A DNA stretch of 64,000 nt, from the IMG/VR virus record IMGVR_UViG_3300046528_000120, positions 39,100-103,099 of that record; one strand, 5' to 3'. A program made the translations under genes and the position numbers. The stretch's first letter is position 1. Every line of letters begins with the position of its first letter. This stretch comes from a virus (Duplodnaviria > Caudoviricetes). This document shows, in pieces, positions 1-64,000 of the stretch. Below the pieces are notes generated by a model. That model was not told where the DNA came from and made no database searches. It saw nothing but the letters and a program-made list of their open reading frames with translations.

Positions 1-50
1 AGCGACATGGCGACGCTGACCATCGAAGAATTCCGCGCGCGGGTCCAAGC

Positions 51-809
51 ATGAGCACGTCTATCCACCTCGGCGACAACATCCTGTTGCGCGTCAAGTA
101 CGTGGCCAAGCGTGCGTACGCCTTCGTCACCCAGAATGGCAAGGGCGTCGCCCGTATCACCCCGATCAACTGGGCGGCGCTGCATGACCCGGATCGCACC
201 CCGTACGATGATCGCGTCGGCTATCACATCATCCGCCAGACCATCACCAAGGAATACCGTGACAGCCCGGTGCACACGGAAAGCCGGTTGATCCTGGCCC
301 GGTTCGATGGCGAGAAGTTCTTCTACGTCAGCCCGAATCAGGTAGGACGTGAGAGCGGCGCCACCGTCGACTTCGACAGGGCCAACACCAAGTATGAGCG
401 CCCGATCCTGCCGGCCGGCATCAAGCGCTTCCTGCTCAGCTATCCGAACGAGCCGGAGCACCAGCGCATCCTGGCGACCCTCAAACTGGATGAGAACCTG
501 ACCATGCGCCTGCTCGGCGTCAGCCATGACTTCACGGTCACCATCGACGATGTGCGTGGCCAGGGTCATCGCCCGATGCACTGCAAGATCACGAAATGGC
601 ATCCGCTCTATCCACAGCCGGCGCTCGATGGCGTCTACCTCGTGCGCATTCACCACGATGGTTCCACCACCTACACCACGGTGCGCTTCGCGGGCGGCAC
701 CTACGAATGGCCGGAGCAAATACCGGCGCTGCAATGGCCGGGGGCGCTGATCAAATGGGCTGGAATCACGGAGGAATGCAGCAAGTTGCTGAGCGACATT
801 GTCGCTTGA
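51..809 (+). CDS. Hypothetical phage protein
   Basis: 252-aa ORF with GC3-rich codons; its ATG overlaps the stop of an upstream partial ORF (ATGA). Confidence 0.7.
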   Translation: MSTSIHLGDNILLRVKYVAKRAYAFVTQNGKGVARITPINWAALHDPDRTPYDDRVGYHIIRQTITKEYRDSPVHTESRLILARFDGEKFFYVSPNQVGRESGATVDFDRANTKYERPILPAGIKRFLLSYPNEPEHQRILATLKLDENLTMRLLGVSHDFTVTIDDVRGQGHRPMHCKITKWHPLYPQPALDGVYLVRIHHDGSTTYTTVRFAGGTYEWPEQIPALQWPGALIKWAGITEECSKLLSDIVA

Positions 810-834
810 TAGTACAACATAATGGAGTTATAAT
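806..834 (+). promoter_or_regulatory. Sigma70-type promoter
   Basis: TTGATA(806-811)-17 bp-TATAAT(829-834). Confidence 0.7.
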
Positions 835-887
835 AGCCGTACCCTTTGATATTTCCTCGCGGCCTTCGGGCCGCTGATTGGATTGAT

Positions 888-1097
888 ATGAAACATTTCC
901 TGCACAGTATCACCCTAGACCCATGGACGGGGCTCACCATCCTCTACGCCGCCGTCCTGGTCGGCTGGGCCGGACCCGAATGGTTCGCCATCCCGTGCGA
1001 TACCGCCGCACCCCTTTCCGCCGCTCTGTCCTGCACGGCCGGCATCAACGCCATGCTGGCGCTGTACTTTCAATTCAATAACGGAATCTCGAAATGA
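888..1097 (+). CDS. Small hypothetical membrane protein
   Basis: ATG at 888 downstream of the promoter; hydrophobic segments; stop overlaps the next ATG. Confidence 0.55.
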   Translation: MKHFLHSITLDPWTGLTILYAAVLVGWAGPEWFAIPCDTAAPLSAALSCTAGINAMLALYFQFNNGISK

Positions 1098-1549
1098 TCC
1101 TGCCCCTCTGGAACCAGGACTGCATCGTCACGCTCGACGGCGACGATCAGCAAATCCTCGGTCACGCCCGCGCGCCGTACGTCGACATTAACGGCCGTTA
1201 CCGCATCAACGTGTACTCGTCCCGCTGGGGCTATGAGCGCCTGTTCGCGCCGAGCGAGATCACCCTGTTGCCGGTCACGTTGCCGGGCGGTGTCCTGTAT
1301 GACGCCCACATCGCTTTCAACAAGCGCTACACCCAAGAGCAAGCCGACGCCTTCCTGGCCGCCGAGCAGGAGCCGGTGAAGACCCAGGTACTGCCAGCCG
1401 CACCGAAGTCGCCGATGCAGCGCGCCCGCCCGCTGGTCAAGCCGATGCGGTTCGAGACCGAAAGCGAGGCATTGCAATCAATTGCAAAGACGGTTCAACC
1501 AGTAGCAGCAGTGAGGCGGCGGCGGGTCGTGCGGAAGCCGAATGGTTAG
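1094..1549 (+). CDS. Hypothetical protein with basic C-tail
   Basis: 151-aa ORF coupled to neighbours; ends RRRRVVRKPNG. Confidence 0.7.
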   Translation: MILPLWNQDCIVTLDGDDQQILGHARAPYVDINGRYRINVYSSRWGYERLFAPSEITLLPVTLPGGVLYDAHIAFNKRYTQEQADAFLAAEQEPVKTQVLPAAPKSPMQRARPLVKPMRFETESEALQSIAKTVQPVAAVRRRRVVRKPNG

Positions 1550-2450
1550 CCGGCCGACGCCGGAGCGCCGCTTCGTCCTGTTGCCGGGTCCAGTGCTAAG
1601 CGCGCATGACGGACAGGCGCATATCATCGACGCCTCTCGGCTTGGCATGCTGTACCGTCTCCGGCCGAACGAGTATTACATCCTGAATCCGGTCGATTAC
1701 AGGCGCGCCACCGCCACCCAGGTCGGCGACCACCAGCTAAGGATGAGCGGGTTCCTGCTTCAGGGCATCATGCCGCTGAGGCCGCGCGAGACCGGCGACT
1801 ACGATGCCTACCGCCAATGGGTCGAAACAAACTGGCGCGAGGCGATCCGCCGTGAGATGGAGCAGTTCGACATCGAGATGAGCCGGCCGCCATCGGCCGA
1901 ACAGAGAATCAACAACCAGAGAGAACAACGACGTGAACAAGACGCACACAACTGGCGCGGAGTACGAAACTTCGGCGGCCTCCCCCTCGACGCCCGCATC
2001 CGCATCCCACGACCGCGCGTGCAGCCCAGCGACAACGGCTACGGCTTCCGCTTCCAGCTCGACGCGACCGAGTGGGAACAGCTCGTCAACGACGAAGGCG
2101 GGCAAGGTCTCAGCCGGGAAGAAGTCGCGCGGCGGCTCGACGAAAGTGGGCGCGCCCGCCCAAGCAACCGGCAAGACGAGTGGGAACAGGCCATTGCCTT
2201 TCTACTCGCTGGAGGCGCCGACACCGACCAGTTCACGCCGGGCGTCGTCGAAAGCGTCCGCCGCCTCGACGCTGAAGAACTCAGCGCCCTCGCGCGAAGT
2301 GACAGTGATCAAGGGCAACCGGGCGGGCCTGCGCAGCAAGATGCTGGCAGCGTTCCACCAGGACACGATCAGCGCAGTGCAGAGAGCGCAGCAGATGATC
2401 GCGCAGCACGACTTCTGGCCGGTCGCGCTCCCCGGCGGCTCAAGCGGTAA
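1542..2450 (+). CDS. Hypothetical protein
   Basis: 302-aa ORF; the last ~40 aa overlap the next gene and look like off-frame read-through. Confidence 0.6.
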   Translation: MVSRPTPERRFVLLPGPVLSAHDGQAHIIDASRLGMLYRLRPNEYYILNPVDYRRATATQVGDHQLRMSGFLLQGIMPLRPRETGDYDAYRQWVETNWREAIRREMEQFDIEMSRPPSAEQRINNQREQRREQDAHNWRGVRNFGGLPLDARIRIPRPRVQPSDNGYGFRFQLDATEWEQLVNDEGGQGLSREEVARRLDESGRARPSNRQDEWEQAIAFLLAGGADTDQFTPGVVESVRRLDAEELSALARSDSDQGQPGGPAQQDAGSVPPGHDQRSAESAADDRAARLLAGRAPRRLKR

Positions 2451-3057
2451 ATGGACGGTGTATCAGGCCACGGTGTCGCCGGAGAAAGCCATGATGGACA
2501 GCCTCAAGCACTGCATGGCGGGCTTCCCAGAGATGAGCGTCAGCCCTGGCACCTACACGGTCCTGGCGCGCGCCACCACGCACGGCCCCGAGGTGATGAT
2601 GTCCAACACCCAGTTCGAGTACCGCACCAACATCGAGTTCGTCGGGCGCGCCCACGGCCAAGTCTTGGTGAACGGGCTGGGCATCGGCATGCTGCTCCGG
2701 CCGCTCGCGGCGCGCGCCGAGGTCGAGCGAATCACCGTGGTCGAGAAGGACCGCGACATCTTGCAATTGATTGCACCGCACTACCAGGACTTGATCGACG
2801 CCGGGAAATTGCGCATCATCCATGGCGACGCCTTTAAGTACGTGCCGGATCAATACTACGATTGCATCATGCACGACATCTGGCCGACCACCAGCACCTA
2901 CAACCTGACCGAGATGATCGCGCTCAAGCGCCGCTACCAGCACCTGATGGCGGGCCGCATCATCTCCCAGCATTGCTGGGCTGAAGAAATTTGCTGGCGC
3001 ATGGCCGGCACCGTCACCACCTTGAAGCAACTGAAACGGAGTATGAAGAATGACTGA
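2341..3057 (+). CDS. SAM-dependent methyltransferase / spermidine-synthase-like fold protein
   Basis: VLVNGLGIG (motif I), ITVVEKD, IIHGDAF and YDCIMHDIW. Start uncertain (GTG 2299 or ATG 2341). Confidence 0.7.
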   Translation: MLAAFHQDTISAVQRAQQMIAQHDFWPVALPGGSSGKWTVYQATVSPEKAMMDSLKHCMAGFPEMSVSPGTYTVLARATTHGPEVMMSNTQFEYRTNIEFVGRAHGQVLVNGLGIGMLLRPLAARAEVERITVVEKDRDILQLIAPHYQDLIDAGKLRIIHGDAFKYVPDQYYDCIMHDIWPTTSTYNLTEMIALKRRYQHLMAGRIISQHCWAEEICWRMAGTVTTLKQLKRSMKND

Positions 3058-3427
3058 TCCCTGCTACACCCAGAGCCTGTACCACATGGGCGGCGCTGGC
3101 GGCCTCGAAGTGCGCGCCGGCTCGCGCTGGTCGCCAAGCCAGACGAAGCTGGGCGAGATGATCGCGGACCCGAAAGGGTTCTACGTCAACAATCTGGTCC
3201 TGCGCGAGGCCAACCGCCGCATCCTCGACTTGCACGCCGCCAAGGGGCCGATGGTCGAGCGCATCCGCGAGCTGGAAGAGGAAGTAAAGCGCTTGCAGAA
3301 CATCGTCGCGACGCAGCCGGTCATGGCCCGCGCCGTCCTGGAGCGCCTGAAGGCCGACCCGCACGCTGCCGAGTTGTTCGGCTTCGTCCGCCAGCTCGCC
3401 ACCCTCTTGAGCGTGGAGACCGCGTGA
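3050..3427 (+). CDS. Hypothetical coiled-coil protein
   Basis: 125-aa ORF coupled to neighbours. Confidence 0.65.
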   Translation: MTDPCYTQSLYHMGGAGGLEVRAGSRWSPSQTKLGEMIADPKGFYVNNLVLREANRRILDLHAAKGPMVERIRELEEEVKRLQNIVATQPVMARAVLERLKADPHAAELFGFVRQLATLLSVETA

Positions 3428-3666
3428 GCGATTACGGATGCCACAACCGCGAGCCGTTCACCACGCGCGTGCTCGTCCAGGACGGCGTGGAAGAGCCGCC
3501 GGTAGACGAGGGCTGGGGCTGGTACTCGGCGAAGCCGCGCTACCGCTTCATCGAGCTGCGCACTGACCACTTCGATTGCTGCTACACCCGTAGCGAGAAG
3601 ACCAACGGCGACCCGCAATGCGAGGGTTGCAAGTGGAAATCAACTAACCCCGACCTGGAGTATTAA
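3424..3666 (+). CDS. Small Cys-rich hypothetical protein
   Basis: GTG start overlapping the upstream stop; GCHNR...CC...CEGC. Confidence 0.6.
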   Translation: MSDYGCHNREPFTTRVLVQDGVEEPPVDEGWGWYSAKPRYRFIELRTDHFDCCYTRSEKTNGDPQCEGCKWKSTNPDLEY

Positions 3667-3667
3667 G

Positions 3668-3952
3668 ATGGAATGGAAAGAATGGTATCTGGCGATTGTC
3701 ATCCTATGCATCTTCGGCTATCTCGTCGAGGAATGGCTGAAGGCCAAGTACAAGAAGACGCGGCGCCCGCGCTATGTTCACGTCAAGAGCCAGGACCGCT
3801 ATGAAGTCCTGGAGGTCGGCCGACGCGAGGCGGATTGCAGCATGGTCGTCATCTATCGTAGCCTGGAAACCCGCGCAGTATGGGTTCGGGATTACAATGA
3901 ATTCTTCGATGGGCGTTTCGTCCTCGATACCCCCAAGAACGAAAGGAAGTAA
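3668..3952 (+). CDS. DUF1653-like protein with N-terminal TM helix
   Basis: YVHVK..RYEVL...MVVIYRSL....WVRDYNEFFDGRF pattern. Confidence 0.7.
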   Translation: MEWKEWYLAIVILCIFGYLVEEWLKAKYKKTRRPRYVHVKSQDRYEVLEVGRREADCSMVVIYRSLETRAVWVRDYNEFFDGRFVLDTPKNERK

Positions 3953-3955
3953 GAC

Positions 3956-4324
3956 ATGGCCGACGCCGCATCCGTGAAATTTGCGCAGGCGTATAAAGCA
4001 CTCCGTAAGGCGGCTGACGCCAACCCGGAATATTTCGATCTCGCCCGCGAAGTGTTGCGCCGCCATGATGACGGCTCGGTCTTGCTCATGCACGCATTGA
4101 TGATGGGTCTGCAACAGGCGTACGACGCCGGGCGCGCCGGCAAGCCGGTGCCGCTGCCGACCTTGGTTCAGACCAGCGCCGAATTGAAATCAATTGCAAA
4201 CCGTGGCGACGAAGCAGAAGAGGAACCGGCCGCAGCGCCGGCCCGCCCGCAGCGCGTCTCCCGGACTCCCCAGAAACCCGTAACCCCTACCTTGAAAAGA
4301 ATTGTGCGGAGGGCACCGAAATGA
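3956..4324 (+). CDS. Hypothetical protein with P/R-rich tail
   Basis: RBS AAGGA; ends KRIVRRAPK. Confidence 0.7.
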   Translation: MADAASVKFAQAYKALRKAADANPEYFDLAREVLRRHDDGSVLLMHALMMGLQQAYDAGRAGKPVPLPTLVQTSAELKSIANRGDEAEEEPAAAPARPQRVSRTPQKPVTPTLKRIVRRAPK

Positions 4325-4800
4325 ATACCACTGTCATACCCAAGTCCGTCTTCATGTACCACGTCGCACGCGGCGACCAGCGCGAAGTCTTCGAGCACGA
4401 AGAGCTGGGCCTGTTCGATGTCACCGCGATGCGCGAGCGCGCCAAGTTCCGTGGCGAAGCGGTCGAGATCGCCATTGATCAGGTCGAGCCGTTCGTGCGC
4501 GCCAACCGCGTGTTCGAGCAGGATCGCGTCGACCAGCTCGACAGCTACTCATGGCAGTTCGATCCGGTCCTGTATGTGCTCCTGGATGAAGGCCCGCCAC
4601 ACGGCACCAGCTACTTGCTGATCGACGGCGCGCACCGCGTCATCCGCCGCCACCAGGAAGGCCGCGATACCGCCCTGGCCGTGATCCTGACCGAAGCCGA
4701 CATCCTCCGGCCCGACCTCAGCAAATGGGGCAGGGTCCAGGAAACGCTCGGCCTCGACTGGGGCGCCCCGCTCAGCAGCCTGAAGGAGAAGCAAGGATGA
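4321..4800 (+). CDS. ParB/Srx N-terminal-fold protein
   Basis: DPVL...YLLIDGAHRV matches the ParB/Srx DGxHR motif; no HTH evident. Confidence 0.6.
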   Translation: MNTTVIPKSVFMYHVARGDQREVFEHEELGLFDVTAMRERAKFRGEAVEIAIDQVEPFVRANRVFEQDRVDQLDSYSWQFDPVLYVLLDEGPPHGTSYLLIDGAHRVIRRHQEGRDTALAVILTEADILRPDLSKWGRVQETLGLDWGAPLSSLKEKQG

Positions 4801-5180
4801 ACGGCCGGCTCCCGAACACGCCGGCCGGCTGGCATGCCTTCATCGACGCCTGGGCACAGTACCATAACGTCCAGATGAGCGAGCAGGCGCGCGGCGCGCT
4901 GTGCAACGCCTTCGGCAACCTCACCGAGGCCGAGATGGACGCAATCCAGGCGCACCCGAACTACGAGCGCATCACCGTCGAACTGCCGGCGCACGGCACC
5001 GTCCTGGCGTCTACGGTCACCTACCGCCCGCAGCCAGCCGCCGAGCCGTTGCAATCAACTGCAAAGCCGGTCGCCGCCCGACCGACCAGGACGCCGCCAC
5101 GCACCGCGCCGAGCGTTCCCGCCCCTACGGGAACCCGGCCACCTGCTCGCATCGTCCGTCGCACTGTCCCGATAAAATAA
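4797..5180 (+). CDS. Hypothetical protein with P/R-rich tail
   Basis: AAGGAG RBS, ATG overlapping the upstream stop; ends PPARIVRRTVPIK. Confidence 0.7.
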   Translation: MNGRLPNTPAGWHAFIDAWAQYHNVQMSEQARGALCNAFGNLTEAEMDAIQAHPNYERITVELPAHGTVLASTVTYRPQPAAEPLQSTAKPVAARPTRTPPRTAPSVPAPTGTRPPARIVRRTVPIK

Positions 5181-5216
5181 GCGTAATCGCACACTTGATA
5201 CCCGAGGATAACAATA

Positions 5217-5729
5217 ATGGCTCGCCTCACTTATGACGCTTTGCTCTTGCTCGCAAACGTCGCCGCCAATGAAGAGCACAGCATCACCCGGATCGCCTAT
5301 GACGTGTTCAATGGCTACAACCCGGCCACGCCCGGCGTCCCGACCCCGGTCTCACTCGCCAGGGCCAAGCGCGCTGCCCTCAGCTTGGTCGCTGCCAAGC
5401 GCGCCGGCTGTAAGCCGAACCGGAAAGACATTCAAGTCATCTGGTTCCACGACATGACGAATGGTTCAGTCCAGGCGCAGTACCTGATGAACCTCATGGT
5501 ACGGGGCGGGGCGGAGCGACGCGCGGATGACCGCCGCCAGCACGACGAGCCGCACGTAGGTGAGCGCCGCGAAGGCCCGCGCCGTACCGAGACCGAAGTA
5601 TTTCAACGCCCCAAACGGATCGTGCGCCCGGTCGTCCGGCCGGCGCCCCAAGAAAAACCCACCAGCGCATTCTGGCCTTGCATGGGTCAGCGCACTTCCA
5701 GCCTATTCGATAAAGAGGACAAATCATGA
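5217..5729 (+). CDS. Hypothetical protein
   Basis: GAGGA RBS; contains ERR/DRR repeats and PKRIVR. Confidence 0.65.
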   Translation: MARLTYDALLLLANVAANEEHSITRIAYDVFNGYNPATPGVPTPVSLARAKRAALSLVAAKRAGCKPNRKDIQVIWFHDMTNGSVQAQYLMNLMVRGGAERRADDRRQHDEPHVGERREGPRRTETEVFQRPKRIVRPVVRPAPQEKPTSAFWPCMGQRTSSLFDKEDKS

Positions 5730-6118
5730 TGAACCAACGTGTAGCCAGGACTTCCCCCGCCCAGCGCCGGATCAACGCGGCTTTCCAGCAAATTGCGACC
5801 CGCCTGCGGGGAGAAACGCACACCGACGCCAGCCTGTTCGGCATGATCGCGCACATCATCCCGCAGCAGCCGGAGTTCGCCGCCGCGCTCTGCGCCAACA
5901 TCGGCCACGTCATGGAAGAGCAGACCGGCGAAATCGACTATGTCGAAATCCACGTCGAGGCATGGCGCCGGACCCTGTTCGCCCCGCAGTCTGAGCACGG
6001 CGGCCCGACCATCGACCTGTTCGCGGGCGACCCCGAGAAGGCCGAGCAGTTCGCTGCCAACCTCGCCCTGGTCCATGGCTCGATGAACATCGGCGTGACC
6101 AGCACCTGGATGAACTAG
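5726..6118 (+). CDS. Hypothetical protein
   Basis: GAGGA RBS; typical codon usage. Confidence 0.7.
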   Translation: MMNQRVARTSPAQRRINAAFQQIATRLRGETHTDASLFGMIAHIIPQQPEFAAALCANIGHVMEEQTGEIDYVEIHVEAWRRTLFAPQSEHGGPTIDLFAGDPEKAEQFAANLALVHGSMNIGVTSTWMN

Positions 6119-6119
6119 C

Positions 6120-7169
6120 ATGATCGACCCGAGCACCGTCCGGCTCAGTAAGCACTTCTTGCTGTCGGATTTCATGAGCAATCATAGCGTGCAGACGCGC
6201 GGTTACCGGAACCTGTTTCCCGAGCCGCGCGACAGCGGGTACGGCATCAGGATCGCTAACGGCATCGCCCTTTGTGAGAACGCCCTGGAGCCGATCCTGG
6301 CGCAGCACGGCCCGCTCTCCATCAGCTACGGCTACATCTCGCCAGAACTCTCGCGTGAGATCGTGCACTACCAAGACCCCGACAAACCCTCACACCACCG
6401 CTGGGACTTGGGCGCTGCCGCCGACATTTGCGTCCACAGCTGGGTGAACGGAGACCCCGACGATGATACTCTCACAACAGCGCCAATCGCACTGGCACAT
6501 CAACTGGATGGGGAAGGTATCCCGTATTCCCGCCTCATCTCCTACAGTGAATCGCCCTATCTCTGTCTCGCCGTCAGCGCTAAGGAGCTGGCAAACGCGC
6601 GCCCGCGTAAGGCGTTCTACGAGAACCGCTTTGCTGGCCAAAGTAAAACGAAGCCAAGCTATTTCTCTCGTTCGACTGAAGCAGCGCGTGCGCGCTCGTT
6701 GGCTGACCTCCAGGCAGGCGCGCTAACCCACGGATGGCGCGGCGCAGGCTACCCGACCTACCACGGCGGCGGTCGCCGGCAGGCGCAGCATATCCGCATC
6801 TCGAAGTACACCATGCTCTGTGATTGGCTCATCGACTTGCAATCAATTGCAACGGGCGCAAAGAACATTCCGAACCTGAGCGATCAGCGCCTCGTCGACA
6901 CCTTCTATGCAGTCGGCGACGCCTACGATGACATCATCGACCTCTGCAAGGTGCCGCGCATGTCGATCATCGCCGGCTACGTCAGCCCAGCCAGCCCGTA
7001 CTTCACCAGGGCCAATGACTGGCGTAGCGGCAAGGCCACCTTCAGCCTTGTTCCGCCCGAGGGCCTGACGGCAGATGACGTGCGCATGGAGATGCTGTTC
7101 CAGCGAAATGATAAAATAACGGGGTTCGGTAGTGACCCCAACATCCTCGATATTACGGTAGAGTTATGA
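6120..7169 (+). CDS. Peptidase M15 (Hedgehog/DD-peptidase zinc fold) protein with tandem duplicated domain
   Basis: RLSKHFLLSDF...LEPI....ISYGY....SHH.W..GAAADI. A second, degenerate copy begins RISKYTMLCDW...IIAGYVSP. Confidence 0.65.
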   Translation: MIDPSTVRLSKHFLLSDFMSNHSVQTRGYRNLFPEPRDSGYGIRIANGIALCENALEPILAQHGPLSISYGYISPELSREIVHYQDPDKPSHHRWDLGAAADICVHSWVNGDPDDDTLTTAPIALAHQLDGEGIPYSRLISYSESPYLCLAVSAKELANARPRKAFYENRFAGQSKTKPSYFSRSTEAARARSLADLQAGALTHGWRGAGYPTYHGGGRRQAQHIRISKYTMLCDWLIDLQSIATGAKNIPNLSDQRLVDTFYAVGDAYDDIIDLCKVPRMSIIAGYVSPASPYFTRANDWRSGKATFSLVPPEGLTADDVRMEMLFQRNDKITGFGSDPNILDITVEL

Positions 7170-8509
7170 CTGATAAGCCCCGCGAGCAACGCCGCAAGAC
7201 CCGCGCGCCAACCGTCTCGGATAAGCCGGTGGAAGTGCAGCGCGCCCCGCACGTCGAAGCCGAACTAAAGAAACGCCAGCAGGAGCAGGAGGCCGCCCGC
7301 CTTGCCAAGGAGCGCCGCGACCAACTGGAGCACGAGCGTAAGCAGAAGGTCCAGGAAGAGCAGCGCAAGCGCGCCGAGGCCGCCGCTGCCCAGATGCAGC
7401 AGACCAGCAACACCCTAGCCCAGACCTTCGGCGCTGTCGCGCGCAGCATGGCCCCACTCAGCCGCGCGATCTCCGACGCTGCCCGCGCCCTGGCCCCGCG
7501 CAGCGCCGGCACTACCCTATCACCGGAATCCGTCGCTGCCATCCGTATCCAGGAGCTGTCGTCGGAGCCTACCGACTTCGCGAACGTGCGCCTGGACAAC
7601 CAGGACCGGATTAACGCTGCCCCGCAGGTCGACAATCGCAGTATGGCGAGCGGCCTGAACCTGCAACAGATTCCGCGCCAGCGCTTCCACGATGGCGGCT
7701 TCGTCAGCGACGGCCGACCGGTGCTTCTAGGGATGGATTTCTCCAATGGTGAGAGCACCACCATCGTGACACACGTCGAGCCGAACCGCGAGCAGGCCGC
7801 TGTCCTCGGCGCCGTCAGGGACGTGTTCCGCCCCGGTCAACTCGCCGAATGGGGCGGGGTGCGCGTGAACTACAACATGATCCAGGGCAACTCCGGCATG
7901 CGCATGGTCAACGTCCCGCTGATAAGTCAGCAAAGCAATGTCGGCGATGACCGCACACCGATGATAGAGTGGAGCGCCAGTTACGAGATGGTGCACGATA
8001 CCCACCTCGATGAATTGGCCGGGCGCACCCATGGCATCGTGGCGCAGCGCTACAGCGACTTCCTGGGCGAGGTGACCAACATCAGCGTCTACCAGGGGCC
8101 GTGCCGCGTCGAGCATATCCCCGACATCCGCACGCGCTCGGTGAACTTCGTCGCTACCCTCCCGCTTCAGCATGTCATCGTTACCGGCTTCGGCGGGCCG
8201 CAGAAGATTCTGAATCGCGCCGTGCACATGAAGCAGTTCTCGATCCGCACCGCTGTCACCGACTTGGTGAACCGCGAGATGCCGATGGGTGGCGTAATTC
8301 AGTGCGTCGAGTCGGTCACCACCAGCAGCGAGATCGCGTATCTGGTCAAGGTCAGCGCGGGCATGTCAGAGGCCGGCGCGTGGGTCGTCGTGCAGGAAGT
8401 CAACGGCGAGTTGCGCATTACCAACAGGGAGACGTATAGCGGCGAAAATCAATCAGCGCGGCGCGCCCTGGGTGAGATAATGGAACGATTACTTGAGCGA
8501 GCGGAGTAG
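7166..8509 (+). CDS. Hypothetical protein with N-terminal coiled coil
   Basis: 447-aa ORF; E/Q/R-rich N-terminus. Confidence 0.7.
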   Translation: MTDKPREQRRKTRAPTVSDKPVEVQRAPHVEAELKKRQQEQEAARLAKERRDQLEHERKQKVQEEQRKRAEAAAAQMQQTSNTLAQTFGAVARSMAPLSRAISDAARALAPRSAGTTLSPESVAAIRIQELSSEPTDFANVRLDNQDRINAAPQVDNRSMASGLNLQQIPRQRFHDGGFVSDGRPVLLGMDFSNGESTTIVTHVEPNREQAAVLGAVRDVFRPGQLAEWGGVRVNYNMIQGNSGMRMVNVPLISQQSNVGDDRTPMIEWSASYEMVHDTHLDELAGRTHGIVAQRYSDFLGEVTNISVYQGPCRVEHIPDIRTRSVNFVATLPLQHVIVTGFGGPQKILNRAVHMKQFSIRTAVTDLVNREMPMGGVIQCVESVTTSSEIAYLVKVSAGMSEAGAWVVVQEVNGELRITNRETYSGENQSARRALGEIMERLLERAE

Positions 8510-8563
8510 CGCAATTTGCGGTGATTCCCGTATAATCCAGTCATCCAATTGACGAGGTCGACT

Positions 8564-8956
8564 ATGATTACTGGGGAAAGAAAGAAGTTCGGTTTGCGCC
8601 CGGCGCGCAAGCCCGCCCTGATCGAGGGTCTGAGCAATACCGTCATCGTCTATGTGGATGGCTGCGCCTACGAATGCTACATCTCGTTCTCGCCGGACTT
8701 CCCCGCTGCGGTCGGCGCGCAGTTGCCGCAGGGTCTGGCGCGCGATGACGTGACGTTCTTGCAGGTGGCCTTCGACGCGGGCAAATGGATAGTGAGTGTC
8801 TGCACGCTCTCGACCTGGGAGCCGCGCACATTCTGGGAGTCGGCCGAGCGGCCGGCATGGCTAAAAGAACTTAAACCAATCAGGCACACCAATGACACCA
8901 CCGAAGCGCATCGTGCGTTCCGCTCTTCGCGCCGCACCGTCCAGCTCGCCGCCTAG
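8564..8956 (+). CDS. Hypothetical protein
   Basis: GAGG RBS before ATG 8564; TATAAT at 8531. Confidence 0.6.
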   Translation: MITGERKKFGLRPARKPALIEGLSNTVIVYVDGCAYECYISFSPDFPAAVGAQLPQGLARDDVTFLQVAFDAGKWIVSVCTLSTWEPRTFWESAERPAWLKELKPIRHTNDTTEAHRAFRSSRRTVQLAA

Positions 8957-9338
8957 CACGCCGGCACCAACCCCGGCCCCGGCCGCCAAGGCATCGCCAC
9001 CGCGTCCTGCACGCCGCGTGATCCCGATCAAGGCCCAGGCCCCGGCGAAGCCCGCCGCAGCCCCGGTCGAGGTCAAGGAGAAGCTGGAGGGCGGCAACGC
9101 GGTCAACTACAAGGCCGTGGTCGAGCGGTACAAGGGCAAGATCACCAACCGCGCCAGCGCCATCCGCGCCCACTGCATCGAATGTTGCTGCGGGGTCGTT
9201 TCCGAAGTTCGCGCGTGCACCGTTAAGAAGTGCGCGCTGTTCCCATTCCGTATGGGCGACGACCCGTACCGAAAAAAGCGCAACGACGGTTTCGTCGGTG
9301 CCAACAAAAACGAAGAGTCCAACGAGGGAGACGAATAA
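8892..9338 (+). CDS. Cys-rich (putative Zn-finger) protein with P/A/R-rich N-terminus
   Basis: AIRAHCIECCCG...C...C.LFPFRMG. Confidence 0.7.
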   Translation: MTPPKRIVRSALRAAPSSSPPSTPAPTPAPAAKASPPRPARRVIPIKAQAPAKPAAAPVEVKEKLEGGNAVNYKAVVERYKGKITNRASAIRAHCIECCCGVVSEVRACTVKKCALFPFRMGDDPYRKKRNDGFVGANKNEESNEGDE

Positions 9339-9382
9339 ATGCTGGGAGGGATCACAGGCCTGAAATTGCAAGTGATTGCAAA

Positions 9383-10033
9383 ATGCCAGCGGCACTAGAC
9401 CTCCGTGGCCAGCGCTTTTCTAGACTGGTGGCGCAATCCATTGCCTCATCTGGTAGAGAGGGCATTGTCTGGGTCTGCCGCTGCGATTGTGGTAATACAA
9501 CCCAGGCTGCGGCCAAGAGCTTGCGAAGTGGAAATACTAAGTCGTGCGGATGCCTTGATCGCGAATTGGTAGTACAGCGTAACCAGAGCAGGACTAAGCA
9601 TGGCATGTCGAATACGGATACATATCGTATCTGGCAGTCCATGATCGCGAGGTGTGAGAACCAGAAAAGCCGTGCGTACCCAAACTATGGTGGTCACGGC
9701 ATTACCGTATGCGCACGTTGGCATAGGTTCGAGAACTTCCTGGAAGACATGGGGGAGAAGCCCGAAGGGCTCAGCCTGGAGCTAGAGAATAACGAGCAAG
9801 GCTACTGCAAATCAAATTGCAAATGGGCTACAGCTACAGAACAGAGCAATAATCGAAGAAGCAATGTCTTGCTAGAGCATGAAGGCCAGAAGCTCACAAT
9901 TGCCGAGTGGGCGCGAATTACTGGAATCCCGGCTAAGACGCTGGGTTACAGAATCAGGCAGGGATGGGCCGTATGCGATGCACTATCGCTCGGTGCTGAA
10001 GGAAATAACCACTATAAGAGGAAAAAATGTTAG
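9383..10033 (+). CDS. HNH-family homing endonuclease-like protein, possibly inactive
   Basis: DLRGQRF.RL...CRCDCG...KSCGC...YGG.GI.VC..W..FE.F..DMG. The usual DRIDN is replaced by ELENN. Lower GC than its surroundings. Confidence 0.8.
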   Translation: MPAALDLRGQRFSRLVAQSIASSGREGIVWVCRCDCGNTTQAAAKSLRSGNTKSCGCLDRELVVQRNQSRTKHGMSNTDTYRIWQSMIARCENQKSRAYPNYGGHGITVCARWHRFENFLEDMGEKPEGLSLELENNEQGYCKSNCKWATATEQSNNRRSNVLLEHEGQKLTIAEWARITGIPAKTLGYRIRQGWAVCDALSLGAEGNNHYKRKKC

Positions 10034-10719
10034 TTGCTTTGACAGGATTAAAGGGAGTAGGCAAGGATGAAGCGGTGAACCATCTGGTATCGCTCGGCTT
10101 CACCAAACTCGCGTTCGGGGACGCGATTTACAAGGAACTTGCAATCAATTTCAAGGTGCCGGAAGAATTCCTGCGCATGCGCGAGGTCAAGGAGACGCCG
10201 CACCCCCGGCTCGCCTTGGCCTACTGCCAAGACCATGAATTCGTGCGCTATATTGTCGCCAGCGCCATGACACTGCCGGCCGGCTGCGACCACGGCATCC
10301 GCGCGCTGTCACGCGACGAGCTGACCAAACCGCGCACCAGTACCTGGCTCACCCAGCAATGGGCTACCCAGTACCGCCGCCGGCACTTCAGCGACGACTA
10401 CTGGACCCGCATCGTGGTCGACCAGATCAGGGCGCTGCCGCGCGGCACCAACGTCGTCTTGAGCGACTTGCGCCACTTCCCGGTTGAAATGGCAGCGTTC
10501 GACGCTTACCGCGACACCCACACGCACCGCGCCGGTAGCCTGACCATCGCGCCGGCCATGGGCATCCTGGAGCTGACCCGCGACGGCAGCATCAATACCG
10601 GGCATGACTCGGATCGCGGCCTGCCGCGCGATCTCATCGACAAGACGTACGTCAACAACGGCACCCTGACCCAGCTCTACGCTGCCCTCGAACTGTTCAT
10701 CACCCTGGAGATCAAGTAA
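10027..10719 (+). CDS. Deoxynucleoside monophosphate kinase
   Basis: N-terminal P-loop GLKGVGKD, then F.D.IY, R....D.W and VVLSDLR: phage dNMP kinase pattern. Confidence 0.8.
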   Translation: MLVALTGLKGVGKDEAVNHLVSLGFTKLAFGDAIYKELAINFKVPEEFLRMREVKETPHPRLALAYCQDHEFVRYIVASAMTLPAGCDHGIRALSRDELTKPRTSTWLTQQWATQYRRRHFSDDYWTRIVVDQIRALPRGTNVVLSDLRHFPVEMAAFDAYRDTHTHRAGSLTIAPAMGILELTRDGSINTGHDSDRGLPRDLIDKTYVNNGTLTQLYAALELFITLEIK

Positions 10720-11399
10720 TGTCCAAAGTAGCACTCTGCATCAAGACCGTCGACGCCCCCGCCTCCGTGCGCTGCATCATCACCGGCACCCACCTGATCG
10801 AACTCACCGAAGAGTTCTTCTACACCCCGGCCCAACTGGAGCCGCGCGCCACCTGCGAGACCGACAACAAGCTGCTCCAACTACTGCCGTACATCGTCGT
10901 CCAGGATGAGCATGACCGCGTGTTCCGCTATTTCCGTGGCGCGGCCGGCACCGAGAACCGCCTGCACGGCGCGATCAGCATCGGTCTCGGCGGCCACGTC
11001 GAAACCATGCCAGGACAGCAGCAGCCGGGCGCAGCCTACTCGGCCGATTCGCTGTTCGCCCACTTGAAGGAAGACGCGGTGCGCGAGATCGACGAAGAGA
11101 TCGGCATCAAGGTCGACCCGAAGAGCATCGAGTTCGTGCATCTGGTCTACAACCCGACCGGCGTCAATGAAGTGCACCTCGGCATCCTCGGCATCGCCCG
11201 CGTCAACATGGGCGGCCGGACGGAGCTGGCCCAGGAAGAGGGCGTCATCACCCAGGGCGGGTTCATCAACCCCGAGACCGAGCTGTACGATCACCCGGAG
11301 CTGTACGCACGTTGCGAGGAATGGACCAAGGCCGCGCTCTGGTATCTGACCAATCAAGCAGCCCGCAAACGAGTCCAGACCGCGCGTGCCACCGCATAA
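10719..11399 (+). CDS. NUDIX-family phosphoesterase
   Basis: QLLPY...E.RLHG..SIGLGGHV...AVREIDEEIG (NUDIX box). Confidence 0.8.
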   Translation: MSKVALCIKTVDAPASVRCIITGTHLIELTEEFFYTPAQLEPRATCETDNKLLQLLPYIVVQDEHDRVFRYFRGAAGTENRLHGAISIGLGGHVETMPGQQQPGAAYSADSLFAHLKEDAVREIDEEIGIKVDPKSIEFVHLVYNPTGVNEVHLGILGIARVNMGGRTELAQEEGVITQGGFINPETELYDHPELYARCEEWTKAALWYLTNQAARKRVQTARATA

Positions 11400-11422
11400 C
11401 CTGGATTGCAATTGATTGCAAC

Positions 11423-11447
11423 AAGCCGCCTTCGGGCGGCTTTTTTT
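11423..11447 (+). terminator. Rho-independent terminator
   Basis: AAGCCGCC-TTCG-GGCGGC-T7. Confidence 0.9.
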
Positions 11448-11448
11448 A

Positions 11449-11478
11449 TTGCCCCCTGGAATCTCGCTGCGGTATGAT
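11449..11478 (+). promoter_or_regulatory. Putative promoter for head operon
   Basis: TTGCCC-18 bp-TATGAT directly after the terminator. Confidence 0.45.
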
Positions 11479-11507
11479 CCTGCCCATCATTACGGGAGAA
11501 CGGGAAC

Positions 11508-11861
11508 ATGGAACAACGCACCGAATTTCGCGCGGAAGTGCGCGATGTCTACTCAGGGGATGACCTCATCATCTGGGTTGACCTGGGCGTCGATAGCCTG
11601 TGGAAGAAAGTACGCTTCCGCTTGCATGGCGTCGACACACCGAAGGCCGTAGGTTGTGGGCCGGATACCGAGGCCGGGAGGATTCGCAGCGAAGTCTACG
11701 AGCTGGTACGCCGGCATCCGCTGCGCATCGAAGTCGTGGGCCGCCCTGGGACGACCTGGACCGGCAACGTCACTATCGAGCGCCCGGTCGGCGATCTCAA
11801 CCTGAACCAATATCTGATCGACAAGGGTTATCCATTCAATCGCAACAAGGGGCTTTCATGA
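11508..11861 (+). CDS. Staphylococcal nuclease (SNase) fold protein with degenerate active site
   Basis: V..VYSGDD....DLG......RL.GVDTP...LN..LI..GY; lacks the DGDT and D.YGR residues. Confidence 0.65.
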   Translation: MEQRTEFRAEVRDVYSGDDLIIWVDLGVDSLWKKVRFRLHGVDTPKAVGCGPDTEAGRIRSEVYELVRRHPLRIEVVGRPGTTWTGNVTIERPVGDLNLNQYLIDKGYPFNRNKGLS

Positions 11862-13519
11862 CAACTAGCAATCGGCCGACGCGTATTCGCCGGGCCGCAC
11901 AACAGCGTGGAGTAGCCGTGCAACAGCAGCTCGCCGCGCATACGACCGTCATCCAGGTCGAGCGTGCCAGCGCCAGTGCCAGCCGCCAGATCGAGTACCT
12001 GGATGAATTCCAGCTCGGCGGCGGCTTCGGCCAACTCATCATTCCGCCACCGTACAACGTCGAGGGCCTGTTCCGGTATATCTCCGAATCGAACATGCTC
12101 AAGCAGTGCATCCGCTCGTACGTGGTCAACACGGCCGGCACCGGCTGGGAAGTGGTCCCGCTCAACAAGAAGGTTACGGTAGACGAGGACGAGCGCGACG
12201 AGCTGGAAGCCATCTGCGATCTGGCCAACTCCGAAGAGAGCCTGTCTACCGTGGTCAAGAAGGCCATCGCTCACCGCGAAGCAGTCGGCTTCGGCTTCAT
12301 CGAAGTCATCCGTGACATCAGCGGCCGTCCGACCCTGCTGCGCCACGCATCCTCGCTCCACATGCGCCTCGGCCACAAGAGCCAGACCGAAGTCCTGGTC
12401 AAGTTCGATCTGCCGCGCGGCGCCCGCTCCGCTACCGTGAAGGAGTTCCGCAAGTTCCGCCGCTTCTTGCAATTGATTGCAGGCCGCATGCGCTACTTCA
12501 AGGAGTTCGGCGACCCGCGCGACCTCAACGCCGATACCGGCCTGTTCGAGGATGAGCAGGGCTACCAGCCGGGCAACTCGGCGACCGAGATCATCCACCT
12601 GAAGCGCGACTCCAACGAGCCGTATGGCGAACCGCAGTGGATCAACCAACTGCCGAACATCATCGGTTCGCGCGAGGCCGAAGAAGTGAACATGCGCTAC
12701 TTCGAGGACAACACGGTGCCGGCCGGTATGCTGACGGTAGCCGGTGGCCGCCTGACGGCGCAGTCGCACCAGAACCTGACCAACCTCCTTGCGGGCGGCA
12801 TCGGCAACAAGAACCAGTCGAAGATCGTCCTGATCGAAGCGGTCGGTGAGCAGGATAGCCTGGACGCCAAGGGCACCCCGATCCAGATGAAGGTCGAGCG
12901 TCTGGCCGACCAGCGCCCCAGCGACGGCCTGTTCAAAGATTACGACGAAGCCAATCAGGCCAAGGTCCGTTCCAGCTTCCGCCTGCCGTCGGTCGCGGTC
13001 GGCATGGCGAACGAGCACAACTTCGCCACCGCCAACGTCGCCATGTTTGCTGCCGAGTCGCAGGTATTCGCCCCCGAGCGCAACGAGACCGATGAGCTGC
13101 TGAACAACACCCTGGTACGGTCTCGCGCCGGCATGCGAATGCGCACGGTGAAGCTGGCCAGCCGCACGCCGCCGATCACCTCGCCCGAAGGCCAGATCAA
13201 GACCATGACCGCGCTGAACGTGATGGGCGCCCTGACCCCGCGTAAGGCCCAGAAGCTGGCCAACACCCTGCTGCAAATCGAGATCGAGGAATACCCGAAG
13301 AAGGGCGAGGCAGACTACGAGGACTGGATGGACAAGCCGATGGCGCTGAACATGAGCAAAGGCGCTGCCGCCGACGAAGGCGTCGACGCCGGCAACCCAC
13401 CCCCGGCCGATGGTAGCGCGCCTGCAACGCACGCTGGGCAGTCCGTGAAAGACCCTGCGACCAAGGCGCTCGAAGCCAGCGGCAATATCAACACTCAACC
13501 GAAGCATGGGACGGAATAA
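11858..13519 (+). CDS. Portal protein (PBSX-like)
   Basis: IPPPY...G.G.IEVIRD..G...EIIH.K....YG.P.W...N..YF.DN.VP; lies immediately before the protease and capsid genes. Confidence 0.85.
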   Translation: MTTSNRPTRIRRAAQQRGVAVQQQLAAHTTVIQVERASASASRQIEYLDEFQLGGGFGQLIIPPPYNVEGLFRYISESNMLKQCIRSYVVNTAGTGWEVVPLNKKVTVDEDERDELEAICDLANSEESLSTVVKKAIAHREAVGFGFIEVIRDISGRPTLLRHASSLHMRLGHKSQTEVLVKFDLPRGARSATVKEFRKFRRFLQLIAGRMRYFKEFGDPRDLNADTGLFEDEQGYQPGNSATEIIHLKRDSNEPYGEPQWINQLPNIIGSREAEEVNMRYFEDNTVPAGMLTVAGGRLTAQSHQNLTNLLAGGIGNKNQSKIVLIEAVGEQDSLDAKGTPIQMKVERLADQRPSDGLFKDYDEANQAKVRSSFRLPSVAVGMANEHNFATANVAMFAAESQVFAPERNETDELLNNTLVRSRAGMRMRTVKLASRTPPITSPEGQIKTMTALNVMGALTPRKAQKLANTLLQIEIEEYPKKGEADYEDWMDKPMALNMSKGAAADEGVDAGNPPPADGSAPATHAGQSVKDPATKALEASGNINTQPKHGTE

Positions 13520-14124
13520 TGAGCACTGCTACCAAGTTCGTGCGCCGCGCTGACCAGGGCTGGGAACAGATCGTCATGGGTGAGGTCTTGATCCCGGATA
13601 CCCCGAACGTGTACGGCGACATCTACACCAAGGGCAGCATCCGCCAGTTCGCTACCGAGTTCATGAAGACCGGCCTGAACTCCGAAGTGATCCTCGACAT
13701 CGCCCACGATAACGTCGACATCACCGGGCAGGCCTACGTGGTGGAATCGTTCATTGCCCGCGACGGCGACCAGGACTTCATCCCCGGCTCGTGGGTGATC
13801 GCGGTCTGGATCGTCGACCCCACCATCTGGCAGATGGTCCTGGACGGCAAGATCAACGGTTTCAGCTACGAGGCCCTGGTCGGCATGCAGCCAGTCATGA
13901 TCGAAAACTTGCAGTCAGGAATCGTTACGGGTATAACAGCGCCTGACCCGCTGGACGGCCACACGCACACCTATGCGGTCGTGGTGAATCAGTTGAACGT
14001 GCCCATCAGTGGCGAGACCGGGGTGACTGACGGCCACAGTCACACCATCTCGTACCACACCAAGACTGACAAGACCAACGGCCACACCCACCGCTTTGAC
14101 GTAATCAACCAAGGAGAAAACTGA
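13519..14124 (+). CDS. XkdF-like prohead serine protease with C-terminal GH(T/S)H repeats
   Basis: IVMGEVLIPD...GD....I...A..F...H...VVESFIA...GSW...W..V..G.INGFS; three DGHTH-like repeats at the C-terminus. Confidence 0.8.
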   Translation: MSTATKFVRRADQGWEQIVMGEVLIPDTPNVYGDIYTKGSIRQFATEFMKTGLNSEVILDIAHDNVDITGQAYVVESFIARDGDQDFIPGSWVIAVWIVDPTIWQMVLDGKINGFSYEALVGMQPVMIENLQSGIVTGITAPDPLDGHTHTYAVVVNQLNVPISGETGVTDGHSHTISYHTKTDKTNGHTHRFDVINQGEN

Positions 14125-14125
14125 A

Positions 14126-15556
14126 ATGACCTTTGACCAAACCAAACACGTTCGCGTGCGCCGAAGCGCCGGTCAAGCCGCTGCCGGCAATCTGGTGACC
14201 ATCGGCACCCCGAAGGCACTGACCCTGTGCGACGTGCCGGCCAACCAGCGCCCGTTCCCGGTGATCCGTAGCGATGAAGGTGCGCCGGCCGCCAAGCCGC
14301 CTCGCATCGTCCGCGCCAAGCGTAGCGTGAACCCGGTCCTGGGCCTGACTTTCCCGGCCGGCACCACCGAAGACGACGCCGTCGCCCTACTGGCCACCTT
14401 CGAGATGTCCGACTACACCCTGATGGTCGACGAGCAAGGCGCCTACACCGCTATCCGCTCCGACTTGCAATCAATTGCAACCGAGACCACCGACATCAAG
14501 ATCAACAAGGAAGGTGTCGTGGCCCGCGTCGATGCCAGCCAGTACAAGATCACCCGCGCCGACTCGACCGACAACCTGCGGCTGGTTGCGCTCGAATTCG
14601 ATGCCAAACGTTTCGACGCCGACGCAATTTCTTCGTGGATTGCTGAAAATAAAGTTGACAGCGCGCAAGATGCTGTCGAAAATGCGGACAGCTCATCGCT
14701 GACGGTCAAACGTCACGATGTCGCAGAAGGAACCGAGGTACGAAAGGTGCAGTTGGAAGACGGCGTGACCGCAGTCATCGCCCGTTCCGATGTCGCAGAT
14801 GTTCCGGCCGGCTTCGCCGTTGCCGTGAACGAAACGATGTACGGCAACTGGGGCTGGGGCCATCTGGACTTCAACGCCAGTATGGCCGATGTCGAGTTCT
14901 GCCGCGTAATGGACGACGCTAACTATCGTCTGATGCGCGTGCTGAACAGCATCATGCTGGATAGCCAACTGCCCTTGGAGCAGCGCAAGGCCCTGGTGGA
15001 CCGCGCACTGTCCCAGTACGGTGACTTTGTGAAAAACGTAATCGACGCACTTCCGCGTCAAGTGACACTGCTGGTGACCCGCGCCGCAGTCAACAAGGAG
15101 AATGAAACGATGGCAGGTAAAGACGAAAACGGCGGCGCGCAAGTTCAACAGCCGCTGACCCGCGAAGACGTGGCCCAGATTGTGCAAGACGGTATCACCG
15201 CCGCCTTCGCCGCCCGTTCCGAAGCCCAAGCCGCCGCGCCGGCCGCTGCTGCCGCTACCACGGCTGCTACCACCGAAGCCGCCCGCGACGACGCTGCTTC
15301 ATCCGCTGCTACCGCCGCTGCTCCGGCCGCGACCGAGACCGTGACCCGCGCCGACATCGGTGCCGCCGTCGCGGAAGCCCTGAAGCCGTTCGGCGAGCAA
15401 CTGGCTGCTATCCAGAACACCGTGGTCGTGCGCAGCGATTCCGGCGACCGCACCGTGGCTGTGACCGAACAGAAGGAAGTGAAGCGCGGCGATACCGCAG
15501 TCTTCGGCGGCCTGCTGGCTGGCGCCCGCGCCATGCGCAGCGGCGGCGTCCAGTAA
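14126..15556 (+). CDS. Head maturation/scaffolding protein with probable nested in-frame scaffold from ATG 15110
   Basis: Lies between protease and capsid genes; Ala-rich C-terminus; internal AAGGAG at 15095 precedes in-frame ATG 15110. Confidence 0.65.
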   Translation: MTFDQTKHVRVRRSAGQAAAGNLVTIGTPKALTLCDVPANQRPFPVIRSDEGAPAAKPPRIVRAKRSVNPVLGLTFPAGTTEDDAVALLATFEMSDYTLMVDEQGAYTAIRSDLQSIATETTDIKINKEGVVARVDASQYKITRADSTDNLRLVALEFDAKRFDADAISSWIAENKVDSAQDAVENADSSSLTVKRHDVAEGTEVRKVQLEDGVTAVIARSDVADVPAGFAVAVNETMYGNWGWGHLDFNASMADVEFCRVMDDANYRLMRVLNSIMLDSQLPLEQRKALVDRALSQYGDFVKNVIDALPRQVTLLVTRAAVNKENETMAGKDENGGAQVQQPLTREDVAQIVQDGITAAFAARSEAQAAAPAAAAATTAATTEAARDDAASSAATAAAPAATETVTRADIGAAVAEALKPFGEQLAAIQNTVVVRSDSGDRTVAVTEQKEVKRGDTAVFGGLLAGARAMRSGGVQ

Positions 15557-15623
15557 CACAGCCGTACCCCAGATTTATTGCAATCAATTTCAATAGCAGC
15601 AAACCCTTAACACTGGAGAGTAA

Positions 15624-16577
15624 ATGACTACCGCAAACGAAAACCTGCGCCGTGCCGACGTTACCCTGGCCCAGCTCGCCTCCAACGGCGGCCTGCTGTC
15701 GCCGGAACAAACCAGCACCTTCTTCGATCTGGTCGTCGACGAGCCGACCATCCTGAACCAGATTCGCCGCGTCGACATGGCGACCTCGGAACAGCGCATC
15801 AACAAGATCGGCCTGGGCGGTCGCCTGCTTCACGGCGCTACCCAGTCGGGCGGCCAGGAAGACAACGGCACCAACGGCCGTTATCTGGCGAAGAACAAGC
15901 GCGCTGCGCCGACCACCTCGCAGATCACCATGAACACCCGCGAGGTGATCGCTGAGATGCGCATCCCGTACGAAGTTCTGGAAGACAACATCGAAGGCCA
16001 GAACTACGAGCAGCACATGATGCGCCTGATGGCCCAGCGTGGTGCACTCGACCTGGAAGAGCTGTGCCTGTTTGGCGACAAGACCATCGACCCGGCCGTG
16101 GACGATTTCCTGTGCCTGCAAGACGGCTTCATCAAGCGCGCTACCGCCCACCAAGTCGACAACGCCGCTGCCGGCCCGGACGACGACATGATCACCCAGG
16201 CTCTGCTGGCAATGCCGCAACAGTACCTGCGCTACCTGCCGCAGATGCGCGCCTGGATTTCGCAAGCGAACAAGATCAAGTTCCAGGCTTCGCGTATCTC
16301 GCGCAATACCGCGCTGGGTGACGCTTCGGTCGTGGGCAACCTGTCGCTGGTGTCGCAAGGCCTCCAGATCGAACCGGCGCCGTCGATGGCTGCTGACGGT
16401 ACGGGCGCCAAGGGCCTGATCACCTTCCCGCAGAACCTGATCATCGGCTTCCAGCGCCAGATCACCCTGGAATACGACAAAGACATCCGCAGCCGTGAAT
16501 ACATCATCGTCCTGACGATGCGTATCGCGCTCCAGGTCGAAGACAGCAACGCCCTGGTCCTGCTGAAGAACATCTAA
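15624..16577 (+). CDS. Major capsid protein (HK97 fold)
   Basis: GGLL.PEQ...F...V.EPTIL..IR...EVLEDNIEG...DLEEL...GD; strong RBS and highly biased codons. Confidence 0.9.
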   Translation: MTTANENLRRADVTLAQLASNGGLLSPEQTSTFFDLVVDEPTILNQIRRVDMATSEQRINKIGLGGRLLHGATQSGGQEDNGTNGRYLAKNKRAAPTTSQITMNTREVIAEMRIPYEVLEDNIEGQNYEQHMMRLMAQRGALDLEELCLFGDKTIDPAVDDFLCLQDGFIKRATAHQVDNAAAGPDDDMITQALLAMPQQYLRYLPQMRAWISQANKIKFQASRISRNTALGDASVVGNLSLVSQGLQIEPAPSMAADGTGAKGLITFPQNLIIGFQRQITLEYDKDIRSREYIIVLTMRIALQVEDSNALVLLKNI

Positions 16578-16603
16578 GCAGCGGCCACACCGTAGCGCCC
16601 AAG

Positions 16604-16635
16604 AAGAGGGGTAGGGGCGACCTTATCCCTCTTTT
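16604..16635 (+). terminator. Rho-independent terminator after capsid gene
   Basis: AAGAGGGGTAGG..CCTTATCCCTCTT hairpin followed by T's. Confidence 0.7.
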
Positions 16636-16673
16636 CACATTGCAATCAATTTCAAAATAACTTAGGAAGCATC

Positions 16674-17048
16674 ATGGCAAAAATTCTGATCGTCGCAGCA
16701 CTGGCAACCTTCTCTCGTCGCGGCCTGACCACCGCTGCCGGCGTCCCGGCCATCATCAAGAAGGGCGAAGCCTTCAAGGTCTCCGATGAACTGGGCGACG
16801 AGCTGACCAGCGGCGACTACTGCAACTACGACGCGGACGGCAACCCGATCCCGCACTTCAAGGAAGCCGACGAAGGCACCAAGCTGGCCTACGACTTCAC
16901 CGCCGACAAGGTCGTGAACCCGCCCGCCGACCGCCCGACCACCACCGTCGAGAAAAGCCTGGAAGGCCTGGACGAAGTGACCATCGCCGAGAAGGTGCAG
17001 GCCGCTACCCCGAAGGCAGTTCGCAGCCAGCGCGTCCGCGCCAAGTAA
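16674..17048 (+). CDS. Hypothetical virion-associated protein
   Basis: AGGA RBS; follows the capsid gene. Confidence 0.65.
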   Translation: MAKILIVAALATFSRRGLTTAAGVPAIIKKGEAFKVSDELGDELTSGDYCNYDADGNPIPHFKEADEGTKLAYDFTADKVVNPPADRPTTTVEKSLEGLDEVTIAEKVQAATPKAVRSQRVRAK

Positions 17049-17068
17049 TCACCTGAAAGGAGCATCGC

Positions 17069-17680
17069 ATGACTATTCTCCGTAACCCGGAGGAAGTCGC
17101 CCAGCGGATCGGTCTGAACGCAAATGGTAGAAGTCCTGCCCCGAGCGAACCGAAGTTCCGTGCGATGCTCGAAAACGCCACGACCCGGATTTGCAATAGC
17201 CTGAGCACCCCGCTTGAGCTGGCAAACCGGGTCGACTTTTTCGAGCTGGGCGAAGACCTTCGTCGCAATAACGAAACTTTCCGACTGGGCGCCGGCTTCG
17301 TGCAGCGGGACAGCGTGGTAGTCACCGATCCGCGCGGCAATCCCGTAAATAGCGACCGTTACCGAGTGAATTACGAGCTTGGCAGCGTCACCGTTACCCG
17401 ACCTTGCCGTGGCGAGTGGAAAGTGGCCTACACTTCGGGCTTCGCCGCCAGTACCGACGACCCTGCGGTGTACCAGGACGTACCGGGCTGGGTAGTGGAG
17501 CTGCTGGATACGGTCTCGCTGGGCTGGGCGCGCATCATGTTCGCCGACAAGCTGCCGGACTCGGTCTCCTACAACGCCCTGATGAACGCAATCTATCGCG
17601 ACATCGCCGGCCGCGTGTACAGCCGTTACGACCGCCCCCGCTCTCCCGCGCACTTCCCGGTGCATAGCGAGACGGTCTAA
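17069..17680 (+). CDS. Head-tail adaptor
   Basis: Synteny plus V.YTSGF...VP.W pattern. Confidence 0.6.
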   Translation: MTILRNPEEVAQRIGLNANGRSPAPSEPKFRAMLENATTRICNSLSTPLELANRVDFFELGEDLRRNNETFRLGAGFVQRDSVVVTDPRGNPVNSDRYRVNYELGSVTVTRPCRGEWKVAYTSGFAASTDDPAVYQDVPGWVVELLDTVSLGWARIMFADKLPDSVSYNALMNAIYRDIAGRVYSRYDRPRSPAHFPVHSETV

Positions 17681-18183
17681 TGGTAGCCGATACCCGCTTC
17701 GTGAACGGGGCGCAGAAACTGGCGCAGCGTATCCGCACCATCCGTGGCCGCCTTCAAATTGGTCCGTTGACCGAAGAGATCGGCGAGCTGCTGTTGGCGC
17801 GGACGCTGCGCCGGTTCGATGCCGAGATCGACCCCGATGGCAAGCGCTGGCCGGAGCTGTCCCACGGTCACCAGGAACGGCGTGCCCGCGACGGCCATAG
17901 CGGCAAGATGCTGAACGTGTCCGGCGCCCTGCGCGGCTCCATCCAACTCATCCGGGGTGCAGTGGACTTCGGCACGGTCTACACCAATACCGGTGCCGGC
18001 GTCCGTATCGGCGTCGAGCCGGGTGAGCAAGCAATGAAGGCCTACGTGCACAACTATGGCTGGAAGCGCAAACCCGGTGGCCCCATCCAGCAGCGCCGCT
18101 TCCTCGGTATCGGCCAGCTTGACGTGAAATCGGTCGACTCCTTCCTGCGCCGCCGCGCTCAATCAGTGGTAGACGAATCATGA
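17680..18183 (+). CDS. Virion morphogenesis protein (P2 gpS / Mu gpG-like)
   Basis: RF..E.DPDG..W..LS...L..SG.LR.SI...VHNYG......R.FLG. Confidence 0.85.
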   Translation: MVADTRFVNGAQKLAQRIRTIRGRLQIGPLTEEIGELLLARTLRRFDAEIDPDGKRWPELSHGHQERRARDGHSGKMLNVSGALRGSIQLIRGAVDFGTVYTNTGAGVRIGVEPGEQAMKAYVHNYGWKRKPGGPIQQRRFLGIGQLDVKSVDSFLRRRAQSVVDES

Positions 18184-18671
18184 TGCTCAACCAAGACCCA
18201 GATCAGATCACGCGCATGGAAGATGACCTGCGCGACAAGATTCAAGTTGCAATCAATTTCAAACCCGAACTGAATGCCGGCGTGTACGGCGTCTTCAGCA
18301 TCGACGACCTCGAATCCAAGATGCAAGACGATCTCGGCGGTGGCATCGGTGTCGGCGTCCAGTTCGTCTACACCCAGGCGGCCGACCTCCAGGCCCGCCC
18401 CGGCGCACAGAATGCCCGCTACCTGCAATTCATGTTCCAGGTCATCCTCGCGGTGCCGTGTGGCATGGAGGCGGTCGAACGCGGGCTGGCAACCAAGCTG
18501 CTCGGCGTCACGCGCCAAGCCATCTTCGGCGAACCACTGAAGGACGACAAGGTGAACCGGGCATGGGACTTCGTGCGTGAGCAAGCAGAACCTAGTGCGT
18601 CAACCGCGACGATGCTGTACTATTCGCAACTCTGGCAAGTTGCCCTGCCGCAAGTAGCGCAGCGCGCCTAA
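18180..18671 (+). CDS. Tail terminator / neck protein
   Basis: Synteny immediately before the tail tube gene. Confidence 0.55.
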   Translation: MMLNQDPDQITRMEDDLRDKIQVAINFKPELNAGVYGVFSIDDLESKMQDDLGGGIGVGVQFVYTQAADLQARPGAQNARYLQFMFQVILAVPCGMEAVERGLATKLLGVTRQAIFGEPLKDDKVNRAWDFVREQAEPSASTATMLYYSQLWQVALPQVAQRA

Positions 18672-18695
18672 TTTTTCAACCTGAAGGAGTTAAAC

Positions 18696-19490
18696 ATGCG
18701 TGAAGTAATCAATGAATACTACTCGGGCCAGGGCCGCATCCTGATTGGCAAGCGTGACAACGCCACCGGCCGGGCTTACGGCTTCCGCCATGTCGGCAAC
18801 TGCTCGGCCCTCTCGGTCGACATCGCCGTGGAGAAGTTCGCCCACAAGGAATCGACCTCGGGCCTGCGCGCCCAAGACCTGTCGGTGGTCAAGTCGCAGA
18901 CCGCGACCATGAAGACCACCTGCGAGTCGCTGTCGAACGAAAACCTGGCCCTGGGCCTGTACGGCAAGTCGACCAAGGTGGCTGGCGCCGCTGTCGTCGA
19001 CGAGTTCCACCCGTTCGATACCGTCGATGCCGGCGTCATCGCGCTGGACTTCCCGAACGTGTCGCTGGTCACGGTGAAGACCGGCGCCGACAAGGCCACC
19101 GCCACCGCCGTCGCCAACGTGCAGAACGCGGCGTACGAGGTGGACCCGACCTTCGGCACCATCTACGTCAAGGACAAGACCAAGTTCACTGGCGCCAACG
19201 TCTATGTGTCGTACACCTACGGCGCGTCGACCAAGCTGGACGTGTTCACCAACCCGGTGCCGGCTGAAGTGGCGGTGCGCTTCGAGGGCCTGAACACCAT
19301 CAACGGTGAAGCCGTCCTGATCACCATCCCGCGCGTCACCTTCGACCCGCTGACCGGCCTGCAATTCATCAACGACGAGCTGTCGAACGCCGAGTTCACC
19401 GGCAACGTGCTGCTCGACCCGAAGATCGACGCCAGCACCGGCTCGCAGTTCATGTCGAAGTTCACCATCCCGGCCTCGGCCGTGGTGTAA
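18696..19490 (+). CDS. Major tail tube protein
   Basis: YYSGQG.I.IG.R...GN...H.ES.SG...ENLAL.LYG...RFEGLNT; AAGGAG RBS. Confidence 0.85.
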   Translation: MREVINEYYSGQGRILIGKRDNATGRAYGFRHVGNCSALSVDIAVEKFAHKESTSGLRAQDLSVVKSQTATMKTTCESLSNENLALGLYGKSTKVAGAAVVDEFHPFDTVDAGVIALDFPNVSLVTVKTGADKATATAVANVQNAAYEVDPTFGTIYVKDKTKFTGANVYVSYTYGASTKLDVFTNPVPAEVAVRFEGLNTINGEAVLITIPRVTFDPLTGLQFINDELSNAEFTGNVLLDPKIDASTGSQFMSKFTIPASAVV

Positions 19491-19513
19491 GCCGTCCACC
19501 CGGACATCCCTGC

Positions 19514-19539
19514 AAAGCCCGCTTCGGCGGGCTTTTTTT
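19514..19539 (+). terminator. Rho-independent terminator
   Basis: AAAGCCCGC-TTCG-GCGGGC-T7. Confidence 0.9.
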
Positions 19540-19563
19540 ATTGCAATTGATTTCAATAAGGTA

Positions 19564-19593
19564 TTGCTTCCCGGAATTAAGCTGGTGTAGAGT
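19564..19593 (+). promoter_or_regulatory. Putative promoter
   Basis: TTGCTT-18 bp-TAGAGT, 7 bp after a motif copy. Confidence 0.35.
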
Positions 19594-19600
19594 ACGTTCC

Positions 19601-19698
19601 GTGGCGCCGAACACCGGCAACAGCAGCGCAGATGGTCATACCCTAACTCGCCTCGTGCACCCTGGGACCGGATGCTGCTACGCAAGGATCGGCGCCAC
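19601..19698 (+). ncRNA. Candidate structured RNA / leader
   Basis: Nested stems GTGGCGCCGA/TCGGCGCCAC, AGCAGCG/TGCTGCT and TGGTC/GACCG. Confidence 0.35.
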
Positions 19699-19734
19699 AC
19701 CCTTATCTGGCGTAGGCACAACTTCGAGAACATC

Positions 19735-20286
19735 ATGGACCAACCAAACAACATCATTGCTTCGATTGACGCCCTGTTCGGCGGAAGCTCCAGTAGCTTC
19801 ACCCTGCGCAGTGGCGCCAACGTCGAATTCCAGAAGGTGAACCTGCCGCGCATCGCGGTCGTGACCACCATGCTCGACAAGCTGGCGACGACGCCGCTGG
19901 CCGACAAGTTCCGCGCATTCTTGCAATCAATTGCAAAGGAACAGGGTGCACTGCTGGCCGGCGGCCAGTCGCCCGATGCAATTGATTTCAACAAGGGCGT
20001 GGCCCTGGAGAAGGCCTTCGCGAATCACTCGCTGCTACTCCAGGTGTTCAGCACCGTCGCCGAGACCATCCCCGAATTCGTCGCTGCCCTGTCGACCATC
20101 GGCGTGAAGGACTACGAAGCGCTGGAGCTGGATGAACAACTGATACTGGCCGCTGGCGTCGTCGCGGTGAACTACGCTTTTTTTACCCAGAGCTTGCCCC
20201 CCATTATCGCGACCGTGATGAAAAACGTCGGCGCCAAGAAACAGGCAAGCCTGGGAAGCACGGCAAAGAATCAAAGCAAAACCTAG
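19735..20286 (+). CDS. Tail assembly chaperone (gpG-like)
   Basis: Lies between the tube and tape measure genes; contains slippery T-TTT-TTT at 20178-20184. Confidence 0.75.
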   Translation: MDQPNNIIASIDALFGGSSSSFTLRSGANVEFQKVNLPRIAVVTTMLDKLATTPLADKFRAFLQSIAKEQGALLAGGQSPDAIDFNKGVALEKAFANHSLLLQVFSTVAETIPEFVAALSTIGVKDYEALELDEQLILAAGVVAVNYAFFTQSLPPIIATVMKNVGAKKQASLGSTAKNQSKT

Positions 20287-20525
20287 CGCAGTGGATCGAG
20301 GATAGCGTCCAGAAGCTGCTGCAACATGGGCACCGACTGAGCGCGATCCGCGACTACAACCTGGACCAGCTTTTGATTTTTCTTGATGCCGTAGAGAGGC
20401 AGGAAGCGGTATCAAGAATGTGCTTCGTTACTGACATGGGCGTGGTAGTTGGCTCTGTGTTCAGTAAAGAGAATCCCCTTGGTGCCCATCTCGACTCTCT
20501 GCGGAAAACTGCAAATGGAGAGTAA
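20178..20525 (+). CDS. -1 frameshift extension of the tail chaperone (gpGT-like)
   Basis: The -1 frame is open from the T7 run to TAA 20523-20525 and encodes ...LLQHGHRLSAIRDYNLDQLLIFLDAV..., with no start codon or RBS of its own. Confidence 0.7.
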   Translation, partial: FFYPELAPHYRDRDEKRRRQETGKPGKHGKESKQNLAQWIEDSVQKLLQHGHRLSAIRDYNLDQLLIFLDAVERQEAVSRMCFVTDMGVVVGSVFSKENPLGAHLDSLRKTANGE

Positions 20526-20528
20526 CCT

Positions 20529-23500
20529 GTGGCGGATTCCACTCTTGGCGTAAATGTAATCGGGCGTGACGATCTCACGCCCCTCCTGAACAACCTCGAA
20601 TCCCGCATCATTCGCTTTGTGGGATTCGTTTCTTCCGCAATCGCCGGGGTCAAGGTCGCGGCCTTCCCGGTCTCCGCTACGGCCGACTTCCAGCGCGAGC
20701 TGGCGAACGTCCAGAAAACCACCAACTTCCTCGACGACCAGATGCGCGGCCTCGCCGGCAGTCTGAAAGAGCTGTCGTTGCGCATGAACGTGTCGGTGGT
20801 CGACCTCACCAAGATCGCTGCCGCTGCCGGCCAACAGGGTCTGGGTGGCGCTGGCGTGGCGGGCGTCGTCAAGTTCACCGAGTCCGTCGCCCGTATGGCC
20901 TCGGTCCTGGACATCAGCGCCGAAGACGCCGGCACCAACATCGGCAAGCTGCTGAACATCTTCCACCTCAGCGTGAACGAGACCGAGAAGATTTCGTCGG
21001 CCTTCAACGAGGTCTCCAACAACTCGACCGCGAGCGGTGCGCAACTGCTGGACATCGTGCGCCGCATCGGCGACGCCGCAGGTACGATCAACCTCCAGAA
21101 ATCGCTGGGCCTCGCTGCTACCGGTATCGACCTCGGCCTGTCGCCTGAAGTGGTCGGCACCTCGTTCCAGTCGATCTTCATCCAGATGCGCTCGAAGGCG
21201 TCGCAGTTCTCCAAGCTGCTCGGGGTCGACGTTAAGACCTGGATGGACACGCTGAAGAACGATGGCATCACGGCGCTGACCCAGTACCTGTCGGCGCTGC
21301 GCAAGCTGGATAGTCAGAGCCAAGCCGAGACCATCAACAAGCTGTCGGGCCAGGGCCGTATCGCCGGCCTGATGAACAAGCTGATACAGGATACGACCAA
21401 CTCGGTCCTGAACAAGAACCTGGGCAACGCCGATGCCGGCTTCGGCTCAGGCACCTCGGCACTGAAGGAGCAGCAGCGCGTGCTGGGCACCTTCAACGAG
21501 CAGGCCAAGATTCTGAAGAACTCCATCTTCACCCTGGCCACCGAGACCGGCGATCAACTGGTGCCGCAGCTCACCGCCTACACCGCGAAGCTCTCCGAAG
21601 CCCTGCAAGCGCCGGGCCTGAAGTCGTTCATGCAGGCCATCGGCCAGTCCTTCCTCGACCTTGTGAAATCAATTGCAAGCGTCACGAGCTGGGTAGCGGG
21701 ACTGAACATCAACTGGGAAAACTTCATCGGCACCGCCAAGGTTCTCGTGAGCCTGCGTCTGGTCGAGATGTTCGGCGGCCTCGCCACGCGCCTGCCCGGC
21801 GTCTCCGCGTTATTCGCCACCATGGCGACCTCGGCCAATGCCGCCGCTGGCGCGATGGGTCAAGCCGCTACCGCCCAGGTCAACGGTCTGACCCGCATGA
21901 CCACGGCCGTGCGCGAGTACGCCGCTGCTCGCGCCCAGCAAGCTGCCGCTGACGATGCCGCCGCGCGTGCACAACGGGTCGCGCAGTCGCGGGAAGCCGA
22001 CTATTTGCGACAAGCCCGCGTGGATGTCGCTGCCAACCGCCTCGCCCAAACGGCCGGGGCCAACACCGCCGCCGCTGCCACAAATAACGCGAATGTCCGC
22101 GCCCAGGCCGCCGCCGCTGAAGCCAACGTGGTCAACACCCTGGCCCAGCGCCGCGCCCAGGCCGAAGCAGCCAGCCAAGCGCAGATCACGCAGATTCAGG
22201 CGAACTACCGTGGCCAGCGCCGGGTAGCACAGATCGCCGCGCGCGACGCTGAGATCGCCCAGGAAGAAGCCGCGCTGCGCCGCCGCCTCGCCGGCTACGA
22301 TGGCTACTACAACCGGCTCCTGGCCCAGACCCAGGCCAGCAACTTGCAATTGATTGCAGCGGCCGAAGCGAACGAACTGCGCCTGACCCAGGTTCAGCAG
22401 ACCGCAGAGCAACAGCGCCTCGCCTCCGCGCGCGGGGCCAGTGTGCGCCGCATCCAGATGGAAGAGTCGGATGGTGCCGTTCGCGCCGCTCAGGCCCGCG
22501 CACGCGCCGCCGCAGCCGCTACGGAAGAGGCACGCGCCCGCGTGTTCAACCTCGGGGCCGTCCTCGGTGCGGTTGCCGCTGGTCTCGGCCGCCTGCTCAG
22601 CCTCGCGTCGGGCGTAGTCCTGTGGGGCACCCTGATCTACACCGCCCTGGATGCGCTCGGCATCGTCGACAAGCTCGGCCCGATGTTCCAGAACTTCACC
22701 GACAAGCTGGGCCTGACCTCGGCCAAGTCTCGAGAAGCCGCTGAGAAGACCAAGCTGCTCAACGAAGAGCTGGAGAAGCAGAAGAATCACGTTGCCGCCC
22801 TCGCCGCAGAATATGACAAGCTGAAGGACAAGCAGACCGGTGGCCTGTCGACGGCCGGCGTCAAGGCACTCCAGGGCAACCTGACCAGCCAGAACTTCGA
22901 GCAACGCCAGCGCGCCGTGGGTGACCTCGGTGGCGCCCTGGTCGCGTCCGACAACGAAGTGGCGACGGCGAAGAAGCCGATCCCCTCGGCGCAGTTCACC
23001 AAGCTGAAGAAAGACCTGGACGAGGCCACCGCCTCCTACAAGAAGCTGAACGACGCCTTCCGCGATAATCAGACCATCGAAGGCAAGCGCGTCTACAGCG
23101 GCGAGGTGCGCGCGGCTAAGGACAAGGTAGACGAGCTGACCAAGGCCTACGCCCAGGCCCAGCAGACCGCCGAGAACTTCAGCAAGACGACTGCCGCCAG
23201 CGGTGCCGTGGTCGCGGAGCAGGCCGCCCAGCGTCAGAAGGAACTCGCCGAACAAGTTGCCGGCCTGTTCACTGACAAGTCGGCTGACCTCTTCCAGCAA
23301 TTCGTGGTGCCGATCAGCAACGCGCAGAAGGCAGTCGACGTGCTGAACAAGTCGCGCTCCGATCTGATGCAGAAGCAGATCACGCTGACCGACCCGGCTG
23401 ACATCAAGAAGTCAAACGCAACCCTCGATCAGCTCAACCTGGACATCGCGGCGGCGCAGAAGAACCTGACCGACCTCCAGAACAAGTTTAAAGAGACTCA

Positions 23501-25745
23501 GGCTACTCTGCTCGGCGATAAGAACCTGCCGCAAGCCGATACCAATGCAATCTTTGGACTGAATTCATTCAGCGGCCAGACCAACGAGTTTATCACTGCA
23601 TTCCAGAAGACCCTGGCGCAGCAGCGCGCGGCCGGCGCCAAGCTGACCGGCTCCCTCAACGCCAAGGTGGACGACACCAAGCCGGACGGTGACGGCAAGT
23701 TCGAGACCAACACCGAGAGCGAAGCGCGCAAGATGGCGAAGGTCCAGTACGAGCTGGCCAAAGCCAAGAACGACGCCCTGGCACAACTGGAGCGTGAGAA
23801 GAACGACCAGATTCAGCGCATCAACCAGGAGGCGTACGACCGTGGCATGCTCGACATGCGCACCTTCTACGAAGAGCGCAAGCGCTTGCAACTGAAGAGC
23901 AACGCCGACGAGATCAAGGCGCTGCAAGCCGATGCCGGCGAAGCCCGCCGCCAGCGCGACGCCCGCAAAGCCGATGGTGCCAAGCCCTCGGAACTGGCCG
24001 GCTTCGACGTGAACATCGCCCGCCTGAATGGTCAGATCGCCGTCCTGAAAGAAAAGCAGAAGGGTATCCGCGCCGACGCGGAGCGTGACCTGAGCAACGC
24101 CCAGAAAGCATTCGAGGCGTCGATCAGCAGCGCCCAGCTCAACCTCGCAAGCACCCTGGGCGTGGAGAACTTCGACGAATTCTTCGGCCAGACCCTGGAA
24201 GCGGCGCACCAGCAGAACGCGGACTTCTGGGCCAAGATCGTGCAGGAGGGCGGCGAAGGTAGCAGTGAGCTGGTCAACAAGCTGCAACAGGCTGCTAAGC
24301 TGGAAGCCCTGGCCAAGGTGTTCGACAAGATCGGCGAGTCGATCCAGCGCTCCTACTCGTCGCTCGATCTGTGGATTGGCCGCCTGGGAACCCTGCAAGA
24401 GCGTGGCGAGATCACCACGGCTCAGTACGAGAAGCAGGCCCAGCGCTACCGTGCAAAAGCTGCTGAGATGATCGCGTCTGACATCGCGGTACAGCAAGCC
24501 CAGCTCCAGGCCCTGACCGATGCCGGCGATCAGCAGACGCAGAAGTACAAAGACCTCAACCTGCAACTTGACCAGAACAAGCTGCGGCTGGAGCAGTTGC
24601 GCGCCCAGGGCAACCAAGTAGCGCGCGAGATCAACCAGAGCATCCAGCAGGGCATCCAGGCCGCGCTGAATTCGCTCCTGGACGGCCGGCAGGCACAGCA
24701 GCTCTCCAGCATTCAGCAGCAGGTTCTGGAAGACAATGCCTCCAGCGTGCGCCGCCTGGAAGACAACCTCGCGTTCCTCCAGCGCGCCCGCGATGGCGTC
24801 ATCGGTGGCTACTCTGCGGACAACGCCAACATCGACGCCCAGATCGCTAAGACCAAGGGCCAGATCGAGGATATGCGCAAGCAGTCCGCTGCGATCCGCA
24901 ACGAGACCACCGAATCGTTCCTGGATATGATCCTGCGCACGACGAAGACGCTGGCGATCTCGGTGGCGACCACCATCCGCGACGCGGCCACGAAGAACCT
25001 GTCGGAGATGGCCTTGAAGTCGGTCAGCGGTATGTTCGGTGGCGGCCAGGGTATCGGCGGCATGATCGCCAATGCACTCGGCGGCGGTGGCCAGCTCGGT
25101 AGCAGCGTGATGAATCCGATGTGGATCAAGGATGCAGACGCAGCGGCCGGCGACGCCAAGGACGCCGTGAAGAGCACGCTGGGCGATACCTTCGACGCGG
25201 CCAAGGAAAAGCTGAGCAGCTTGTTCGACGACATCACCGGCAGCATGGGCGACATGCTGGGCAGTCTCAGCGATAACCTGGGCGGCATCCTGGATAGCCT
25301 CGGCAGCTCGCTGAGCGATGTCTTCAGCAGCATCTTCAGCAGCGGTGGCGGCGGGGGTGGCTGGGGCGCAGCGATTGCCAGCTTCTTCCACTCGGGCGGC
25401 GTGGTCGGCTCCACCTATGACATGCGCCCAGTCAATGGCATGTTCGCGCACGCCACGCGCTACCACACTGGCGGCATCGCTGGTCTGGCTCCGAACGAAG
25501 TCCCGGCCATCTTGCAGAAGGGCGAAGAAGTCCTGACCAAGAGCGATCCGCGCCACAAGGATAACGGTGGCACGAGCGACGGCGGCAATATCAACGTCGA
25601 GGTCAACGTCAACATGGAGACCGGTAACGCCACGGTCACGTCGAATGCGCAAGATGCGCGCGAGTTCGGCCGCCGCGTGTCGCTGGCCGTCCAGCAAGAA
25701 ATCATCACCCAAAAACGTCCTGGAGGTTTGTTAAACAATGGCTAA
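20529..25745 (+). CDS. Tape measure protein
   Basis: 1738 aa, Ala-rich and helical; TP901-like N-terminal core; C-terminal FHSGG/YHTGG...EVPAIL..GE.VL. Confidence 0.92.
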   Translation: MADSTLGVNVIGRDDLTPLLNNLESRIIRFVGFVSSAIAGVKVAAFPVSATADFQRELANVQKTTNFLDDQMRGLAGSLKELSLRMNVSVVDLTKIAAAAGQQGLGGAGVAGVVKFTESVARMASVLDISAEDAGTNIGKLLNIFHLSVNETEKISSAFNEVSNNSTASGAQLLDIVRRIGDAAGTINLQKSLGLAATGIDLGLSPEVVGTSFQSIFIQMRSKASQFSKLLGVDVKTWMDTLKNDGITALTQYLSALRKLDSQSQAETINKLSGQGRIAGLMNKLIQDTTNSVLNKNLGNADAGFGSGTSALKEQQRVLGTFNEQAKILKNSIFTLATETGDQLVPQLTAYTAKLSEALQAPGLKSFMQAIGQSFLDLVKSIASVTSWVAGLNINWENFIGTAKVLVSLRLVEMFGGLATRLPGVSALFATMATSANAAAGAMGQAATAQVNGLTRMTTAVREYAAARAQQAAADDAAARAQRVAQSREADYLRQARVDVAANRLAQTAGANTAAAATNNANVRAQAAAAEANVVNTLAQRRAQAEAASQAQITQIQANYRGQRRVAQIAARDAEIAQEEAALRRRLAGYDGYYNRLLAQTQASNLQLIAAAEANELRLTQVQQTAEQQRLASARGASVRRIQMEESDGAVRAAQARARAAAAATEEARARVFNLGAVLGAVAAGLGRLLSLASGVVLWGTLIYTALDALGIVDKLGPMFQNFTDKLGLTSAKSREAAEKTKLLNEELEKQKNHVAALAAEYDKLKDKQTGGLSTAGVKALQGNLTSQNFEQRQRAVGDLGGALVASDNEVATAKKPIPSAQFTKLKKDLDEATASYKKLNDAFRDNQTIEGKRVYSGEVRAAKDKVDELTKAYAQAQQTAENFSKTTAASGAVVAEQAAQRQKELAEQVAGLFTDKSADLFQQFVVPISNAQKAVDVLNKSRSDLMQKQITLTDPADIKKSNATLDQLNLDIAAAQKNLTDLQNKFKETQATLLGDKNLPQADTNAIFGLNSFSGQTNEFITAFQKTLAQQRAAGAKLTGSLNAKVDDTKPDGDGKFETNTESEARKMAKVQYELAKAKNDALAQLEREKNDQIQRINQEAYDRGMLDMRTFYEERKRLQLKSNADEIKALQADAGEARRQRDARKADGAKPSELAGFDVNIARLNGQIAVLKEKQKGIRADAERDLSNAQKAFEASISSAQLNLASTLGVENFDEFFGQTLEAAHQQNADFWAKIVQEGGEGSSELVNKLQQAAKLEALAKVFDKIGESIQRSYSSLDLWIGRLGTLQERGEITTAQYEKQAQRYRAKAAEMIASDIAVQQAQLQALTDAGDQQTQKYKDLNLQLDQNKLRLEQLRAQGNQVAREINQSIQQGIQAALNSLLDGRQAQQLSSIQQQVLEDNASSVRRLEDNLAFLQRARDGVIGGYSADNANIDAQIAKTKGQIEDMRKQSAAIRNETTESFLDMILRTTKTLAISVATTIRDAATKNLSEMALKSVSGMFGGGQGIGGMIANALGGGGQLGSSVMNPMWIKDADAAAGDAKDAVKSTLGDTFDAAKEKLSSLFDDITGSMGDMLGSLSDNLGGILDSLGSSLSDVFSSIFSSGGGGGGWGAAIASFFHSGGVVGSTYDMRPVNGMFAHATRYHTGGIAGLAPNEVPAILQKGEEVLTKSDPRHKDNGGTSDGGNINVEVNVNMETGNATVTSNAQDAREFGRRVSLAVQQEIITQKRPGGLLNNG

Positions 25746-26325
25746 GATCATTTTCCCTGGCATGGTAGTGGCGGGCGCGCCGTTCACCTGGACCATCAAC
25801 GATGCCGCGCTCGGCACCACCTGGAATGCTGCCTACTCGAAGCAGGACGGTACGGCGCTCGGCAGCACGAATGGCGTAGTGGGCGCCAGCGAGTCGCACC
25901 AGACTGAGCAGCAGATCGCGGCCGGGGCCTACTCGGTCCTGGTCACGCTCAGCGACGGCACGGCGGTGCGCTTCCCTTTGCAATCAATTGCAGAGTACAC
26001 GTTCGTGTGGCAACCGGACTTCGAGGCCGCGCGCGCCAAGACCCTGAAGATCAAGGCGGCCCAGTTCGGCGACGGCTACGCCCAGCGCTCGCCGGACGGA
26101 CTCAACGCGAACGTGGATGGCTGGGACTTGAACTTCGCGAATATCACCGATGTCGAGGCCGATCAGATCATGCTGTTCCTCGACGCCATGGGCGGGGTGA
26201 AGAGCTTCAAATGGAAGAACCCGGATGGCGTCCTGCGCCGCTACATCTGCACGGACTACGGCCGGACCTACGGCAAGAACGAAAACAACACGGTGCGCGC
26301 CAAGTTCGTGCAGTCGTTTAACTAA
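25738..26325 (+). CDS. Distal tail protein (lambda gpM-like) with N-terminal extension
   Basis: F.W.PD...QFGDGYAQR..DGLN...FL..MGG..SF.W. Confidence 0.85.
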   Translation: MAKIIFPGMVVAGAPFTWTINDAALGTTWNAAYSKQDGTALGSTNGVVGASESHQTEQQIAAGAYSVLVTLSDGTAVRFPLQSIAEYTFVWQPDFEAARAKTLKIKAAQFGDGYAQRSPDGLNANVDGWDLNFANITDVEADQIMLFLDAMGGVKSFKWKNPDGVLRRYICTDYGRTYGKNENNTVRAKFVQSFN

Positions 26326-26334
26326 GGAGCGACG

Positions 26335-27042
26335 ATGGAATACTTCATGGGCCAGGGCAAGGTGTTCGCAGCGGTGCGCAGCCCGAACGGCATCCTAGGT
26401 GCCTACCGCATGCTGGGCAACGTCAGCACGCTCGACCTCACCCTCGGCGCTGGCGCGGCCCGCTACGCGGAGAAGGGTACGTTCCGCCAGAGCGGTAACA
26501 AGCCGACTTTCAACCTCAACCTGGAATCGCTGTACCCGGAAAACCTCGCGCTCCTGCTGTACGGCACCTCGTCGACGGATGCAGGCAGCGCGCGCACGGC
26601 AGCGGTCAAGGTGGCACGCGGCACCATGGCGCCCCTCCCCGACATCAACCTGGATTCGGTCACTTCGGTAAAGGTCGGCGGCACCACGCACCCGCTCAAC
26701 GCCATCAGCGTCGATCTGGGTACGGGAGCGGTGGAATTGCCCGTAAATAGCCCGATTGCGGACAACAGCACGGTAACGGTGGGGTACGTCTGCAAGGGCT
26801 ACACCAAGGTGGAGGCATACCAGCAAATTGCCCAGGAAATCTCGCTGCGCTATGACGGCATCAACACCATGGACCAGACCCCGGTTGTGCTGGACCTGTT
26901 CCGCACCAAGTTCGATCCTGTGGACGGCCTCAGCTTGCTCGGCGATAATCTTTCCACACTGAAAGTAACGGGGGAAATCATGTTCGACAACCTGCGCGCC
27001 GTCGCTGGGGCCAGCGGATTCCTCCGTATTCGCCAAGTCTAA
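26335..27042 (+). CDS. Second tail-tube-like protein (paralogue of 18696-19490)
   Basis: YFMGQGKV...LGNVS...ESL..ENLAL.LYG...RYDGINT...FDP..GL aligns by eye with the major tail protein. Confidence 0.75.
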   Translation: MEYFMGQGKVFAAVRSPNGILGAYRMLGNVSTLDLTLGAGAARYAEKGTFRQSGNKPTFNLNLESLYPENLALLLYGTSSTDAGSARTAAVKVARGTMAPLPDINLDSVTSVKVGGTTHPLNAISVDLGTGAVELPVNSPIADNSTVTVGYVCKGYTKVEAYQQIAQEISLRYDGINTMDQTPVVLDLFRTKFDPVDGLSLLGDNLSTLKVTGEIMFDNLRAVAGASGFLRIRQV

Positions 27043-27054
27043 CCGGAGGAACTG

Positions 27055-27744
27055 ATGACGATTGCAACTGAAGTACAGCTCCTGGCGCCCACGGCGCTAT
27101 TGGAGTTGTTCGAGCTGGACCTGACCACGCTGGGCGGTGGCATGCGCTACTTCCATGCCGGCGCTAACTCGCTGAATGACGATGTGGTCTGGCAGGGCAA
27201 CACCTACACGCAAATCCCGATCTCGGCCGATGGCTTCGAGACGCGCGCGAACGGCGCCCTGCCGCGTCCGACCCTGCGCATCTCGAACATCGACGGTGCA
27301 ATCGCCGCAGAGGCACGCGAGTTCGGCTACTTCCTCGGAGCCAAGCTGACGCGCCACCGCACCTTCGCCCGCTTCCTGGACGCCGTCAACTTCCCCGGAG
27401 GTAACCCGGAGGCAGACCCGACCCAGGCATTGCTGGATGAAGTCTGGTACGTCGACCGTAAATCTACCGAGAACCCGACTGTGATCGAGTTCGAGCTGGC
27501 ATCGGCCCTGGACATGATCGGGGTCATGCTGCCGCGCCGGCAGATCATCCAGAACACCTGCACCTGGGGCTACCGCGACGGCAACTGCAACTATCTCGGC
27601 GGCCCGGTAGCGGATGCGCAGAACCAGCCTACCACTGACCCGGCCAAGGACCGCTGCTCGAAGACCCTGAGCGGATGCAAGCTGCGCTTCGGCGACGGCC
27701 GTATCCCGTTCGGCGGCTTCCCCGGCGTCGGCCTCGTCCGCTAA
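27055..27744 (+). CDS. Minor tail protein L (lambda gpL-like)
   Basis: LFELDLT..GG...F.AG...W.G..Y...GA...R.RT..RFLD..NF...C.W.YR...C...C.K..SGC..RFG...FGGFP. Confidence 0.92.
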   Translation: MTIATEVQLLAPTALLELFELDLTTLGGGMRYFHAGANSLNDDVVWQGNTYTQIPISADGFETRANGALPRPTLRISNIDGAIAAEAREFGYFLGAKLTRHRTFARFLDAVNFPGGNPEADPTQALLDEVWYVDRKSTENPTVIEFELASALDMIGVMLPRRQIIQNTCTWGYRDGNCNYLGGPVADAQNQPTTDPAKDRCSKTLSGCKLRFGDGRIPFGGFPGVGLVR

Positions 27745-27756
27745 CAGGAGAACATA

Positions 27757-28491
27757 TTGAAATCAATTGCAACGCCTGAAGACATCCCGGTCGAGCTGAT
27801 CGAGACCATCCGCGCGCACGCCGCCCAGGCCGCGCCGAACGAATGCTGCGGCCTCGTGGTACGCGCAGAAGTCGGCTTGTGCTACCTCCCCTGCACCAAC
27901 CATTCGCGCAACGGCAAGGACACCTTCGTGATCGGGCCGGAGGACTATGCGCGCGCGGAAGACCTCGGCGAGGTGGTCCTGGTCGTGCACAGCCACCCGT
28001 TCGCATCACCGGCACCGTCAGAAGTCGACCGCCTCGTCTGCGCCCAGGGCGACACCCCCTGGCTGATCGTCAATCACCCGGTCGGCCACTTCCACCTGAT
28101 GCAACCGGAGCCGTACGAACTACCACTACTTGGACGCCCATTCCACCATGGCGTCACCGACTGCTACGCCCTGGTGCGTGACTACTATAGGCGCGAATGC
28201 TTGATTGCGCTCCCGCACTATGATCGCGCGGACCAATGGTGGATGCGTGGCGACAATCTGTACATTGATAACTTCCAGCAGGCCGGCTTCGTCCGGGTCG
28301 ACGATGCCCCGCGTCGGCACGACGCCTTCCTGATGCAGGTCCGTGCCCCGGTGCCGAACCACGCCGCTATCTACCTCGGTGACGAAATCATCCTACACCA
28401 CCTGTGGGGGCGGCTGTCCTCGCGCGAGGTCTACGGCGACTTCTGGCGCCGCCTGACCATGGTCCACCTCCGTCATGAAAGCCTCCTGTAA
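27757..28491 (+). CDS. Tail tip protein K (JAB/MPN + NlpC/P60)
   Basis: ECCG...VHSHP...PS..D, then G..DCY.L.RD..NHAAIY; TTG start after AGGAG. Confidence 0.92.
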   Translation: MKSIATPEDIPVELIETIRAHAAQAAPNECCGLVVRAEVGLCYLPCTNHSRNGKDTFVIGPEDYARAEDLGEVVLVVHSHPFASPAPSEVDRLVCAQGDTPWLIVNHPVGHFHLMQPEPYELPLLGRPFHHGVTDCYALVRDYYRRECLIALPHYDRADQWWMRGDNLYIDNFQQAGFVRVDDAPRRHDAFLMQVRAPVPNHAAIYLGDEIILHHLWGRLSSREVYGDFWRRLTMVHLRHESLL

Positions 28492-29225
28492 TGCAGACTA
28501 TCCGACTGTATGGCCACCTGGGTAAGACCTTTGGCCGCGAATTCAAGTTCGACGTGCGCACGCCGGCCGAGGCGATTGCGGCGCTGCGCGCCAACCTGGA
28601 AGGCTTCACCGCCTACCTCGCCCGCTTCAGCAAACCCGGCTTCCACATCCTGGTCGAGAAGCGGTCCATCGGCGAAGCCGAGCTGGCCATGCCGCAGGGC
28701 CGTGGCACCATCAAGATCATCCCGGCCGTGGCCGGCGCAAAGAATGGCGGCGTCCTCCAGACCGTGGCAGGTATCGCCCTGATCGTGGCCGGCGTCATCT
28801 TCGAGAACCCTTACATGATCTCGTCCGGTATCGCGATGACGGCTGGCGGCGTGATCGCCATGCTCACCCGCGTGCCGAACGGCAGCAGCGGCGAGAAGGT
28901 CGAGAACATGCCCTCGTACAACTTCAACGGCGCGGTGAACACCACGGCCCAGGGCAACCCGGTGCCGATCTGCTACGGCGAGATGATCGTCGGCTCCCAG
29001 GTAGTTTCGTTCGGCCTGTCCATCGAAGACATCTATGCGCCGGTCTATGGCCCAGGCGGCGGGGGCGATGGCGGCGGCAGCTACTATCCAGGCGGTGACT
29101 ACGGTGGCACGGACATCAACAATATGTTCGACGGCGGTGGCAGCGGCTTCGAGTCGCCTAGCGACTGGGGCGGCGGTGGCGGTGCGATCTGGACCGACCA
29201 GTTCGAGATGGTCAACCAGGAATAA
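28491..29225 (+). CDS. Tail assembly protein I (lambda gpI-like) with Gly-rich C-terminal extension
   Basis: IRLYG.LG..FGR...EAI.AL...SY.FNG.VNT..QG.PVP..YG...VGS. Confidence 0.9.
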   Translation: MQTIRLYGHLGKTFGREFKFDVRTPAEAIAALRANLEGFTAYLARFSKPGFHILVEKRSIGEAELAMPQGRGTIKIIPAVAGAKNGGVLQTVAGIALIVAGVIFENPYMISSGIAMTAGGVIAMLTRVPNGSSGEKVENMPSYNFNGAVNTTAQGNPVPICYGEMIVGSQVVSFGLSIEDIYAPVYGPGGGGDGGGSYYPGGDYGGTDINNMFDGGGSGFESPSDWGGGGGAIWTDQFEMVNQE

Positions 29226-29257
29226 GCGTTGCAATCAATTTCAAAACAAGGATAAAC

Positions 29258-32200
29258 ATGGACATGAAGATTCACGGCGCGAAGTCCGGCGGCGACCAGC
29301 ATAAGCCGGTTGAGGCCCCGGACAACCTGCGCTCGAAACAGGTTGCGCGCTATGTCGACGTGATCTCCGAGGGCGAGATCATCGGCCTGAAGGACGGCCT
29401 CAAATCGGTGTTCATGAACGAGACGCCGATCATGAACAAGGACGGCAGTTTCAACTTCAAGGATGTCTCGCTGTACCAGCGCCTCGGCACCGTCAACCAG
29501 GACGCCGTGCCGGACATGAGCACGACCGAATTCGAGGTCGCGGTCGGCGCTGAGGTCAAGCACGACACCCCGCTCGTACGCAGCATCACCCAGGCCAACG
29601 TCAAGGCGGTGCGCGTCACTCTCGGCTTCCCGCAGCTCACCGAGCAGAACATGGAGAACGGTGACCTGAACGGCAGCAGCGTGTCGATCAGCATCCAGGT
29701 CCAGACCAACGGCGGCGGCTACGTCGACGCGGCGAACGACATCATCACCGGCAAGACCACCAGCCGTTACCAGCGCGCCTACATGATCCAACTGGCCGGA
29801 GACGGTCCGTGGGACATCCGCGTGGTCCGCACCAGCCCCGATTCGACTTCGAGCGCGATCAGCAACAAGACGTTCTGGGACACCATGACCGGGATCATCC
29901 CGACCGCCCTGGCCTACCCGAACAGCGCCCTGGTCGCGATGCGCATCGACGCCGCCAACTTCAGCAGCATCCCGAACCGCGCCTTCCTGATTCGCGGTCT
30001 GGTCGTGCGCGTGCCGAGCAACTACGACCCGGATGCGCGCACCTATAGCGGCCTGTGGGATGGCACCTTCAAGCTGGCCTGGACCAACAACCCGGCATGG
30101 TGCTTCTACGACCTCCTGACCAACCCGCGCTATGGCCTCGGCCAGTGGGTCAAGCCGGAGCTGGTCGACAAGTGGAACCTGTACAGCATCGCCAAGTATT
30201 GCGACACCCTGGTGCCGAACGGCAAGGGTGGGATGGAGCCGCGCTTCACCTGCAACCTGTACCTGCAAGCGCGCGCCGACGCCTACCAAGTTATCCAGAA
30301 CATGGCGTCGATCTTCCGCGCCATCACCTTCTGGGCCAACGGTACGATCTTCTCCGTTCAGGACCGTCCTTCGGACGCGGTTGCGCAGTTCAATCAAGCC
30401 AACGTGGTCGATGGCGTCTTCACCTACGCCGGCACCAGCCTGAAGGCGCGCCACACCGTCGCCCTCGTGAGCTGGAACGACCCGGACGACTTCTACCGGC
30501 AGAAGGTCGAGTACGTGCAGGACGACGATCTGGTCAACCAGTACGGCATCATCGAATCGCCGATCACTGCATTCGGTTGCTCGTCGCAGGCCCAGGCGCA
30601 CCGCCTCGGCAAATGGATGCTGGCCACCGAGCGCTTCACCGATGAAACCATCTCGTTCCGTACCGGCTTCGACGGCCTCGTGGTCTACCCTGGCGCCGTC
30701 TTCCAGGTCACCGACCCGAACCGCGCCGGCCAGCGCATGGGCGGCCGTATCCTGGCACACGACAGCCAGTATGTCGTGCTCGATAGCGTCCTGCCACTGA
30801 ATAGCGGCCACGCCTACCGGATCACCGTCACCGCCGCCGATGGCACCCTGCAAACCAAGGGCGTCATGAGCTGGGAGCTGAACGACGATGGCACCAGCAC
30901 GGTCCTGCGCCTGAGCGAATCCCTCACCGCTGTCACGGTCGAGAATGCGGTCTACATCATGACCGACCTCAACACCCTGGTGCCGGAGCTGTGGCGCGTC
31001 ACCACCATGTCCGACGATGGCAGCGGCATCGCCACCATCAGCGGCACCAAGTACGTGCCGGACATCTATGACAACGTGGAAACCGGGATCATCATCGACC
31101 CGCGCCCGACCACCACGATCAACACCAAGCCGGCGACCCCGACCAATCTGGCGGCAACCGTCTCGATGTACCGTGTCGACGGCCAGCCCGCTGGCCTGCG
31201 CGTCCTCCTGTCCTGGACCTCGAACGCCGGCCGCTTCCGCGTGAGCTGGCGCCGGCAGGGCACGAGCTGGAAGAGCCTGGAGGTGTACGAGGCCACCCAC
31301 GAGCTGGAGAACGTCGACGCCGCCAGCTACGATTTCATGGTCGTGGCTATCAGCACCACCGGGCGCGAATCGAATGCGGCCACCCTCAGTGTCGACGTAG
31401 GCACCAAGGTAGGCGACGTGCCTAGCTCGATGTCGGCCCCGCAGAACCTGCGCCTGCTTTCCCCGTACATCCGCTCGGACGCCATCTTCGGCTGGGACAA
31501 GGTGCCGGAGGCCACCGGCTATGAGGTCGAGCTGAGCAAGGCCGCCGACCAGTTCGTTGCATTCCGCACCGAGAAGATCGGCGACGTGCTGAAGTTCATC
31601 TACTCGCCTGACGACATGAAGGCAGACGGCGGCCCGTTCCGTAGTCTGACCATCCGCGTGCGCGCCCTCGGCTCCTACGACAGCCACGGCGACTGGGCTA
31701 CCCTCACCGTGGGCAACCCGCAGATCGGCATGCTCCAGGGGATCGAGCTGAATTCCGGTATCGGTACGATCTTCTTCGACTGCGCCGAGCCGGCCGATCC
31801 TGACTTTTCCGGCGTCATGATCTGGGTCGACACCGATCCTGACTTCAGCCCGACCGATGCGAACCTGGCCTATACCGGCTTCGGCACCTACGCCGTCATC
31901 AATGCGCTGCCGGGGGCGAAGCCGATTGCAGCCGACACCCCGTACTTCCTGCGCGCGGCCGGCTTCGACTCCATCGGTAAGGACAACCTGAATATCTCCG
32001 GCTCCATTGCCCTGACCGTCTACGGTCGCGCGCCGAGCAAGGACGAGATCATCGCTGACATGATCAAGGATGGCGCGCTGACCGCCACCAAGTTCGCCGA
32101 TGGCATCGAGCCGGTCGGCGTCTTCGAGACCCTGCCGGTTCTGAACGACCCTGCGCACCCGTACACCGGCCCGAGCACCGCCAATGTCGGCGGCAAGCTG

Positions 32201-34504
32201 TACGTCATCGTGGACGGCGCCTGGACCACCAGCGTTGCCGAGGTCGGCCCCGGTAGCGTCACCGTCGATGCGTTCGACCAGGACTTGAAGGACATGGTAG
32301 CGAAAGTGACCGGCGGTGAGGCGACGCCCGGCACCATCGCCAACCAGATCGCCGAGAAGGTGCGGCAGCAGGCCGACCTGTCCGCCGAGGACATCGAGTA
32401 CCTGGGTAGCATGGTCGACATCGCCGTCGCGGCGGCGCAGTTCGCGCTGAAGGCCACCACCACCGCGACTCAGGCCCAGACCACCCGCACCAGCACGATT
32501 GCCGCCACGCTCGGCGACGACATCACGGCAGCAGTATTCGGGGAAGCGACGGCGCGCACGAACGCCCTAGGCGCCATGGCCGAGACCATCAATGGCCTGA
32601 ACGTGACCTGGACGCAGGACATCAATGCGGCTATCACCAACTACAACCAGACGGTGGCGACACCGACCTTTGCCTCTGCAATCAGTTTCAACACGCTCAG
32701 CACCACGGTGGGGCAGCACACGACCAGTATCACCAACGCCACTCAGAGCATCAACGGTCTGAACGCGCGGGTCGAGTGGAAGATCAACAACAACGGCGTC
32801 ATCTCCGGGATCGCCCTGGACTCGACCACCGACCGTAACGGCGCCCCGACTAGCAGCGCTACTTTTGCCGTGGACGCCTTCAAGATTCAGGGCACAGGTA
32901 ACAACGTCCTGGCTCCGTTCGCGGTCAATACCACTACCGGCCTCGTGGAGATCAGCGGCACCACCATCAAAGATGGCACCCTGACTGCGTCCAAGATCGT
33001 CGCCAACAGCATCACTTCGGCGCAGATCGCGGCCGGCGCCATCAAGGCTGAGCAGATTGCGGCCGGTGCGATCACCACCGACATGATCGTGGTCGGCACC
33101 GCTGGCGGTATCCCAGGCACCCTCATCAAGGATGGCGCGATCAGCACCGCCAAGATAGCCACCGGCGCGATCACCGCTGACCACATGACGGCGAACAGCA
33201 TCGCGGCCAGCTCGATCCAGGTCAACACCATCACTGGCGACAAGATCAAGGCCACCACCATCACGGCGGACAAGATCGACACGCGCGGCCTCGACATCAA
33301 AGCCCCGGACGGGACGGTGATCCTCAGCGCCCAGAGTTCGCTGGCCTGGGGCAAGGTAGCGGCGCCCAGCAACCTCGCGGCTCTGAACGGTAGTGAAGCG
33401 ATCAAGAACTCGCTGATCTCCCTGAGCGGCCTCGGCTACCAGGGCAGCTTGTACGCTACCGCCAACTATGGTGCCTTTGCCGATGTCAGCACGATCACGG
33501 CGGCGAACGCGGCCAGCTTCTTCGCGGCAAACTCGCTGGACGGCACTTACATCAAGAATCTGGCGGCGGACAAAATCCTGGCCGGCACCCTGGCGGCGGG
33601 TGTTATTTACGCCGGGGCTATCAGCGCCAGCCAGATTACCGCCGGAACCATCAGCGGTGATCGCATCAATGGCGGCACGATTAGCGCGGTTTCGCTGAGC
33701 AGCGTCACAGGTACATTCTCCGGCAATATCAATTCCAGCGGTTACGTCTACTGCACTGGTGGCTCAGGCTCGCCGTATGGCATGACCACGTTAGCCGTAA
33801 TACCGTCGGCGAGCGGGCAGAGCGCCATCGCCGCGATCTCGTCCGGTAGCGGCACGTCCGCGATCCAGGCGTCAAACATGAATGGTATCGGTGTATACGC
33901 ATCGGGCGACCGCGCCATTGTCGCGGCTGGCGGTAGCTGGGCAGTGTACGCGTCCAGCGGAGGCTACGGCCCCTTTACTGGCGCGCACGATGCACTTCTG
34001 CCGCTAGGCGCCGAAGTAGAGCTTGGCGATATCCTGGTTGACGTAGAGTGCATCGCGCGTAAGGGCCTATCGGATACGCTGTTCTTGGTAGCACGTGCGG
34101 ACAAGCCGAAGCAGAAGTCAGCCGTTGGTGTATGCGTTGCTGCGCCGGTTGCCTTATCCGCGCGGATACCGGCAGTCTTTCGCCGCGCGCCACGCGAAGA
34201 GTTCAGGCCGAGTCTAGCAGGCTTCATTGTGGTTGATGAGCACGACCCGGAGTACGACGTGCTACAGGGCGTGTACGCACTGACCATCATGAACGCACTG
34301 GGCGAGGGTCAGATTAACGTCTGCGGGGAGAACGGCGACATCGAAGCTGGCGACTACATCGTAACCAGCTCGATGCCCGGTAAAGGCATGCGCCAAGATG
34401 ATGACCTACTCCGCAGCTATACGGTAGCGAAAGCGCGTGAGGCCGTTACCTTTGACTCGCCGGGTCAAGTCAAGACGGTAGCCTGCATTTACGTCTCCGG
34501 CTAA
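29258..34504 (+). CDS. Central tail fibre / host-specificity protein J
   Basis: EAPD.L.S...SEGEI.GL...YPNSAL...W.NNPAW...RF..N; FN3-like region; GAIT.DKI repeats; C-terminal chaperone-like domain (GEG.I.V..ENG.I..GD.I.TS...G.GM.Q). Confidence 0.92.
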   Translation: MDMKIHGAKSGGDQHKPVEAPDNLRSKQVARYVDVISEGEIIGLKDGLKSVFMNETPIMNKDGSFNFKDVSLYQRLGTVNQDAVPDMSTTEFEVAVGAEVKHDTPLVRSITQANVKAVRVTLGFPQLTEQNMENGDLNGSSVSISIQVQTNGGGYVDAANDIITGKTTSRYQRAYMIQLAGDGPWDIRVVRTSPDSTSSAISNKTFWDTMTGIIPTALAYPNSALVAMRIDAANFSSIPNRAFLIRGLVVRVPSNYDPDARTYSGLWDGTFKLAWTNNPAWCFYDLLTNPRYGLGQWVKPELVDKWNLYSIAKYCDTLVPNGKGGMEPRFTCNLYLQARADAYQVIQNMASIFRAITFWANGTIFSVQDRPSDAVAQFNQANVVDGVFTYAGTSLKARHTVALVSWNDPDDFYRQKVEYVQDDDLVNQYGIIESPITAFGCSSQAQAHRLGKWMLATERFTDETISFRTGFDGLVVYPGAVFQVTDPNRAGQRMGGRILAHDSQYVVLDSVLPLNSGHAYRITVTAADGTLQTKGVMSWELNDDGTSTVLRLSESLTAVTVENAVYIMTDLNTLVPELWRVTTMSDDGSGIATISGTKYVPDIYDNVETGIIIDPRPTTTINTKPATPTNLAATVSMYRVDGQPAGLRVLLSWTSNAGRFRVSWRRQGTSWKSLEVYEATHELENVDAASYDFMVVAISTTGRESNAATLSVDVGTKVGDVPSSMSAPQNLRLLSPYIRSDAIFGWDKVPEATGYEVELSKAADQFVAFRTEKIGDVLKFIYSPDDMKADGGPFRSLTIRVRALGSYDSHGDWATLTVGNPQIGMLQGIELNSGIGTIFFDCAEPADPDFSGVMIWVDTDPDFSPTDANLAYTGFGTYAVINALPGAKPIAADTPYFLRAAGFDSIGKDNLNISGSIALTVYGRAPSKDEIIADMIKDGALTATKFADGIEPVGVFETLPVLNDPAHPYTGPSTANVGGKLYVIVDGAWTTSVAEVGPGSVTVDAFDQDLKDMVAKVTGGEATPGTIANQIAEKVRQQADLSAEDIEYLGSMVDIAVAAAQFALKATTTATQAQTTRTSTIAATLGDDITAAVFGEATARTNALGAMAETINGLNVTWTQDINAAITNYNQTVATPTFASAISFNTLSTTVGQHTTSITNATQSINGLNARVEWKINNNGVISGIALDSTTDRNGAPTSSATFAVDAFKIQGTGNNVLAPFAVNTTTGLVEISGTTIKDGTLTASKIVANSITSAQIAAGAIKAEQIAAGAITTDMIVVGTAGGIPGTLIKDGAISTAKIATGAITADHMTANSIAASSIQVNTITGDKIKATTITADKIDTRGLDIKAPDGTVILSAQSSLAWGKVAAPSNLAALNGSEAIKNSLISLSGLGYQGSLYATANYGAFADVSTITAANAASFFAANSLDGTYIKNLAADKILAGTLAAGVIYAGAISASQITAGTISGDRINGGTISAVSLSSVTGTFSGNINSSGYVYCTGGSGSPYGMTTLAVIPSASGQSAIAAISSGSGTSAIQASNMNGIGVYASGDRAIVAAGGSWAVYASSGGYGPFTGAHDALLPLGAEVELGDILVDVECIARKGLSDTLFLVARADKPKQKSAVGVCVAAPVALSARIPAVFRRAPREEFRPSLAGFIVVDEHDPEYDVLQGVYALTIMNALGEGQINVCGENGDIEAGDYIVTSSMPGKGMRQDDDLLRSYTVAKAREAVTFDSPGQVKTVACIYVSG

Positions 34505-34521
34505 TTGCAATTGATTGCAAC

Positions 34522-34545
34522 GGGCCACCTACGGGTGGCTCTTTT
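34522..34545 (+). terminator. Rho-independent terminator
   Basis: GGGCCACC-TACG-GGTGGCTC-TTTT. Confidence 0.75.
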
Positions 34546-34547
34546 CA

Positions 34548-34576
34548 TTGATGCTGGGAAATACCGTAGCTATAAT
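34548..34576 (+). promoter_or_regulatory. Sigma70-type promoter
   Basis: TTGATG-17 bp-TATAAT. Confidence 0.65.
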
Positions 34577-34614
34577 GCCCTGCATCCGCACCAAGGTAAC
34601 CACGAAAGGCAACC

Positions 34615-36789
34615 ATGACACTTGAAGCAGATGTGCAACAACTTACCGAAGAGGTGGGGCAGCTCCAGGATGAGGTCTCCGGGCTGTCAGACCAAGCTAT
34701 CGCCCTGCTCGACGCAGTCAAAGTCAAGAAGGCAGCACTCGATGCGGCGGTCGCATCCTCGCAGGCCGCAGCGGATATCATCACGGCAGCACAGGATTTG
34801 CTGGCTGGTGCCGCCGATGCCATCAACTACTACGAAGACATTGCAGGCGCAGCAACCGCTGCGGCGGGCAGCGCCTCGGCCGCGTCTACTAGTGCCGGCG
34901 CCGCCGCTAGCTCGGCTACCATGGCACAGGACTGGGCTAGCAAGCTAGCGACCACGGTAGACGGCACCAACTACTCGGCCAAGCAGTATGCGCTGAACTC
35001 CGCAGGCTCGGCGAGCGCCGCGAATACCAGTGCCACCACCGCGCAGAACTGGTCAGTCAGTTTAGCGCTGCTGGATGGCACTAACTACGGTGCCAAGAAA
35101 TACGCGCTCGACGGCTCAGCGTCTGCCGCGCTTGCGCAGAACTTCGCAACCTCGCTGACCAACACCTTCACTGGCGCAGGCGGGATGTACGGCGCCCTGA
35201 AGTATGCCAACGATGCCAGCGCAAGCGCCGCACTCGCGCAGAGCTGGGCCACTTCCACCTCTATCGTTAGCGGTGGCTCGTACGGCGCCAAGAAATACGC
35301 CACCGACGCCAGCGCCTCGGCGACCCTATCGCAGTCGTGGGCGACCAGCTTAGCCGTAGTCAGCGGTGGTCAGTACGGCGCGCTCAAGTACTCGAATGAT
35401 GCCAGTGCATCGGCTGTTTTAGCCAGCAAGTGGGCTAATCAAGTCAACGGTGAAGTCAACGGCGTTGGCTCTGGCTACTCTGCCTATTACTACGCGCAGC
35501 AGGCCGCAGCTAGCGCGCTGTCCGCGTCAGCGGGGCAAGTCAACGCTGACTGGAGCCAGACCGACCCCGCGCAGAAATCGTTCATCCAGAACAAGCCGTC
35601 GCTTGCGCTTGTCGCAAACTTCCCTGCGGCTAACTCGAATAGCGTGCAGGCCAGCGGCAATGCTGCCGTGCGCAGTCTCGCCAACCCACTTACTGGCCTG
35701 GGCTACGCGGGCGGCGTGCGCTTCCGGCTCGGGCACAACGATGACACCAGCAGTGCGGGCGGCTATGCCGACGTGATCGACCTGTCAACGTATATTGACA
35801 ACAGCGCAGGAGGCGTCAACGCGCTGTATTTCGACAAGGGTAGCCAGCGTATCACGCACAAGTTTGCCGGCGCCGGCGCGACTGTCTGGGTTGCCAAGCA
35901 GTTGGCCTACACGGACAGCAACATCACCGGCACATCGTCTGGCGCACCATGGGCGGGGATCAGTGGCCGGCCTACCACCGTGGCGGGCTACGGGATTACA
36001 GATGCACAAGCCAAGTCGGCAGACCTGACTGCGATTGCTGGTCTGGCCGGTACAGGAATTCTAGTGCGCACTGCGCCTGGGGCCATGGCCTTGCGTTCAA
36101 TTGCCGGATCACAAGGCATCTCGGTTGGGAACGGCGATGGCGCAGGTAATCCCACCATCATTCTGTCGAATACCACGGTGACGCCAGGTGCTTATGGATC
36201 GTCCTCGAATGTGGCTACCTTCACGGTCGATCCACAAGGCCGAATCACGGCCGCAGGGTCTGTGGCGATTTCACCAGCCTGGACTTCTATTTCAGGCAGA
36301 CCCACCACCCGCGACGGGTATGGCATTACGGACGTATATTTGTCGACGCAGATGGATACGGCCCTGGCCGGCAAGGTAGCAACAGCAGGTGGTACGCTCA
36401 CCAACGGCACGCTGGCCAATTGCGCGGTCAACAACCCAGTCATCCAGGGCTACATAGAGAAATTGCAGGCACTAAATCCAGCGTACAACCTCACCAGCTA
36501 CACGCTGGACCCAACCATCGGCACATTGATTGAAATGACCTTGCCGACTGGGCAAGCGAGTGCGCTGACGATCAACTTGCCGGCTGTGGTGCCGGGCGTG
36601 TCGTACACGCTCGCTGTAATCAACCCTAGTAGTGGTACGGCCACGTATAACTTCTCCGGTGGTACGTCTCTGCGCTGGGCTGGCGGCACCGCACCAACGC
36701 CTACGTCTACGGTCGGTAAAATCGATGCCTATCTGTTCACGTGTCTAAGTAGCTGCACGGTGGGTCGCGACGGCTGGAGGAACGCCTGA
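34615..36789 (+). CDS. Tail fibre protein with internal repeats
   Basis: Coiled-coil N-terminus; ~33-aa YGA.KYA.DASASA.LA..WATS repeats; two W..ISGRPTT..GYGITD repeats; TVD..GRIT. Confidence 0.85.
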   Translation: MTLEADVQQLTEEVGQLQDEVSGLSDQAIALLDAVKVKKAALDAAVASSQAAADIITAAQDLLAGAADAINYYEDIAGAATAAAGSASAASTSAGAAASSATMAQDWASKLATTVDGTNYSAKQYALNSAGSASAANTSATTAQNWSVSLALLDGTNYGAKKYALDGSASAALAQNFATSLTNTFTGAGGMYGALKYANDASASAALAQSWATSTSIVSGGSYGAKKYATDASASATLSQSWATSLAVVSGGQYGALKYSNDASASAVLASKWANQVNGEVNGVGSGYSAYYYAQQAAASALSASAGQVNADWSQTDPAQKSFIQNKPSLALVANFPAANSNSVQASGNAAVRSLANPLTGLGYAGGVRFRLGHNDDTSSAGGYADVIDLSTYIDNSAGGVNALYFDKGSQRITHKFAGAGATVWVAKQLAYTDSNITGTSSGAPWAGISGRPTTVAGYGITDAQAKSADLTAIAGLAGTGILVRTAPGAMALRSIAGSQGISVGNGDGAGNPTIILSNTTVTPGAYGSSSNVATFTVDPQGRITAAGSVAISPAWTSISGRPTTRDGYGITDVYLSTQMDTALAGKVATAGGTLTNGTLANCAVNNPVIQGYIEKLQALNPAYNLTSYTLDPTIGTLIEMTLPTGQASALTINLPAVVPGVSYTLAVINPSSGTATYNFSGGTSLRWAGGTAPTPTSTVGKIDAYLFTCLSSCTVGRDGWRNA

Positions 36790-37646
36790 TGTTTAGCACT
36801 GGCGGCGGTAAAGGGGTCGTTGTGCCTATCGGTCAGCAGTCCGTCACAACGGTCGGCACTCAAAACATTACGGTGCCGGCTGGTGTCACATCGCTCTGCG
36901 CCGTCTTGATCCAAGGTGGGCAAGGCGGCAGCGGGCGTAAGGGTGGAAAAGGCGGCGATCTTCGCTATAAAAATTCCATCCCCGTCGTACCTTACGAAGT
37001 TCTGACTCTCGTTATCGGCGCAGGAGGGGTTGGTACTACGGGTACGAGTAGTACTACGGCGGGCGGCGCTGGCGGAGTTACTCAATTGTTGCGTGGCTCT
37101 ACTGTAATTTTTGATACTACTTCGGTAATCGGCGCGGGCGCTGACGGCGGCGGTAACGGTGGTGCTGGCGGTACAGGATCTTCCGCCAGCGGTTCCTTTG
37201 GCACCTGCTATAACGGCGGTGGTGGCGGCGGCGCTGCGGGCTATTCCGGTGACGGTGGCACTACCGACATGGCAGGTACGGGTGGTGGCGGCGGCGGCGG
37301 CGGCACCACATTGGATTCTACCGCAACTGAGAGTACCAATTACAGCTACGGCTCTGCCGCCGCAGGCGGCGGCGGCGTTGGTTTGTTTGGGCAGGGAAGC
37401 AATGGCACAGCTGGCACAAGTTCTGGGTCACCAACTGGCGGCGGCGGCGGCTCTGGCGGCACGGCCGGCACCAGTGGAGGCTCAACAGTGCCGGGTAGTA
37501 GCGGCCTGTACGGCGGCGGCGGCGCAGCCGCATACACGCGTACAGATGGAACTTCCCGAGCCGGTGCCAATGGCGCTCAGGGCGCAGCCCGCCTAATTTG
37601 GGGCGCTGGTCGCGCCTTTCCTTCGACTAATACCCAGGATATGTAA
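36789..37646 (+). CDS. Glycine-rich tail fibre-associated protein
   Basis: VPAGVT...GGGG repeats...GAQGA.R.IWG. Confidence 0.75.
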   Translation: MFSTGGGKGVVVPIGQQSVTTVGTQNITVPAGVTSLCAVLIQGGQGGSGRKGGKGGDLRYKNSIPVVPYEVLTLVIGAGGVGTTGTSSTTAGGAGGVTQLLRGSTVIFDTTSVIGAGADGGGNGGAGGTGSSASGSFGTCYNGGGGGGAAGYSGDGGTTDMAGTGGGGGGGGTTLDSTATESTNYSYGSAAAGGGGVGLFGQGSNGTAGTSSGSPTGGGGGSGGTAGTSGGSTVPGSSGLYGGGGAAAYTRTDGTSRAGANGAQGAARLIWGAGRAFPSTNTQDM

Positions 37647-38306
37647 ATGTGGATCGATACTAATGACGGCACTGTAGTTCATTTTCATAGCGAATTTCGC
37701 GGCCTTCGCCCAAACTGGCCGCTTCCGGATGTAATCACAGAAGAGATCATTGCCGAACTGGGCTTCGCCCCGGTGCAGCAGTCGACACCCAGCTACGATC
37801 CGCTGCGCGAGGTGGCAACCGAGCTGGCCCCAGTCAAGCAAGATGGCTCCTGGGTGCAGAAATGGGTAATCACCGGACTCGACAGCGCTACAGTTGCAGC
37901 CAATTGCAAGGTAGCCAGGGAGAGCATGTGGGCGCGGATCGCTGCACACCGTGACACCCGCGAGGAATCGGGCTTCAAACTTGGCAGTAATTGGTTCCAT
38001 TCTGACCCGAAGAGCCAAACCAAGTACCTTGGCCTGAAGGATACCGCGCGCGATATATTGGCGGCAGGTGGCGCTGGCAGTGATGTCATCAAAGAACAGG
38101 GTATCGACATCACGTGGCACACCATGGACAATTCAGACATCCCTGTCACTGTGGACCTAGCATTCGCCTTGGTCGCGGCGGTAAAGACATTGCAGGCGAC
38201 GGTGTTTATGAATGCCAAGGTCCATCGCGGCGCGATGGAAAGGGCAACGCGCCCAGATCTTTACGACTTTTCTGCCGGATGGCCGGCAACTTACCAAGGA
38301 GACTAA
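37647..38306 (+). CDS. Tail fibre assembly protein (DUF4376-like)
   Basis: W..I...RD.....G....WFHSD..S...W.TMDN...H...M......YD.S.GWP. Confidence 0.75.
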   Translation: MWIDTNDGTVVHFHSEFRGLRPNWPLPDVITEEIIAELGFAPVQQSTPSYDPLREVATELAPVKQDGSWVQKWVITGLDSATVAANCKVARESMWARIAAHRDTREESGFKLGSNWFHSDPKSQTKYLGLKDTARDILAAGGAGSDVIKEQGIDITWHTMDNSDIPVTVDLAFALVAAVKTLQATVFMNAKVHRGAMERATRPDLYDFSAGWPATYQGD

Positions 38307-38308
38307 GC

Positions 38309-38806
38309 ATGGATTATTTTACGGCTAGGCCGTTGATTGAAACCGGCGATGCCATTTTAGTGCGCGGCACCCACGGCTTGCTGACGCCATTCACCAAGTT
38401 CTTTACGCGTTCGCCGTACACACATGCCGGCCTCGCGTTCTGGATGGAGGGCGAGCTTTGGTTGGGCGAAATCAACGGCGGTCGTAACCATGCGATCCCT
38501 CTCTCGCAGTTGCAGGATATGAAGTTCGATGTATTCAAGCGCCCGCCGGAGATTAGTCAATTCGCGGCGCAGACTGCGATTCACTACGCGCTACGCTCGG
38601 TGCTCGACTATAGCCAGTTGGCTCTGTTCGTCATCGGCCTGAAGGAATGGCTGAGGTCAAAGCTGATCATCCACTGGCGCAACTTCCTGGTCTGCTCCGG
38701 CTGGTGCGTCTACGCGTACCAGACCGCAGGTTGGAAGGATTGCTCACGGGTGATATCACCGCAGAAGTTCAGCGAGATGCTGGAACTCAGGTTCGTCGTC
38801 AACTAG
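38309..38806 (+). CDS. Permuted papain-like (YiiX/YebB NlpC/P60) protein
   Basis: TGD.I...T.S.YTHAG near the N-terminus and CS....AY near the C-terminus (His before Cys). Confidence 0.7.
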   Translation: MDYFTARPLIETGDAILVRGTHGLLTPFTKFFTRSPYTHAGLAFWMEGELWLGEINGGRNHAIPLSQLQDMKFDVFKRPPEISQFAAQTAIHYALRSVLDYSQLALFVIGLKEWLRSKLIIHWRNFLVCSGWCVYAYQTAGWKDCSRVISPQKFSEMLELRFVVN

Positions 38807-38822
38807 GTTTGAAATCAATTTC

Positions 38823-38847
38823 AAGGCACCTGCGGGGTGCCTTTTTT
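38823..38847 (+). terminator. Rho-independent terminator flanked by two motif copies
   Basis: AGGCACC-TGCG-GGGTGCC-T6. Confidence 0.8.
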
Positions 38848-38871
38848 ATTGCAATCAATTTCAATAACTTG

Positions 38872-38901
38872 TTGCTGGGCGTCAATGCGCTGACTTAAAA
38901 T
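38872..38901 (+). promoter_or_regulatory. Putative promoter
   Basis: TTGCTG-18 bp-TAAAAT. Confidence 0.45.
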
Positions 38902-38936
38902 GCTCGGACTTATCGAGACTACTAGGAGAAACCGAA

Positions 38937-39359
38937 GTGAGCAGCCCAGTATATTTTGCGCTGGACGGTCAAGACGATGCGCCGCCGCAGGATGGGCGGG
39001 TTCATCTGCCGAAGATCATCCAGGGCGCACCCTACAATGTGATACTGCGCGTGCGCGATGTCGGCACCAGTCAGTACCGTGACTTTACGCAGTACGACGA
39101 GGTGCGCATGCAGCTCACCCGTCAGCAGGGGGTCGAACCGTTCCTGAAACTGAACACCGTGAACGGTCGCCTGCTCGCAGGTGTGGATCGATTGACGATC
39201 AGCCTAGACAGCGCGGCCACTGCCGCTATCCAAGTTCCTGTACAGAATCGGCAGGCCATCAACGAGCTGTATTTCCTGCACTCCATCACCATGTTGCAGG
39301 CCGGCGCGGTCATCGAGCGCTTCGGTCACGGCCATGGCCTGATGGTAGCGGCAGTTTAG
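38937..39359 (+). CDS. Hypothetical virion protein
   Basis: AGGAG RBS with GTG start; I.QGA...beta-rich. Confidence 0.6.
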   Translation: MSSPVYFALDGQDDAPPQDGRVHLPKIIQGAPYNVILRVRDVGTSQYRDFTQYDEVRMQLTRQQGVEPFLKLNTVNGRLLAGVDRLTISLDSAATAAIQVPVQNRQAINELYFLHSITMLQAGAVIERFGHGHGLMVAAV

Positions 39360-39367
39360 GGGTAGTG

Positions 39368-39811
39368 ATGCCACTGACTACGACGCACAACAATTTCATC
39401 GTCGAGGTGATAGTTCCCTCGGCTCCCCCCGTCCCGACAGTCGACGGCGGCGGCAGTTCGACGCTGCGCTTTCCTGCTGCCTATGACCTGGGCGGGCACC
39501 GCATGGTGATCCTCGGCGCCTCCGGACTGGAGTACGCCGATGCCACCAATCACGACCATATCGGTCGCGTTCTCGGCATGACGACGGGCGCGGTTACCGC
39601 CGGCTCGGTCGTCTCGTTGCAATCAATTGCAGAGATGGTCGAACCGCTGTGGAACTGGGACATCTCTAAACTGGTTTATCTGCGCGAGAACGGCTTGCTG
39701 ACCCAAACCCCGCCAGCAGCGCCCGACTACGCTTTCTGTATGGTGATCGGCTTCCCGAAGTCGCCCACCTCTCTGATCCTCAACCCCGGCAATGCCATTA
39801 TCCTCAACTAA
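39368..39811 (+). CDS. Hypothetical virion (decoration/fibre-like) protein
   Basis: LGGHR.V...YADA...LG.T..A...W.W....YL..NG.LTQTPP. Confidence 0.6.
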   Translation: MPLTTTHNNFIVEVIVPSAPPVPTVDGGGSSTLRFPAAYDLGGHRMVILGASGLEYADATNHDHIGRVLGMTTGAVTAGSVVSLQSIAEMVEPLWNWDISKLVYLRENGLLTQTPPAAPDYAFCMVIGFPKSPTSLILNPGNAIILN

Positions 39812-39823
39812 GGAGTAGTACAC

Positions 39824-40426
39824 ATGGGCACCAAATCCTCCACTAAAGTCCTGATCAATCAAGGCGGTCTGCCAACCGAACTGGCCGCGCTGACCACCTC
39901 GGCCGGGGTCGGCGACGCCAACGCAATCCCCGCGCTGAATCCATCCGGCGTGCTCGATACCACACTGCTGAATGGTAAAGTGGTCTCGGCCGGCGCAAGC
40001 GATGCGGGCAAGCCGATCATCACCGACGCCTCGGGCAAGATGGATGTCACCATGCTACCGACTGGCGTCGGCGCGGATACCGGCGTGATCCAGACCACCG
40101 AAGCCCTGGCCGCTGGCGACTTCGTCAACGTCTACAACAATGCGGGCAGCGGTGCATGCCGCAAGTCCGACGCCAACGGCAAGCGCGCGCACGGCTTCGT
40201 CAAGCAGGCCTACGGCTCCGGCGTGGCGGCCACGGTCTATTTCGAGGGTACCAACGACCAAGTCACCGGCATGACCCCCGGAGATGTGTTCCTGTCGGCG
40301 ACGCCGGGCAAAGCCGCCACTGCTGCGCCTACCGGCGCCGGTATCTTGTGCCAGAACATTGGCTTCGCCATCTCGGCAACGTCGGTGAACTTCCAGAACA
40401 ACAATCCGATTGTGCAGGCGGCCTAA
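39824..40426 (+). CDS. Hypothetical virion (decoration/fibre-like) protein
   Basis: AAGGAG RBS; EAL.AGD.V...A.GFV...FLS..PG; C-terminal pattern resembles the preceding ORF. Confidence 0.65.
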   Translation: MGTKSSTKVLINQGGLPTELAALTTSAGVGDANAIPALNPSGVLDTTLLNGKVVSAGASDAGKPIITDASGKMDVTMLPTGVGADTGVIQTTEALAAGDFVNVYNNAGSGACRKSDANGKRAHGFVKQAYGSGVAATVYFEGTNDQVTGMTPGDVFLSATPGKAATAAPTGAGILCQNIGFAISATSVNFQNNNPIVQAA

Positions 40427-40429
40427 TAC

Positions 40430-40960
40430 ATGGACGCCCAACAACAAGCGGCCCTGGAAGGGCTTATTGGTCGCTCGTTGACGGCAGACGAGGTGACGGG
40501 AATTGTTCCCCACCTCGCAGCCCGCAACGATGTCAAGATCGCGGCGATCCTGTCGGCAGGCAGGATCAAACTCAAACCTCGCACCATCACAGAGCGCGGC
40601 GTGCGCAACTGCGGCCTGGGCATAACCCAGACCTCGCGGTTCTTGCGCATGCTCAGAGAGCTGAAGGCCAGCACGCCAGACTGGCTAGGGCCACTACTGA
40701 CCAGCGTCGGTGTCCCGGACGACCAGCATGCGGACTACGCGGATACCCTGGCGTCCGCCTACGACTGGCTCTGCCAGGAAGCCGGTATCGACATCGGCAC
40801 CGAGACCGCGCGCCAGATGCTTGACCTGCTGGCGCACGCCCCAGGCGATCACACCCAGATCGTAGGTACGATCAAGGCATTGGCCGAAGAGCTGGACCCG
40901 ATCAACTACAACGCTGTGTCCGACGCGCTGAACATTGCCGAAGGGAGGATGACGCTATGA
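40430..40960 (+). CDS. Hypothetical protein
   Basis: 176-aa ORF in the same operon. Confidence 0.65.
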   Translation: MDAQQQAALEGLIGRSLTADEVTGIVPHLAARNDVKIAAILSAGRIKLKPRTITERGVRNCGLGITQTSRFLRMLRELKASTPDWLGPLLTSVGVPDDQHADYADTLASAYDWLCQEAGIDIGTETARQMLDLLAHAPGDHTQIVGTIKALAEELDPINYNAVSDALNIAEGRMTL

Positions 40961-41400
40961 GCGGCGAAGCAATCGTAGTATATGGTGCCAAGAAGGTGTT
41001 GAAGTCTGCTGGCGCCCTGTTAGCAAACAACGCGCTCTTGCAGGCAGACGATGCTACCTATGACGTGACTGTCGATGGCGTCGGCTATCCCGACGCTATC
41101 TTCACCCTGTCCGGCCAGTTTGCAACAGCACCGACCGAGGGCACGGTCATATCGGTATTCGCTCGCCCACTGGCCATCGACGGCACGAACGACTCGGAGA
41201 TACCGGAAGCTGCCCGACCGACCCGCTTCATCGGCGCGTTCGTCGTCAACAACGTGACCACGTTGCAGGCGATGGAGCTACTGGCCGTTGATCTTCCGCG
41301 CAAGGCTTCCTACTACCTGATGAACTCCGGTACTGGACAGTCGTTATCCGCCGGCTGGCAGTTGTCGGTGTACCCACGCACCTACAAGATGGCCCCGTAG
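40957..41400 (+). CDS. Hypothetical virion protein
   Basis: GGAGG RBS; beta-rich. Confidence 0.65.
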   Translation: MSGEAIVVYGAKKVLKSAGALLANNALLQADDATYDVTVDGVGYPDAIFTLSGQFATAPTEGTVISVFARPLAIDGTNDSEIPEAARPTRFIGAFVVNNVTTLQAMELLAVDLPRKASYYLMNSGTGQSLSAGWQLSVYPRTYKMAP

Positions 41401-41401
41401 T

Positions 41402-42397
41402 ATGCCACGCCATTTCCTACCGCGCCGGAATACCCCGCAGCCATCGGTACCTATGCCGGTGGACTGGACCAACCCGCTCGCGCGCGATCTCGTCTTCGCA
41501 ACCTACGCGACGGATAGCAAGGCGTTCGTGGACATGGTCACCGGGCGTGTTACGAACGACCCATTCGCCCCTGACTTCAGCTTCAAGAACGTCTCCTATA
41601 CCAAGGCCGGGCGCGGGCGCAGCACCAATGGCGGCAGCTACCGCAACACCTTTACCACTCGGCCCACTGCTCCTGGCGGCGCGGGGGTACGCGGCGGGCA
41701 GCAGACCACCCTGGTTATCTGCCGGCCGCGCTTGGTACCTTCTACTGCATACAGCGTTGCGTGGGCCGGCTCGATTGACGGCTGGTTCATGGGTAAGATC
41801 AGCTTCACCACCGATGGCTATATCGACGCTGGCGTCACCAACGGACCATCGCTCAAGTCTGACCTACCATTCACACTGAATGAAATCTACACCATCGTAG
41901 CGGTCAACGACGTTCCAGGTAACGCCAGCTTGGCGGACAACGCCGGGCAGAATGCGTCGAACGGTCAGTGGTTCTTTCTGAACGGTGTCAAGCAGCAGGC
42001 TACCAGCAACTACACTGGCATGCGCGGCAAGACCATGGACCAAGTAGGTATCGGCACCTTCACGTCCAACATGGTCGACGTACTGGCCGTCTTCGTGTGG
42101 GAGCGCGCGCTAGACCCGGAAGAAGCCCGCGCCGTCACGAACAATCCCTATCAAGTGTTCAGTACCCGCGCAGGTATCTGGTTGCCGCGCTCCGTGCAGC
42201 AGGCATTGGTGCAGCGCCGTGGTCTGGCCCGCATCGGCAGTGACTCGCTCGTAGAGCTATCGGCAGGCTCTGGCCGCAAGCCGCTGGTCCTGGTCAACGG
42301 TGAGATACGCGAGCGTACCGCCAGCGAGGGGCCACCCATCGTGCTCGTCAACGGCCAGTTGCGCACGCTCGGGGCAGGGGAGACCCTAGTGTACTAG
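41402..42397 (+). CDS. LamG/concanavalin-A-like lectin domain protein
   Basis: VDW.NPLA..L...FLNG.....IG.......V.VW.RAL...E......PY. Confidence 0.6.
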   Translation: MPRHFLPRRNTPQPSVPMPVDWTNPLARDLVFATYATDSKAFVDMVTGRVTNDPFAPDFSFKNVSYTKAGRGRSTNGGSYRNTFTTRPTAPGGAGVRGGQQTTLVICRPRLVPSTAYSVAWAGSIDGWFMGKISFTTDGYIDAGVTNGPSLKSDLPFTLNEIYTIVAVNDVPGNASLADNAGQNASNGQWFFLNGVKQQATSNYTGMRGKTMDQVGIGTFTSNMVDVLAVFVWERALDPEEARAVTNNPYQVFSTRAGIWLPRSVQQALVQRRGLARIGSDSLVELSAGSGRKPLVLVNGEIRERTASEGPPIVLVNGQLRTLGAGETLVY

Positions 42398-42432
42398 CAC
42401 CCGATGTTGAAATTAATTGCAGCACGCCCGCA

Positions 42433-42462
42433 TTGCCAGTGAGCAACTTGTTCAACTACAAT
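42433..42462 (+). promoter_or_regulatory. Putative lysis-cassette promoter overlapped by an 11-bp inverted repeat
   Basis: TTGCCA-18 bp-TACAAT; CGCCCGCATTG (42425-42435) / CAATGCGGGCG (42459-42469). Confidence 0.5.
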
Positions 42463-42524
42463 GCGGGCGCTGTTGTTACTAGGGATAAGACACAAATTGA
42501 TCAACCATAAATCGACTGAAAGCA

Positions 42525-43007
42525 ATGACGACCATGGGACAAGGTGAAACGATCCGCGCGAAGGGCGCGCTTTCCGGCTTCCTCACAAATAGCCGCTTTT
42601 TCTATGTAAGCCGGAGCGTTTTCTGGCAGGCGCATCCCACGACAATCCGGCTGTTGCTAGGACTGGCGTCGCTGGGGTGGTTCCTGTGTATCGCGACGGA
42701 CGTGCGCACCTTGTACAACACCAACTACCGCTATATGTGGTCGATTATGCCGATGGAAGTATGGGGCACGCTTTTCTTCCTGCACTTCGTCGGCACCTTC
42801 TGGCGCATCTTTGATCCGGCGCCGCGTGTACGCTGGGCACTGTTCTTCAACATGCTCGGTTGCTTTTTATGGTTCACCATGACGATTGCCACCAACTCAG
42901 CGGCCGGCGTAGTCATTCCAGGCAGCTGCCTGGAAATTGTTACCTGTGCGTTCGCCGCCTGGGCTTTGATACGAACTGGACTCGGAAAGGATGTGCGGAC
43001 GCCATGA
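42525..43007 (+). CDS. Multi-pass membrane protein (holin/antiholin candidate)
   Basis: About four hydrophobic segments; first gene of the lysis cassette. Confidence 0.6.
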   Translation: MTTMGQGETIRAKGALSGFLTNSRFFYVSRSVFWQAHPTTIRLLLGLASLGWFLCIATDVRTLYNTNYRYMWSIMPMEVWGTLFFLHFVGTFWRIFDPAPRVRWALFFNMLGCFLWFTMTIATNSAAGVVIPGSCLEIVTCAFAAWALIRTGLGKDVRTP

Positions 43008-43480
43008 ACGACAACACCAAAGCGGAAGTGATTGCAGATTCCAATCAGCTTACGTTGCCGAACGGTCTGGTCAATGGCGGTAGCGTCATTGGTGCAGCCG
43101 CCACCTTGGTCGTCGGCTTCCTCGCGCTGCGTAAGCGCTGGTCGCGTGACAACCTCGAACTCACGAAGGACCGTGCGGAAACCAATCTCATCGACGCTTT
43201 GGAGAAACGCATTGTTGACCTGCGGGCTGACAACCAACGCCTGGATGAGAACGCCCGCGAGGCATGGCGGCACCGCGCGGAGGACGCCAAGAAGATCGGC
43301 GAACTCAGCTCGAAGGTCGAAAGCCTGACGGCGGTCAATGTGCACATGGAGAAGCAGATGGCGGCGATGATCGTGATCTTCCGCCAGATGCTCCCGGAGC
43401 ACCTGCGCACCGCGTTCGATCAGCAGTTTGCTTTTTTAACCCCGGCCTCGGCACCTGCCCCGGCCACCACCACGGAGTAA
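43004..43480 (+). CDS. Single-TM coiled-coil protein (lysis cassette)
   Basis: TM helix followed by a long heptad region. Confidence 0.6.
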   Translation: MNDNTKAEVIADSNQLTLPNGLVNGGSVIGAAATLVVGFLALRKRWSRDNLELTKDRAETNLIDALEKRIVDLRADNQRLDENAREAWRHRAEDAKKIGELSSKVESLTAVNVHMEKQMAAMIVIFRQMLPEHLRTAFDQQFAFLTPASAPAPATTTE

Positions 43481-43482
43481 AG

Positions 43483-43833
43483 ATGATCTACAAAACCCTG
43501 AGCCAAAAAGTCATGCGCGAGAGCATGCGCGTCGTCGTCATGGTCCTGATCGGCATGGCACTGATCCACTTCAGCCCGATCCTGGCGCTGGGCGTCGGCG
43601 TCCCCGCGTTCTCGCCGTGGGGCCTGTTCGTCGGCGGCATGATGCTGGCTGCTGCAATCTCTCACGTCATGCGCCGGCTCTTGTTCCCACGCCTCGACTT
43701 GCAAGCGATTGCAATCCGCGCGGTCGGAGAACGGCATGAAGACGGCAACTTGCCCGCCGCCATCGTGTTCGCCTCGATCTGCGCCATCCTCGGCTTGCTG
43801 TTGTATTTGAACGCATCGCTATTGCGGATGTAA
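43483..43833 (+). CDS. Holin-like 3-TM protein
   Basis: GGAG RBS; three TM helices; upstream of the endolysin. Confidence 0.6.
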   Translation: MIYKTLSQKVMRESMRVVVMVLIGMALIHFSPILALGVGVPAFSPWGLFVGGMMLAAAISHVMRRLLFPRLDLQAIAIRAVGERHEDGNLPAAIVFASICAILGLLLYLNASLLRM

Positions 43834-43854
43834 GGAATCTGGACTCAACCCCCG

Positions 43855-43885
43855 GCCCCGCGTTATCGTGGGGCTTTTCTTTTTC
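43855..43885 (+). terminator. Putative terminator
   Basis: GCCCCGCG-TTAT-CGTGGGGC-TTTTCTTTT. Confidence 0.6.
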
Positions 43886-43898
43886 TAGGAGGCAATAA

Positions 43899-44657
43899 AT
43901 GGGAACACCACGGAGCTGCCGACTTTGCCAATTCGTGGGCACAGTCATGGCACTACTAGGCATCGTCGTCATCCTCGCACTGGCGGTGCTGCACGACCTC
44001 AACCGCCCGCTGCACGCGGCCGAGCTGCCGGCCAACGCTAAGCTGTACCTACCGATCCTGCAAGTGGAGCAGAAGAAGCTGGCACCAACCATGCCGATGC
44101 CGGAATGGCAGGCAGCGCGCACGCACAAGGAGACCTGCATCACCGCCAAGCACCCGAAATGCTGGAGTCCATTCGCCGAGCTGAAGACCGAGCGCGAGTA
44201 CGGCTTTGGCCTGGGCCAGTTCACCGTTGCCTACACCAAGACCGGCGCGGTGCGCTTCAACACCTTCGAGGAAATGAAGCAGAAGGATCGGCGGCTCGCC
44301 GGCTGGGCCTGGGAGAAGCGCTTCGACCCGGTGATGCAGATCGACGCCCTTCTGATCAAGGACAATATCCTCTATGGCAACGTAGTAGGGGCCGCAACGA
44401 CCCTGGACCGAATCGCCTTCACCCTCGTGGGTAACAACGGCGGGGCCGCCAGTGTCCTCTATGATCGCCGCCTATGCCAGGGCACCAGGGGCTGTGACCA
44501 GTCGCGCTGGTTCGGCAACGTCGAACTGTACTCCGGCAAGTCGCGCACTGTCATGCCAGGATACGGCCGAAGTCTATACGAGATCAGCCGCGACTACCCG
44601 CGCGACATCATCAACCGGCTTATGCCGCTCTACAAACCGTACTACCTGGGGAACTGA
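43899..44657 (+). CDS. Endolysin, lytic transglycosylase/lysozyme-like, with N-terminal TM or SAR anchor
   Basis: KET...CW.P.A.LKT.RE.G.GLGQ.T...NNGG...W.G.VE...Y; hydrophobic N-terminus. Confidence 0.8.
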   Translation: MGTPRSCRLCQFVGTVMALLGIVVILALAVLHDLNRPLHAAELPANAKLYLPILQVEQKKLAPTMPMPEWQAARTHKETCITAKHPKCWSPFAELKTEREYGFGLGQFTVAYTKTGAVRFNTFEEMKQKDRRLAGWAWEKRFDPVMQIDALLIKDNILYGNVVGAATTLDRIAFTLVGNNGGAASVLYDRRLCQGTRGCDQSRWFGNVELYSGKSRTVMPGYGRSLYEISRDYPRDIINRLMPLYKPYYLGN

Positions 44658-44659
44658 AG

Positions 44660-45403
44660 ATGGAAGCACAAGAGAACAAAGTAACCGCATGCACGCTGCC
44701 GCCGCCCGGCTGGACTTGCAAGCTCGCCGATGGTCACGATGGCCCTTGCCCCGCCATCCCCACGCCACCCCCGCCCCCGCCGCCGACGCGCATCGTGAAG
44801 GACGGCATCGAAATCCCGCAATTGCAATTGATTGCAAAGAAGGCCAGCGCGATCCCGGACCACGTCGCGGTCTACCTGATCCTGATCCTCATGGTAGCCG
44901 GCGCCTGGATGTTCGGAACGCTGCACGGCCAGGACGAGATGAAGGCGCACTATGCGCAGGTGATCAAGTACATGGGCGTGCAGCACGACAAGGCGCTTGC
45001 GCAGCAGACCGAGGAATCGAACAAGGCCAATGCCGATCTGCACGAGAAGCTAATGAAGGCCCAGAACCAGAAAGCCCAAACCCGTACCATCATCAAGGAG
45101 GTAAAAACCTATGTTACGCAAAAGTCTGACGCTGCTTGCACTATCCCTGTTGGCTTTGTCTGGATGTACGACCAAAGTCTTGCCCCAGAGGCCGCTGGCA
45201 TGGCCGGAGGTCGACCCGCTGATGTTGAAGCCCCGAGCGGCGTTGCGCTCTCTGCCGTCGCCGAAACCGCAGCCAGCAACAACGCCGAGTGCGTCGAGCG
45301 CGGAGCCGTCATCCAGTCCTGGCAAGAATGGTACGTCCGCAACAAAGACATCTACGAGCGCGCCGCCAAGCTGATGAACAAAGCGGTGGACGGCATCAAG
45401 TAG
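44660..45403 (+). CDS. Rz-like inner-membrane spanin with Cys/His N-terminal extension
   Basis: TM helix plus coiled coil, IIKEV..YV.....C.IP.GF; carries a nested lipoprotein gene. Confidence 0.75.
   Translation: MEAQENKVTACTLPPPGWTCKLADGHDGPCPAIPTPPPPPPPTRIVKDGIEIPQLQLIAKKASAIPDHVAVYLILILMVAGAWMFGTLHGQDEMKAHYAQVIKYMGVQHDKALAQQTEESNKANADLHEKLMKAQNQKAQTRTIIKEVKTYVTQKSDAACTIPVGFVWMYDQSLAPEAAGMAGGRPADVEAPSGVALSAVAETAASNNAECVERGAVIQSWQEWYVRNKDIYERAAKLMNKAVDGIK
45111..45374 (+). CDS. Rz1-like outer-membrane spanin lipoprotein, nested in a different frame
   Basis: AAGGAGG RBS; signal peptide with lipobox LSGC; Pro-rich mature part. Confidence 0.8.
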   Translation: MLRKSLTLLALSLLALSGCTTKVLPQRPLAWPEVDPLMLKPRAALRSLPSPKPQPATTPSASSAEPSSSPGKNGTSATKTSTSAPPS

Positions 45404-45445
45404 CCTTGCTAGACTGCGGCTCCCTATCACTACATGGAGTAAGAC

Positions 45446-45646
45446 ATGACCAAATCAGTGCGCATCGTCAACGCCGACACCTCCAACTTCAAGGTCCGCG
45501 TGCACGCCGAGCAGAAGGATGCCGAGGGCAACTGGAAGAAGGTCGAGGGTTCGGAGAAGCACCTGAACAACCCGGCCGATCTCACCACCGACTACCTGAC
45601 CTCGCATCGCCGTCTGGTCGTCGAAGAAGTGGTCACGCCGGCCTAA
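45446..45646 (+). CDS. Small hypothetical protein
   Basis: GGAG RBS; biased codons. Confidence 0.65.
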   Translation: MTKSVRIVNADTSNFKVRVHAEQKDAEGNWKKVEGSEKHLNNPADLTTDYLTSHRRLVVEEVVTPA

Positions 45647-45664
45647 GCCAGCCCCACCTAATAT

Positions 45665-45702
45665 AGCCCCGGTCGCCGCAAGGTCACCGGGGTTTTTCTT
45701 TA
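45665..45702 (+). terminator. Rho-independent terminator ending the late region
   Basis: AGCCCCGGT...ACCGGGGTT followed by T-rich run. Confidence 0.75.
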
Positions 45703-45719
45703 ACTGGTCCCGTTTTGAA

Positions 45720-45776
45720 TTGACATAATAGCGAAACAGGCGCATACTTCAATCGTCGGTTTGCAATTGATCGCAA
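45720..45776 (+). promoter_or_regulatory. Sigma70 promoter with a motif copy just downstream of the predicted start site
   Basis: TTGACA(45720)-17 bp-CATACT(45743); TTGCAATTGATCGCAA at 45761-45776. Confidence 0.75.
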
Positions 45777-45835
45777 CGACATGGCCTCGATACGGCCGGG
45801 CAATTTCGCCCCTCTCACATAAAAGGAAGAACAAC

Positions 45836-47530
45836 ATGCTGCAAAGCACGCAAGAGAACTCTGAAGCCGCGTTGATGAAGGACATCTATCGCTTGTCGGA
45901 TTCGGGCGTTTCAGTCGTCCAGATTCGCAGCCGCGAAACGGTGCGCACCGCAATGGTCCTGCGCCGCAACCTTTGCAACGAGCACAACGGCTACCAGGAA
46001 TGGGATGTGGTCAACGGCTTCCGCACCTTCACCGCCGAAAACCTCACCGAGAACCTGAAGAACACAGGCAAGCAGATGGACTTCCCGGCCGCCCTCGGCG
46101 TCCCGTTGGCCGAACTGCGCAAGACCGGCTCGACCATCAACGCGGACCGTCAGAAAGTGCACTACTTCGTGTACCTCGATGCGCACCCCTTCATCCGCAA
46201 CAACCCGTACTGCGTCTCGATGATCCAGCAGTACGCCTCGATCCTGCCCTCAGTCAACGTCTGCGTGATCTTCGTCACCCCGGAAATCGCAATCGACGAT
46301 GTCCAGGCCGGCACGATGGTCGTGGCCGACATGCACACCCCGAACGTCTCCGAGCTGGTCGCCGTCCTGGGCCGCCTCATTGACGGCGCGGAGCATGACT
46401 TCCCGGACGGCGTTGACGTGTCCGACGAGGACATGCAGCAGATCGCACAGATGGGCCTGGGCCTGACCATCTACGAGTTCGAGACCCACGCCGCTCTGGC
46501 GATGATCGGGGCTACCATGGGCGAGGATCGCGCCACCGTCTTGACCAAGGACATCCTGCTCGAAGGCATCGCGGTGGGCAAGACGGAGGTCGTCAAGCAG
46601 TCGGAAATCCTCGAACTGTATGCGACCGTCGATATGTCGGAAGTCGGCGGCATGAAGCGCCTCAAGGACTGGGTGGACAGCCGCAAGAACTGCTTCACCG
46701 AAGAGGCCAAGGACTTCGGTATCGAGCCGCCGAAGGGCGCGGTGGTCGTCGGCGTGCCCGGCACCGGTAAGAGCCTGATCGCGAAAGCCATTGCCTCTAC
46801 CCTCGGCATCCCGCTGGTCCGCCTCGACATGGGCCGCGTGTTCTCCAAGTTCGTCGGCGACTCCGAGAGCCGCATGCGGGCCGCGCTGAAGATGGTCGAG
46901 ACCATGGCGCCCTGCGTCCTCTTCTCGGACGAGATCGACAAGGGCCTGGGCGGCGCGGGCGGTGGCGGCGACTCCGGTACTTCGTCCCGCGTGCTCGGCA
47001 CCTTCCTGACGTGGCTCAATGACTGCAAGGCACCGGTCTTCAACATGGTCACCGCCAACAAGATCGACGGCCTGCCGCCCGAACTCCTGCGCAAGGGTCG
47101 CTTCGACCAGATTTTCGCGGTTGGTCTCCCGAATGCCGGCGAGCGCAAGGAAGTCCTGGACATCCACCTCCGCAAGCGTGGTCACGAGATCGTCTTCGAC
47201 CGCCAGCAATGGGCGCGCTTCACCGAGAAGAGCAACGGCTACGTACCGGCCGAGATCGAGCAGGCCGTGAAGGACGCCCTGATCACCGCGTTCAACTCCG
47301 AATCGAGCATCGGTATGGATCACATCATCCAGGCGCTGGAAGAGATGGTGCCGATGTCACGCTCGAACGCCGAGAAGATCAACGCCATGCTCGACTGGGC
47401 GCGTAACAACGCGATCCCGGTCAACTATGAGGCCGACGAGGGCGCAGAGCCGAGCGCCCCTGGCGATGCCCCTTCCGCGTCGGCGTCCACGCCGCCGGCC
47501 CGCCGCACCCGTACCACTCGCCGCGCATAA
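45836..47530 (+). CDS. Ycf46-like AAA+ ATPase
   Basis: W....G N-domain; VGG...LK.W; PKG....GVPGTGKS (Walker A); LFSDEIDK (Walker B); TAN....LPPELLRKGRFD. Confidence 0.88.
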   Translation: MLQSTQENSEAALMKDIYRLSDSGVSVVQIRSRETVRTAMVLRRNLCNEHNGYQEWDVVNGFRTFTAENLTENLKNTGKQMDFPAALGVPLAELRKTGSTINADRQKVHYFVYLDAHPFIRNNPYCVSMIQQYASILPSVNVCVIFVTPEIAIDDVQAGTMVVADMHTPNVSELVAVLGRLIDGAEHDFPDGVDVSDEDMQQIAQMGLGLTIYEFETHAALAMIGATMGEDRATVLTKDILLEGIAVGKTEVVKQSEILELYATVDMSEVGGMKRLKDWVDSRKNCFTEEAKDFGIEPPKGAVVVGVPGTGKSLIAKAIASTLGIPLVRLDMGRVFSKFVGDSESRMRAALKMVETMAPCVLFSDEIDKGLGGAGGGGDSGTSSRVLGTFLTWLNDCKAPVFNMVTANKIDGLPPELLRKGRFDQIFAVGLPNAGERKEVLDIHLRKRGHEIVFDRQQWARFTEKSNGYVPAEIEQAVKDALITAFNSESSIGMDHIIQALEEMVPMSRSNAEKINAMLDWARNNAIPVNYEADEGAEPSAPGDAPSASASTPPARRTRTTRRA

Positions 47531-47542
47531 GGAGAGACTGTC

Positions 47543-48160
47543 ATGGAATCCGGTAACATCGAAGTGCATGTCGGCCACGGCAAAGCCACGCTCAAGACCT
47601 GCACCATCCAGATGTCGTCGTTCAAGGTCGGCAAGCCTTGGAACCGCGAACCCGCCCAAACCAGCGGACGCCGCCGCCCCTTCACTGCTACCCAGCAGAA
47701 CGTTGGCGCGCATGGCACCGTGAATGGCGTGGTCTACTCCGATACGGTCGGGCACGATCCGAACACGATCCTGTTGCTGACCTCATCGCTGAGCCGTGGC
47801 GGCATGTCGGCTTCGGACGGCGCGGTGATCTTGCGCTTGCGCCCTGGCGCGGCCACGCTGAACATCGGCGCCAGGCTGCCGCCAGCCAGCGACAACTACC
47901 TCGGAACCCGCTTCTGCATGTTCCAGGGTATGGCCGATATTCTGTCGGTCGAAGAGGCGGAATTGCTCGGCATCCGCATCCCCGCTGGCTACGTCGACAA
48001 GTTCTTCGACATTGCCCAGATCGAGGAACGCTTCGACGTGATGGAGATGTCGCCGGCCTCTATCGCTCAACCGGAATTGCAGGTTGTTTCGACCGGCAAC
48101 GGGCAGCAGATTGTGGAGGTTGCTGCCACCCCGCATCGCCGCTTGAACTTCCGGCGATAG
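47543..48160 (+). CDS. Hypothetical protein in the AAA operon
   Basis: AAGGAG RBS; 205 aa. Confidence 0.7.
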   Translation: MESGNIEVHVGHGKATLKTCTIQMSSFKVGKPWNREPAQTSGRRRPFTATQQNVGAHGTVNGVVYSDTVGHDPNTILLLTSSLSRGGMSASDGAVILRLRPGAATLNIGARLPPASDNYLGTRFCMFQGMADILSVEEAELLGIRIPAGYVDKFFDIAQIEERFDVMEMSPASIAQPELQVVSTGNGQQIVEVAATPHRRLNFRR

Positions 48161-48250
48161 CGCAAATAGCTGGAAATCCCCAGGTCGCGTGGGGCCGTAT
48201 AATAGCGGCTCCACCACCGAATAAATTCTCAACCTTTTGGAGAAATAACC

Positions 48251-48712
48251 ATGTCGCACACCACTGCCATCAAGGGCGTGAACATCACCAACATCGACGC
48301 TCTGCGCGCCGCCATCGAAGAGCTGGCCGAGAAGGGTATCAAGATCAACCTGACCGAAGGCGGCACCCCGCGCTCGTACTACTCGGCCCACGGCCGTGAG
48401 CAGGAAGGCATGGGCAAGGCGGACTTCGTCATCGGTCTGGCCGACGCCGCCTACGACATCGGCCTGTACCTCGGCGAGGACGGCGTCTACGAGGCCCGCA
48501 CCGATTTCTGGAACTACAACGTCAAGAGCGTGGAGAGCGTCCTGGGCGCCGCCGCGTCGGCCCCGGAGTACGAGACCCAAGCCAAGATGGGCAAGCTGTT
48601 CCAGGCCTACGCCATCCACGCTACCCTGGCCACGGCGCGCATGCAAGGCAAGAGCGTCCAGCGCATCACCAAGAAAGACGGCACCGAGCAACTGGTCGTC
48701 GCCGGCTTCTAA
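48251..48712 (+). CDS. DUF1257 (Ycf35-like) protein
   Basis: MSH.T.IK...I.....L..A..EL...YDIG......Y....D.W...L.Q.YA......A..QG.......DG..QL.V. Confidence 0.8.
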   Translation: MSHTTAIKGVNITNIDALRAAIEELAEKGIKINLTEGGTPRSYYSAHGREQEGMGKADFVIGLADAAYDIGLYLGEDGVYEARTDFWNYNVKSVESVLGAAASAPEYETQAKMGKLFQAYAIHATLATARMQGKSVQRITKKDGTEQLVVAGF

Positions 48713-48741
48713 TCGTTGCAATCAATTTCAAAGGAACTGAC

Positions 48742-48936
48742 ATGAAAAACCTCGTGATCAACATCAAACCGGATGGCTCGACCGTGGTCGAAGCGAATGG
48801 CTTCCAGGGCGTCGGGTGCAAGGACGCCAGCAAGGTGTTCGAGATGGCCGTGGCTGGTCCCGGCGGCGACACCGACACCAAGCCGAAGCCGGAGTTTTAT
48901 CAGGCCAACGGCTCGCTTAACACTGCCAGCAACTAA
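48742..48936 (+). CDS. DUF2997-like protein
   Basis: I.I.PDG...VE..G..G..C...S...E.........KPEFY. Confidence 0.8.
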   Translation: MKNLVINIKPDGSTVVEANGFQGVGCKDASKVFEMAVAGPGGDTDTKPKPEFYQANGSLNTASN

Positions 48937-48951
48937 GTAAGGTCGCCCGCT

Positions 48952-49455
48952 ATGCCGTTCTTGTTTTCTATCCTGTCTAGTTTCTGGGATAAGGTCGCCG
49001 TAGCGGGCGATGACGATTGCTGGGAATGGATTGCCGGAAAGTTCACGACTGGCTATGGTTGCTTCTATGCATCGCCAACGAGACGACGTGAATACGCGCA
49101 CCGCTTCTCGTATGAAATTCGTAACGGTGAAGTCCCACCCCACCTGGAAGTTTTGCATACCTGTGATAACCCAGGATGCGTTAATCCGCGTCATCTGGTT
49201 GCTGGCACGCACAAGGATAATATGCACGACCGTGACGCTAAGGGTCGTGGCAATCAACCGAAGGGCATAGGCAATGCGTTCGCTAAGTTGGATAACGCTA
49301 GAGTTCTGCGACTTCGACTTGACCACGCTACGCAATCAGTTTCATTCGCAGAGTTGGGCCGCAGATACGGTGTAAGCGCAGTAACTGCTAGTCTGATTGT
49401 GAAAGGCATAAAGTGGAAGCACCTGCGAATAATTCGACGCACAACAAGGAGTTAG
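48952..49455 (+). CDS. HNH homing endonuclease
   Basis: CWEW.....GYG....AHR.SY....G......VLH.CDNP.CVNP.HL..GT...NM.D; lower GC. Confidence 0.9.
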   Translation: MPFLFSILSSFWDKVAVAGDDDCWEWIAGKFTTGYGCFYASPTRRREYAHRFSYEIRNGEVPPHLEVLHTCDNPGCVNPRHLVAGTHKDNMHDRDAKGRGNQPKGIGNAFAKLDNARVLRLRLDHATQSVSFAELGRRYGVSAVTASLIVKGIKWKHLRIIRRTTRS

Positions 49456-49456
49456 A

Positions 49457-49651
49457 ATGGAACAAGAAAAGCACTTGAATGGCATGGTAGAACGTACTAG
49501 CAGCGATCACGTCTGGCGTGACCCCGTAACTGGCAAGTATCACTACAGCGACGAAGCAGAGCAGATCGTGGAGACGCCGTACGATACTGAATTCGACGCC
49601 GCCGAAGCACTCGGCAACTACGTTCATCAATTGAACCTGCCGCGCGAGTAG
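49457..49651 (+). CDS. Small hypothetical protein
   Basis: AAGGAG RBS. Confidence 0.6.
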   Translation: MEQEKHLNGMVERTSSDHVWRDPVTGKYHYSDEAEQIVETPYDTEFDAAEALGNYVHQLNLPRE

Positions 49652-49659
49652 ATCGCAAC

Positions 49660-49805
49660 GCCCTCGCAAGAGGGCTAAGACAGCTAGGCATTCAATCAGG
49701 TAAAGACGGTATCGCGCACGGCAATGCGTGGCTCCGCCCATAATGCACCTAAATCCAGTGGGTGTTTGCCTTAATAGATTGGATACCGAATGCCTAGCTG
49801 CCTTA
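49660..49805 (+). ncRNA. Candidate structured ncRNA
   Basis: GNRA hairpin, then a 13-bp perfect closing stem (49681-49693/49788-49800) with nested stems; no ORF on the + strand. Confidence 0.45.
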
Positions 49806-49833
49806 TTTTTGCAATCAATTGCAAGGAGCAGTC

Positions 49834-50007
49834 ATGAAATTGTGGGAAGTCACCATGAAGGTGAACGTCGTCACGACCGACGATGAAACCGGCGAGGACG
49901 CCAAGACTAAATTGCAGCCCTACCTGGACCAGATGGGAGTAGCTGGCGCCGCCATTACAGACGCTGTCGAGCTACCATTGGACTACCAAACACGGAGGAC
50001 GCAATGA
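49834..50007 (+). CDS. Small hypothetical protein
   Basis: AAGGAG RBS overlapping the end of a motif copy. Confidence 0.6.
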   Translation: MKLWEVTMKVNVVTTDDETGEDAKTKLQPYLDQMGVAGAAITDAVELPLDYQTRRTQ

Positions 50008-50354
50008 CGACTGACACGAATTTCATGGTGATCGACATCACCCCGGCCGGCGAGGTCTCGGCCATGCACCGCGAGCAGTTCCCCTTGAGCTTCCTGGGCA
50101 AGCAGTCAATCCGCCGCGCCAGCGAGATCAAGTTTGACGAAGGCACCCAGAAGTGGGACGTGCATGTTCCTGGCATGATGGTTCACGACGCCGAATCCTG
50201 GATAGCAATTGAAGACGCGCGCGGCTTCGCTTCCTACGATGTCGCCCGCAAGTTCGAGGTGCGCTGGTTGGAGGAATGCAAGCTGGCCAGCGTCCATCCG
50301 CTGAGCGGCGAAGGGCGGGTGATTGCCGCGCGTATCCGGCCGGAGTTCATCTAA
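50004..50354 (+). CDS. Hypothetical protein
   Basis: GGAGG RBS; I.RAS.I.FD....W.V pattern. Confidence 0.7.
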   Translation: MTTDTNFMVIDITPAGEVSAMHREQFPLSFLGKQSIRRASEIKFDEGTQKWDVHVPGMMVHDAESWIAIEDARGFASYDVARKFEVRWLEECKLASVHPLSGEGRVIAARIRPEFI

Positions 50355-50395
50355 AAGTTTCATTGGTGGTAGTACCCTCGTGCGATGAGGTTTGG

Positions 50396-50426
50396 GCGGG
50401 TAGGCTTCAGCTTCCCCGCTTTTTTT
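50396..50426 (+). terminator. Rho-independent terminator
   Basis: GCGGG..GC-TTCA-GC..CCCGC-T7. Confidence 0.7.
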
Positions 50427-50443
50427 GCGTCCATTGTGTAGGA

Positions 50444-50472
50444 TTGACAGTATAGGGGATTCGCTCTATAAT
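50444..50472 (+). promoter_or_regulatory. Perfect consensus sigma70 promoter for the replication operon
   Basis: TTGACA(50444-50449)-17 bp-TATAAT(50467-50472). Confidence 0.9.
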
Positions 50473-50509
50473 GTCAATATATACATTTCCAAGTAGAAAG
50501 GAGTCTGTG

Positions 50510-50824
50510 ATGAGCGTATCAATATCCAGCGCGTATGCGCGCGAAGTCCTGGCCCGGCCGCACTTGCCGCACGCGGCGGTCCGTCTGGGCCTCTGGTTAG
50601 CGGCATGCGCCGAGCAACGCGGCGGCTTCCCGGTGGAGACCACGGTCCAGGCAATCATGACCGGCCTCGACACCGAAGAGGTGCACGCGCCCGGCGTCGG
50701 CTTCCGCCATGAGACCGTGAGCAAGTCGGTCACCGCCCTAGAAGAAGCCGGCCTGCTCCAGGTAGAGAAAAGCCCCTTCTACAAGGGTCCGCAGAAGTAC
50801 ACCCTGAACCTCAACCGAGACTGA
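50510..50824 (+). CDS. Winged-helix DNA-binding protein
   Basis: G....TVSKSV.ALEEAGLL.V.......KY.L wHTH pattern; AAGGAG RBS. Confidence 0.65.
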   Translation: MSVSISSAYAREVLARPHLPHAAVRLGLWLAACAEQRGGFPVETTVQAIMTGLDTEEVHAPGVGFRHETVSKSVTALEEAGLLQVEKSPFYKGPQKYTLNLNRD

Positions 50825-50825
50825 C

Positions 50826-51371
50826 ATGGACAACGTCCTCGACATCACGCCGCACCTGCCTGAGAAGGCACCGCTGGACGTGACCATACCGCTCCAAGTA
50901 GTAACGCGCATGCTTCAGGTCGGCGCAATTAGCCGGCACGCCTACGGCATCGGCTTGCTGGCCATCGCGTACATGCAAGAAGACGGCGAGTACGCATGCA
51001 CGCTCACGCGGCAGGAGATCGCACGAGGCGCTGTAATGATCGAGGGGGAACCAGCAGTAGCACTAGGCAATCCGGAGATTCACGAGCTGGCCGCCGCCCT
51101 GCACGCCCTGCAATTTAATTGCGGCATATGGAACCACATCTTGGCCAACCGTGTCGGGAAGGGCAAAGAGAAGTACAACCACTTCACTGAGCCGCATCGC
51201 GGCGATGGCAGTTACGAAGCGCTGTACCGGATCATCAAGCATGACACCCCGATTCATTTCTGTTGGCTCCCCGAGCGCCAGGACGAGATCATCGAGCATG
51301 CCCGCGACGTGGTCGAGCACAAGCTGATGATTTCCCGCTTCTCCAACATCCGCACTGTGAAGCTCCCATAA
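50826..51371 (+). CDS. Hypothetical protein (possible HTH)
   Basis: LTRQEIARG segment. Confidence 0.6.
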   Translation: MDNVLDITPHLPEKAPLDVTIPLQVVTRMLQVGAISRHAYGIGLLAIAYMQEDGEYACTLTRQEIARGAVMIEGEPAVALGNPEIHELAAALHALQFNCGIWNHILANRVGKGKEKYNHFTEPHRGDGSYEALYRIIKHDTPIHFCWLPERQDEIIEHARDVVEHKLMISRFSNIRTVKLP

Positions 51372-51372
51372 G

Positions 51373-52746
51373 ATGCTGAAGACCGTAGACATTGCTGAGT
51401 ACGAACGTACCCTGCGCTCGAAGCTGCGCGGAGGGATGGATTTGCAGCGTCATTACTCCATGTCGATGCACCAACTTGCTGCGCGCTGGGCTAAGAGACT
51501 CGCACCGCACCAAACCCTCATTCTGATATTCGTTCTCGACCGCACCGTATACCACGGCAAGCTGAGCGAGACCATCGCGTTCGACCAGTTCCTGGATGGC
51601 ATGGTTCTAAATGACCGCGACGAGCGCGTCTTCAACGGACTCAATATGAGCAAGAACACGCTCGTACTGCACCTGAAGGAATTGGTAAATGGCGACTTCT
51701 TGCACGCATGCGCATGCCTCGCGGCGGACGGCAAGACTGAGATTCGCCCACGCCTGTTTGCAATCAATTGCAAGAAGCTCTTCAACCTGGACATCGCCGA
51801 CGAGGAAAACCCCATGATTCTGCGCGAGCCGAAAGCCAAGAAGGTAGTAGAAGTTGCCGAAGATGACCAGGATAATCTGGCCCCATCTGCACGTAAGTTG
51901 TTGAAAACACCGAAGAAATTGGCTGTAGAGGCTCCCAAAAACACCCCCCCAAATTTGGGGGGCATATATACTGATAACAGGATAACTAAAGTTATCCATT
52001 TCGGCGATGCGGCGCACGCCGAGCATCCTAAGAAGGTCAGCATTGCCGATGCGCTGGAAAACCTCCAAGCTACTCGTGCCGCATTAAAGGCGCAGCGCCC
52101 AGCCAGTCGTCCTACTCGCACCACCCGCAGCGCTGCCGCGCAGAGCAACAATCCCTACAGCCGCGTAAGCGTGCAGGGCAAGCTGGACGAGTTGATGCAG
52201 CAGTACCACCCGGCGCTGCCACGCGTCATCGTTACCGACAAAGCCCTGGGCGTGATGCGCAAGCGCATGGCCGACGCCGGCATCGAGCGCGACGACTTCC
52301 TCGACTGGGCCATCAAGATGTGGATGACCACGTCCCAGGCCCACGCACGCGGCGCACGCCGCAACATAGGTGAGGCCCGCCGCAGCTACGCACCACTGCC
52401 AGCCGCCCCGGACTTCAATACCCTGGCCTACCGCCTGCCCTACTTCCTCGCGGCCTACCGCAGCTACGTGCAAGCCGAGCGCATCGGCGCAGCGACCAAC
52501 CGCGAAGAGATGCTGGAGCGCAAAGTCGAGAAGCTGGAGCGCAAGGTCCAGTCGGCCCAGGACGAAGTGCGCAGCGCCAGGGAACGCGAACGCGCCGTGC
52601 GCCGCCGCCCACGAGTTACCGAAGTACCCGAAGAAGCACCACCCGTCCGACCGGCACGGATCGCCCGCCGCGCCCCTGTTACCACCACCCTGCTCGACGA
52701 CGATCTGCCGTTGGCATGGGATGAATACGACCAGAAGAAGGCCTAA
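51373..52746 (+). CDS. Putative replication initiator (N-terminal wHTH, lambda O-like organisation)
   Basis: LIFVLDRT..G......QF..G....GL.MSKNTL...LKEL; AT-rich internal linker; followed by loader and helicase genes. Confidence 0.6.
   Translation: MLKTVDIAEYERTLRSKLRGGMDLQRHYSMSMHQLAARWAKRLAPHQTLILIFVLDRTVYHGKLSETIAFDQFLDGMVLNDRDERVFNGLNMSKNTLVLHLKELVNGDFLHACACLAADGKTEIRPRLFAINCKKLFNLDIADEENPMILREPKAKKVVEVAEDDQDNLAPSARKLLKTPKKLAVEAPKNTPPNLGGIYTDNRITKVIHFGDAAHAEHPKKVSIADALENLQATRAALKAQRPASRPTRTTRSAAAQSNNPYSRVSVQGKLDELMQQYHPALPRVIVTDKALGVMRKRMADAGIERDDFLDWAIKMWMTTSQAHARGARRNIGEARRSYAPLPAAPDFNTLAYRLPYFLAAYRSYVQAERIGAATNREEMLERKVEKLERKVQSAQDEVRSARERERAVRRRPRVTEVPEEAPPVRPARIARRAPVTTTLLDDDLPLAWDEYDQKKA
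51944..51999. other. Candidate replication origin elements
   Basis: CCCCCCAAATTTGGGGGG palindrome, ATATATA, GGATAACT-AA-AGTTATCC hairpin and a DnaA-box-like TTATCCATT. Confidence 0.45.
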
Positions 52747-52748
52747 GC

Positions 52749-53330
52749 ATGACTGTCTCCACCACGCAGCAAAACGTGCGCAAATTGCGCGAAAGCCATA
52801 TCCCGCCGTACACCTTCAGGACCAACTTCGACCAGGAGCAGCTAGGGTCGCTGAAGGCCCGTATCACCAGCGCCGAATTCCGTGACGCCATGGCGAACGG
52901 CGCGCCGGTAAATCTGTTCATCTATGCCGGCGAAGATCACCGCGCCGCCCTGCAACGCTCGGTGCGCGCCGCCGCTCTGGTCGCCAAGGGCCTGTGCCTC
53001 CAGAACATGCAGGTGATCCACACCCACATGGCCGGTTTCCTGCGCGAGCAGCGCATGGCCGAGATGGAGCGCACCGACAGCAGCGTCAACCCGGTACTGT
53101 CCCACCTCGGCAAGGGCTACATCGCGATCAGCGATTTCCTGGAGTACGACAACATCACCGAGCTGTACGGGCACCACTCGTTGCAATTGATTGCAGACTA
53201 CCTGATCGAACACGTCGAGGCTGGCGGTGGCCTGATCCTGGGCGCGGGCAACATCGACCCGCTGGACGTGCTCCAGTTCGGCGTGGCATTCCAGAACCTC
53301 ATGGGCGTCTTCGAGACGTACCGCGTATGA
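52749..53330 (+). CDS. DnaC-like helicase loader with degenerate P-loop
   Basis: Lies between initiator and helicase; S.IP..........F; NLFIY where Walker A is expected; Y.AISDF. Confidence 0.45.
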   Translation: MTVSTTQQNVRKLRESHIPPYTFRTNFDQEQLGSLKARITSAEFRDAMANGAPVNLFIYAGEDHRAALQRSVRAAALVAKGLCLQNMQVIHTHMAGFLREQRMAEMERTDSSVNPVLSHLGKGYIAISDFLEYDNITELYGHHSLQLIADYLIEHVEAGGGLILGAGNIDPLDVLQFGVAFQNLMGVFETYRV

Positions 53331-54601
53331 GCGACGGCCTGCGTCTAGTTTCTGCCGTGGTCGCGGCCGGGGCCGGCGCCACCCTCCTGCGCATGGAGCG
53401 TGACCTGTTCACCGAAGCCGAGCACGCCGCGTACGATTTCGTGCGTGACTTCTTCCGCCGCTTCCAGTCGGTGCCGAACGCGCAGACGGTGCAGCAGGAG
53501 ACCGGCGTCCGCCTACCGTCCGCGCCGGAGAACATCGCCTTCTACGTGGAGCAAGTCGAGACCCGCCACACCTACACCCGCGTCCTGGAGCATTACAGCG
53601 ACCTGCGCGCCGCGATGCAGACCCGCAGCGTCGATGAGATGCGCCCGATCATCAACGGCATGCACCAAGCGGTGAGCGCCCACCGTGAACGCGGCCATGT
53701 CGTCATGGGCCTCGGCGGCGCGCTCCAGCTCGTTACCGACCGCCTGGAACGCACCATGGGCCGTGGCGGTATCACCGGTATCGAGACGCCATGGGAGACC
53801 TTCAACGAGACCACTGGCGGCTACCAGGACGCCGACCTTGTGACGATTGTCGGCCGCCCCGGCACGGCGAAGACCTACAACATTCTGACCCAGGCCATGG
53901 CAGCGCACGATGCCGGCCGTAGCGTTCTGGTCGTCACGACCGAGATGGGCATCGAACAGTTGGGCCGTCGCTATGCCGCGCTGAAAACCGGCGTCAACCC
54001 CGAGCTATTGAAGCGCAACATGATCTCGACCTACATGATGCGCCGCATTGAAGCGCTCGGTGCCGAGATGATGACCGACGAACGCATGCGCTTCTTCTCG
54101 GTGGGCATGGGCGCGAAGATCAACGCCATCGAAGGCCTGATGCAGGAGTTCGACCCCGAAGTGGTCTTCCTCGATGGCACCTACCTCGTGCACCCGAGCG
54201 TCAAGCAGGCCATGAAGCGTATCGAGCGCGTCGGCGAAGTGTTCGACGAATTGAAGGGCCTGACGATCTCGTCGAACCGCCCGATCATCAACACGATGCA
54301 GTTCAACCGGCAGGCCGGCAAGGACGGTAAAGACGGCTCGCTGGAGAACATCGGCTTCACCGACGCCGTTGGTATGCACTCGTCGCTGGTCATCGGCTTG
54401 AAGATGGGGCCGACCGAGAACCCGCGCGCCAGCCGCACCATGGAATTCCTGAAGGGCCGCGAAGGTGAGATCGGACAGGTCCACATGAACTTCAAATTTG
54501 CCCCGGTCGACATGAGCGAGCTGTTCGTCGATAATGACGATGGCACCACACCCGGAGCACCCGGAGCTGCTGGAGATGCCGGCGTCGATTGGATGATGTA
54601 G
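53327..54601 (+). CDS. DnaB-like replicative helicase
   Basis: GI.TPW...N..TGG.Q..DL..IVGRPGTAKT; TEM; VFLDG; Q.NR; KGREG. Confidence 0.9.
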   Translation: MSDGLRLVSAVVAAGAGATLLRMERDLFTEAEHAAYDFVRDFFRRFQSVPNAQTVQQETGVRLPSAPENIAFYVEQVETRHTYTRVLEHYSDLRAAMQTRSVDEMRPIINGMHQAVSAHRERGHVVMGLGGALQLVTDRLERTMGRGGITGIETPWETFNETTGGYQDADLVTIVGRPGTAKTYNILTQAMAAHDAGRSVLVVTTEMGIEQLGRRYAALKTGVNPELLKRNMISTYMMRRIEALGAEMMTDERMRFFSVGMGAKINAIEGLMQEFDPEVVFLDGTYLVHPSVKQAMKRIERVGEVFDELKGLTISSNRPIINTMQFNRQAGKDGKDGSLENIGFTDAVGMHSSLVIGLKMGPTENPRASRTMEFLKGREGEIGQVHMNFKFAPVDMSELFVDNDDGTTPGAPGAAGDAGVDWMM

Positions 54602-54621
54602 TCGACATGAAAGGAGAAGCT

Positions 54622-54828
54622 ATGAGCAACAAGAAGCACGACGCGGTTCTGATCGCGCGCAACAAGCTGGAAGAGGCAGAGGAAGCGTATCTGCGGGCTA
54701 ACGGCTGGACCTATAGCAGCGCAAACCCCGCCTGTCTGTGGATGTGGCAGAAGACCCTGCCGGATGGCCGTACCGTCATGACGCTGCGCGCCCAGGCCGT
54801 TACCTTCCAGGAGATGAGCCGTGTCTGA
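54622..54828 (+). CDS. Small hypothetical protein
   Basis: AAGGAG RBS. Confidence 0.6.
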   Translation: MSNKKHDAVLIARNKLEEAEEAYLRANGWTYSSANPACLWMWQKTLPDGRTVMTLRAQAVTFQEMSRV

Positions 54829-55153
54829 GAAATTGCAATCAATTGCAGAACACGGCGATAACCTCGCCTGGGATAAGTTCTCCGAGATCGTCAAGGAGAA
54901 GATGGCGGCAAGCCGCGCTAAAGGTCGCGGTGGATGGGATGATCCTGCACAATGCACGGTCGAGCAATTAGCGTATCTGCTAGTAGAGCATGTAGCGAAG
55001 GGCGACCCGCGAGACATCGCCATCCTGTCCATGATGGTGCACCAACGCGGAGGCACCGCTATTGACGTTTATGAAGCGTTTGCCGTGCACGCGGCGCGGG
55101 CCAAGCCCTACGCACCAACGCCGGAAGAGCTGGAGAAGGAGTTTCAGCAATGA
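54821..55153 (+). CDS. Hypothetical phage protein
   Basis: K.K.A.SR.KGRGGW...C....L...L..HV.KGDP.D.A, a pattern I recognise from small phage proteins. Confidence 0.7.
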   Translation: MSEKLQSIAEHGDNLAWDKFSEIVKEKMAASRAKGRGGWDDPAQCTVEQLAYLLVEHVAKGDPRDIAILSMMVHQRGGTAIDVYEAFAVHAARAKPYAPTPEELEKEFQQ

Positions 55154-55410
55154 CCGACAAAATGCAATCAATTGCAACGCAACAGTTCGACGCATACGGC
55201 GACATGCAAGTGCCGTTTGACGTTGCAACTTGGTGCCGCGCACACAAGTTCAACACAACAGCGGTCGACATCTTGCGCACACTCAAAGCCCGCAATGCGC
55301 TGAGCGGGCAGATCGAACAATTGGAGCGCCAGCGCGACGAGCAGGAAGAACGTCTGCGCATCCTGACACAAGAGGCCCGTCAGAAGATGGAGGTGGCGCA
55401 TGCCGTTTGA
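55150..55410 (+). CDS. Small coiled-coil hypothetical protein
   Basis: AAGGAG RBS; coupled to neighbours. Confidence 0.6.
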   Translation: MTDKMQSIATQQFDAYGDMQVPFDVATWCRAHKFNTTAVDILRTLKARNALSGQIEQLERQRDEQEERLRILTQEARQKMEVAHAV

Positions 55411-58285
55411 TGCCGCCAAGTGCGAAGGCTGTCTGCTCGACGGCCAGTTCCGCCCGATGGAGCCACGCGGCGGTGAGAACGCGCGCTTCATGATCGTCAC
55501 CGAAGTTCCGAGCGGCGCAGGTCACAAGGAAGGCCGCTTGCTACCGCCCGCTGCCATGCGCATTTTCGGCGCGACCATGGAGCAAGCCGGCTTCAACCGC
55601 GACGACTTCCTGTTCTACCCCTCGTGCCGTTGCCCGATCCCGGAGAACGATTACACCAACCGCGAGAAGAGCACGATTATCAAGCACTGCCGCGCGCACA
55701 TGCACGATGCCATCGCCGATGCGCAGCCGGAAGTGATCGTTCCACTCGGCAAAGACCCGACCTCGCAAGTGTTCGGCCGCAGCGTTAAGATCACCCACGT
55801 CCGGGGCCTCATGAACGAGATCGCCGATGTGCCGGCGCCGGTCTTCCCGATCATCACGCCGTCCCAGGTCGTGGCCTACCCGCAGAACGGCCCACTGTTT
55901 GAAGCTGACGTGCAATCGTTTGCAAGGTTCGTAGAATTCAACTACGACGCGGCCAGCGCCTCGGTGGAACACGGCGACTACCAGATCGTGGACGACCTCC
56001 AGTTCCTGATCGACCGCGACGAAGAACTGCTCTCGTTCGACATGGAGACCACCGGGATTCGCTGGTACAAGCAGGGCGTCGACGTGCGCACCTACAACCC
56101 TGAGCTGCACAAGGGCAATGCTGCGTTCGACCCGCGCTACCAGATTCTGACTTTCCAGTTCAGCACCCGCCCCGGCGAAGGCTTCATGCTGGTATGGGAC
56201 CATCCCGAGAACCCGATCCCGGAAGAGCGCAAGCCGAAGCTGCGCAACCAGCTCCGCAAGTTGCTGTGCAAGGCTGACCGTCTCGTCGGCGGCCACAACG
56301 ACAAGTTCGATAACGTCGGCCTCTGGATGACCGAGGGCATCCGCTACCGCATTTGCTGGGATACCCTCCTGGCCGTCGCCATGCTGGACGAGAACGCGCC
56401 GGAGAAGAACCTGGACGTGATGACCAAGATTCACGTCCCGGAGATGGCCGGCTATGCCGACGAGTTCAACCGCACCGTGGACAAGAGCCGCATGTGGGAA
56501 GTGCCCCTCGACATGATGCGTGGCTACGGCTGCGGCGATACGGACGCGGCGCTGCGCCTATGGCTCGCGCTCGAACCGAAGCTCATGGCCGATGATCGCC
56601 AGTGGTCGAACTACTGCAACGTCGGTATCCCCGGCCTCAACGCCTTGTCCGGCATGGAGACGCGCGGCATGTACGTCGACGTGGAGAACGAGCTGCCGCA
56701 GTTCCAGGCCTACATGGAGGATTCGGTCGGCACCGCCTACACCCGCCTGCTCGGCCAGATTCCGCGCACCATCAAGCGCGAGCACGTCGATGCCCTGAAG
56801 GGCGACGTAGAGAAAGCGCTGTCGTTCGGCCGCAAGGACTTCCTGCGCGATGTCCTGTTCTACCACCCGGACGGCTTCAAGCTGAAACCGCGCGTCTTCA
56901 CCAAGTCCACGCGACACCTGAACGACAAGAACCTGTGGATTCCGTCGACCAGCTCGAAAGACCACCTGCCCTACTTCTTCGAGGAATGCCCGTTCACCTT
57001 CGAGCTGGCCGAGTACGTCAAGGATGAAAGGCTGCTCAGCACGAACATCATCTCGTTCGAGAAGAAATACGTGGTCGGCGGCAAGGTGCGCCCGGTCTAC
57101 AACCTGCACATTGCCGTCACCGGTCGTACCGCGTCGCAAGACCCGAACGGCCAGAACTACCCGAAGCGCTCGGACAAAGCGAAGATGTATCGCAGGATGT
57201 TCAACGCCCCCGAGGGCTACTACGTCTGCGAGCTGGACTTGTCCCAGGCCGAGCTGCGCATCGCGGCAACCATGGCGCGTGACCCGACCATGCTTCAGAT
57301 TTACCGAGAGGCCGGCGACATCCACACGGCGACCGCCCTGGTTGTCCTCAGCATGACCATGGAGCAGTTCCGGCAGTTGCCCAAGGCCGAGCAGAAGCTG
57401 GCACGTACCAAGGCAAAATCGGTCAACTTCGGGTTCCTGTACGGCATGGGCTGGCGCAACTTCATCGTGTTCGCGAAGACCCAATACAACGTGGAGTTCA
57501 CCGAGCAGGAAGCGAAGAACATCCGCGCCGGCTTCTTCAAGAAGTACAGCCGCCTGACGGCATGGCACGAACGTATGCGCAACTTCGCAAAGGAGCACAA
57601 ATTCGTGCGCTCCCTCAGCGGCCGTATCCGTCACCTGCCGATGGTCGACAGTGCCGAAGAGTACATCCAGCAAGAGGCGATGCGTCAAGCGATCAACTCG
57701 CCAGTGCAGGAATTCGGCTCGTCGCTGGGCGTCATGGCACTCGGACGCATGGAAGAGGTGATCGACCCGGAATACCTGCAAATTGTGGGCTTCATCCACG
57801 ATGCTATCGTCGTCTACATCAAGAAGGAATACCTGGACTGGGGCCTCAAGACGGTCAAGGGCTTCATGGAGTCGAACCCGATTGGCGAATGGTTCGGCAG
57901 CGAGATGCTGTGCCCGATTGTGGCCGACGCCGGCTTCGGCACCAACCTCGGCGAGATTCACGAGCTGGAGGGCTTCAGCCTGGATCAGCAGTTCGACTAC
58001 GGCTCGCTGCGCGACAAGGAAGGCAACCTGTTGATCGAGGTTCCGCCGCAGCAGACCCCGCCGAACAATGGCCGCCTGACGCGCTCGCCGTTCACGCTCG
58101 ACACCGACCTGGAGCCAGAAGAGATTCGCCCGGCTACTCGCCGCGTCATGCGTAGTCTCAGCCGTGCACCGGACCCGGCCCCGCGCCGCCCGACCCGCAT
58201 CGTCCGCACGCCGCCCGCCCAGGCCGCACCGGTCGAGCAGGCACCGGCCACAGTGAAGCGTTATACTAGGACACCCGTACGATAA
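55400..58285 (+). CDS. polA: DNA polymerase family A with N-terminal UDG family-4-like domain and 3'-5' exonuclease
   Basis: Exonuclease motifs FDMETTG, HNDKFD and YGCGD; polymerase motifs DLSQAELR, AKSVNFGFLYG and IHDA; N-terminal CxxC...CRCP...C UDG-like region. Confidence 0.93.
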   Translation: MPFDAAKCEGCLLDGQFRPMEPRGGENARFMIVTEVPSGAGHKEGRLLPPAAMRIFGATMEQAGFNRDDFLFYPSCRCPIPENDYTNREKSTIIKHCRAHMHDAIADAQPEVIVPLGKDPTSQVFGRSVKITHVRGLMNEIADVPAPVFPIITPSQVVAYPQNGPLFEADVQSFARFVEFNYDAASASVEHGDYQIVDDLQFLIDRDEELLSFDMETTGIRWYKQGVDVRTYNPELHKGNAAFDPRYQILTFQFSTRPGEGFMLVWDHPENPIPEERKPKLRNQLRKLLCKADRLVGGHNDKFDNVGLWMTEGIRYRICWDTLLAVAMLDENAPEKNLDVMTKIHVPEMAGYADEFNRTVDKSRMWEVPLDMMRGYGCGDTDAALRLWLALEPKLMADDRQWSNYCNVGIPGLNALSGMETRGMYVDVENELPQFQAYMEDSVGTAYTRLLGQIPRTIKREHVDALKGDVEKALSFGRKDFLRDVLFYHPDGFKLKPRVFTKSTRHLNDKNLWIPSTSSKDHLPYFFEECPFTFELAEYVKDERLLSTNIISFEKKYVVGGKVRPVYNLHIAVTGRTASQDPNGQNYPKRSDKAKMYRRMFNAPEGYYVCELDLSQAELRIAATMARDPTMLQIYREAGDIHTATALVVLSMTMEQFRQLPKAEQKLARTKAKSVNFGFLYGMGWRNFIVFAKTQYNVEFTEQEAKNIRAGFFKKYSRLTAWHERMRNFAKEHKFVRSLSGRIRHLPMVDSAEEYIQQEAMRQAINSPVQEFGSSLGVMALGRMEEVIDPEYLQIVGFIHDAIVVYIKKEYLDWGLKTVKGFMESNPIGEWFGSEMLCPIVADAGFGTNLGEIHELEGFSLDQQFDYGSLRDKEGNLLIEVPPQQTPPNNGRLTRSPFTLDTDLEPEEIRPATRRVMRSLSRAPDPAPRRPTRIVRTPPAQAAPVEQAPATVKRYTRTPVR

Positions 58286-58303
58286 CCACCAAAGGAGAAC
58301 AAC

Positions 58304-58855
58304 ATGCCAACACCCCCGCGCATCGTGCGGGGTGCTCCACGCACCCCCGTAACAGCCCCGGCCCGCATCGTTCGCACCGCCGCCCGTACCGCTCGCGTCA
58401 CTTCGGCCACTGCCGCTGTCGACCAAGCCGCGCAGCGCGCACAGGATATCGCCGACATCGAAGAATCGTTGCAATCAATTGCAGACCTGAAGATTCAGAT
58501 GGCCGAGCTTCAGGACAAAGTCACCGAGCACGAGGCTTCGATCCTGGCCAAGATGAAGCGCAGCAAGATCGCCGACATTATCCACGCCGGCCTGCAAGCG
58601 ATCCTCGCGCCGACCTTCAGCAACGAGAAGAAGGAGATCGACCCGCTGAAGCTGTTCAACAAGAAGGGGATCAACCGCAGCGACTTCTTCAAGATGGTCA
58701 AGGTGCAGATCGGCGAGGTCGGCAAATATCTCGCAGAGAACGAGATTCGTGAGCTGGCCAAGATTACGCCGCCGCAGAAGACCGGCGAAGCGCTGACGAT
58801 CAAGCCGGTGAAGGCCGCTGCCAGCAAGACCGTGATCAGGAACAAGACGAGATGA
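58304..58855 (+). CDS. Hypothetical basic coiled-coil protein
   Basis: AAGGAG RBS; two PxRIVR motifs at the N-terminus. Confidence 0.75.
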   Translation: MPTPPRIVRGAPRTPVTAPARIVRTAARTARVTSATAAVDQAAQRAQDIADIEESLQSIADLKIQMAELQDKVTEHEASILAKMKRSKIADIIHAGLQAILAPTFSNEKKEIDPLKLFNKKGINRSDFFKMVKVQIGEVGKYLAENEIRELAKITPPQKTGEALTIKPVKAAASKTVIRNKTR

Positions 58856-59136
58856 ACCGACGCATCGCTATCATCGGCGGTGGATCGCTGACCTCGGCCC
58901 TGACTACTGCTATTGCGCATACCGGGGCCGGCGTCGTCATCATCCATGACCGTCAACCGAAGCAGGATCATACCCAGACCCTCGCCGAAATCCCGGGCGA
59001 CTACACCGCTAACTTCGTCGAGCCGGAGCCGGTCAACCTCGCACCAGCACTGAGCCGGCGTGAGCGCCGAGGTGACAAGTCTGAATCGTTCTATGCTCGA
59101 CGAGATCAAATCGCCCGCAAAGGAGGTAAGAGATAA
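58852..59136 (+). CDS. Hypothetical protein
   Basis: Coupled ORF; starts RIAIIGGG. Confidence 0.6.
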   Translation: MNRRIAIIGGGSLTSALTTAIAHTGAGVVIIHDRQPKQDHTQTLAEIPGDYTANFVEPEPVNLAPALSRRERRGDKSESFYARRDQIARKGGKR

Positions 59137-59185
59137 TCGTAGTCACGGCATGAATTGGTCATGCCGGCCGAATCTGGAGAGCATC

Positions 59186-59461
59186 ATGGATACATTGCTG
59201 AACATTCCCGTTTGTCACGCCACGGCGGCGCCCGCTGAGGATGGCTGTAACCAGTGTGATTGCAAGGTCTACTTCCCAGTGTTTGATTCGCCTGCCAGCA
59301 GCCATTGGAAAATCGTAGCGGACTGCCCATGTGTCACCAACGACCTCATCAGCAAGGGGATTATCAAGTGTGAAGGCAACACGGTGGAGAGCGGTCGGGA
59401 GACCGAGCGCATCATCCGTGAGCACATACGGAACCATTCACGCCTGCCGAGGAATAGGTGA
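59186..59461 (+). CDS. Cys-rich hypothetical protein
   Basis: GGAG RBS; C..C.C...C.C. Confidence 0.5.
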   Translation: MDTLLNIPVCHATAAPAEDGCNQCDCKVYFPVFDSPASSHWKIVADCPCVTNDLISKGIIKCEGNTVESGRETERIIREHIRNHSRLPRNR

Positions 59462-59465
59462 GACC

Positions 59466-59723
59466 ATGAGCAAGAAACAGATCGCAATCGCTATCGCCGT
59501 CCTGGCCCTGTTCATTTGCGCCATGGAGAAGGGCTGGTTCTTCATCCTGTTCTACGGGGCGTTCCTCTGGCTGGCATGCCCTCAGTACAACTTCCTCAGC
59601 CCGAGCTGCGGGGAGTTCACCGCCGAATTTATTTTAACCCGTATCTACCAAGTAGTGTTTATCGTCGCTGTCATCATCACGATATGGCGACTCCTGAGAA
59701 AACCCAAGGAGCCAAAAGAATGA
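59466..59723 (+). CDS. Small membrane protein
   Basis: Three hydrophobic segments. Confidence 0.55.
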   Translation: MSKKQIAIAIAVLALFICAMEKGWFFILFYGAFLWLACPQYNFLSPSCGEFTAEFILTRIYQVVFIVAVIITIWRLLRKPKEPKE

Positions 59724-60733
59724 CCACCACGAAAATCAAAGAAGAGCTGCGCCAGCACCTCGGCGAACTGCTCAGCGACAAGCTGTACGAAATGACTCGG
59801 TACAACCGCGATGCCCTACACCCTGATTGGTGCGATGCCGCTACCATTGATGAGGTGATCGACGCCATCGCCCCGGCGCTGCCGAAGGAAGATCAGCTCG
59901 TACTCGACCCCGAAGCGGTGCCGGTCCCGACCACGGCCAACATGGCGCGCATGATGCTGGCGCTCGGTTACCAATGGCTCAAAGAGCACGCCCCGCAGCA
60001 CCTGACCGAATCGAAGGCGCCGGCCTGGGAAACGCTGCCGATGGCCGATGTCCCGCACCCGAGCAAGGATGGCACGCGCGTCGTCGGCTTCGTCGTACCT
60101 AACCGTGGCGTTGAAATCCCGCGCCAGCAACTCCGCGAACTTATCGGCAAGCCGCACCCGCGCGACGAGCAAGCCAACTGGATCGCGCCAGTTCAGGGCT
60201 ACACGCCCGGCATTCCCTGGTCGATGCACCTCGAAGCCTACGATGTCTACCGCAAGGAGTATGGCCGGCAGGAAGCGCTGATCGACTACCGCGCCGGTTG
60301 CCGTGGCGGCTTCGGCACCAGCGAACTCGACGCCTGGATTCCCGGCTGGCGCGAGCGCGCATCCGAGATCACCGCACTCAAGGCGGAACTAGTCAAGACC
60401 AAGGAAGCGCTGCATATCGCCCTGGCCGATGCCGTCATGCCGGCGCGCAAGGTCGGCGGCAACTACGAGGCCGAAGGCACCATCGTGAGCACCTTCCAGA
60501 CCCTGGCCGGCAAGACCCGCCATGTCTTCGAGTTCAGCAACCCCGAAGGCATGCTGCACATCTTCGGCCCCGAGCAAGTCGAGATCGCGGGCGCAGTCAA
60601 CGGCGCACCGCCGCCCGACTGTCGCGATGCCATGATCGAATCCGGCTTACCCGCTATCCCAAAGTCCTGCCCTGCTTGCGGCATCGCTAAGCACTGCGCG
60701 CGCACCGGCCTAGAACAGAAGGTGCCGCAATGA
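59720..60733 (+). CDS. Hypothetical multi-domain protein
   Basis: AAGGAG RBS; PW..HLEAY..Y...YG.Q......RGGF; C-terminal CPAC. Confidence 0.7.
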   Translation: MTTTKIKEELRQHLGELLSDKLYEMTRYNRDALHPDWCDAATIDEVIDAIAPALPKEDQLVLDPEAVPVPTTANMARMMLALGYQWLKEHAPQHLTESKAPAWETLPMADVPHPSKDGTRVVGFVVPNRGVEIPRQQLRELIGKPHPRDEQANWIAPVQGYTPGIPWSMHLEAYDVYRKEYGRQEALIDYRAGCRGGFGTSELDAWIPGWRERASEITALKAELVKTKEALHIALADAVMPARKVGGNYEAEGTIVSTFQTLAGKTRHVFEFSNPEGMLHIFGPEQVEIAGAVNGAPPPDCRDAMIESGLPAIPKSCPACGIAKHCARTGLEQKVPQ

Positions 60734-61065
60734 GCGCCGCCGTCGCCGCCATCGAATACGCGCTGAAGACCGAGGACGGTATAGACTTCCTGCGCCACTG
60801 GAACGAAGGCTCGTTCGACATCTGTCGCAAGCACTGGGATGACGCCCCGGAAGCATGCTACATTGGCGCCGATCCCTTGCTGCCGCAGACCAAAGACCTC
60901 CTGGCGCAGAACGAGCGTAAGGGCGACTATGCGCGCCGCTGGCACATCTTCCGCAACCGCGATGCGTTCGACGGAATCGACTTCGACGTGTTCGGCGACC
61001 AGTTCCGCGAAGACGCCGATGCCATCGTCGACACCGCCAAGCAACTACCGGGAACCCTGATATGA
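60730..61065 (+). CDS. Hypothetical protein
   Basis: Coupled ORF. Confidence 0.65.
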   Translation: MSAAVAAIEYALKTEDGIDFLRHWNEGSFDICRKHWDDAPEACYIGADPLLPQTKDLLAQNERKGDYARRWHIFRNRDAFDGIDFDVFGDQFREDADAIVDTAKQLPGTLI

Positions 61066-61217
61066 CCGACCTCAAACTGAAATGGTCCTACCCCGCGATG
61101 ACCAAGCCTTGCTCCATCGAGAGCTGCACCAATCAGGCGGCGGCCAACAGCCACGACCTGTGCGAGCACCACATGGGTGAGTTCAAGGCTTTCCTGCAAC
61201 AGAAGTACAACCGTTGA
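61062..61217 (+). CDS. Small Zn-finger-like protein not in the ORF track
   Basis: MTDLKLKWSYPAMTKPCSIESC...LCEHH; fills the gap and overlaps the upstream stop. Confidence 0.5.
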   Translation: MTDLKLKWSYPAMTKPCSIESCTNQAAANSHDLCEHHMGEFKAFLQQKYNR

Positions 61218-61230
61218 AATTGATTGCAAC

Positions 61231-61518
61231 ATGGACCTGCACGCTATCGCACCCTATCTCGCCGCAGGCGCGGCGTCCTTCTTGTCCGTCTTCCTGAAGG
61301 GCTTCCAGCACCGTAACGTGAACGGCAACCACCTCCGTCTAGTCTTCGTCACTTCGTACGCGATGGCCTTGATGGACGTGGCCGTGGTCGGGATCATCGT
61401 CAAGGGTGGATGGGCTATCGCAATACCTAGTGGCACCGGGGCTGCATGCGGCATGGTCCTGTCGATGAAGTTCCATGACCGCCTGTTCAAACGGAAGGTG
61501 AAACCGAATGGACGCTGA
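61231..61518 (+). CDS. Small membrane protein
   Basis: Three TM-like segments; FL.VFLK.FQ..NV. Confidence 0.65.
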   Translation: MDLHAIAPYLAAGAASFLSVFLKGFQHRNVNGNHLRLVFVTSYAMALMDVAVVGIIVKGGWAIAIPSGTGAACGMVLSMKFHDRLFKRKVKPNGR

Positions 61519-62593
61519 ACAGATCAAAGATGTGCTAGTCGAAGTCGGCATGCGGCGGGGCGACCTCAAGACCATTCACGGCTGGGTCTCGACCAAATGC
61601 CCCCTCGCCGCCTGGAAGCACCAGAAGCGGCGCGATAGTGCGCCGTCCTCCGGGGTCTCGATTCGCGACGAGCCAATCTTCAACTGCTTTACCTGCGGCA
61701 CGAAGAAGCCGCTCTTCGCCATGGTCGAGGAATACGCCACCTATACCGGTGACGACTTCAGCGATCTGGTCGACGAGTTGCGCGAGAGCGCCTACCTGGG
61801 GCCGACTGCGCTGCCGAGCTGGGACCGTCTCAAGGAGCAGCCGCCCGAGGATGAGCTGATGCCGCTCCACGAAGGCCTGTACATGGACCTGTATGAGCCG
61901 GCCGCTGGTCACCCGTACCTTGCCGAGCGCGGGATCAGCGACGCCACAGCCGAGAAGCTGGAGCTGCGCTTCGACCCTGAAGACCGGGTAGACCGCGAGC
62001 ATGGCATCTTCGGCGTCGGTCGCATCCTCTTCCCGGTGCGCGGCCCGAACGGCGCCCTGTACGGCTTCACCGGGCGCGATGTCACCGGGCAGTCGAAGGT
62101 CAAGGCACGCGACTACGCCGGCCTGAAGAAAGCCCTGTGCGTCCTGGGCAGTCACCTACTCGCCAGCGAGAACCCGCCGCATGTCGAGATCGTCGAGGGC
62201 CTGTTCGACTATGCCAACATGGTCGAGCAGGGCTACTACCCTGGCGCGGTCATGCACTCGTCGCTGACCGAGGCCCAGGCCAACATCTTCCGCGACATCG
62301 GCAAGCCGACATACATGCTGTATGACGATGATGACGCGGGAGAGAAGGGCGTGTTGGAGGCCAGCCGCGCGCTGATCGACTACACTCCCATCATGCAAGT
62401 GCGCTACCCCGAGATATGGATCGAGAACCCGAATGAAGACGACGGTGGGCATTACGTGAAAGACCCCGGCGAGCTTCTGAGGGAGGATATTGAATGGATG
62501 CTCCAAGATGCACGCATCATTACCCCGCGTGACATACGCAATATGGAGTACAGAGTCAAGCAGAAGCAGCGCGACTTGACAGACAACCGCTGA
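61508..62593 (+). CDS. DNA primase (Zn-binding + TOPRIM)
   Basis: CP...H...CF.C; YL..RGI; RI.FP; GFTGR; VEGLFD; YDDD.AG; KDPG. Confidence 0.9.
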   Translation: MDAEQIKDVLVEVGMRRGDLKTIHGWVSTKCPLAAWKHQKRRDSAPSSGVSIRDEPIFNCFTCGTKKPLFAMVEEYATYTGDDFSDLVDELRESAYLGPTALPSWDRLKEQPPEDELMPLHEGLYMDLYEPAAGHPYLAERGISDATAEKLELRFDPEDRVDREHGIFGVGRILFPVRGPNGALYGFTGRDVTGQSKVKARDYAGLKKALCVLGSHLLASENPPHVEIVEGLFDYANMVEQGYYPGAVMHSSLTEAQANIFRDIGKPTYMLYDDDDAGEKGVLEASRALIDYTPIMQVRYPEIWIENPNEDDGGHYVKDPGELLREDIEWMLQDARIITPRDIRNMEYRVKQKQRDLTDNR

Positions 62594-62605
62594 AGTAACG
62601 ATAAT
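62576..62605 (+). promoter_or_regulatory. Sigma70-type promoter
   Basis: TTGACA-18 bp-GATAAT. Confidence 0.6.
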
Positions 62606-62614
62606 GGGATTGCG

Positions 62615-63097
62615 ATGACTACAGATCATCAAGACCGCAGATTATCGACAGAAGTAGATTGGCTCGGTGGCAAACTCCGGCCGCTCCGCGAAGGGAAAGC
62701 AGCGATGTTCTCCCTGATTCAAGCAGAGCGGCCCAGCAAGGTGAAGCGGGTCGTGCCGCCGCAACCCAAGCTAATCACCATCGTTCCCGGCTCCGTGTTC
62801 GACTTGCCGCCTACGATTGTCCAGGTCTCGGTATTTAACAACGGATGTTGTTTTGTTGAAATTGATCGCAACGTGGTATCCAAGCTAGTTCTGGCGGGGA
62901 TACCGGCAAGACTCGCCAAAGTCTTGCTTGCCACGCTGCGCTCCACACTCATAGAGGAAAACCATGGCAACTGCACCACGTCGAGTACCCGCAAGAAGCG
63001 CCCCAGCAGCGGCGCAGCCGGCTTCCAGCCGCGCACCCGCCCGAACACCAGCACGGTCACCCGCTCGCAGTACACCAGCACCGACCGCAGCGTATAG
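62615..63097 (+). CDS. Hypothetical protein, 3' part overlapping the SSB gene
   Basis: ORF after the promoter; atypical codons. Confidence 0.4.
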   Translation: MTTDHQDRRLSTEVDWLGGKLRPLREGKAAMFSLIQAERPSKVKRVVPPQPKLITIVPGSVFDLPPTIVQVSVFNNGCCFVEIDRNVVSKLVLAGIPARLAKVLLATLRSTLIEENHGNCTTSSTRKKRPSSGAAGFQPRTRPNTSTVTRSQYTSTDRSV

Positions 63098-64000
63098 CGG
63101 TGACGACGCGCTGGACAAACTGCGTTCCGAGATGGAACGCAACGATGCCGAACGCGAAGCCCGCAAGAACGCCCCGCTGCAACCGTTCCGCTACTTCACC
63201 AAGGTCGGTGAGGAAAGCGAGATCGTGATCGTCGACGACAAGCCGCGCTTCGTCCGCCATGAACACGCCCTCAAGAACCGCCGCACTGGCCGCTACGACA
63301 TCTATGTGCCGTGTATCGACGAGCACTGCGCATGCCCGGCCTGCAACGTCTCCGAGCGTCCGTCCTACTTCGCCATGTACCTCACCGTGATCGACTTCAC
63401 CGGCTACGAGGACAAGGACGGCAACTGGATCGAATTCAGCAAGAAGCTTCTCGTGGTCAAGCAGACCCAGCAGAAGAAGATCGTTCGCTTCTACGACCGC
63501 GAACGCTCGCTGCGCGGCATGCGCCTGACCATGGTCCGCAACGGCGAGAAAGAAGCTGCCATCGGCGACCCGGAATTCGTCGGCTTCCTCACAGAAGAAG
63601 AGCTGCGACAGTACGTCTTCGAGTACACCGACAAGGAAGGCGAAGTGCACACGGTCTACTGCGATGAGCCGTACGACTACGAAGCGCTGATGCCGCCGAT
63701 GACCGAAGACGAAATTCGCGCCCTGGTCGGCGGTGACGCCCCGATGGGTTCGCGCCGCAACGATGACCGCGATCTCGGCCGTGGCAGGGGCCGTGCAGAC
63801 GCTGGCGATGGCTGGGACGATCAGCAGCGCCGCATCGGTTCGCGCCGCGCACCGTCCGCCCCGGCTCGCCGCCCTGCCACCGCCGCTGACGATGTCCAGG
63901 ATGTCGACTACCAGGAAGCCCCGCCCGCGCGTGGCGCTCGTCCGGCGTCGTCGCGCCCGGCACCGGCAGCACGCCCCGCCGCCCCGGCTCGCGCCGCCCC
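62964..64000 (+). CDS. gp32-like single-stranded DNA-binding protein (runs off the window; not in the ORF track)
   Basis: GAGGA RBS and ATG 62964; FRYF...HEH...C....CPAC...YLTVIDF...KKLLV.K; P/A/R-rich termini. Confidence 0.75.
   Translation, partial: MATAPRRVPARSAPAAAQPASSRAPARTPARSPARSTPAPTAAYSGDDALDKLRSEMERNDAEREARKNAPLQPFRYFTKVGEESEIVIVDDKPRFVRHEHALKNRRTGRYDIYVPCIDEHCACPACNVSERPSYFAMYLTVIDFTGYEDKDGNWIEFSKKLLVVKQTQQKKIVRFYDRERSLRGMRLTMVRNGEKEAAIGDPEFVGFLTEEELRQYVFEYTDKEGEVHTVYCDEPYDYEALMPPMTEDEIRALVGGDAPMGSRRNDDRDLGRGRGRADAGDGWDDQQRRIGSRRAPSAPARRPATAADDVQDVDYQEAPPARGARPASSRPAPAARPAAPARAA

Follow-up and report, generated by a model that had tools for sequence, protein, structure and literature searches.

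An evenly spaced array of 16-bp palindromic sites in a tailed phage genome and its candidate ParB-like reader

Site array and genomic positions

The window analyzed here is a 64,000-nucleotide stretch of a tailed phage genome (positions 39,100 to 103,099 of IMG/VR record IMGVR_UViG_3300046528_000120; G000 in comparisons with relatives), whose genes include those for portal, tape-measure and tail proteins, a DnaB-like helicase, and a UDG-PolA polymerase. A 16-bp quasi-palindrome, TTG(C/A)AAT-CA/TG-ATT(G/T)CAA, recurs in both genes and gene junctions, with 41 copies spanning window positions 1472 to 62871 when up to three mismatches to TTGCAATCAATTGCAA are allowed. For the strict pattern TTGMAATNNATTKCAA, the window contains 21 exact matches versus 0.00 expected from 100 dinucleotide-preserving shuffles. 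The whole 103,099-bp record holds 73 copies, 37 of them strict matches, and no match to a reversed control pattern. The array described in the original prediction is therefore confirmed in number and form.

Roughly 25 to 28 of the 41 window copies lie within ORFs, in line with the approximately 26 predicted (window coordinates are used here, and no strand is assigned). They occupy two of the three reading frames (LQSIA/LQLIA and AINCK/AINFK), and none was seen in the third. LQSIA is encoded at 1472..1487 (TTGCAATCAATTGCAA; ORF 1094-1549) and 19921..19936 (ORF 19672-20286); LQLIA at 2761..2776 (TTGCAATTGATTGCAC; ORF 1933-3057); and the LKSIA frame is used at 4184..4199 (TTGAAATCAATTGCAA; ORF 3956-4324). 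Two further copies form codons 5 to 9 of their ORFs, at 54833..54848 (ORF 54821-55153, MSEKLQSIA) and 55162..55177 (ORF 55150-55410, MTDKMQSIA). The AINFK frame is used at 10139..10154 (TTGCAATCAATTTCAA; ORF 10027-10719) and 18247..18262 (ORF 18180-18671), and the copy at 19976..19991 (ATGCAATTGATTTCAA) lies in the same ORF as that at 19921..19936, in the other frame.

Copies were also found, as predicted, in the portal gene (12467..12482; gene 11600-13519), twice in the tape-measure gene (21663..21678 and 22344..22359; gene 20529-25745), and in the UDG-PolA gene (55910..55925), the last being weak, with three mismatches, and absent from relatives. Another is in the DnaB-like helicase gene (53181..53196), and a weak one, again with three mismatches, is in the tail protein gene 29258-34504 (32676..32691). 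The remaining in-ORF copies are at 5049..5064 (TTGCAATCAACTGCAA, one mismatch; ORF 4725-5180), 6837..6852 (ORF 6120-7169; relative G003 has a site at the same codons), 14465..14480 (ORF 14126-15556), 25978..25993 (ORF 25738-26325), 37894..37909 (two mismatches; ORF 37647-38306), 39617..39632 (ORF 39365-39811), 43699..43714 (two mismatches; ORF 43264-43833), 44822..44837 (ORF 44660-45403), 51758..51773 (ORF 51373-52746; at these codons G003 has a variant of its own), 58469..58484 (ORF 58304-58855; same codons in G001 and G002), and 62856..62871 (two mismatches; ORF 62615-63097). The copy at 27757..27772 constitutes the first codons of ORF 27757-28491, which has a TTG start and a ribosome-binding site upstream.

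Sites cluster strongly at gene junctions, either right behind a stop codon or ahead of a ribosome-binding site and start codon: only 24% of the genome is outside deep coding sequence, yet this part holds 44 of 68 copies (65%; P = 1e-12). In the annotated phage SM1, 17 of 32 copies are intergenic, in a genome that is 8% noncoding, and 9 abut a stop codon. Among the window copies that follow genes, the one at 11406..11421 is 6 nt past a stop codon and precedes a GC hairpin with T-run terminator and a sigma70-like promoter; that at 34505..34520 abuts the stop codon of the tail protein gene, again with a terminator and a sigma70-like promoter after it; that at 19541..19556 comes right after the terminator T-run 3' of ORF 18696-19490; and a pair flanks a terminator hairpin, one copy 2 nt past the stop and right before the hairpin (38809..38824) and the other right after it (38849..38864). 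Many copies lie 1 to 30 nt 5' of start codons or inside the first 10 codons. Examples are 9366..9381 (TTGCAAGTGATTGCAA), 1 nt 5' of the ATG at 9383; 16640..16655, 18 nt 5' of the ATG of ORF 16674-17048; 29229..29244, 3 nt past a stop and 13 nt 5' of the ATG of the 1748-aa tail protein gene; 49809..49824, immediately 5' of a ribosome-binding site and ATG; and 61214..61229, 1 nt 5' of an ATG. The gene after this last copy lacks a ribosome-binding site, as do some other genes with an abutting site. Other intergenic copies lie between the ORFs ending at 15556 and starting at 15624 (15578..15593), between the DUF1257 and DUF2997 genes (48716..48731), and just 5' of a sigma70-like promoter (42407..42422; weak, three mismatches). 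No fixed distance to sigma70-like promoters was found.

Spacing is also more even than random. The coefficient of variation of the gaps is 0.67 in G000 versus 0.98 for random placement, and 0.48 to 0.66 in all seven relatives tested, each below random; in-ORF sites occupy the gaps between intergenic ones (P = 0.001). The predicted spread across every module holds in that the sites are genome-wide and regularly spaced, but they are not uniform, gene junctions being favored.

Selection on the DNA, dyad symmetry, and distribution

The in-ORF sites use codons that are rare in this genome (TTG, 11% of Leu; CAA, 28% of Gln; TCA, 5% of Ser; ATT, 16% of Ile; GCA, 13% of Ala), and 37 in-CDS copies were observed versus 0 to 6 (mean, approximately 2.5) in 30 synonymous-codon shuffles that preserved each protein and per-gene codon usage. 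In the ParB_N-methyltransferase gene, homologous codons read TGCAATCAATTGCA (AINC) in G000, TGCAAACGCTTGCA (ANAC) in SM1, and TGCACTCGATTGCA (ALDC) in G004. Likewise, the site in gene 14126-15556 recurs at the homologous position in G003, G001, G002, and SM1, in shifted frames and as each phage's own variant. Because each phage writes its own variant at homologous codons, the amino acids change. Selection thus acts on the DNA and not on the protein, as had been proposed, and sites are retained within genes even though this alters the encoded proteins.

TTGAAA and TTTCAA, both frequent variants, affect a single arm of the site; of 68 copies, 1 carries the double variant. Predicted RNA folding of a perfect site is weak (−4.2 kcal/mol; z = −1.2), and that of the commonest variants is nil (0 kcal/mol). 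Since these variants disrupt any potential stem and leave the RNA unfolded, the site has the symmetry of a dimeric protein's target, as originally suggested, and not of a hairpin. The site center is CA/TG, and intergenic copies favor the CA orientation over TG by 30 to 11, in agreement with the skew of the coding strand (A over T, C over G).

The site family TGMAA-N4-TTKCA is present in all relatives examined, including the cultured phages SM1, DLP5, SIO-2, L338C, JP1, and RcDurkin, and is the top repeated word in most of them, with its own variant in each lineage. The sites therefore belong to a large phage lineage, with members that can be grown in the laboratory, and are not peculiar to G000. 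The consensus had not been recognized as a described phage element; our literature search found no paper describing this site family, but comparable dispersed dyad repeats are known from Cluster O mycobacteriophages (PMC4351075).

Outside phages, an integrase-bounded island of Paraburkholderia fungorum carries nine copies of the same motif in 16 kb.

A candidate dimeric reader and its rivals

The dimeric reader that had been postulated has a plausible candidate in P0002, a conserved 455-aa phage protein encoded at genome positions 6794-8161, approximately 32 kb before the window start, and directly 3' of a RuvC-like gene in every relative examined. Its two termini are Lys/Ala/Pro-rich, histone H1-like tails, its central helical domain has a predicted ParB/KorB/Noc DNA-binding fold, and its C-terminal module is ribbon-helix-helix-like. 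The AlphaFold2 model (pLDDT, 92.6) had Noc and ParB DNA-binding domains as its top Foldseek matches, with weak E values (0.4 to 2), and full-PDB alignment gave a ParB-parS DNA-binding domain (Z = 7.5; rmsd, 2.9 over 96 residues), Spo0J (6.8), KorB (6.3 and 6.0), SopB (5.3), and VirB (4.9); these scores are moderate (all Z < 8), and helical domains can match by arrangement alone. Ribbon-helix-helix proteins matched residues 151 to 209 of the 211-residue domain model (Z of approximately 5), and Atlas structural neighbors were DUF3102 proteins, some with a ParB_N fusion. P0002 is predicted to form a symmetric dimer: its homodimer score was 0.82, versus 0.00 for the best of three controls, with at least 93% contact agreement between runs and a partner pLDDT of at least 76. 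Of 30 proteins solved as one-chain pairs, 20 reached the mark used, compared with 1 of the 23 solved as single chains; the pass may partly reflect resemblance to solved ParB-family dimers.

P0002 homologues are encoded in every motif-bearing genome for which that region is available (that of SM1 being gp50, YP_009594461.1, and those of JP1 and RcDurkin detected by hhalign, 99.7% probability), although P0002 is a core gene and this co-occurrence hence has no negative control. A site lies approximately 120 bp (80 to 135 bp) upstream of the homologue in 17 of 21 genomes, as the genome's own variant, against a background chance of 0.10 to 0.18 per upstream window and fractions of at most 0.67, mostly 0 to 0.2, for other core genes. 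A distant member of the P0002 family is also encoded in the P. fungorum island (HMM E = 3.5e-8; hhalign, 93.5% probability), and its gene has a site 183 bp upstream; tblastn of G000 ORFs, P0002 included, gave no match there, and two motif-rich P. elongata islands had no P0002-like gene within the 40 kb examined. The putative recognition helix shows no simple covariation with the motif: one and the same site is paired with both QH and MN helices, and the TGCAA core is retained despite very different helices in the proteins of JP1, RcDurkin, and Paraburkholderia. P0002 also has no counterpart of the N-terminal CTPase domain of ParB, and sliding or spreading in the manner of ParB is therefore not to be presumed. 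Pfam and PHROGs searches of 80 further proteins revealed no other regulators.

It is unlikely, in our view, that a different phage protein reads the sites, whether one of unrecognized fold or the best alternative, the 97-aa MerR/Xis-like HTH97, whose gene (genome positions 2087-2380) lies between those for the helicase and RecA. In HTH97 a helical tail comes after an HTH_17/MerR_1/Exc-like N terminus; the protein is conserved in most relatives, and its recognition region varies with motif class (TFRRW with GTGCAA-type sites); "transcriptional regulator" genes are annotated at its position in DLP5 and SIO-2. However, its Pfam matches all fall below curated cutoffs, tblastn searches of JP1, DLP5, and SIO-2 gave no homologue and that of RcDurkin nothing beyond noise, and its profile, the only other one tested against the P. 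fungorum island, found nothing there. Its gene has no conserved upstream site, and Xis-type helix-turn-helix proteins are usually monomers on direct repeats, which also counts against it.

We give a low probability to the sites being targets of a DNA transaction instead of a regulator, such as modification by a neighboring gene set, nicking, or Chi-like marks that halt a processive host nuclease from either direction. Such a gene set does follow P0002 in G000 and close relatives, comprising a ParB_N protein (271 aa), a ParB_N-Methyltransf_23 protein (514 aa), and a CmoA-like SAM-methyltransferase (244 aa). Even spacing and a strand-symmetric site would suit a mark met by something moving along DNA, and the genome, of approximately 100 kb with terminal repeats, resembles those of T5-like phages, which are nicked. 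Yet tblastn with the ParB_N proteins found nothing in the motif-bearing G006 and G008, and annotations of the motif-bearing JP1, RcDurkin, and DLP5 name no ParB beside the P0002 homologue, the two ParB-domain proteins reported in DLP5 lying elsewhere. Nor would such a mark require a strong bias toward gene junctions and promoters.

Very unlikely is the binding of a host transcription factor, for example of LacI/GalR type, that the phage titrates or borrows. The SM1, G005, and JP1 variants (TGCAAACGCTTGCA, TGCAAACGTTTGCA) do match the LacI-family operator pattern TGNAANCGNTTNCA, the sole paper retrieved with the 12-mer GCAAACGCTTGC concerns the LacI-family regulator MalR, and the TGCAA core is constant across phages of alpha- and gammaproteobacteria. 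But closely related phages differ in site variant, the G000 center is not the CG used by LacI hinge helices, and Pfam and PHROGs found no LacI-type domain in the phage proteins. Titration of a host regulator, one option originally raised, also fared poorly in a scan of 185,579 species genomes, in which scattered single matches were at about chance level and clusters lay only inside mobile islands, not in host regulons.

Least probable is an element acting in RNA (a hairpin governing transcript processing or stability, or translation at the start of cistrons) or a promoter recognized by a phage-specific transcription factor, which would suit the copies near start codons, the site-abutting genes without ribosome-binding sites, and the orientation bias, but is opposed by the poor folding, uncompensated arms, conserved copies deep within long genes, variable promoter distance, and strand skew noted above, as well as by the lack of any phage RNA polymerase or sigma factor in Pfam and PHROGs searches.

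Proposed function of the array

On balance, the 16-bp palindromes probably form an array of docking sites on double-stranded DNA for a phage-encoded dimeric protein, most likely P0002, and the original interpretation as a whole is partly supported. One P0002 dimer would read two TTGMAAT half-sites, its basic tails gripping neighboring DNA; because sites are retained every 1.5 to 3 kb, the whole genome would become a single protein-marked array. We favor an array for genome-wide silencing or coating, comparable to KorB operators or mycobacteriophage stoperators.

The relatives DLP5 and DLP3 are temperate and maintained as phagemids (PMC5834331, PMC7326821), a lifestyle that requires silencing of approximately 95 kb of codirectional genes. 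The array could serve such a plasmid-like carrier state or temporal control; no recognized lysogeny genes were found in G000. A structural or protective role would be as compatible with the even spacing and the conserved in-ORF copies as a transcriptional one.

The most likely consequence would be genome-wide transcription control, with sites that lie just 3' of promoters, or in the stretch from a stop codon to the following ribosome-binding site, acting as operators or road-blocks, autoregulation of the reader's own gene included. One copy in an operator-like position, at 45761..45776 of the window, lies 13 nt 3' of a sigma70-like −10 box at the 5' end of an AAA ATPase operon, and the AAA ATPase gene has an upstream site in six of nine relatives.

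The site and the selection on it

The original prediction placed about 41 copies of the palindromic site TTG(C/A)AAT-CA/TG-ATT(G/T)CAA between positions 1472 and 62871 of the window, and exactly 41 were counted at up to three mismatches to TTGCAATCAATTGCAA; for TTGMAATNNATTKCAA, the window gave 21 exact matches, versus 0.00 expected from dinucleotide-preserving shuffles. The complete IMG/VR genome of the phage under study (G000; 103,099 bp with 127-bp terminal repeats, 61% G+C, essentially all genes on one strand), of which the window spans positions 39100 to 103099, contains 73 copies and none of a control pattern read backwards. The site is a 16-bp dyad of the form 7+2+7, without a spacer. 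Its center is CA or TG in 66 of the 68 good copies (45 CA and 21 TG) and CG in only two. CA is favored on the coding strand, matching the excess of A and C on that strand, and the orientation bias of CA over TG is thus explained by strand skew.

Since the hexamer TTGCAA is itself palindromic, a perfect site can also be read as a direct repeat. The G000 variants settle the question against that reading and for inverted symmetry, as TTGAAA is confined to the left arm and TTTCAA to the right arm; relatives with the A/T form carry it on both arms (TTGAAA...TTTCAA). In G000 the variant is almost always one-armed (a double variant occurs in 1 of 68 copies), so that no stem could keep its central G-C pair. 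An RNA hairpin or intrinsic terminator was rejected, because the stem is weak (−4.2 kcal/mol at best, for the perfect site, z = −1.2; the common variants score 0 and do not fold) and compensatory pairs are absent. The site is therefore a dyad of the protein-binding type rather than a hairpin.

The copies inside genes had been read as a sign of selection on the DNA rather than on the protein, and codon shuffling and homologous codons rewritten among relatives agree in bearing this out. When synonymous codons were shuffled within each gene, which keeps every protein and the codon usage of each gene, coding sequence held 0 to 6 copies (mean, ~2.5), compared with the 37 observed. As predicted, TTG, CAA, TCA, ATT, and GCA are each minor codons in G000, and the in-ORF copies do occupy more than one reading frame, namely two, giving LQSIA/LQLIA and AINCK/AINFK. 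The strongest evidence comes from codon-level alignments of relatives, in which sites stand at homologous positions but each is spelled in the variant of its own phage, so that the protein sequence yields to the DNA word. At homologous codons of a gene encoding a ParB_N-methyltransferase protein, G000 has TGCAATCAATTGCA (Ala-Ile-Asn-Cys), Pseudomonas phage SM1 has TGCAAACGCTTGCA (Ala-Asn-Ala-Cys), and another relative, G004, has TGCACTCGATTGCA (Ala-Leu-Asp-Cys). The site of the gene at window positions 14126 to 15556 is also present in two other relatives (G001 and G002) and in SM1, with frames shifted.

Copies are concentrated at gene junctions: 44 of the 68 good copies (65%) lie in the 24% of the genome outside deep coding sequence, defined as intergenic or no more than 30 nt from a gene start (P = 1e-12). 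The usual order at junctions is stop codon, site, ribosome-binding site, and ATG; other usual placements are directly against an ATG that has no ribosome-binding site, within the first ten codons, or beside an intrinsic terminator. Likewise, in the annotated SM1 genome, 17 of 32 copies are intergenic, with noncoding DNA making up 8% of the genome, and nine copies start at or on a stop codon. No fixed distance to sigma70-like promoters was found, sites lying before, on, or after promoters and terminators, and a few copies are operator-like, such as the one at window position 45761, 13 nt past a −10 box. The proposed check of spacing regularity found the array significantly more even than random (coefficient of variation [CV] of the gaps, 0.67 versus 0.98; P below 2e-4). 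With junction copies fixed, the in-ORF copies fill gaps better than random coding placement would (P = 0.001), and seven relatives are likewise even (CV, 0.48 to 0.66 versus 0.92 to 0.97).

Several genes (window positions 9366 and 61214; genome positions 13263, 16241, 30254, and 84860) begin 1 to 5 nt past a motif copy and have no recognizable ribosome-binding site, which suggests that initiation at these junctions is either coupled through re-initiation or unusual in its context. A single operon at window positions 45761 to 48936 encodes an AAA+ ATPase (589 aa), a 205-aa protein, DUF1257, and DUF2997, with a near-consensus sigma70-like promoter ahead and a motif copy in the operator position; the AAA+ ATPase/DUF1257/DUF2997 operon is kept in all relatives.

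Spread among phages and Paraburkholderia islands

Nucleotide searches of the phage collection with G000, in both near and distant modes, returned no match, and its relatives were reached through protein searches. The closest named ones, Pseudomonas phages SM1 and PaMx31 (Samunavirus), share 54% identity with it in the UDG-PolA protein. The corresponding gene of G000 (window positions 55400 to 58285) encodes a DNA polymerase A with an N-terminal uracil-DNA-glycosylase-superfamily domain, a fusion found lineage-wide, and two relatives (L093) have intein or Hint domains in polymerase and helicase genes.

The most frequent 12- to 16-mers of SM1 form GTGCAA(A/G)CG(C/T)TTGCAC, in which the outer half-sites are identical to those of G000 and the 4-bp core differs. 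A member of this family, TGMAA-N4-TTKCA, is the top repeated word in 8 of 10 relatives with whole or near-whole genomes; of the remaining two, G009 has TTGCWAACGTTWGCAA and G006 has a weak set only. The latter (IMGVR_UViG_3300001390_000008) is AT-rich (40% G+C), its frequent repeat is a different one, TGTAATTAAATTCTAATAT (5 to 7 copies), and it also carries G-rich words such as GGCGGGGCA (8 copies). The family was also found in ten more metagenomic loci of 9 to 21 kb and in five more cultured phages: Stenotrophomonas phage DLP5 (TGCAATCAATTGCA), Vibrio phage SIO-2, Rhizobium phage L338C (TGCAACWWGTTGCA), Agrobacterium phage JP1 (TTGCAAACGTTTGCAA), and Rhodobacter phage RcDurkin (TGCAATCGATTGCA). 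A literature search for the motif strings found no description of them as a phage element, and the repeat is likewise absent from the RcF-cluster and DLP3 papers.

When 185,579 species genomes were scanned for exact matches, most hits were scattered and single, and clusters of the motif appeared inside mobile islands of Paraburkholderia. In P. fungorum, an integrase-bounded island of ~17 kb (G011:C1, ~1,446,900 to 1,464,600; L225:11946 to L226:9601) has 9 copies of TTGCAAT(CA/TG)ATTGCAA in 16 kb, and the 10.4-Mb genome holds one further strict match. Besides a resolvase and an SLT-domain protein, the island encodes a distant member of the family of P0002, the conserved phage protein that is our candidate reader of the sites (HMM E = 3.5e-8; hhalign, 93.5% probability), with a site 183 bp upstream of that gene. 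A tblastn search of the island with the G000 ORFs, including P0002, gave no match; nor did a profile of a 97-aa helix-turn-helix protein that is a second candidate reader, these two proteins being the only ones for which profiles were run. A search of three Paraburkholderia genomes with the P0002 profile also gave no match, whereas the island gene was recovered by a local HMM search. The P. fungorum island could be a satellite or a relative using the same reader, and it hints that Paraburkholderia may be the host of G000-type phages.

Islands were likewise found in P. elongata, at ~47 to 65 kb of G012:C163 (L227 to L228), duplicated on C293, with another on C113 (L229). Ten motif copies lie in 18 kb, and the third island has a CG-centered variant. 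Their genes, which encode a NOV_C/DUF3883-like protein of 1441 aa, an ADP-ribosylglycohydrolase, DUF4145, Sel1 repeats, and a transposase, are defense-like, and no P0002-like reader gene was found within 40 kb.

A candidate reader

Pfam and PHROGs scans of ~110 proteins found no classical repressor, and a reader was sought among the G000 proteins common to SM1. The candidate P0002 (455 aa; genome positions 6794 to 8161) is encoded immediately after a RuvC-like gene; its SM1 homolog is gp50 (YP_009594461.1). The central domain is kept in all relatives, and the tails at both ends are rich in Lys, Ala, and Pro. The AlphaFold2 model of residues 205 to 415, built from 39 homologs, has a pLDDT of 92.6. 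Foldseek gave the DNA-binding domains of Noc and ParB as the best PDB matches, with weak E values of 0.4 to 2. In an independent structural alignment against 48,161 chains, the model matched the ParB DNA-binding domain on parS (Z = 7.5; rmsd, 2.9; 96 residues), Spo0J (Z = 6.8), KorB (Z = 6.3 and 6.0), SopB (Z = 5.3), and VirB (Z = 4.9), and its last 60 residues matched ribbon-helix-helix proteins (Z about 5). Although the Z values are only moderate, the list is consistent for ParB-type families and is suggestive of such a fold. Structural neighbors in the Atlas were DUF3102 proteins, including fusions to ParB_N. The protein is also a predicted dimer, passing the two-copy prediction with a score of 0.82 (best control, 0.00). 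The pass mark was reached by 20 of 30 proteins solved as same-chain pairs, against 1 of 23 proteins solved as single chains. Contacts agreed between runs by at least 93%, with a pLDDT of at least 76, and likeness to solved ParB-family dimers may contribute to the score.

Homologs of P0002 are present in every motif-bearing genome that holds this segment, those of JP1 and RcDurkin being recognized by profile comparison (99.7% probability), although for a core gene such co-occurrence with the motif has no negative control. An apparent absence from relative G003 was discounted, as that contig lacks everything between primase and terminase, and a search for related loci with the P0002 alignment returned SM1 only. 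In 17 of 21 genomes, a site in the variant of that phage lies 80 to 135 bp upstream of the P0002 gene; the background chance is 10 to 18%, and other core genes reach at most 67%, mostly 0 to 20%. The putative recognition helix (YRKAMN in G000) shows no simple correspondence with the motif variants and is quite different in JP1, RcDurkin, and the P. fungorum island protein. The alternative reader, the 97-aa MerR/Xis-like helix-turn-helix protein (genome positions 2087 to 2380), is conserved in many relatives, and for the two proteins together helix-motif covariation was limited to G at motif position 1 with Thr, a pairing confounded by phylogeny. We lean slightly toward P0002 as the protein that reads the array.

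P0002 itself has no ParB_N domain, which occurs only in adjoining proteins of 271 and 514 aa. The conserved gene set that follows it (genome positions 8186 to 13261; L007), before the window, begins with a ParB_N-only protein (271 aa) that has a GHTR box and no helix-turn-helix domain, continues with a ParB_N plus Methyltransf_23 protein (514 aa) and a CmoA-like SAM methyltransferase (244 aa), and ends with a TerS-like helix-turn-helix protein and a 656-aa MJ0330_N-type protein, probably TerL. This set is a candidate DNA-modification module.

Known systems and possible roles

The ParB and KorB families are among the closest known systems. KorB binds 13-bp palindromic OB operators on plasmid RK2 (PMC11790492). 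As in KorB, ParB-parS, Noc-NBS, SopB-sopC, and VirB, the site here is a palindrome of 13 to 16 bp without a spacer; the modeled, putative DNA-binding domain of P0002 aligns at moderate scores with those of ParB, Spo0J, KorB, SopB, and VirB, and multiple dispersed sites occur in both cases, controlling a whole replicon in the known systems. Unlike these proteins, P0002 lacks the N-terminal CTPase (clamp) domain, separate ParB_N-only proteins adjoin it in only part of the lineage, and it adds a ribbon-helix-helix-like module and H1-like tails; the sites number ~70 rather than 1 to 12. Neither a ParA-type family nor KorA was found among the ~110 proteins scanned, where distant forms could escape. 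The array shares the ParB/KorB/Noc site format and probably the fold of the reader.

The stoperators of Cluster A mycobacteriophages (L5 gp71 and Bxb1 gp69) are 13-bp asymmetric sites that keep one orientation with respect to transcription and are recognized by an immunity repressor, a two-domain monomer that blocks elongation in lysogens (PMC6550527, PMC9283540). Like them, the sites occur in tens of copies genome-wide, about one per 1.5 to 2 kb, many at gene junctions, with a variant for each phage and one copy upstream of the gene for the (candidate) reader. However, the 16-bp palindrome in both orientations departs from the asymmetry and single orientation of stoperators, the candidate reader is predicted to form a dimer and to have a ParB-type fold, the spacing is significantly even, and the hosts are Proteobacteria. 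A 17-bp dyad repeat of Cluster O mycobacteriophages, TGTTCGGNNNCCGAACA, occurs in more than 30 copies in a siphovirus genome as a 7+7 inverted repeat with no assigned function or reader (PMC4351075). Both arrays comprise over 30 copies scattered along the genome, each a 7-bp inverted repeat around a short variable center; in both, copies lie between genes, just inside ORF ends, and deep in ORFs, and the central bases are biased with transcription direction. They differ in that the consensus and phage lineage are unrelated and that the present array has been followed across alpha- and gammaproteobacterial phages with changing specificity and a named candidate reader.

Operators of the LacI/GalR family, which have a CG step at the center and a LacI-type helix-turn-helix reader, have the consensus TGNAANCGNTTNCA, which the SM1, G005, and JP1 variants fit letter for letter, whereas G000 and many relatives have a CA/TG or AT center. 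No LacI-type protein was found among the scanned phage proteins, and the resemblance is probably one of format only. A sigma54 promoter (spacing 1 bp short, GG absent) and FNR/CRP boxes and IHF (unsuitable spacing or sequence) were rejected.

We consider it quite likely that this is a phage-encoded protein-binding array. Transcriptional control of the KorB or stoperator kind is suggested by the junction and promoter-proximal placement, the conserved site before the gene of the candidate reader, and the lack of another repressor among the scanned proteins. The relatives DLP5 and DLP3, both temperate, persist as phagemids (PMC5834331, PMC7326821), for which ~95 kb of co-directional genes must be silenced. 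Silencing as the main role is nonetheless a tentative proposal, to which we give somewhat less than even chances. The even spacing, the conserved in-ORF copies, and the H1-like tails suggest a nucleoprotein array that would coat, compact, or protect the whole genome. Both readings can hold together, as regularly spaced roadblocks would serve either purpose. A more elaborate scheme, a "split ParB," strikes us as improbable: a histone-tailed, ParB-fold, sequence-specific P0002 would mark evenly spaced sites as a nucleator and, in part of the lineage, would recruit ParB_N proteins without a helix-turn-helix domain, one of them fused to a methyltransferase and beside a CmoA-like enzyme, so that the entire phage genome would carry a novel DNA modification or a protective coat; the Paraburkholderia islands with the same sites would be satellites or kin plugging into the same reader.

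Dispersed palindromic repeats are known in a few phage groups, their readers and purpose mostly obscure. The present array stands out for its breadth, for explicit evidence that selection acts on the DNA with enough force to rewrite protein sequences, and for a candidate reader that can be tested in cultured phages. Evenly spaced, it is common to a large and widespread lineage of 80- to 110-kb siphoviruses that includes easily grown phages of Pseudomonas aeruginosa, Stenotrophomonas, Vibrio, Rhizobium, Agrobacterium, and Rhodobacter, and the named candidate, from a previously uncharacterized family, makes the long-standing question of array function testable in them. If the reader were a global silencer, it would explain how DLP5-type phagemids persist without a recognizable repressor, which bears on the suitability of such phages for therapy.

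A small gene at genome positions ~10764 to 10922 (L007), with counterparts in relatives (L091:14144-14299 and L097:13472-13627), matches the ribosome modulation factor RMF (PF04957; best E = 6e-8); an Acb2/Tad1-hairpin-like protein (PF24729) is also present.
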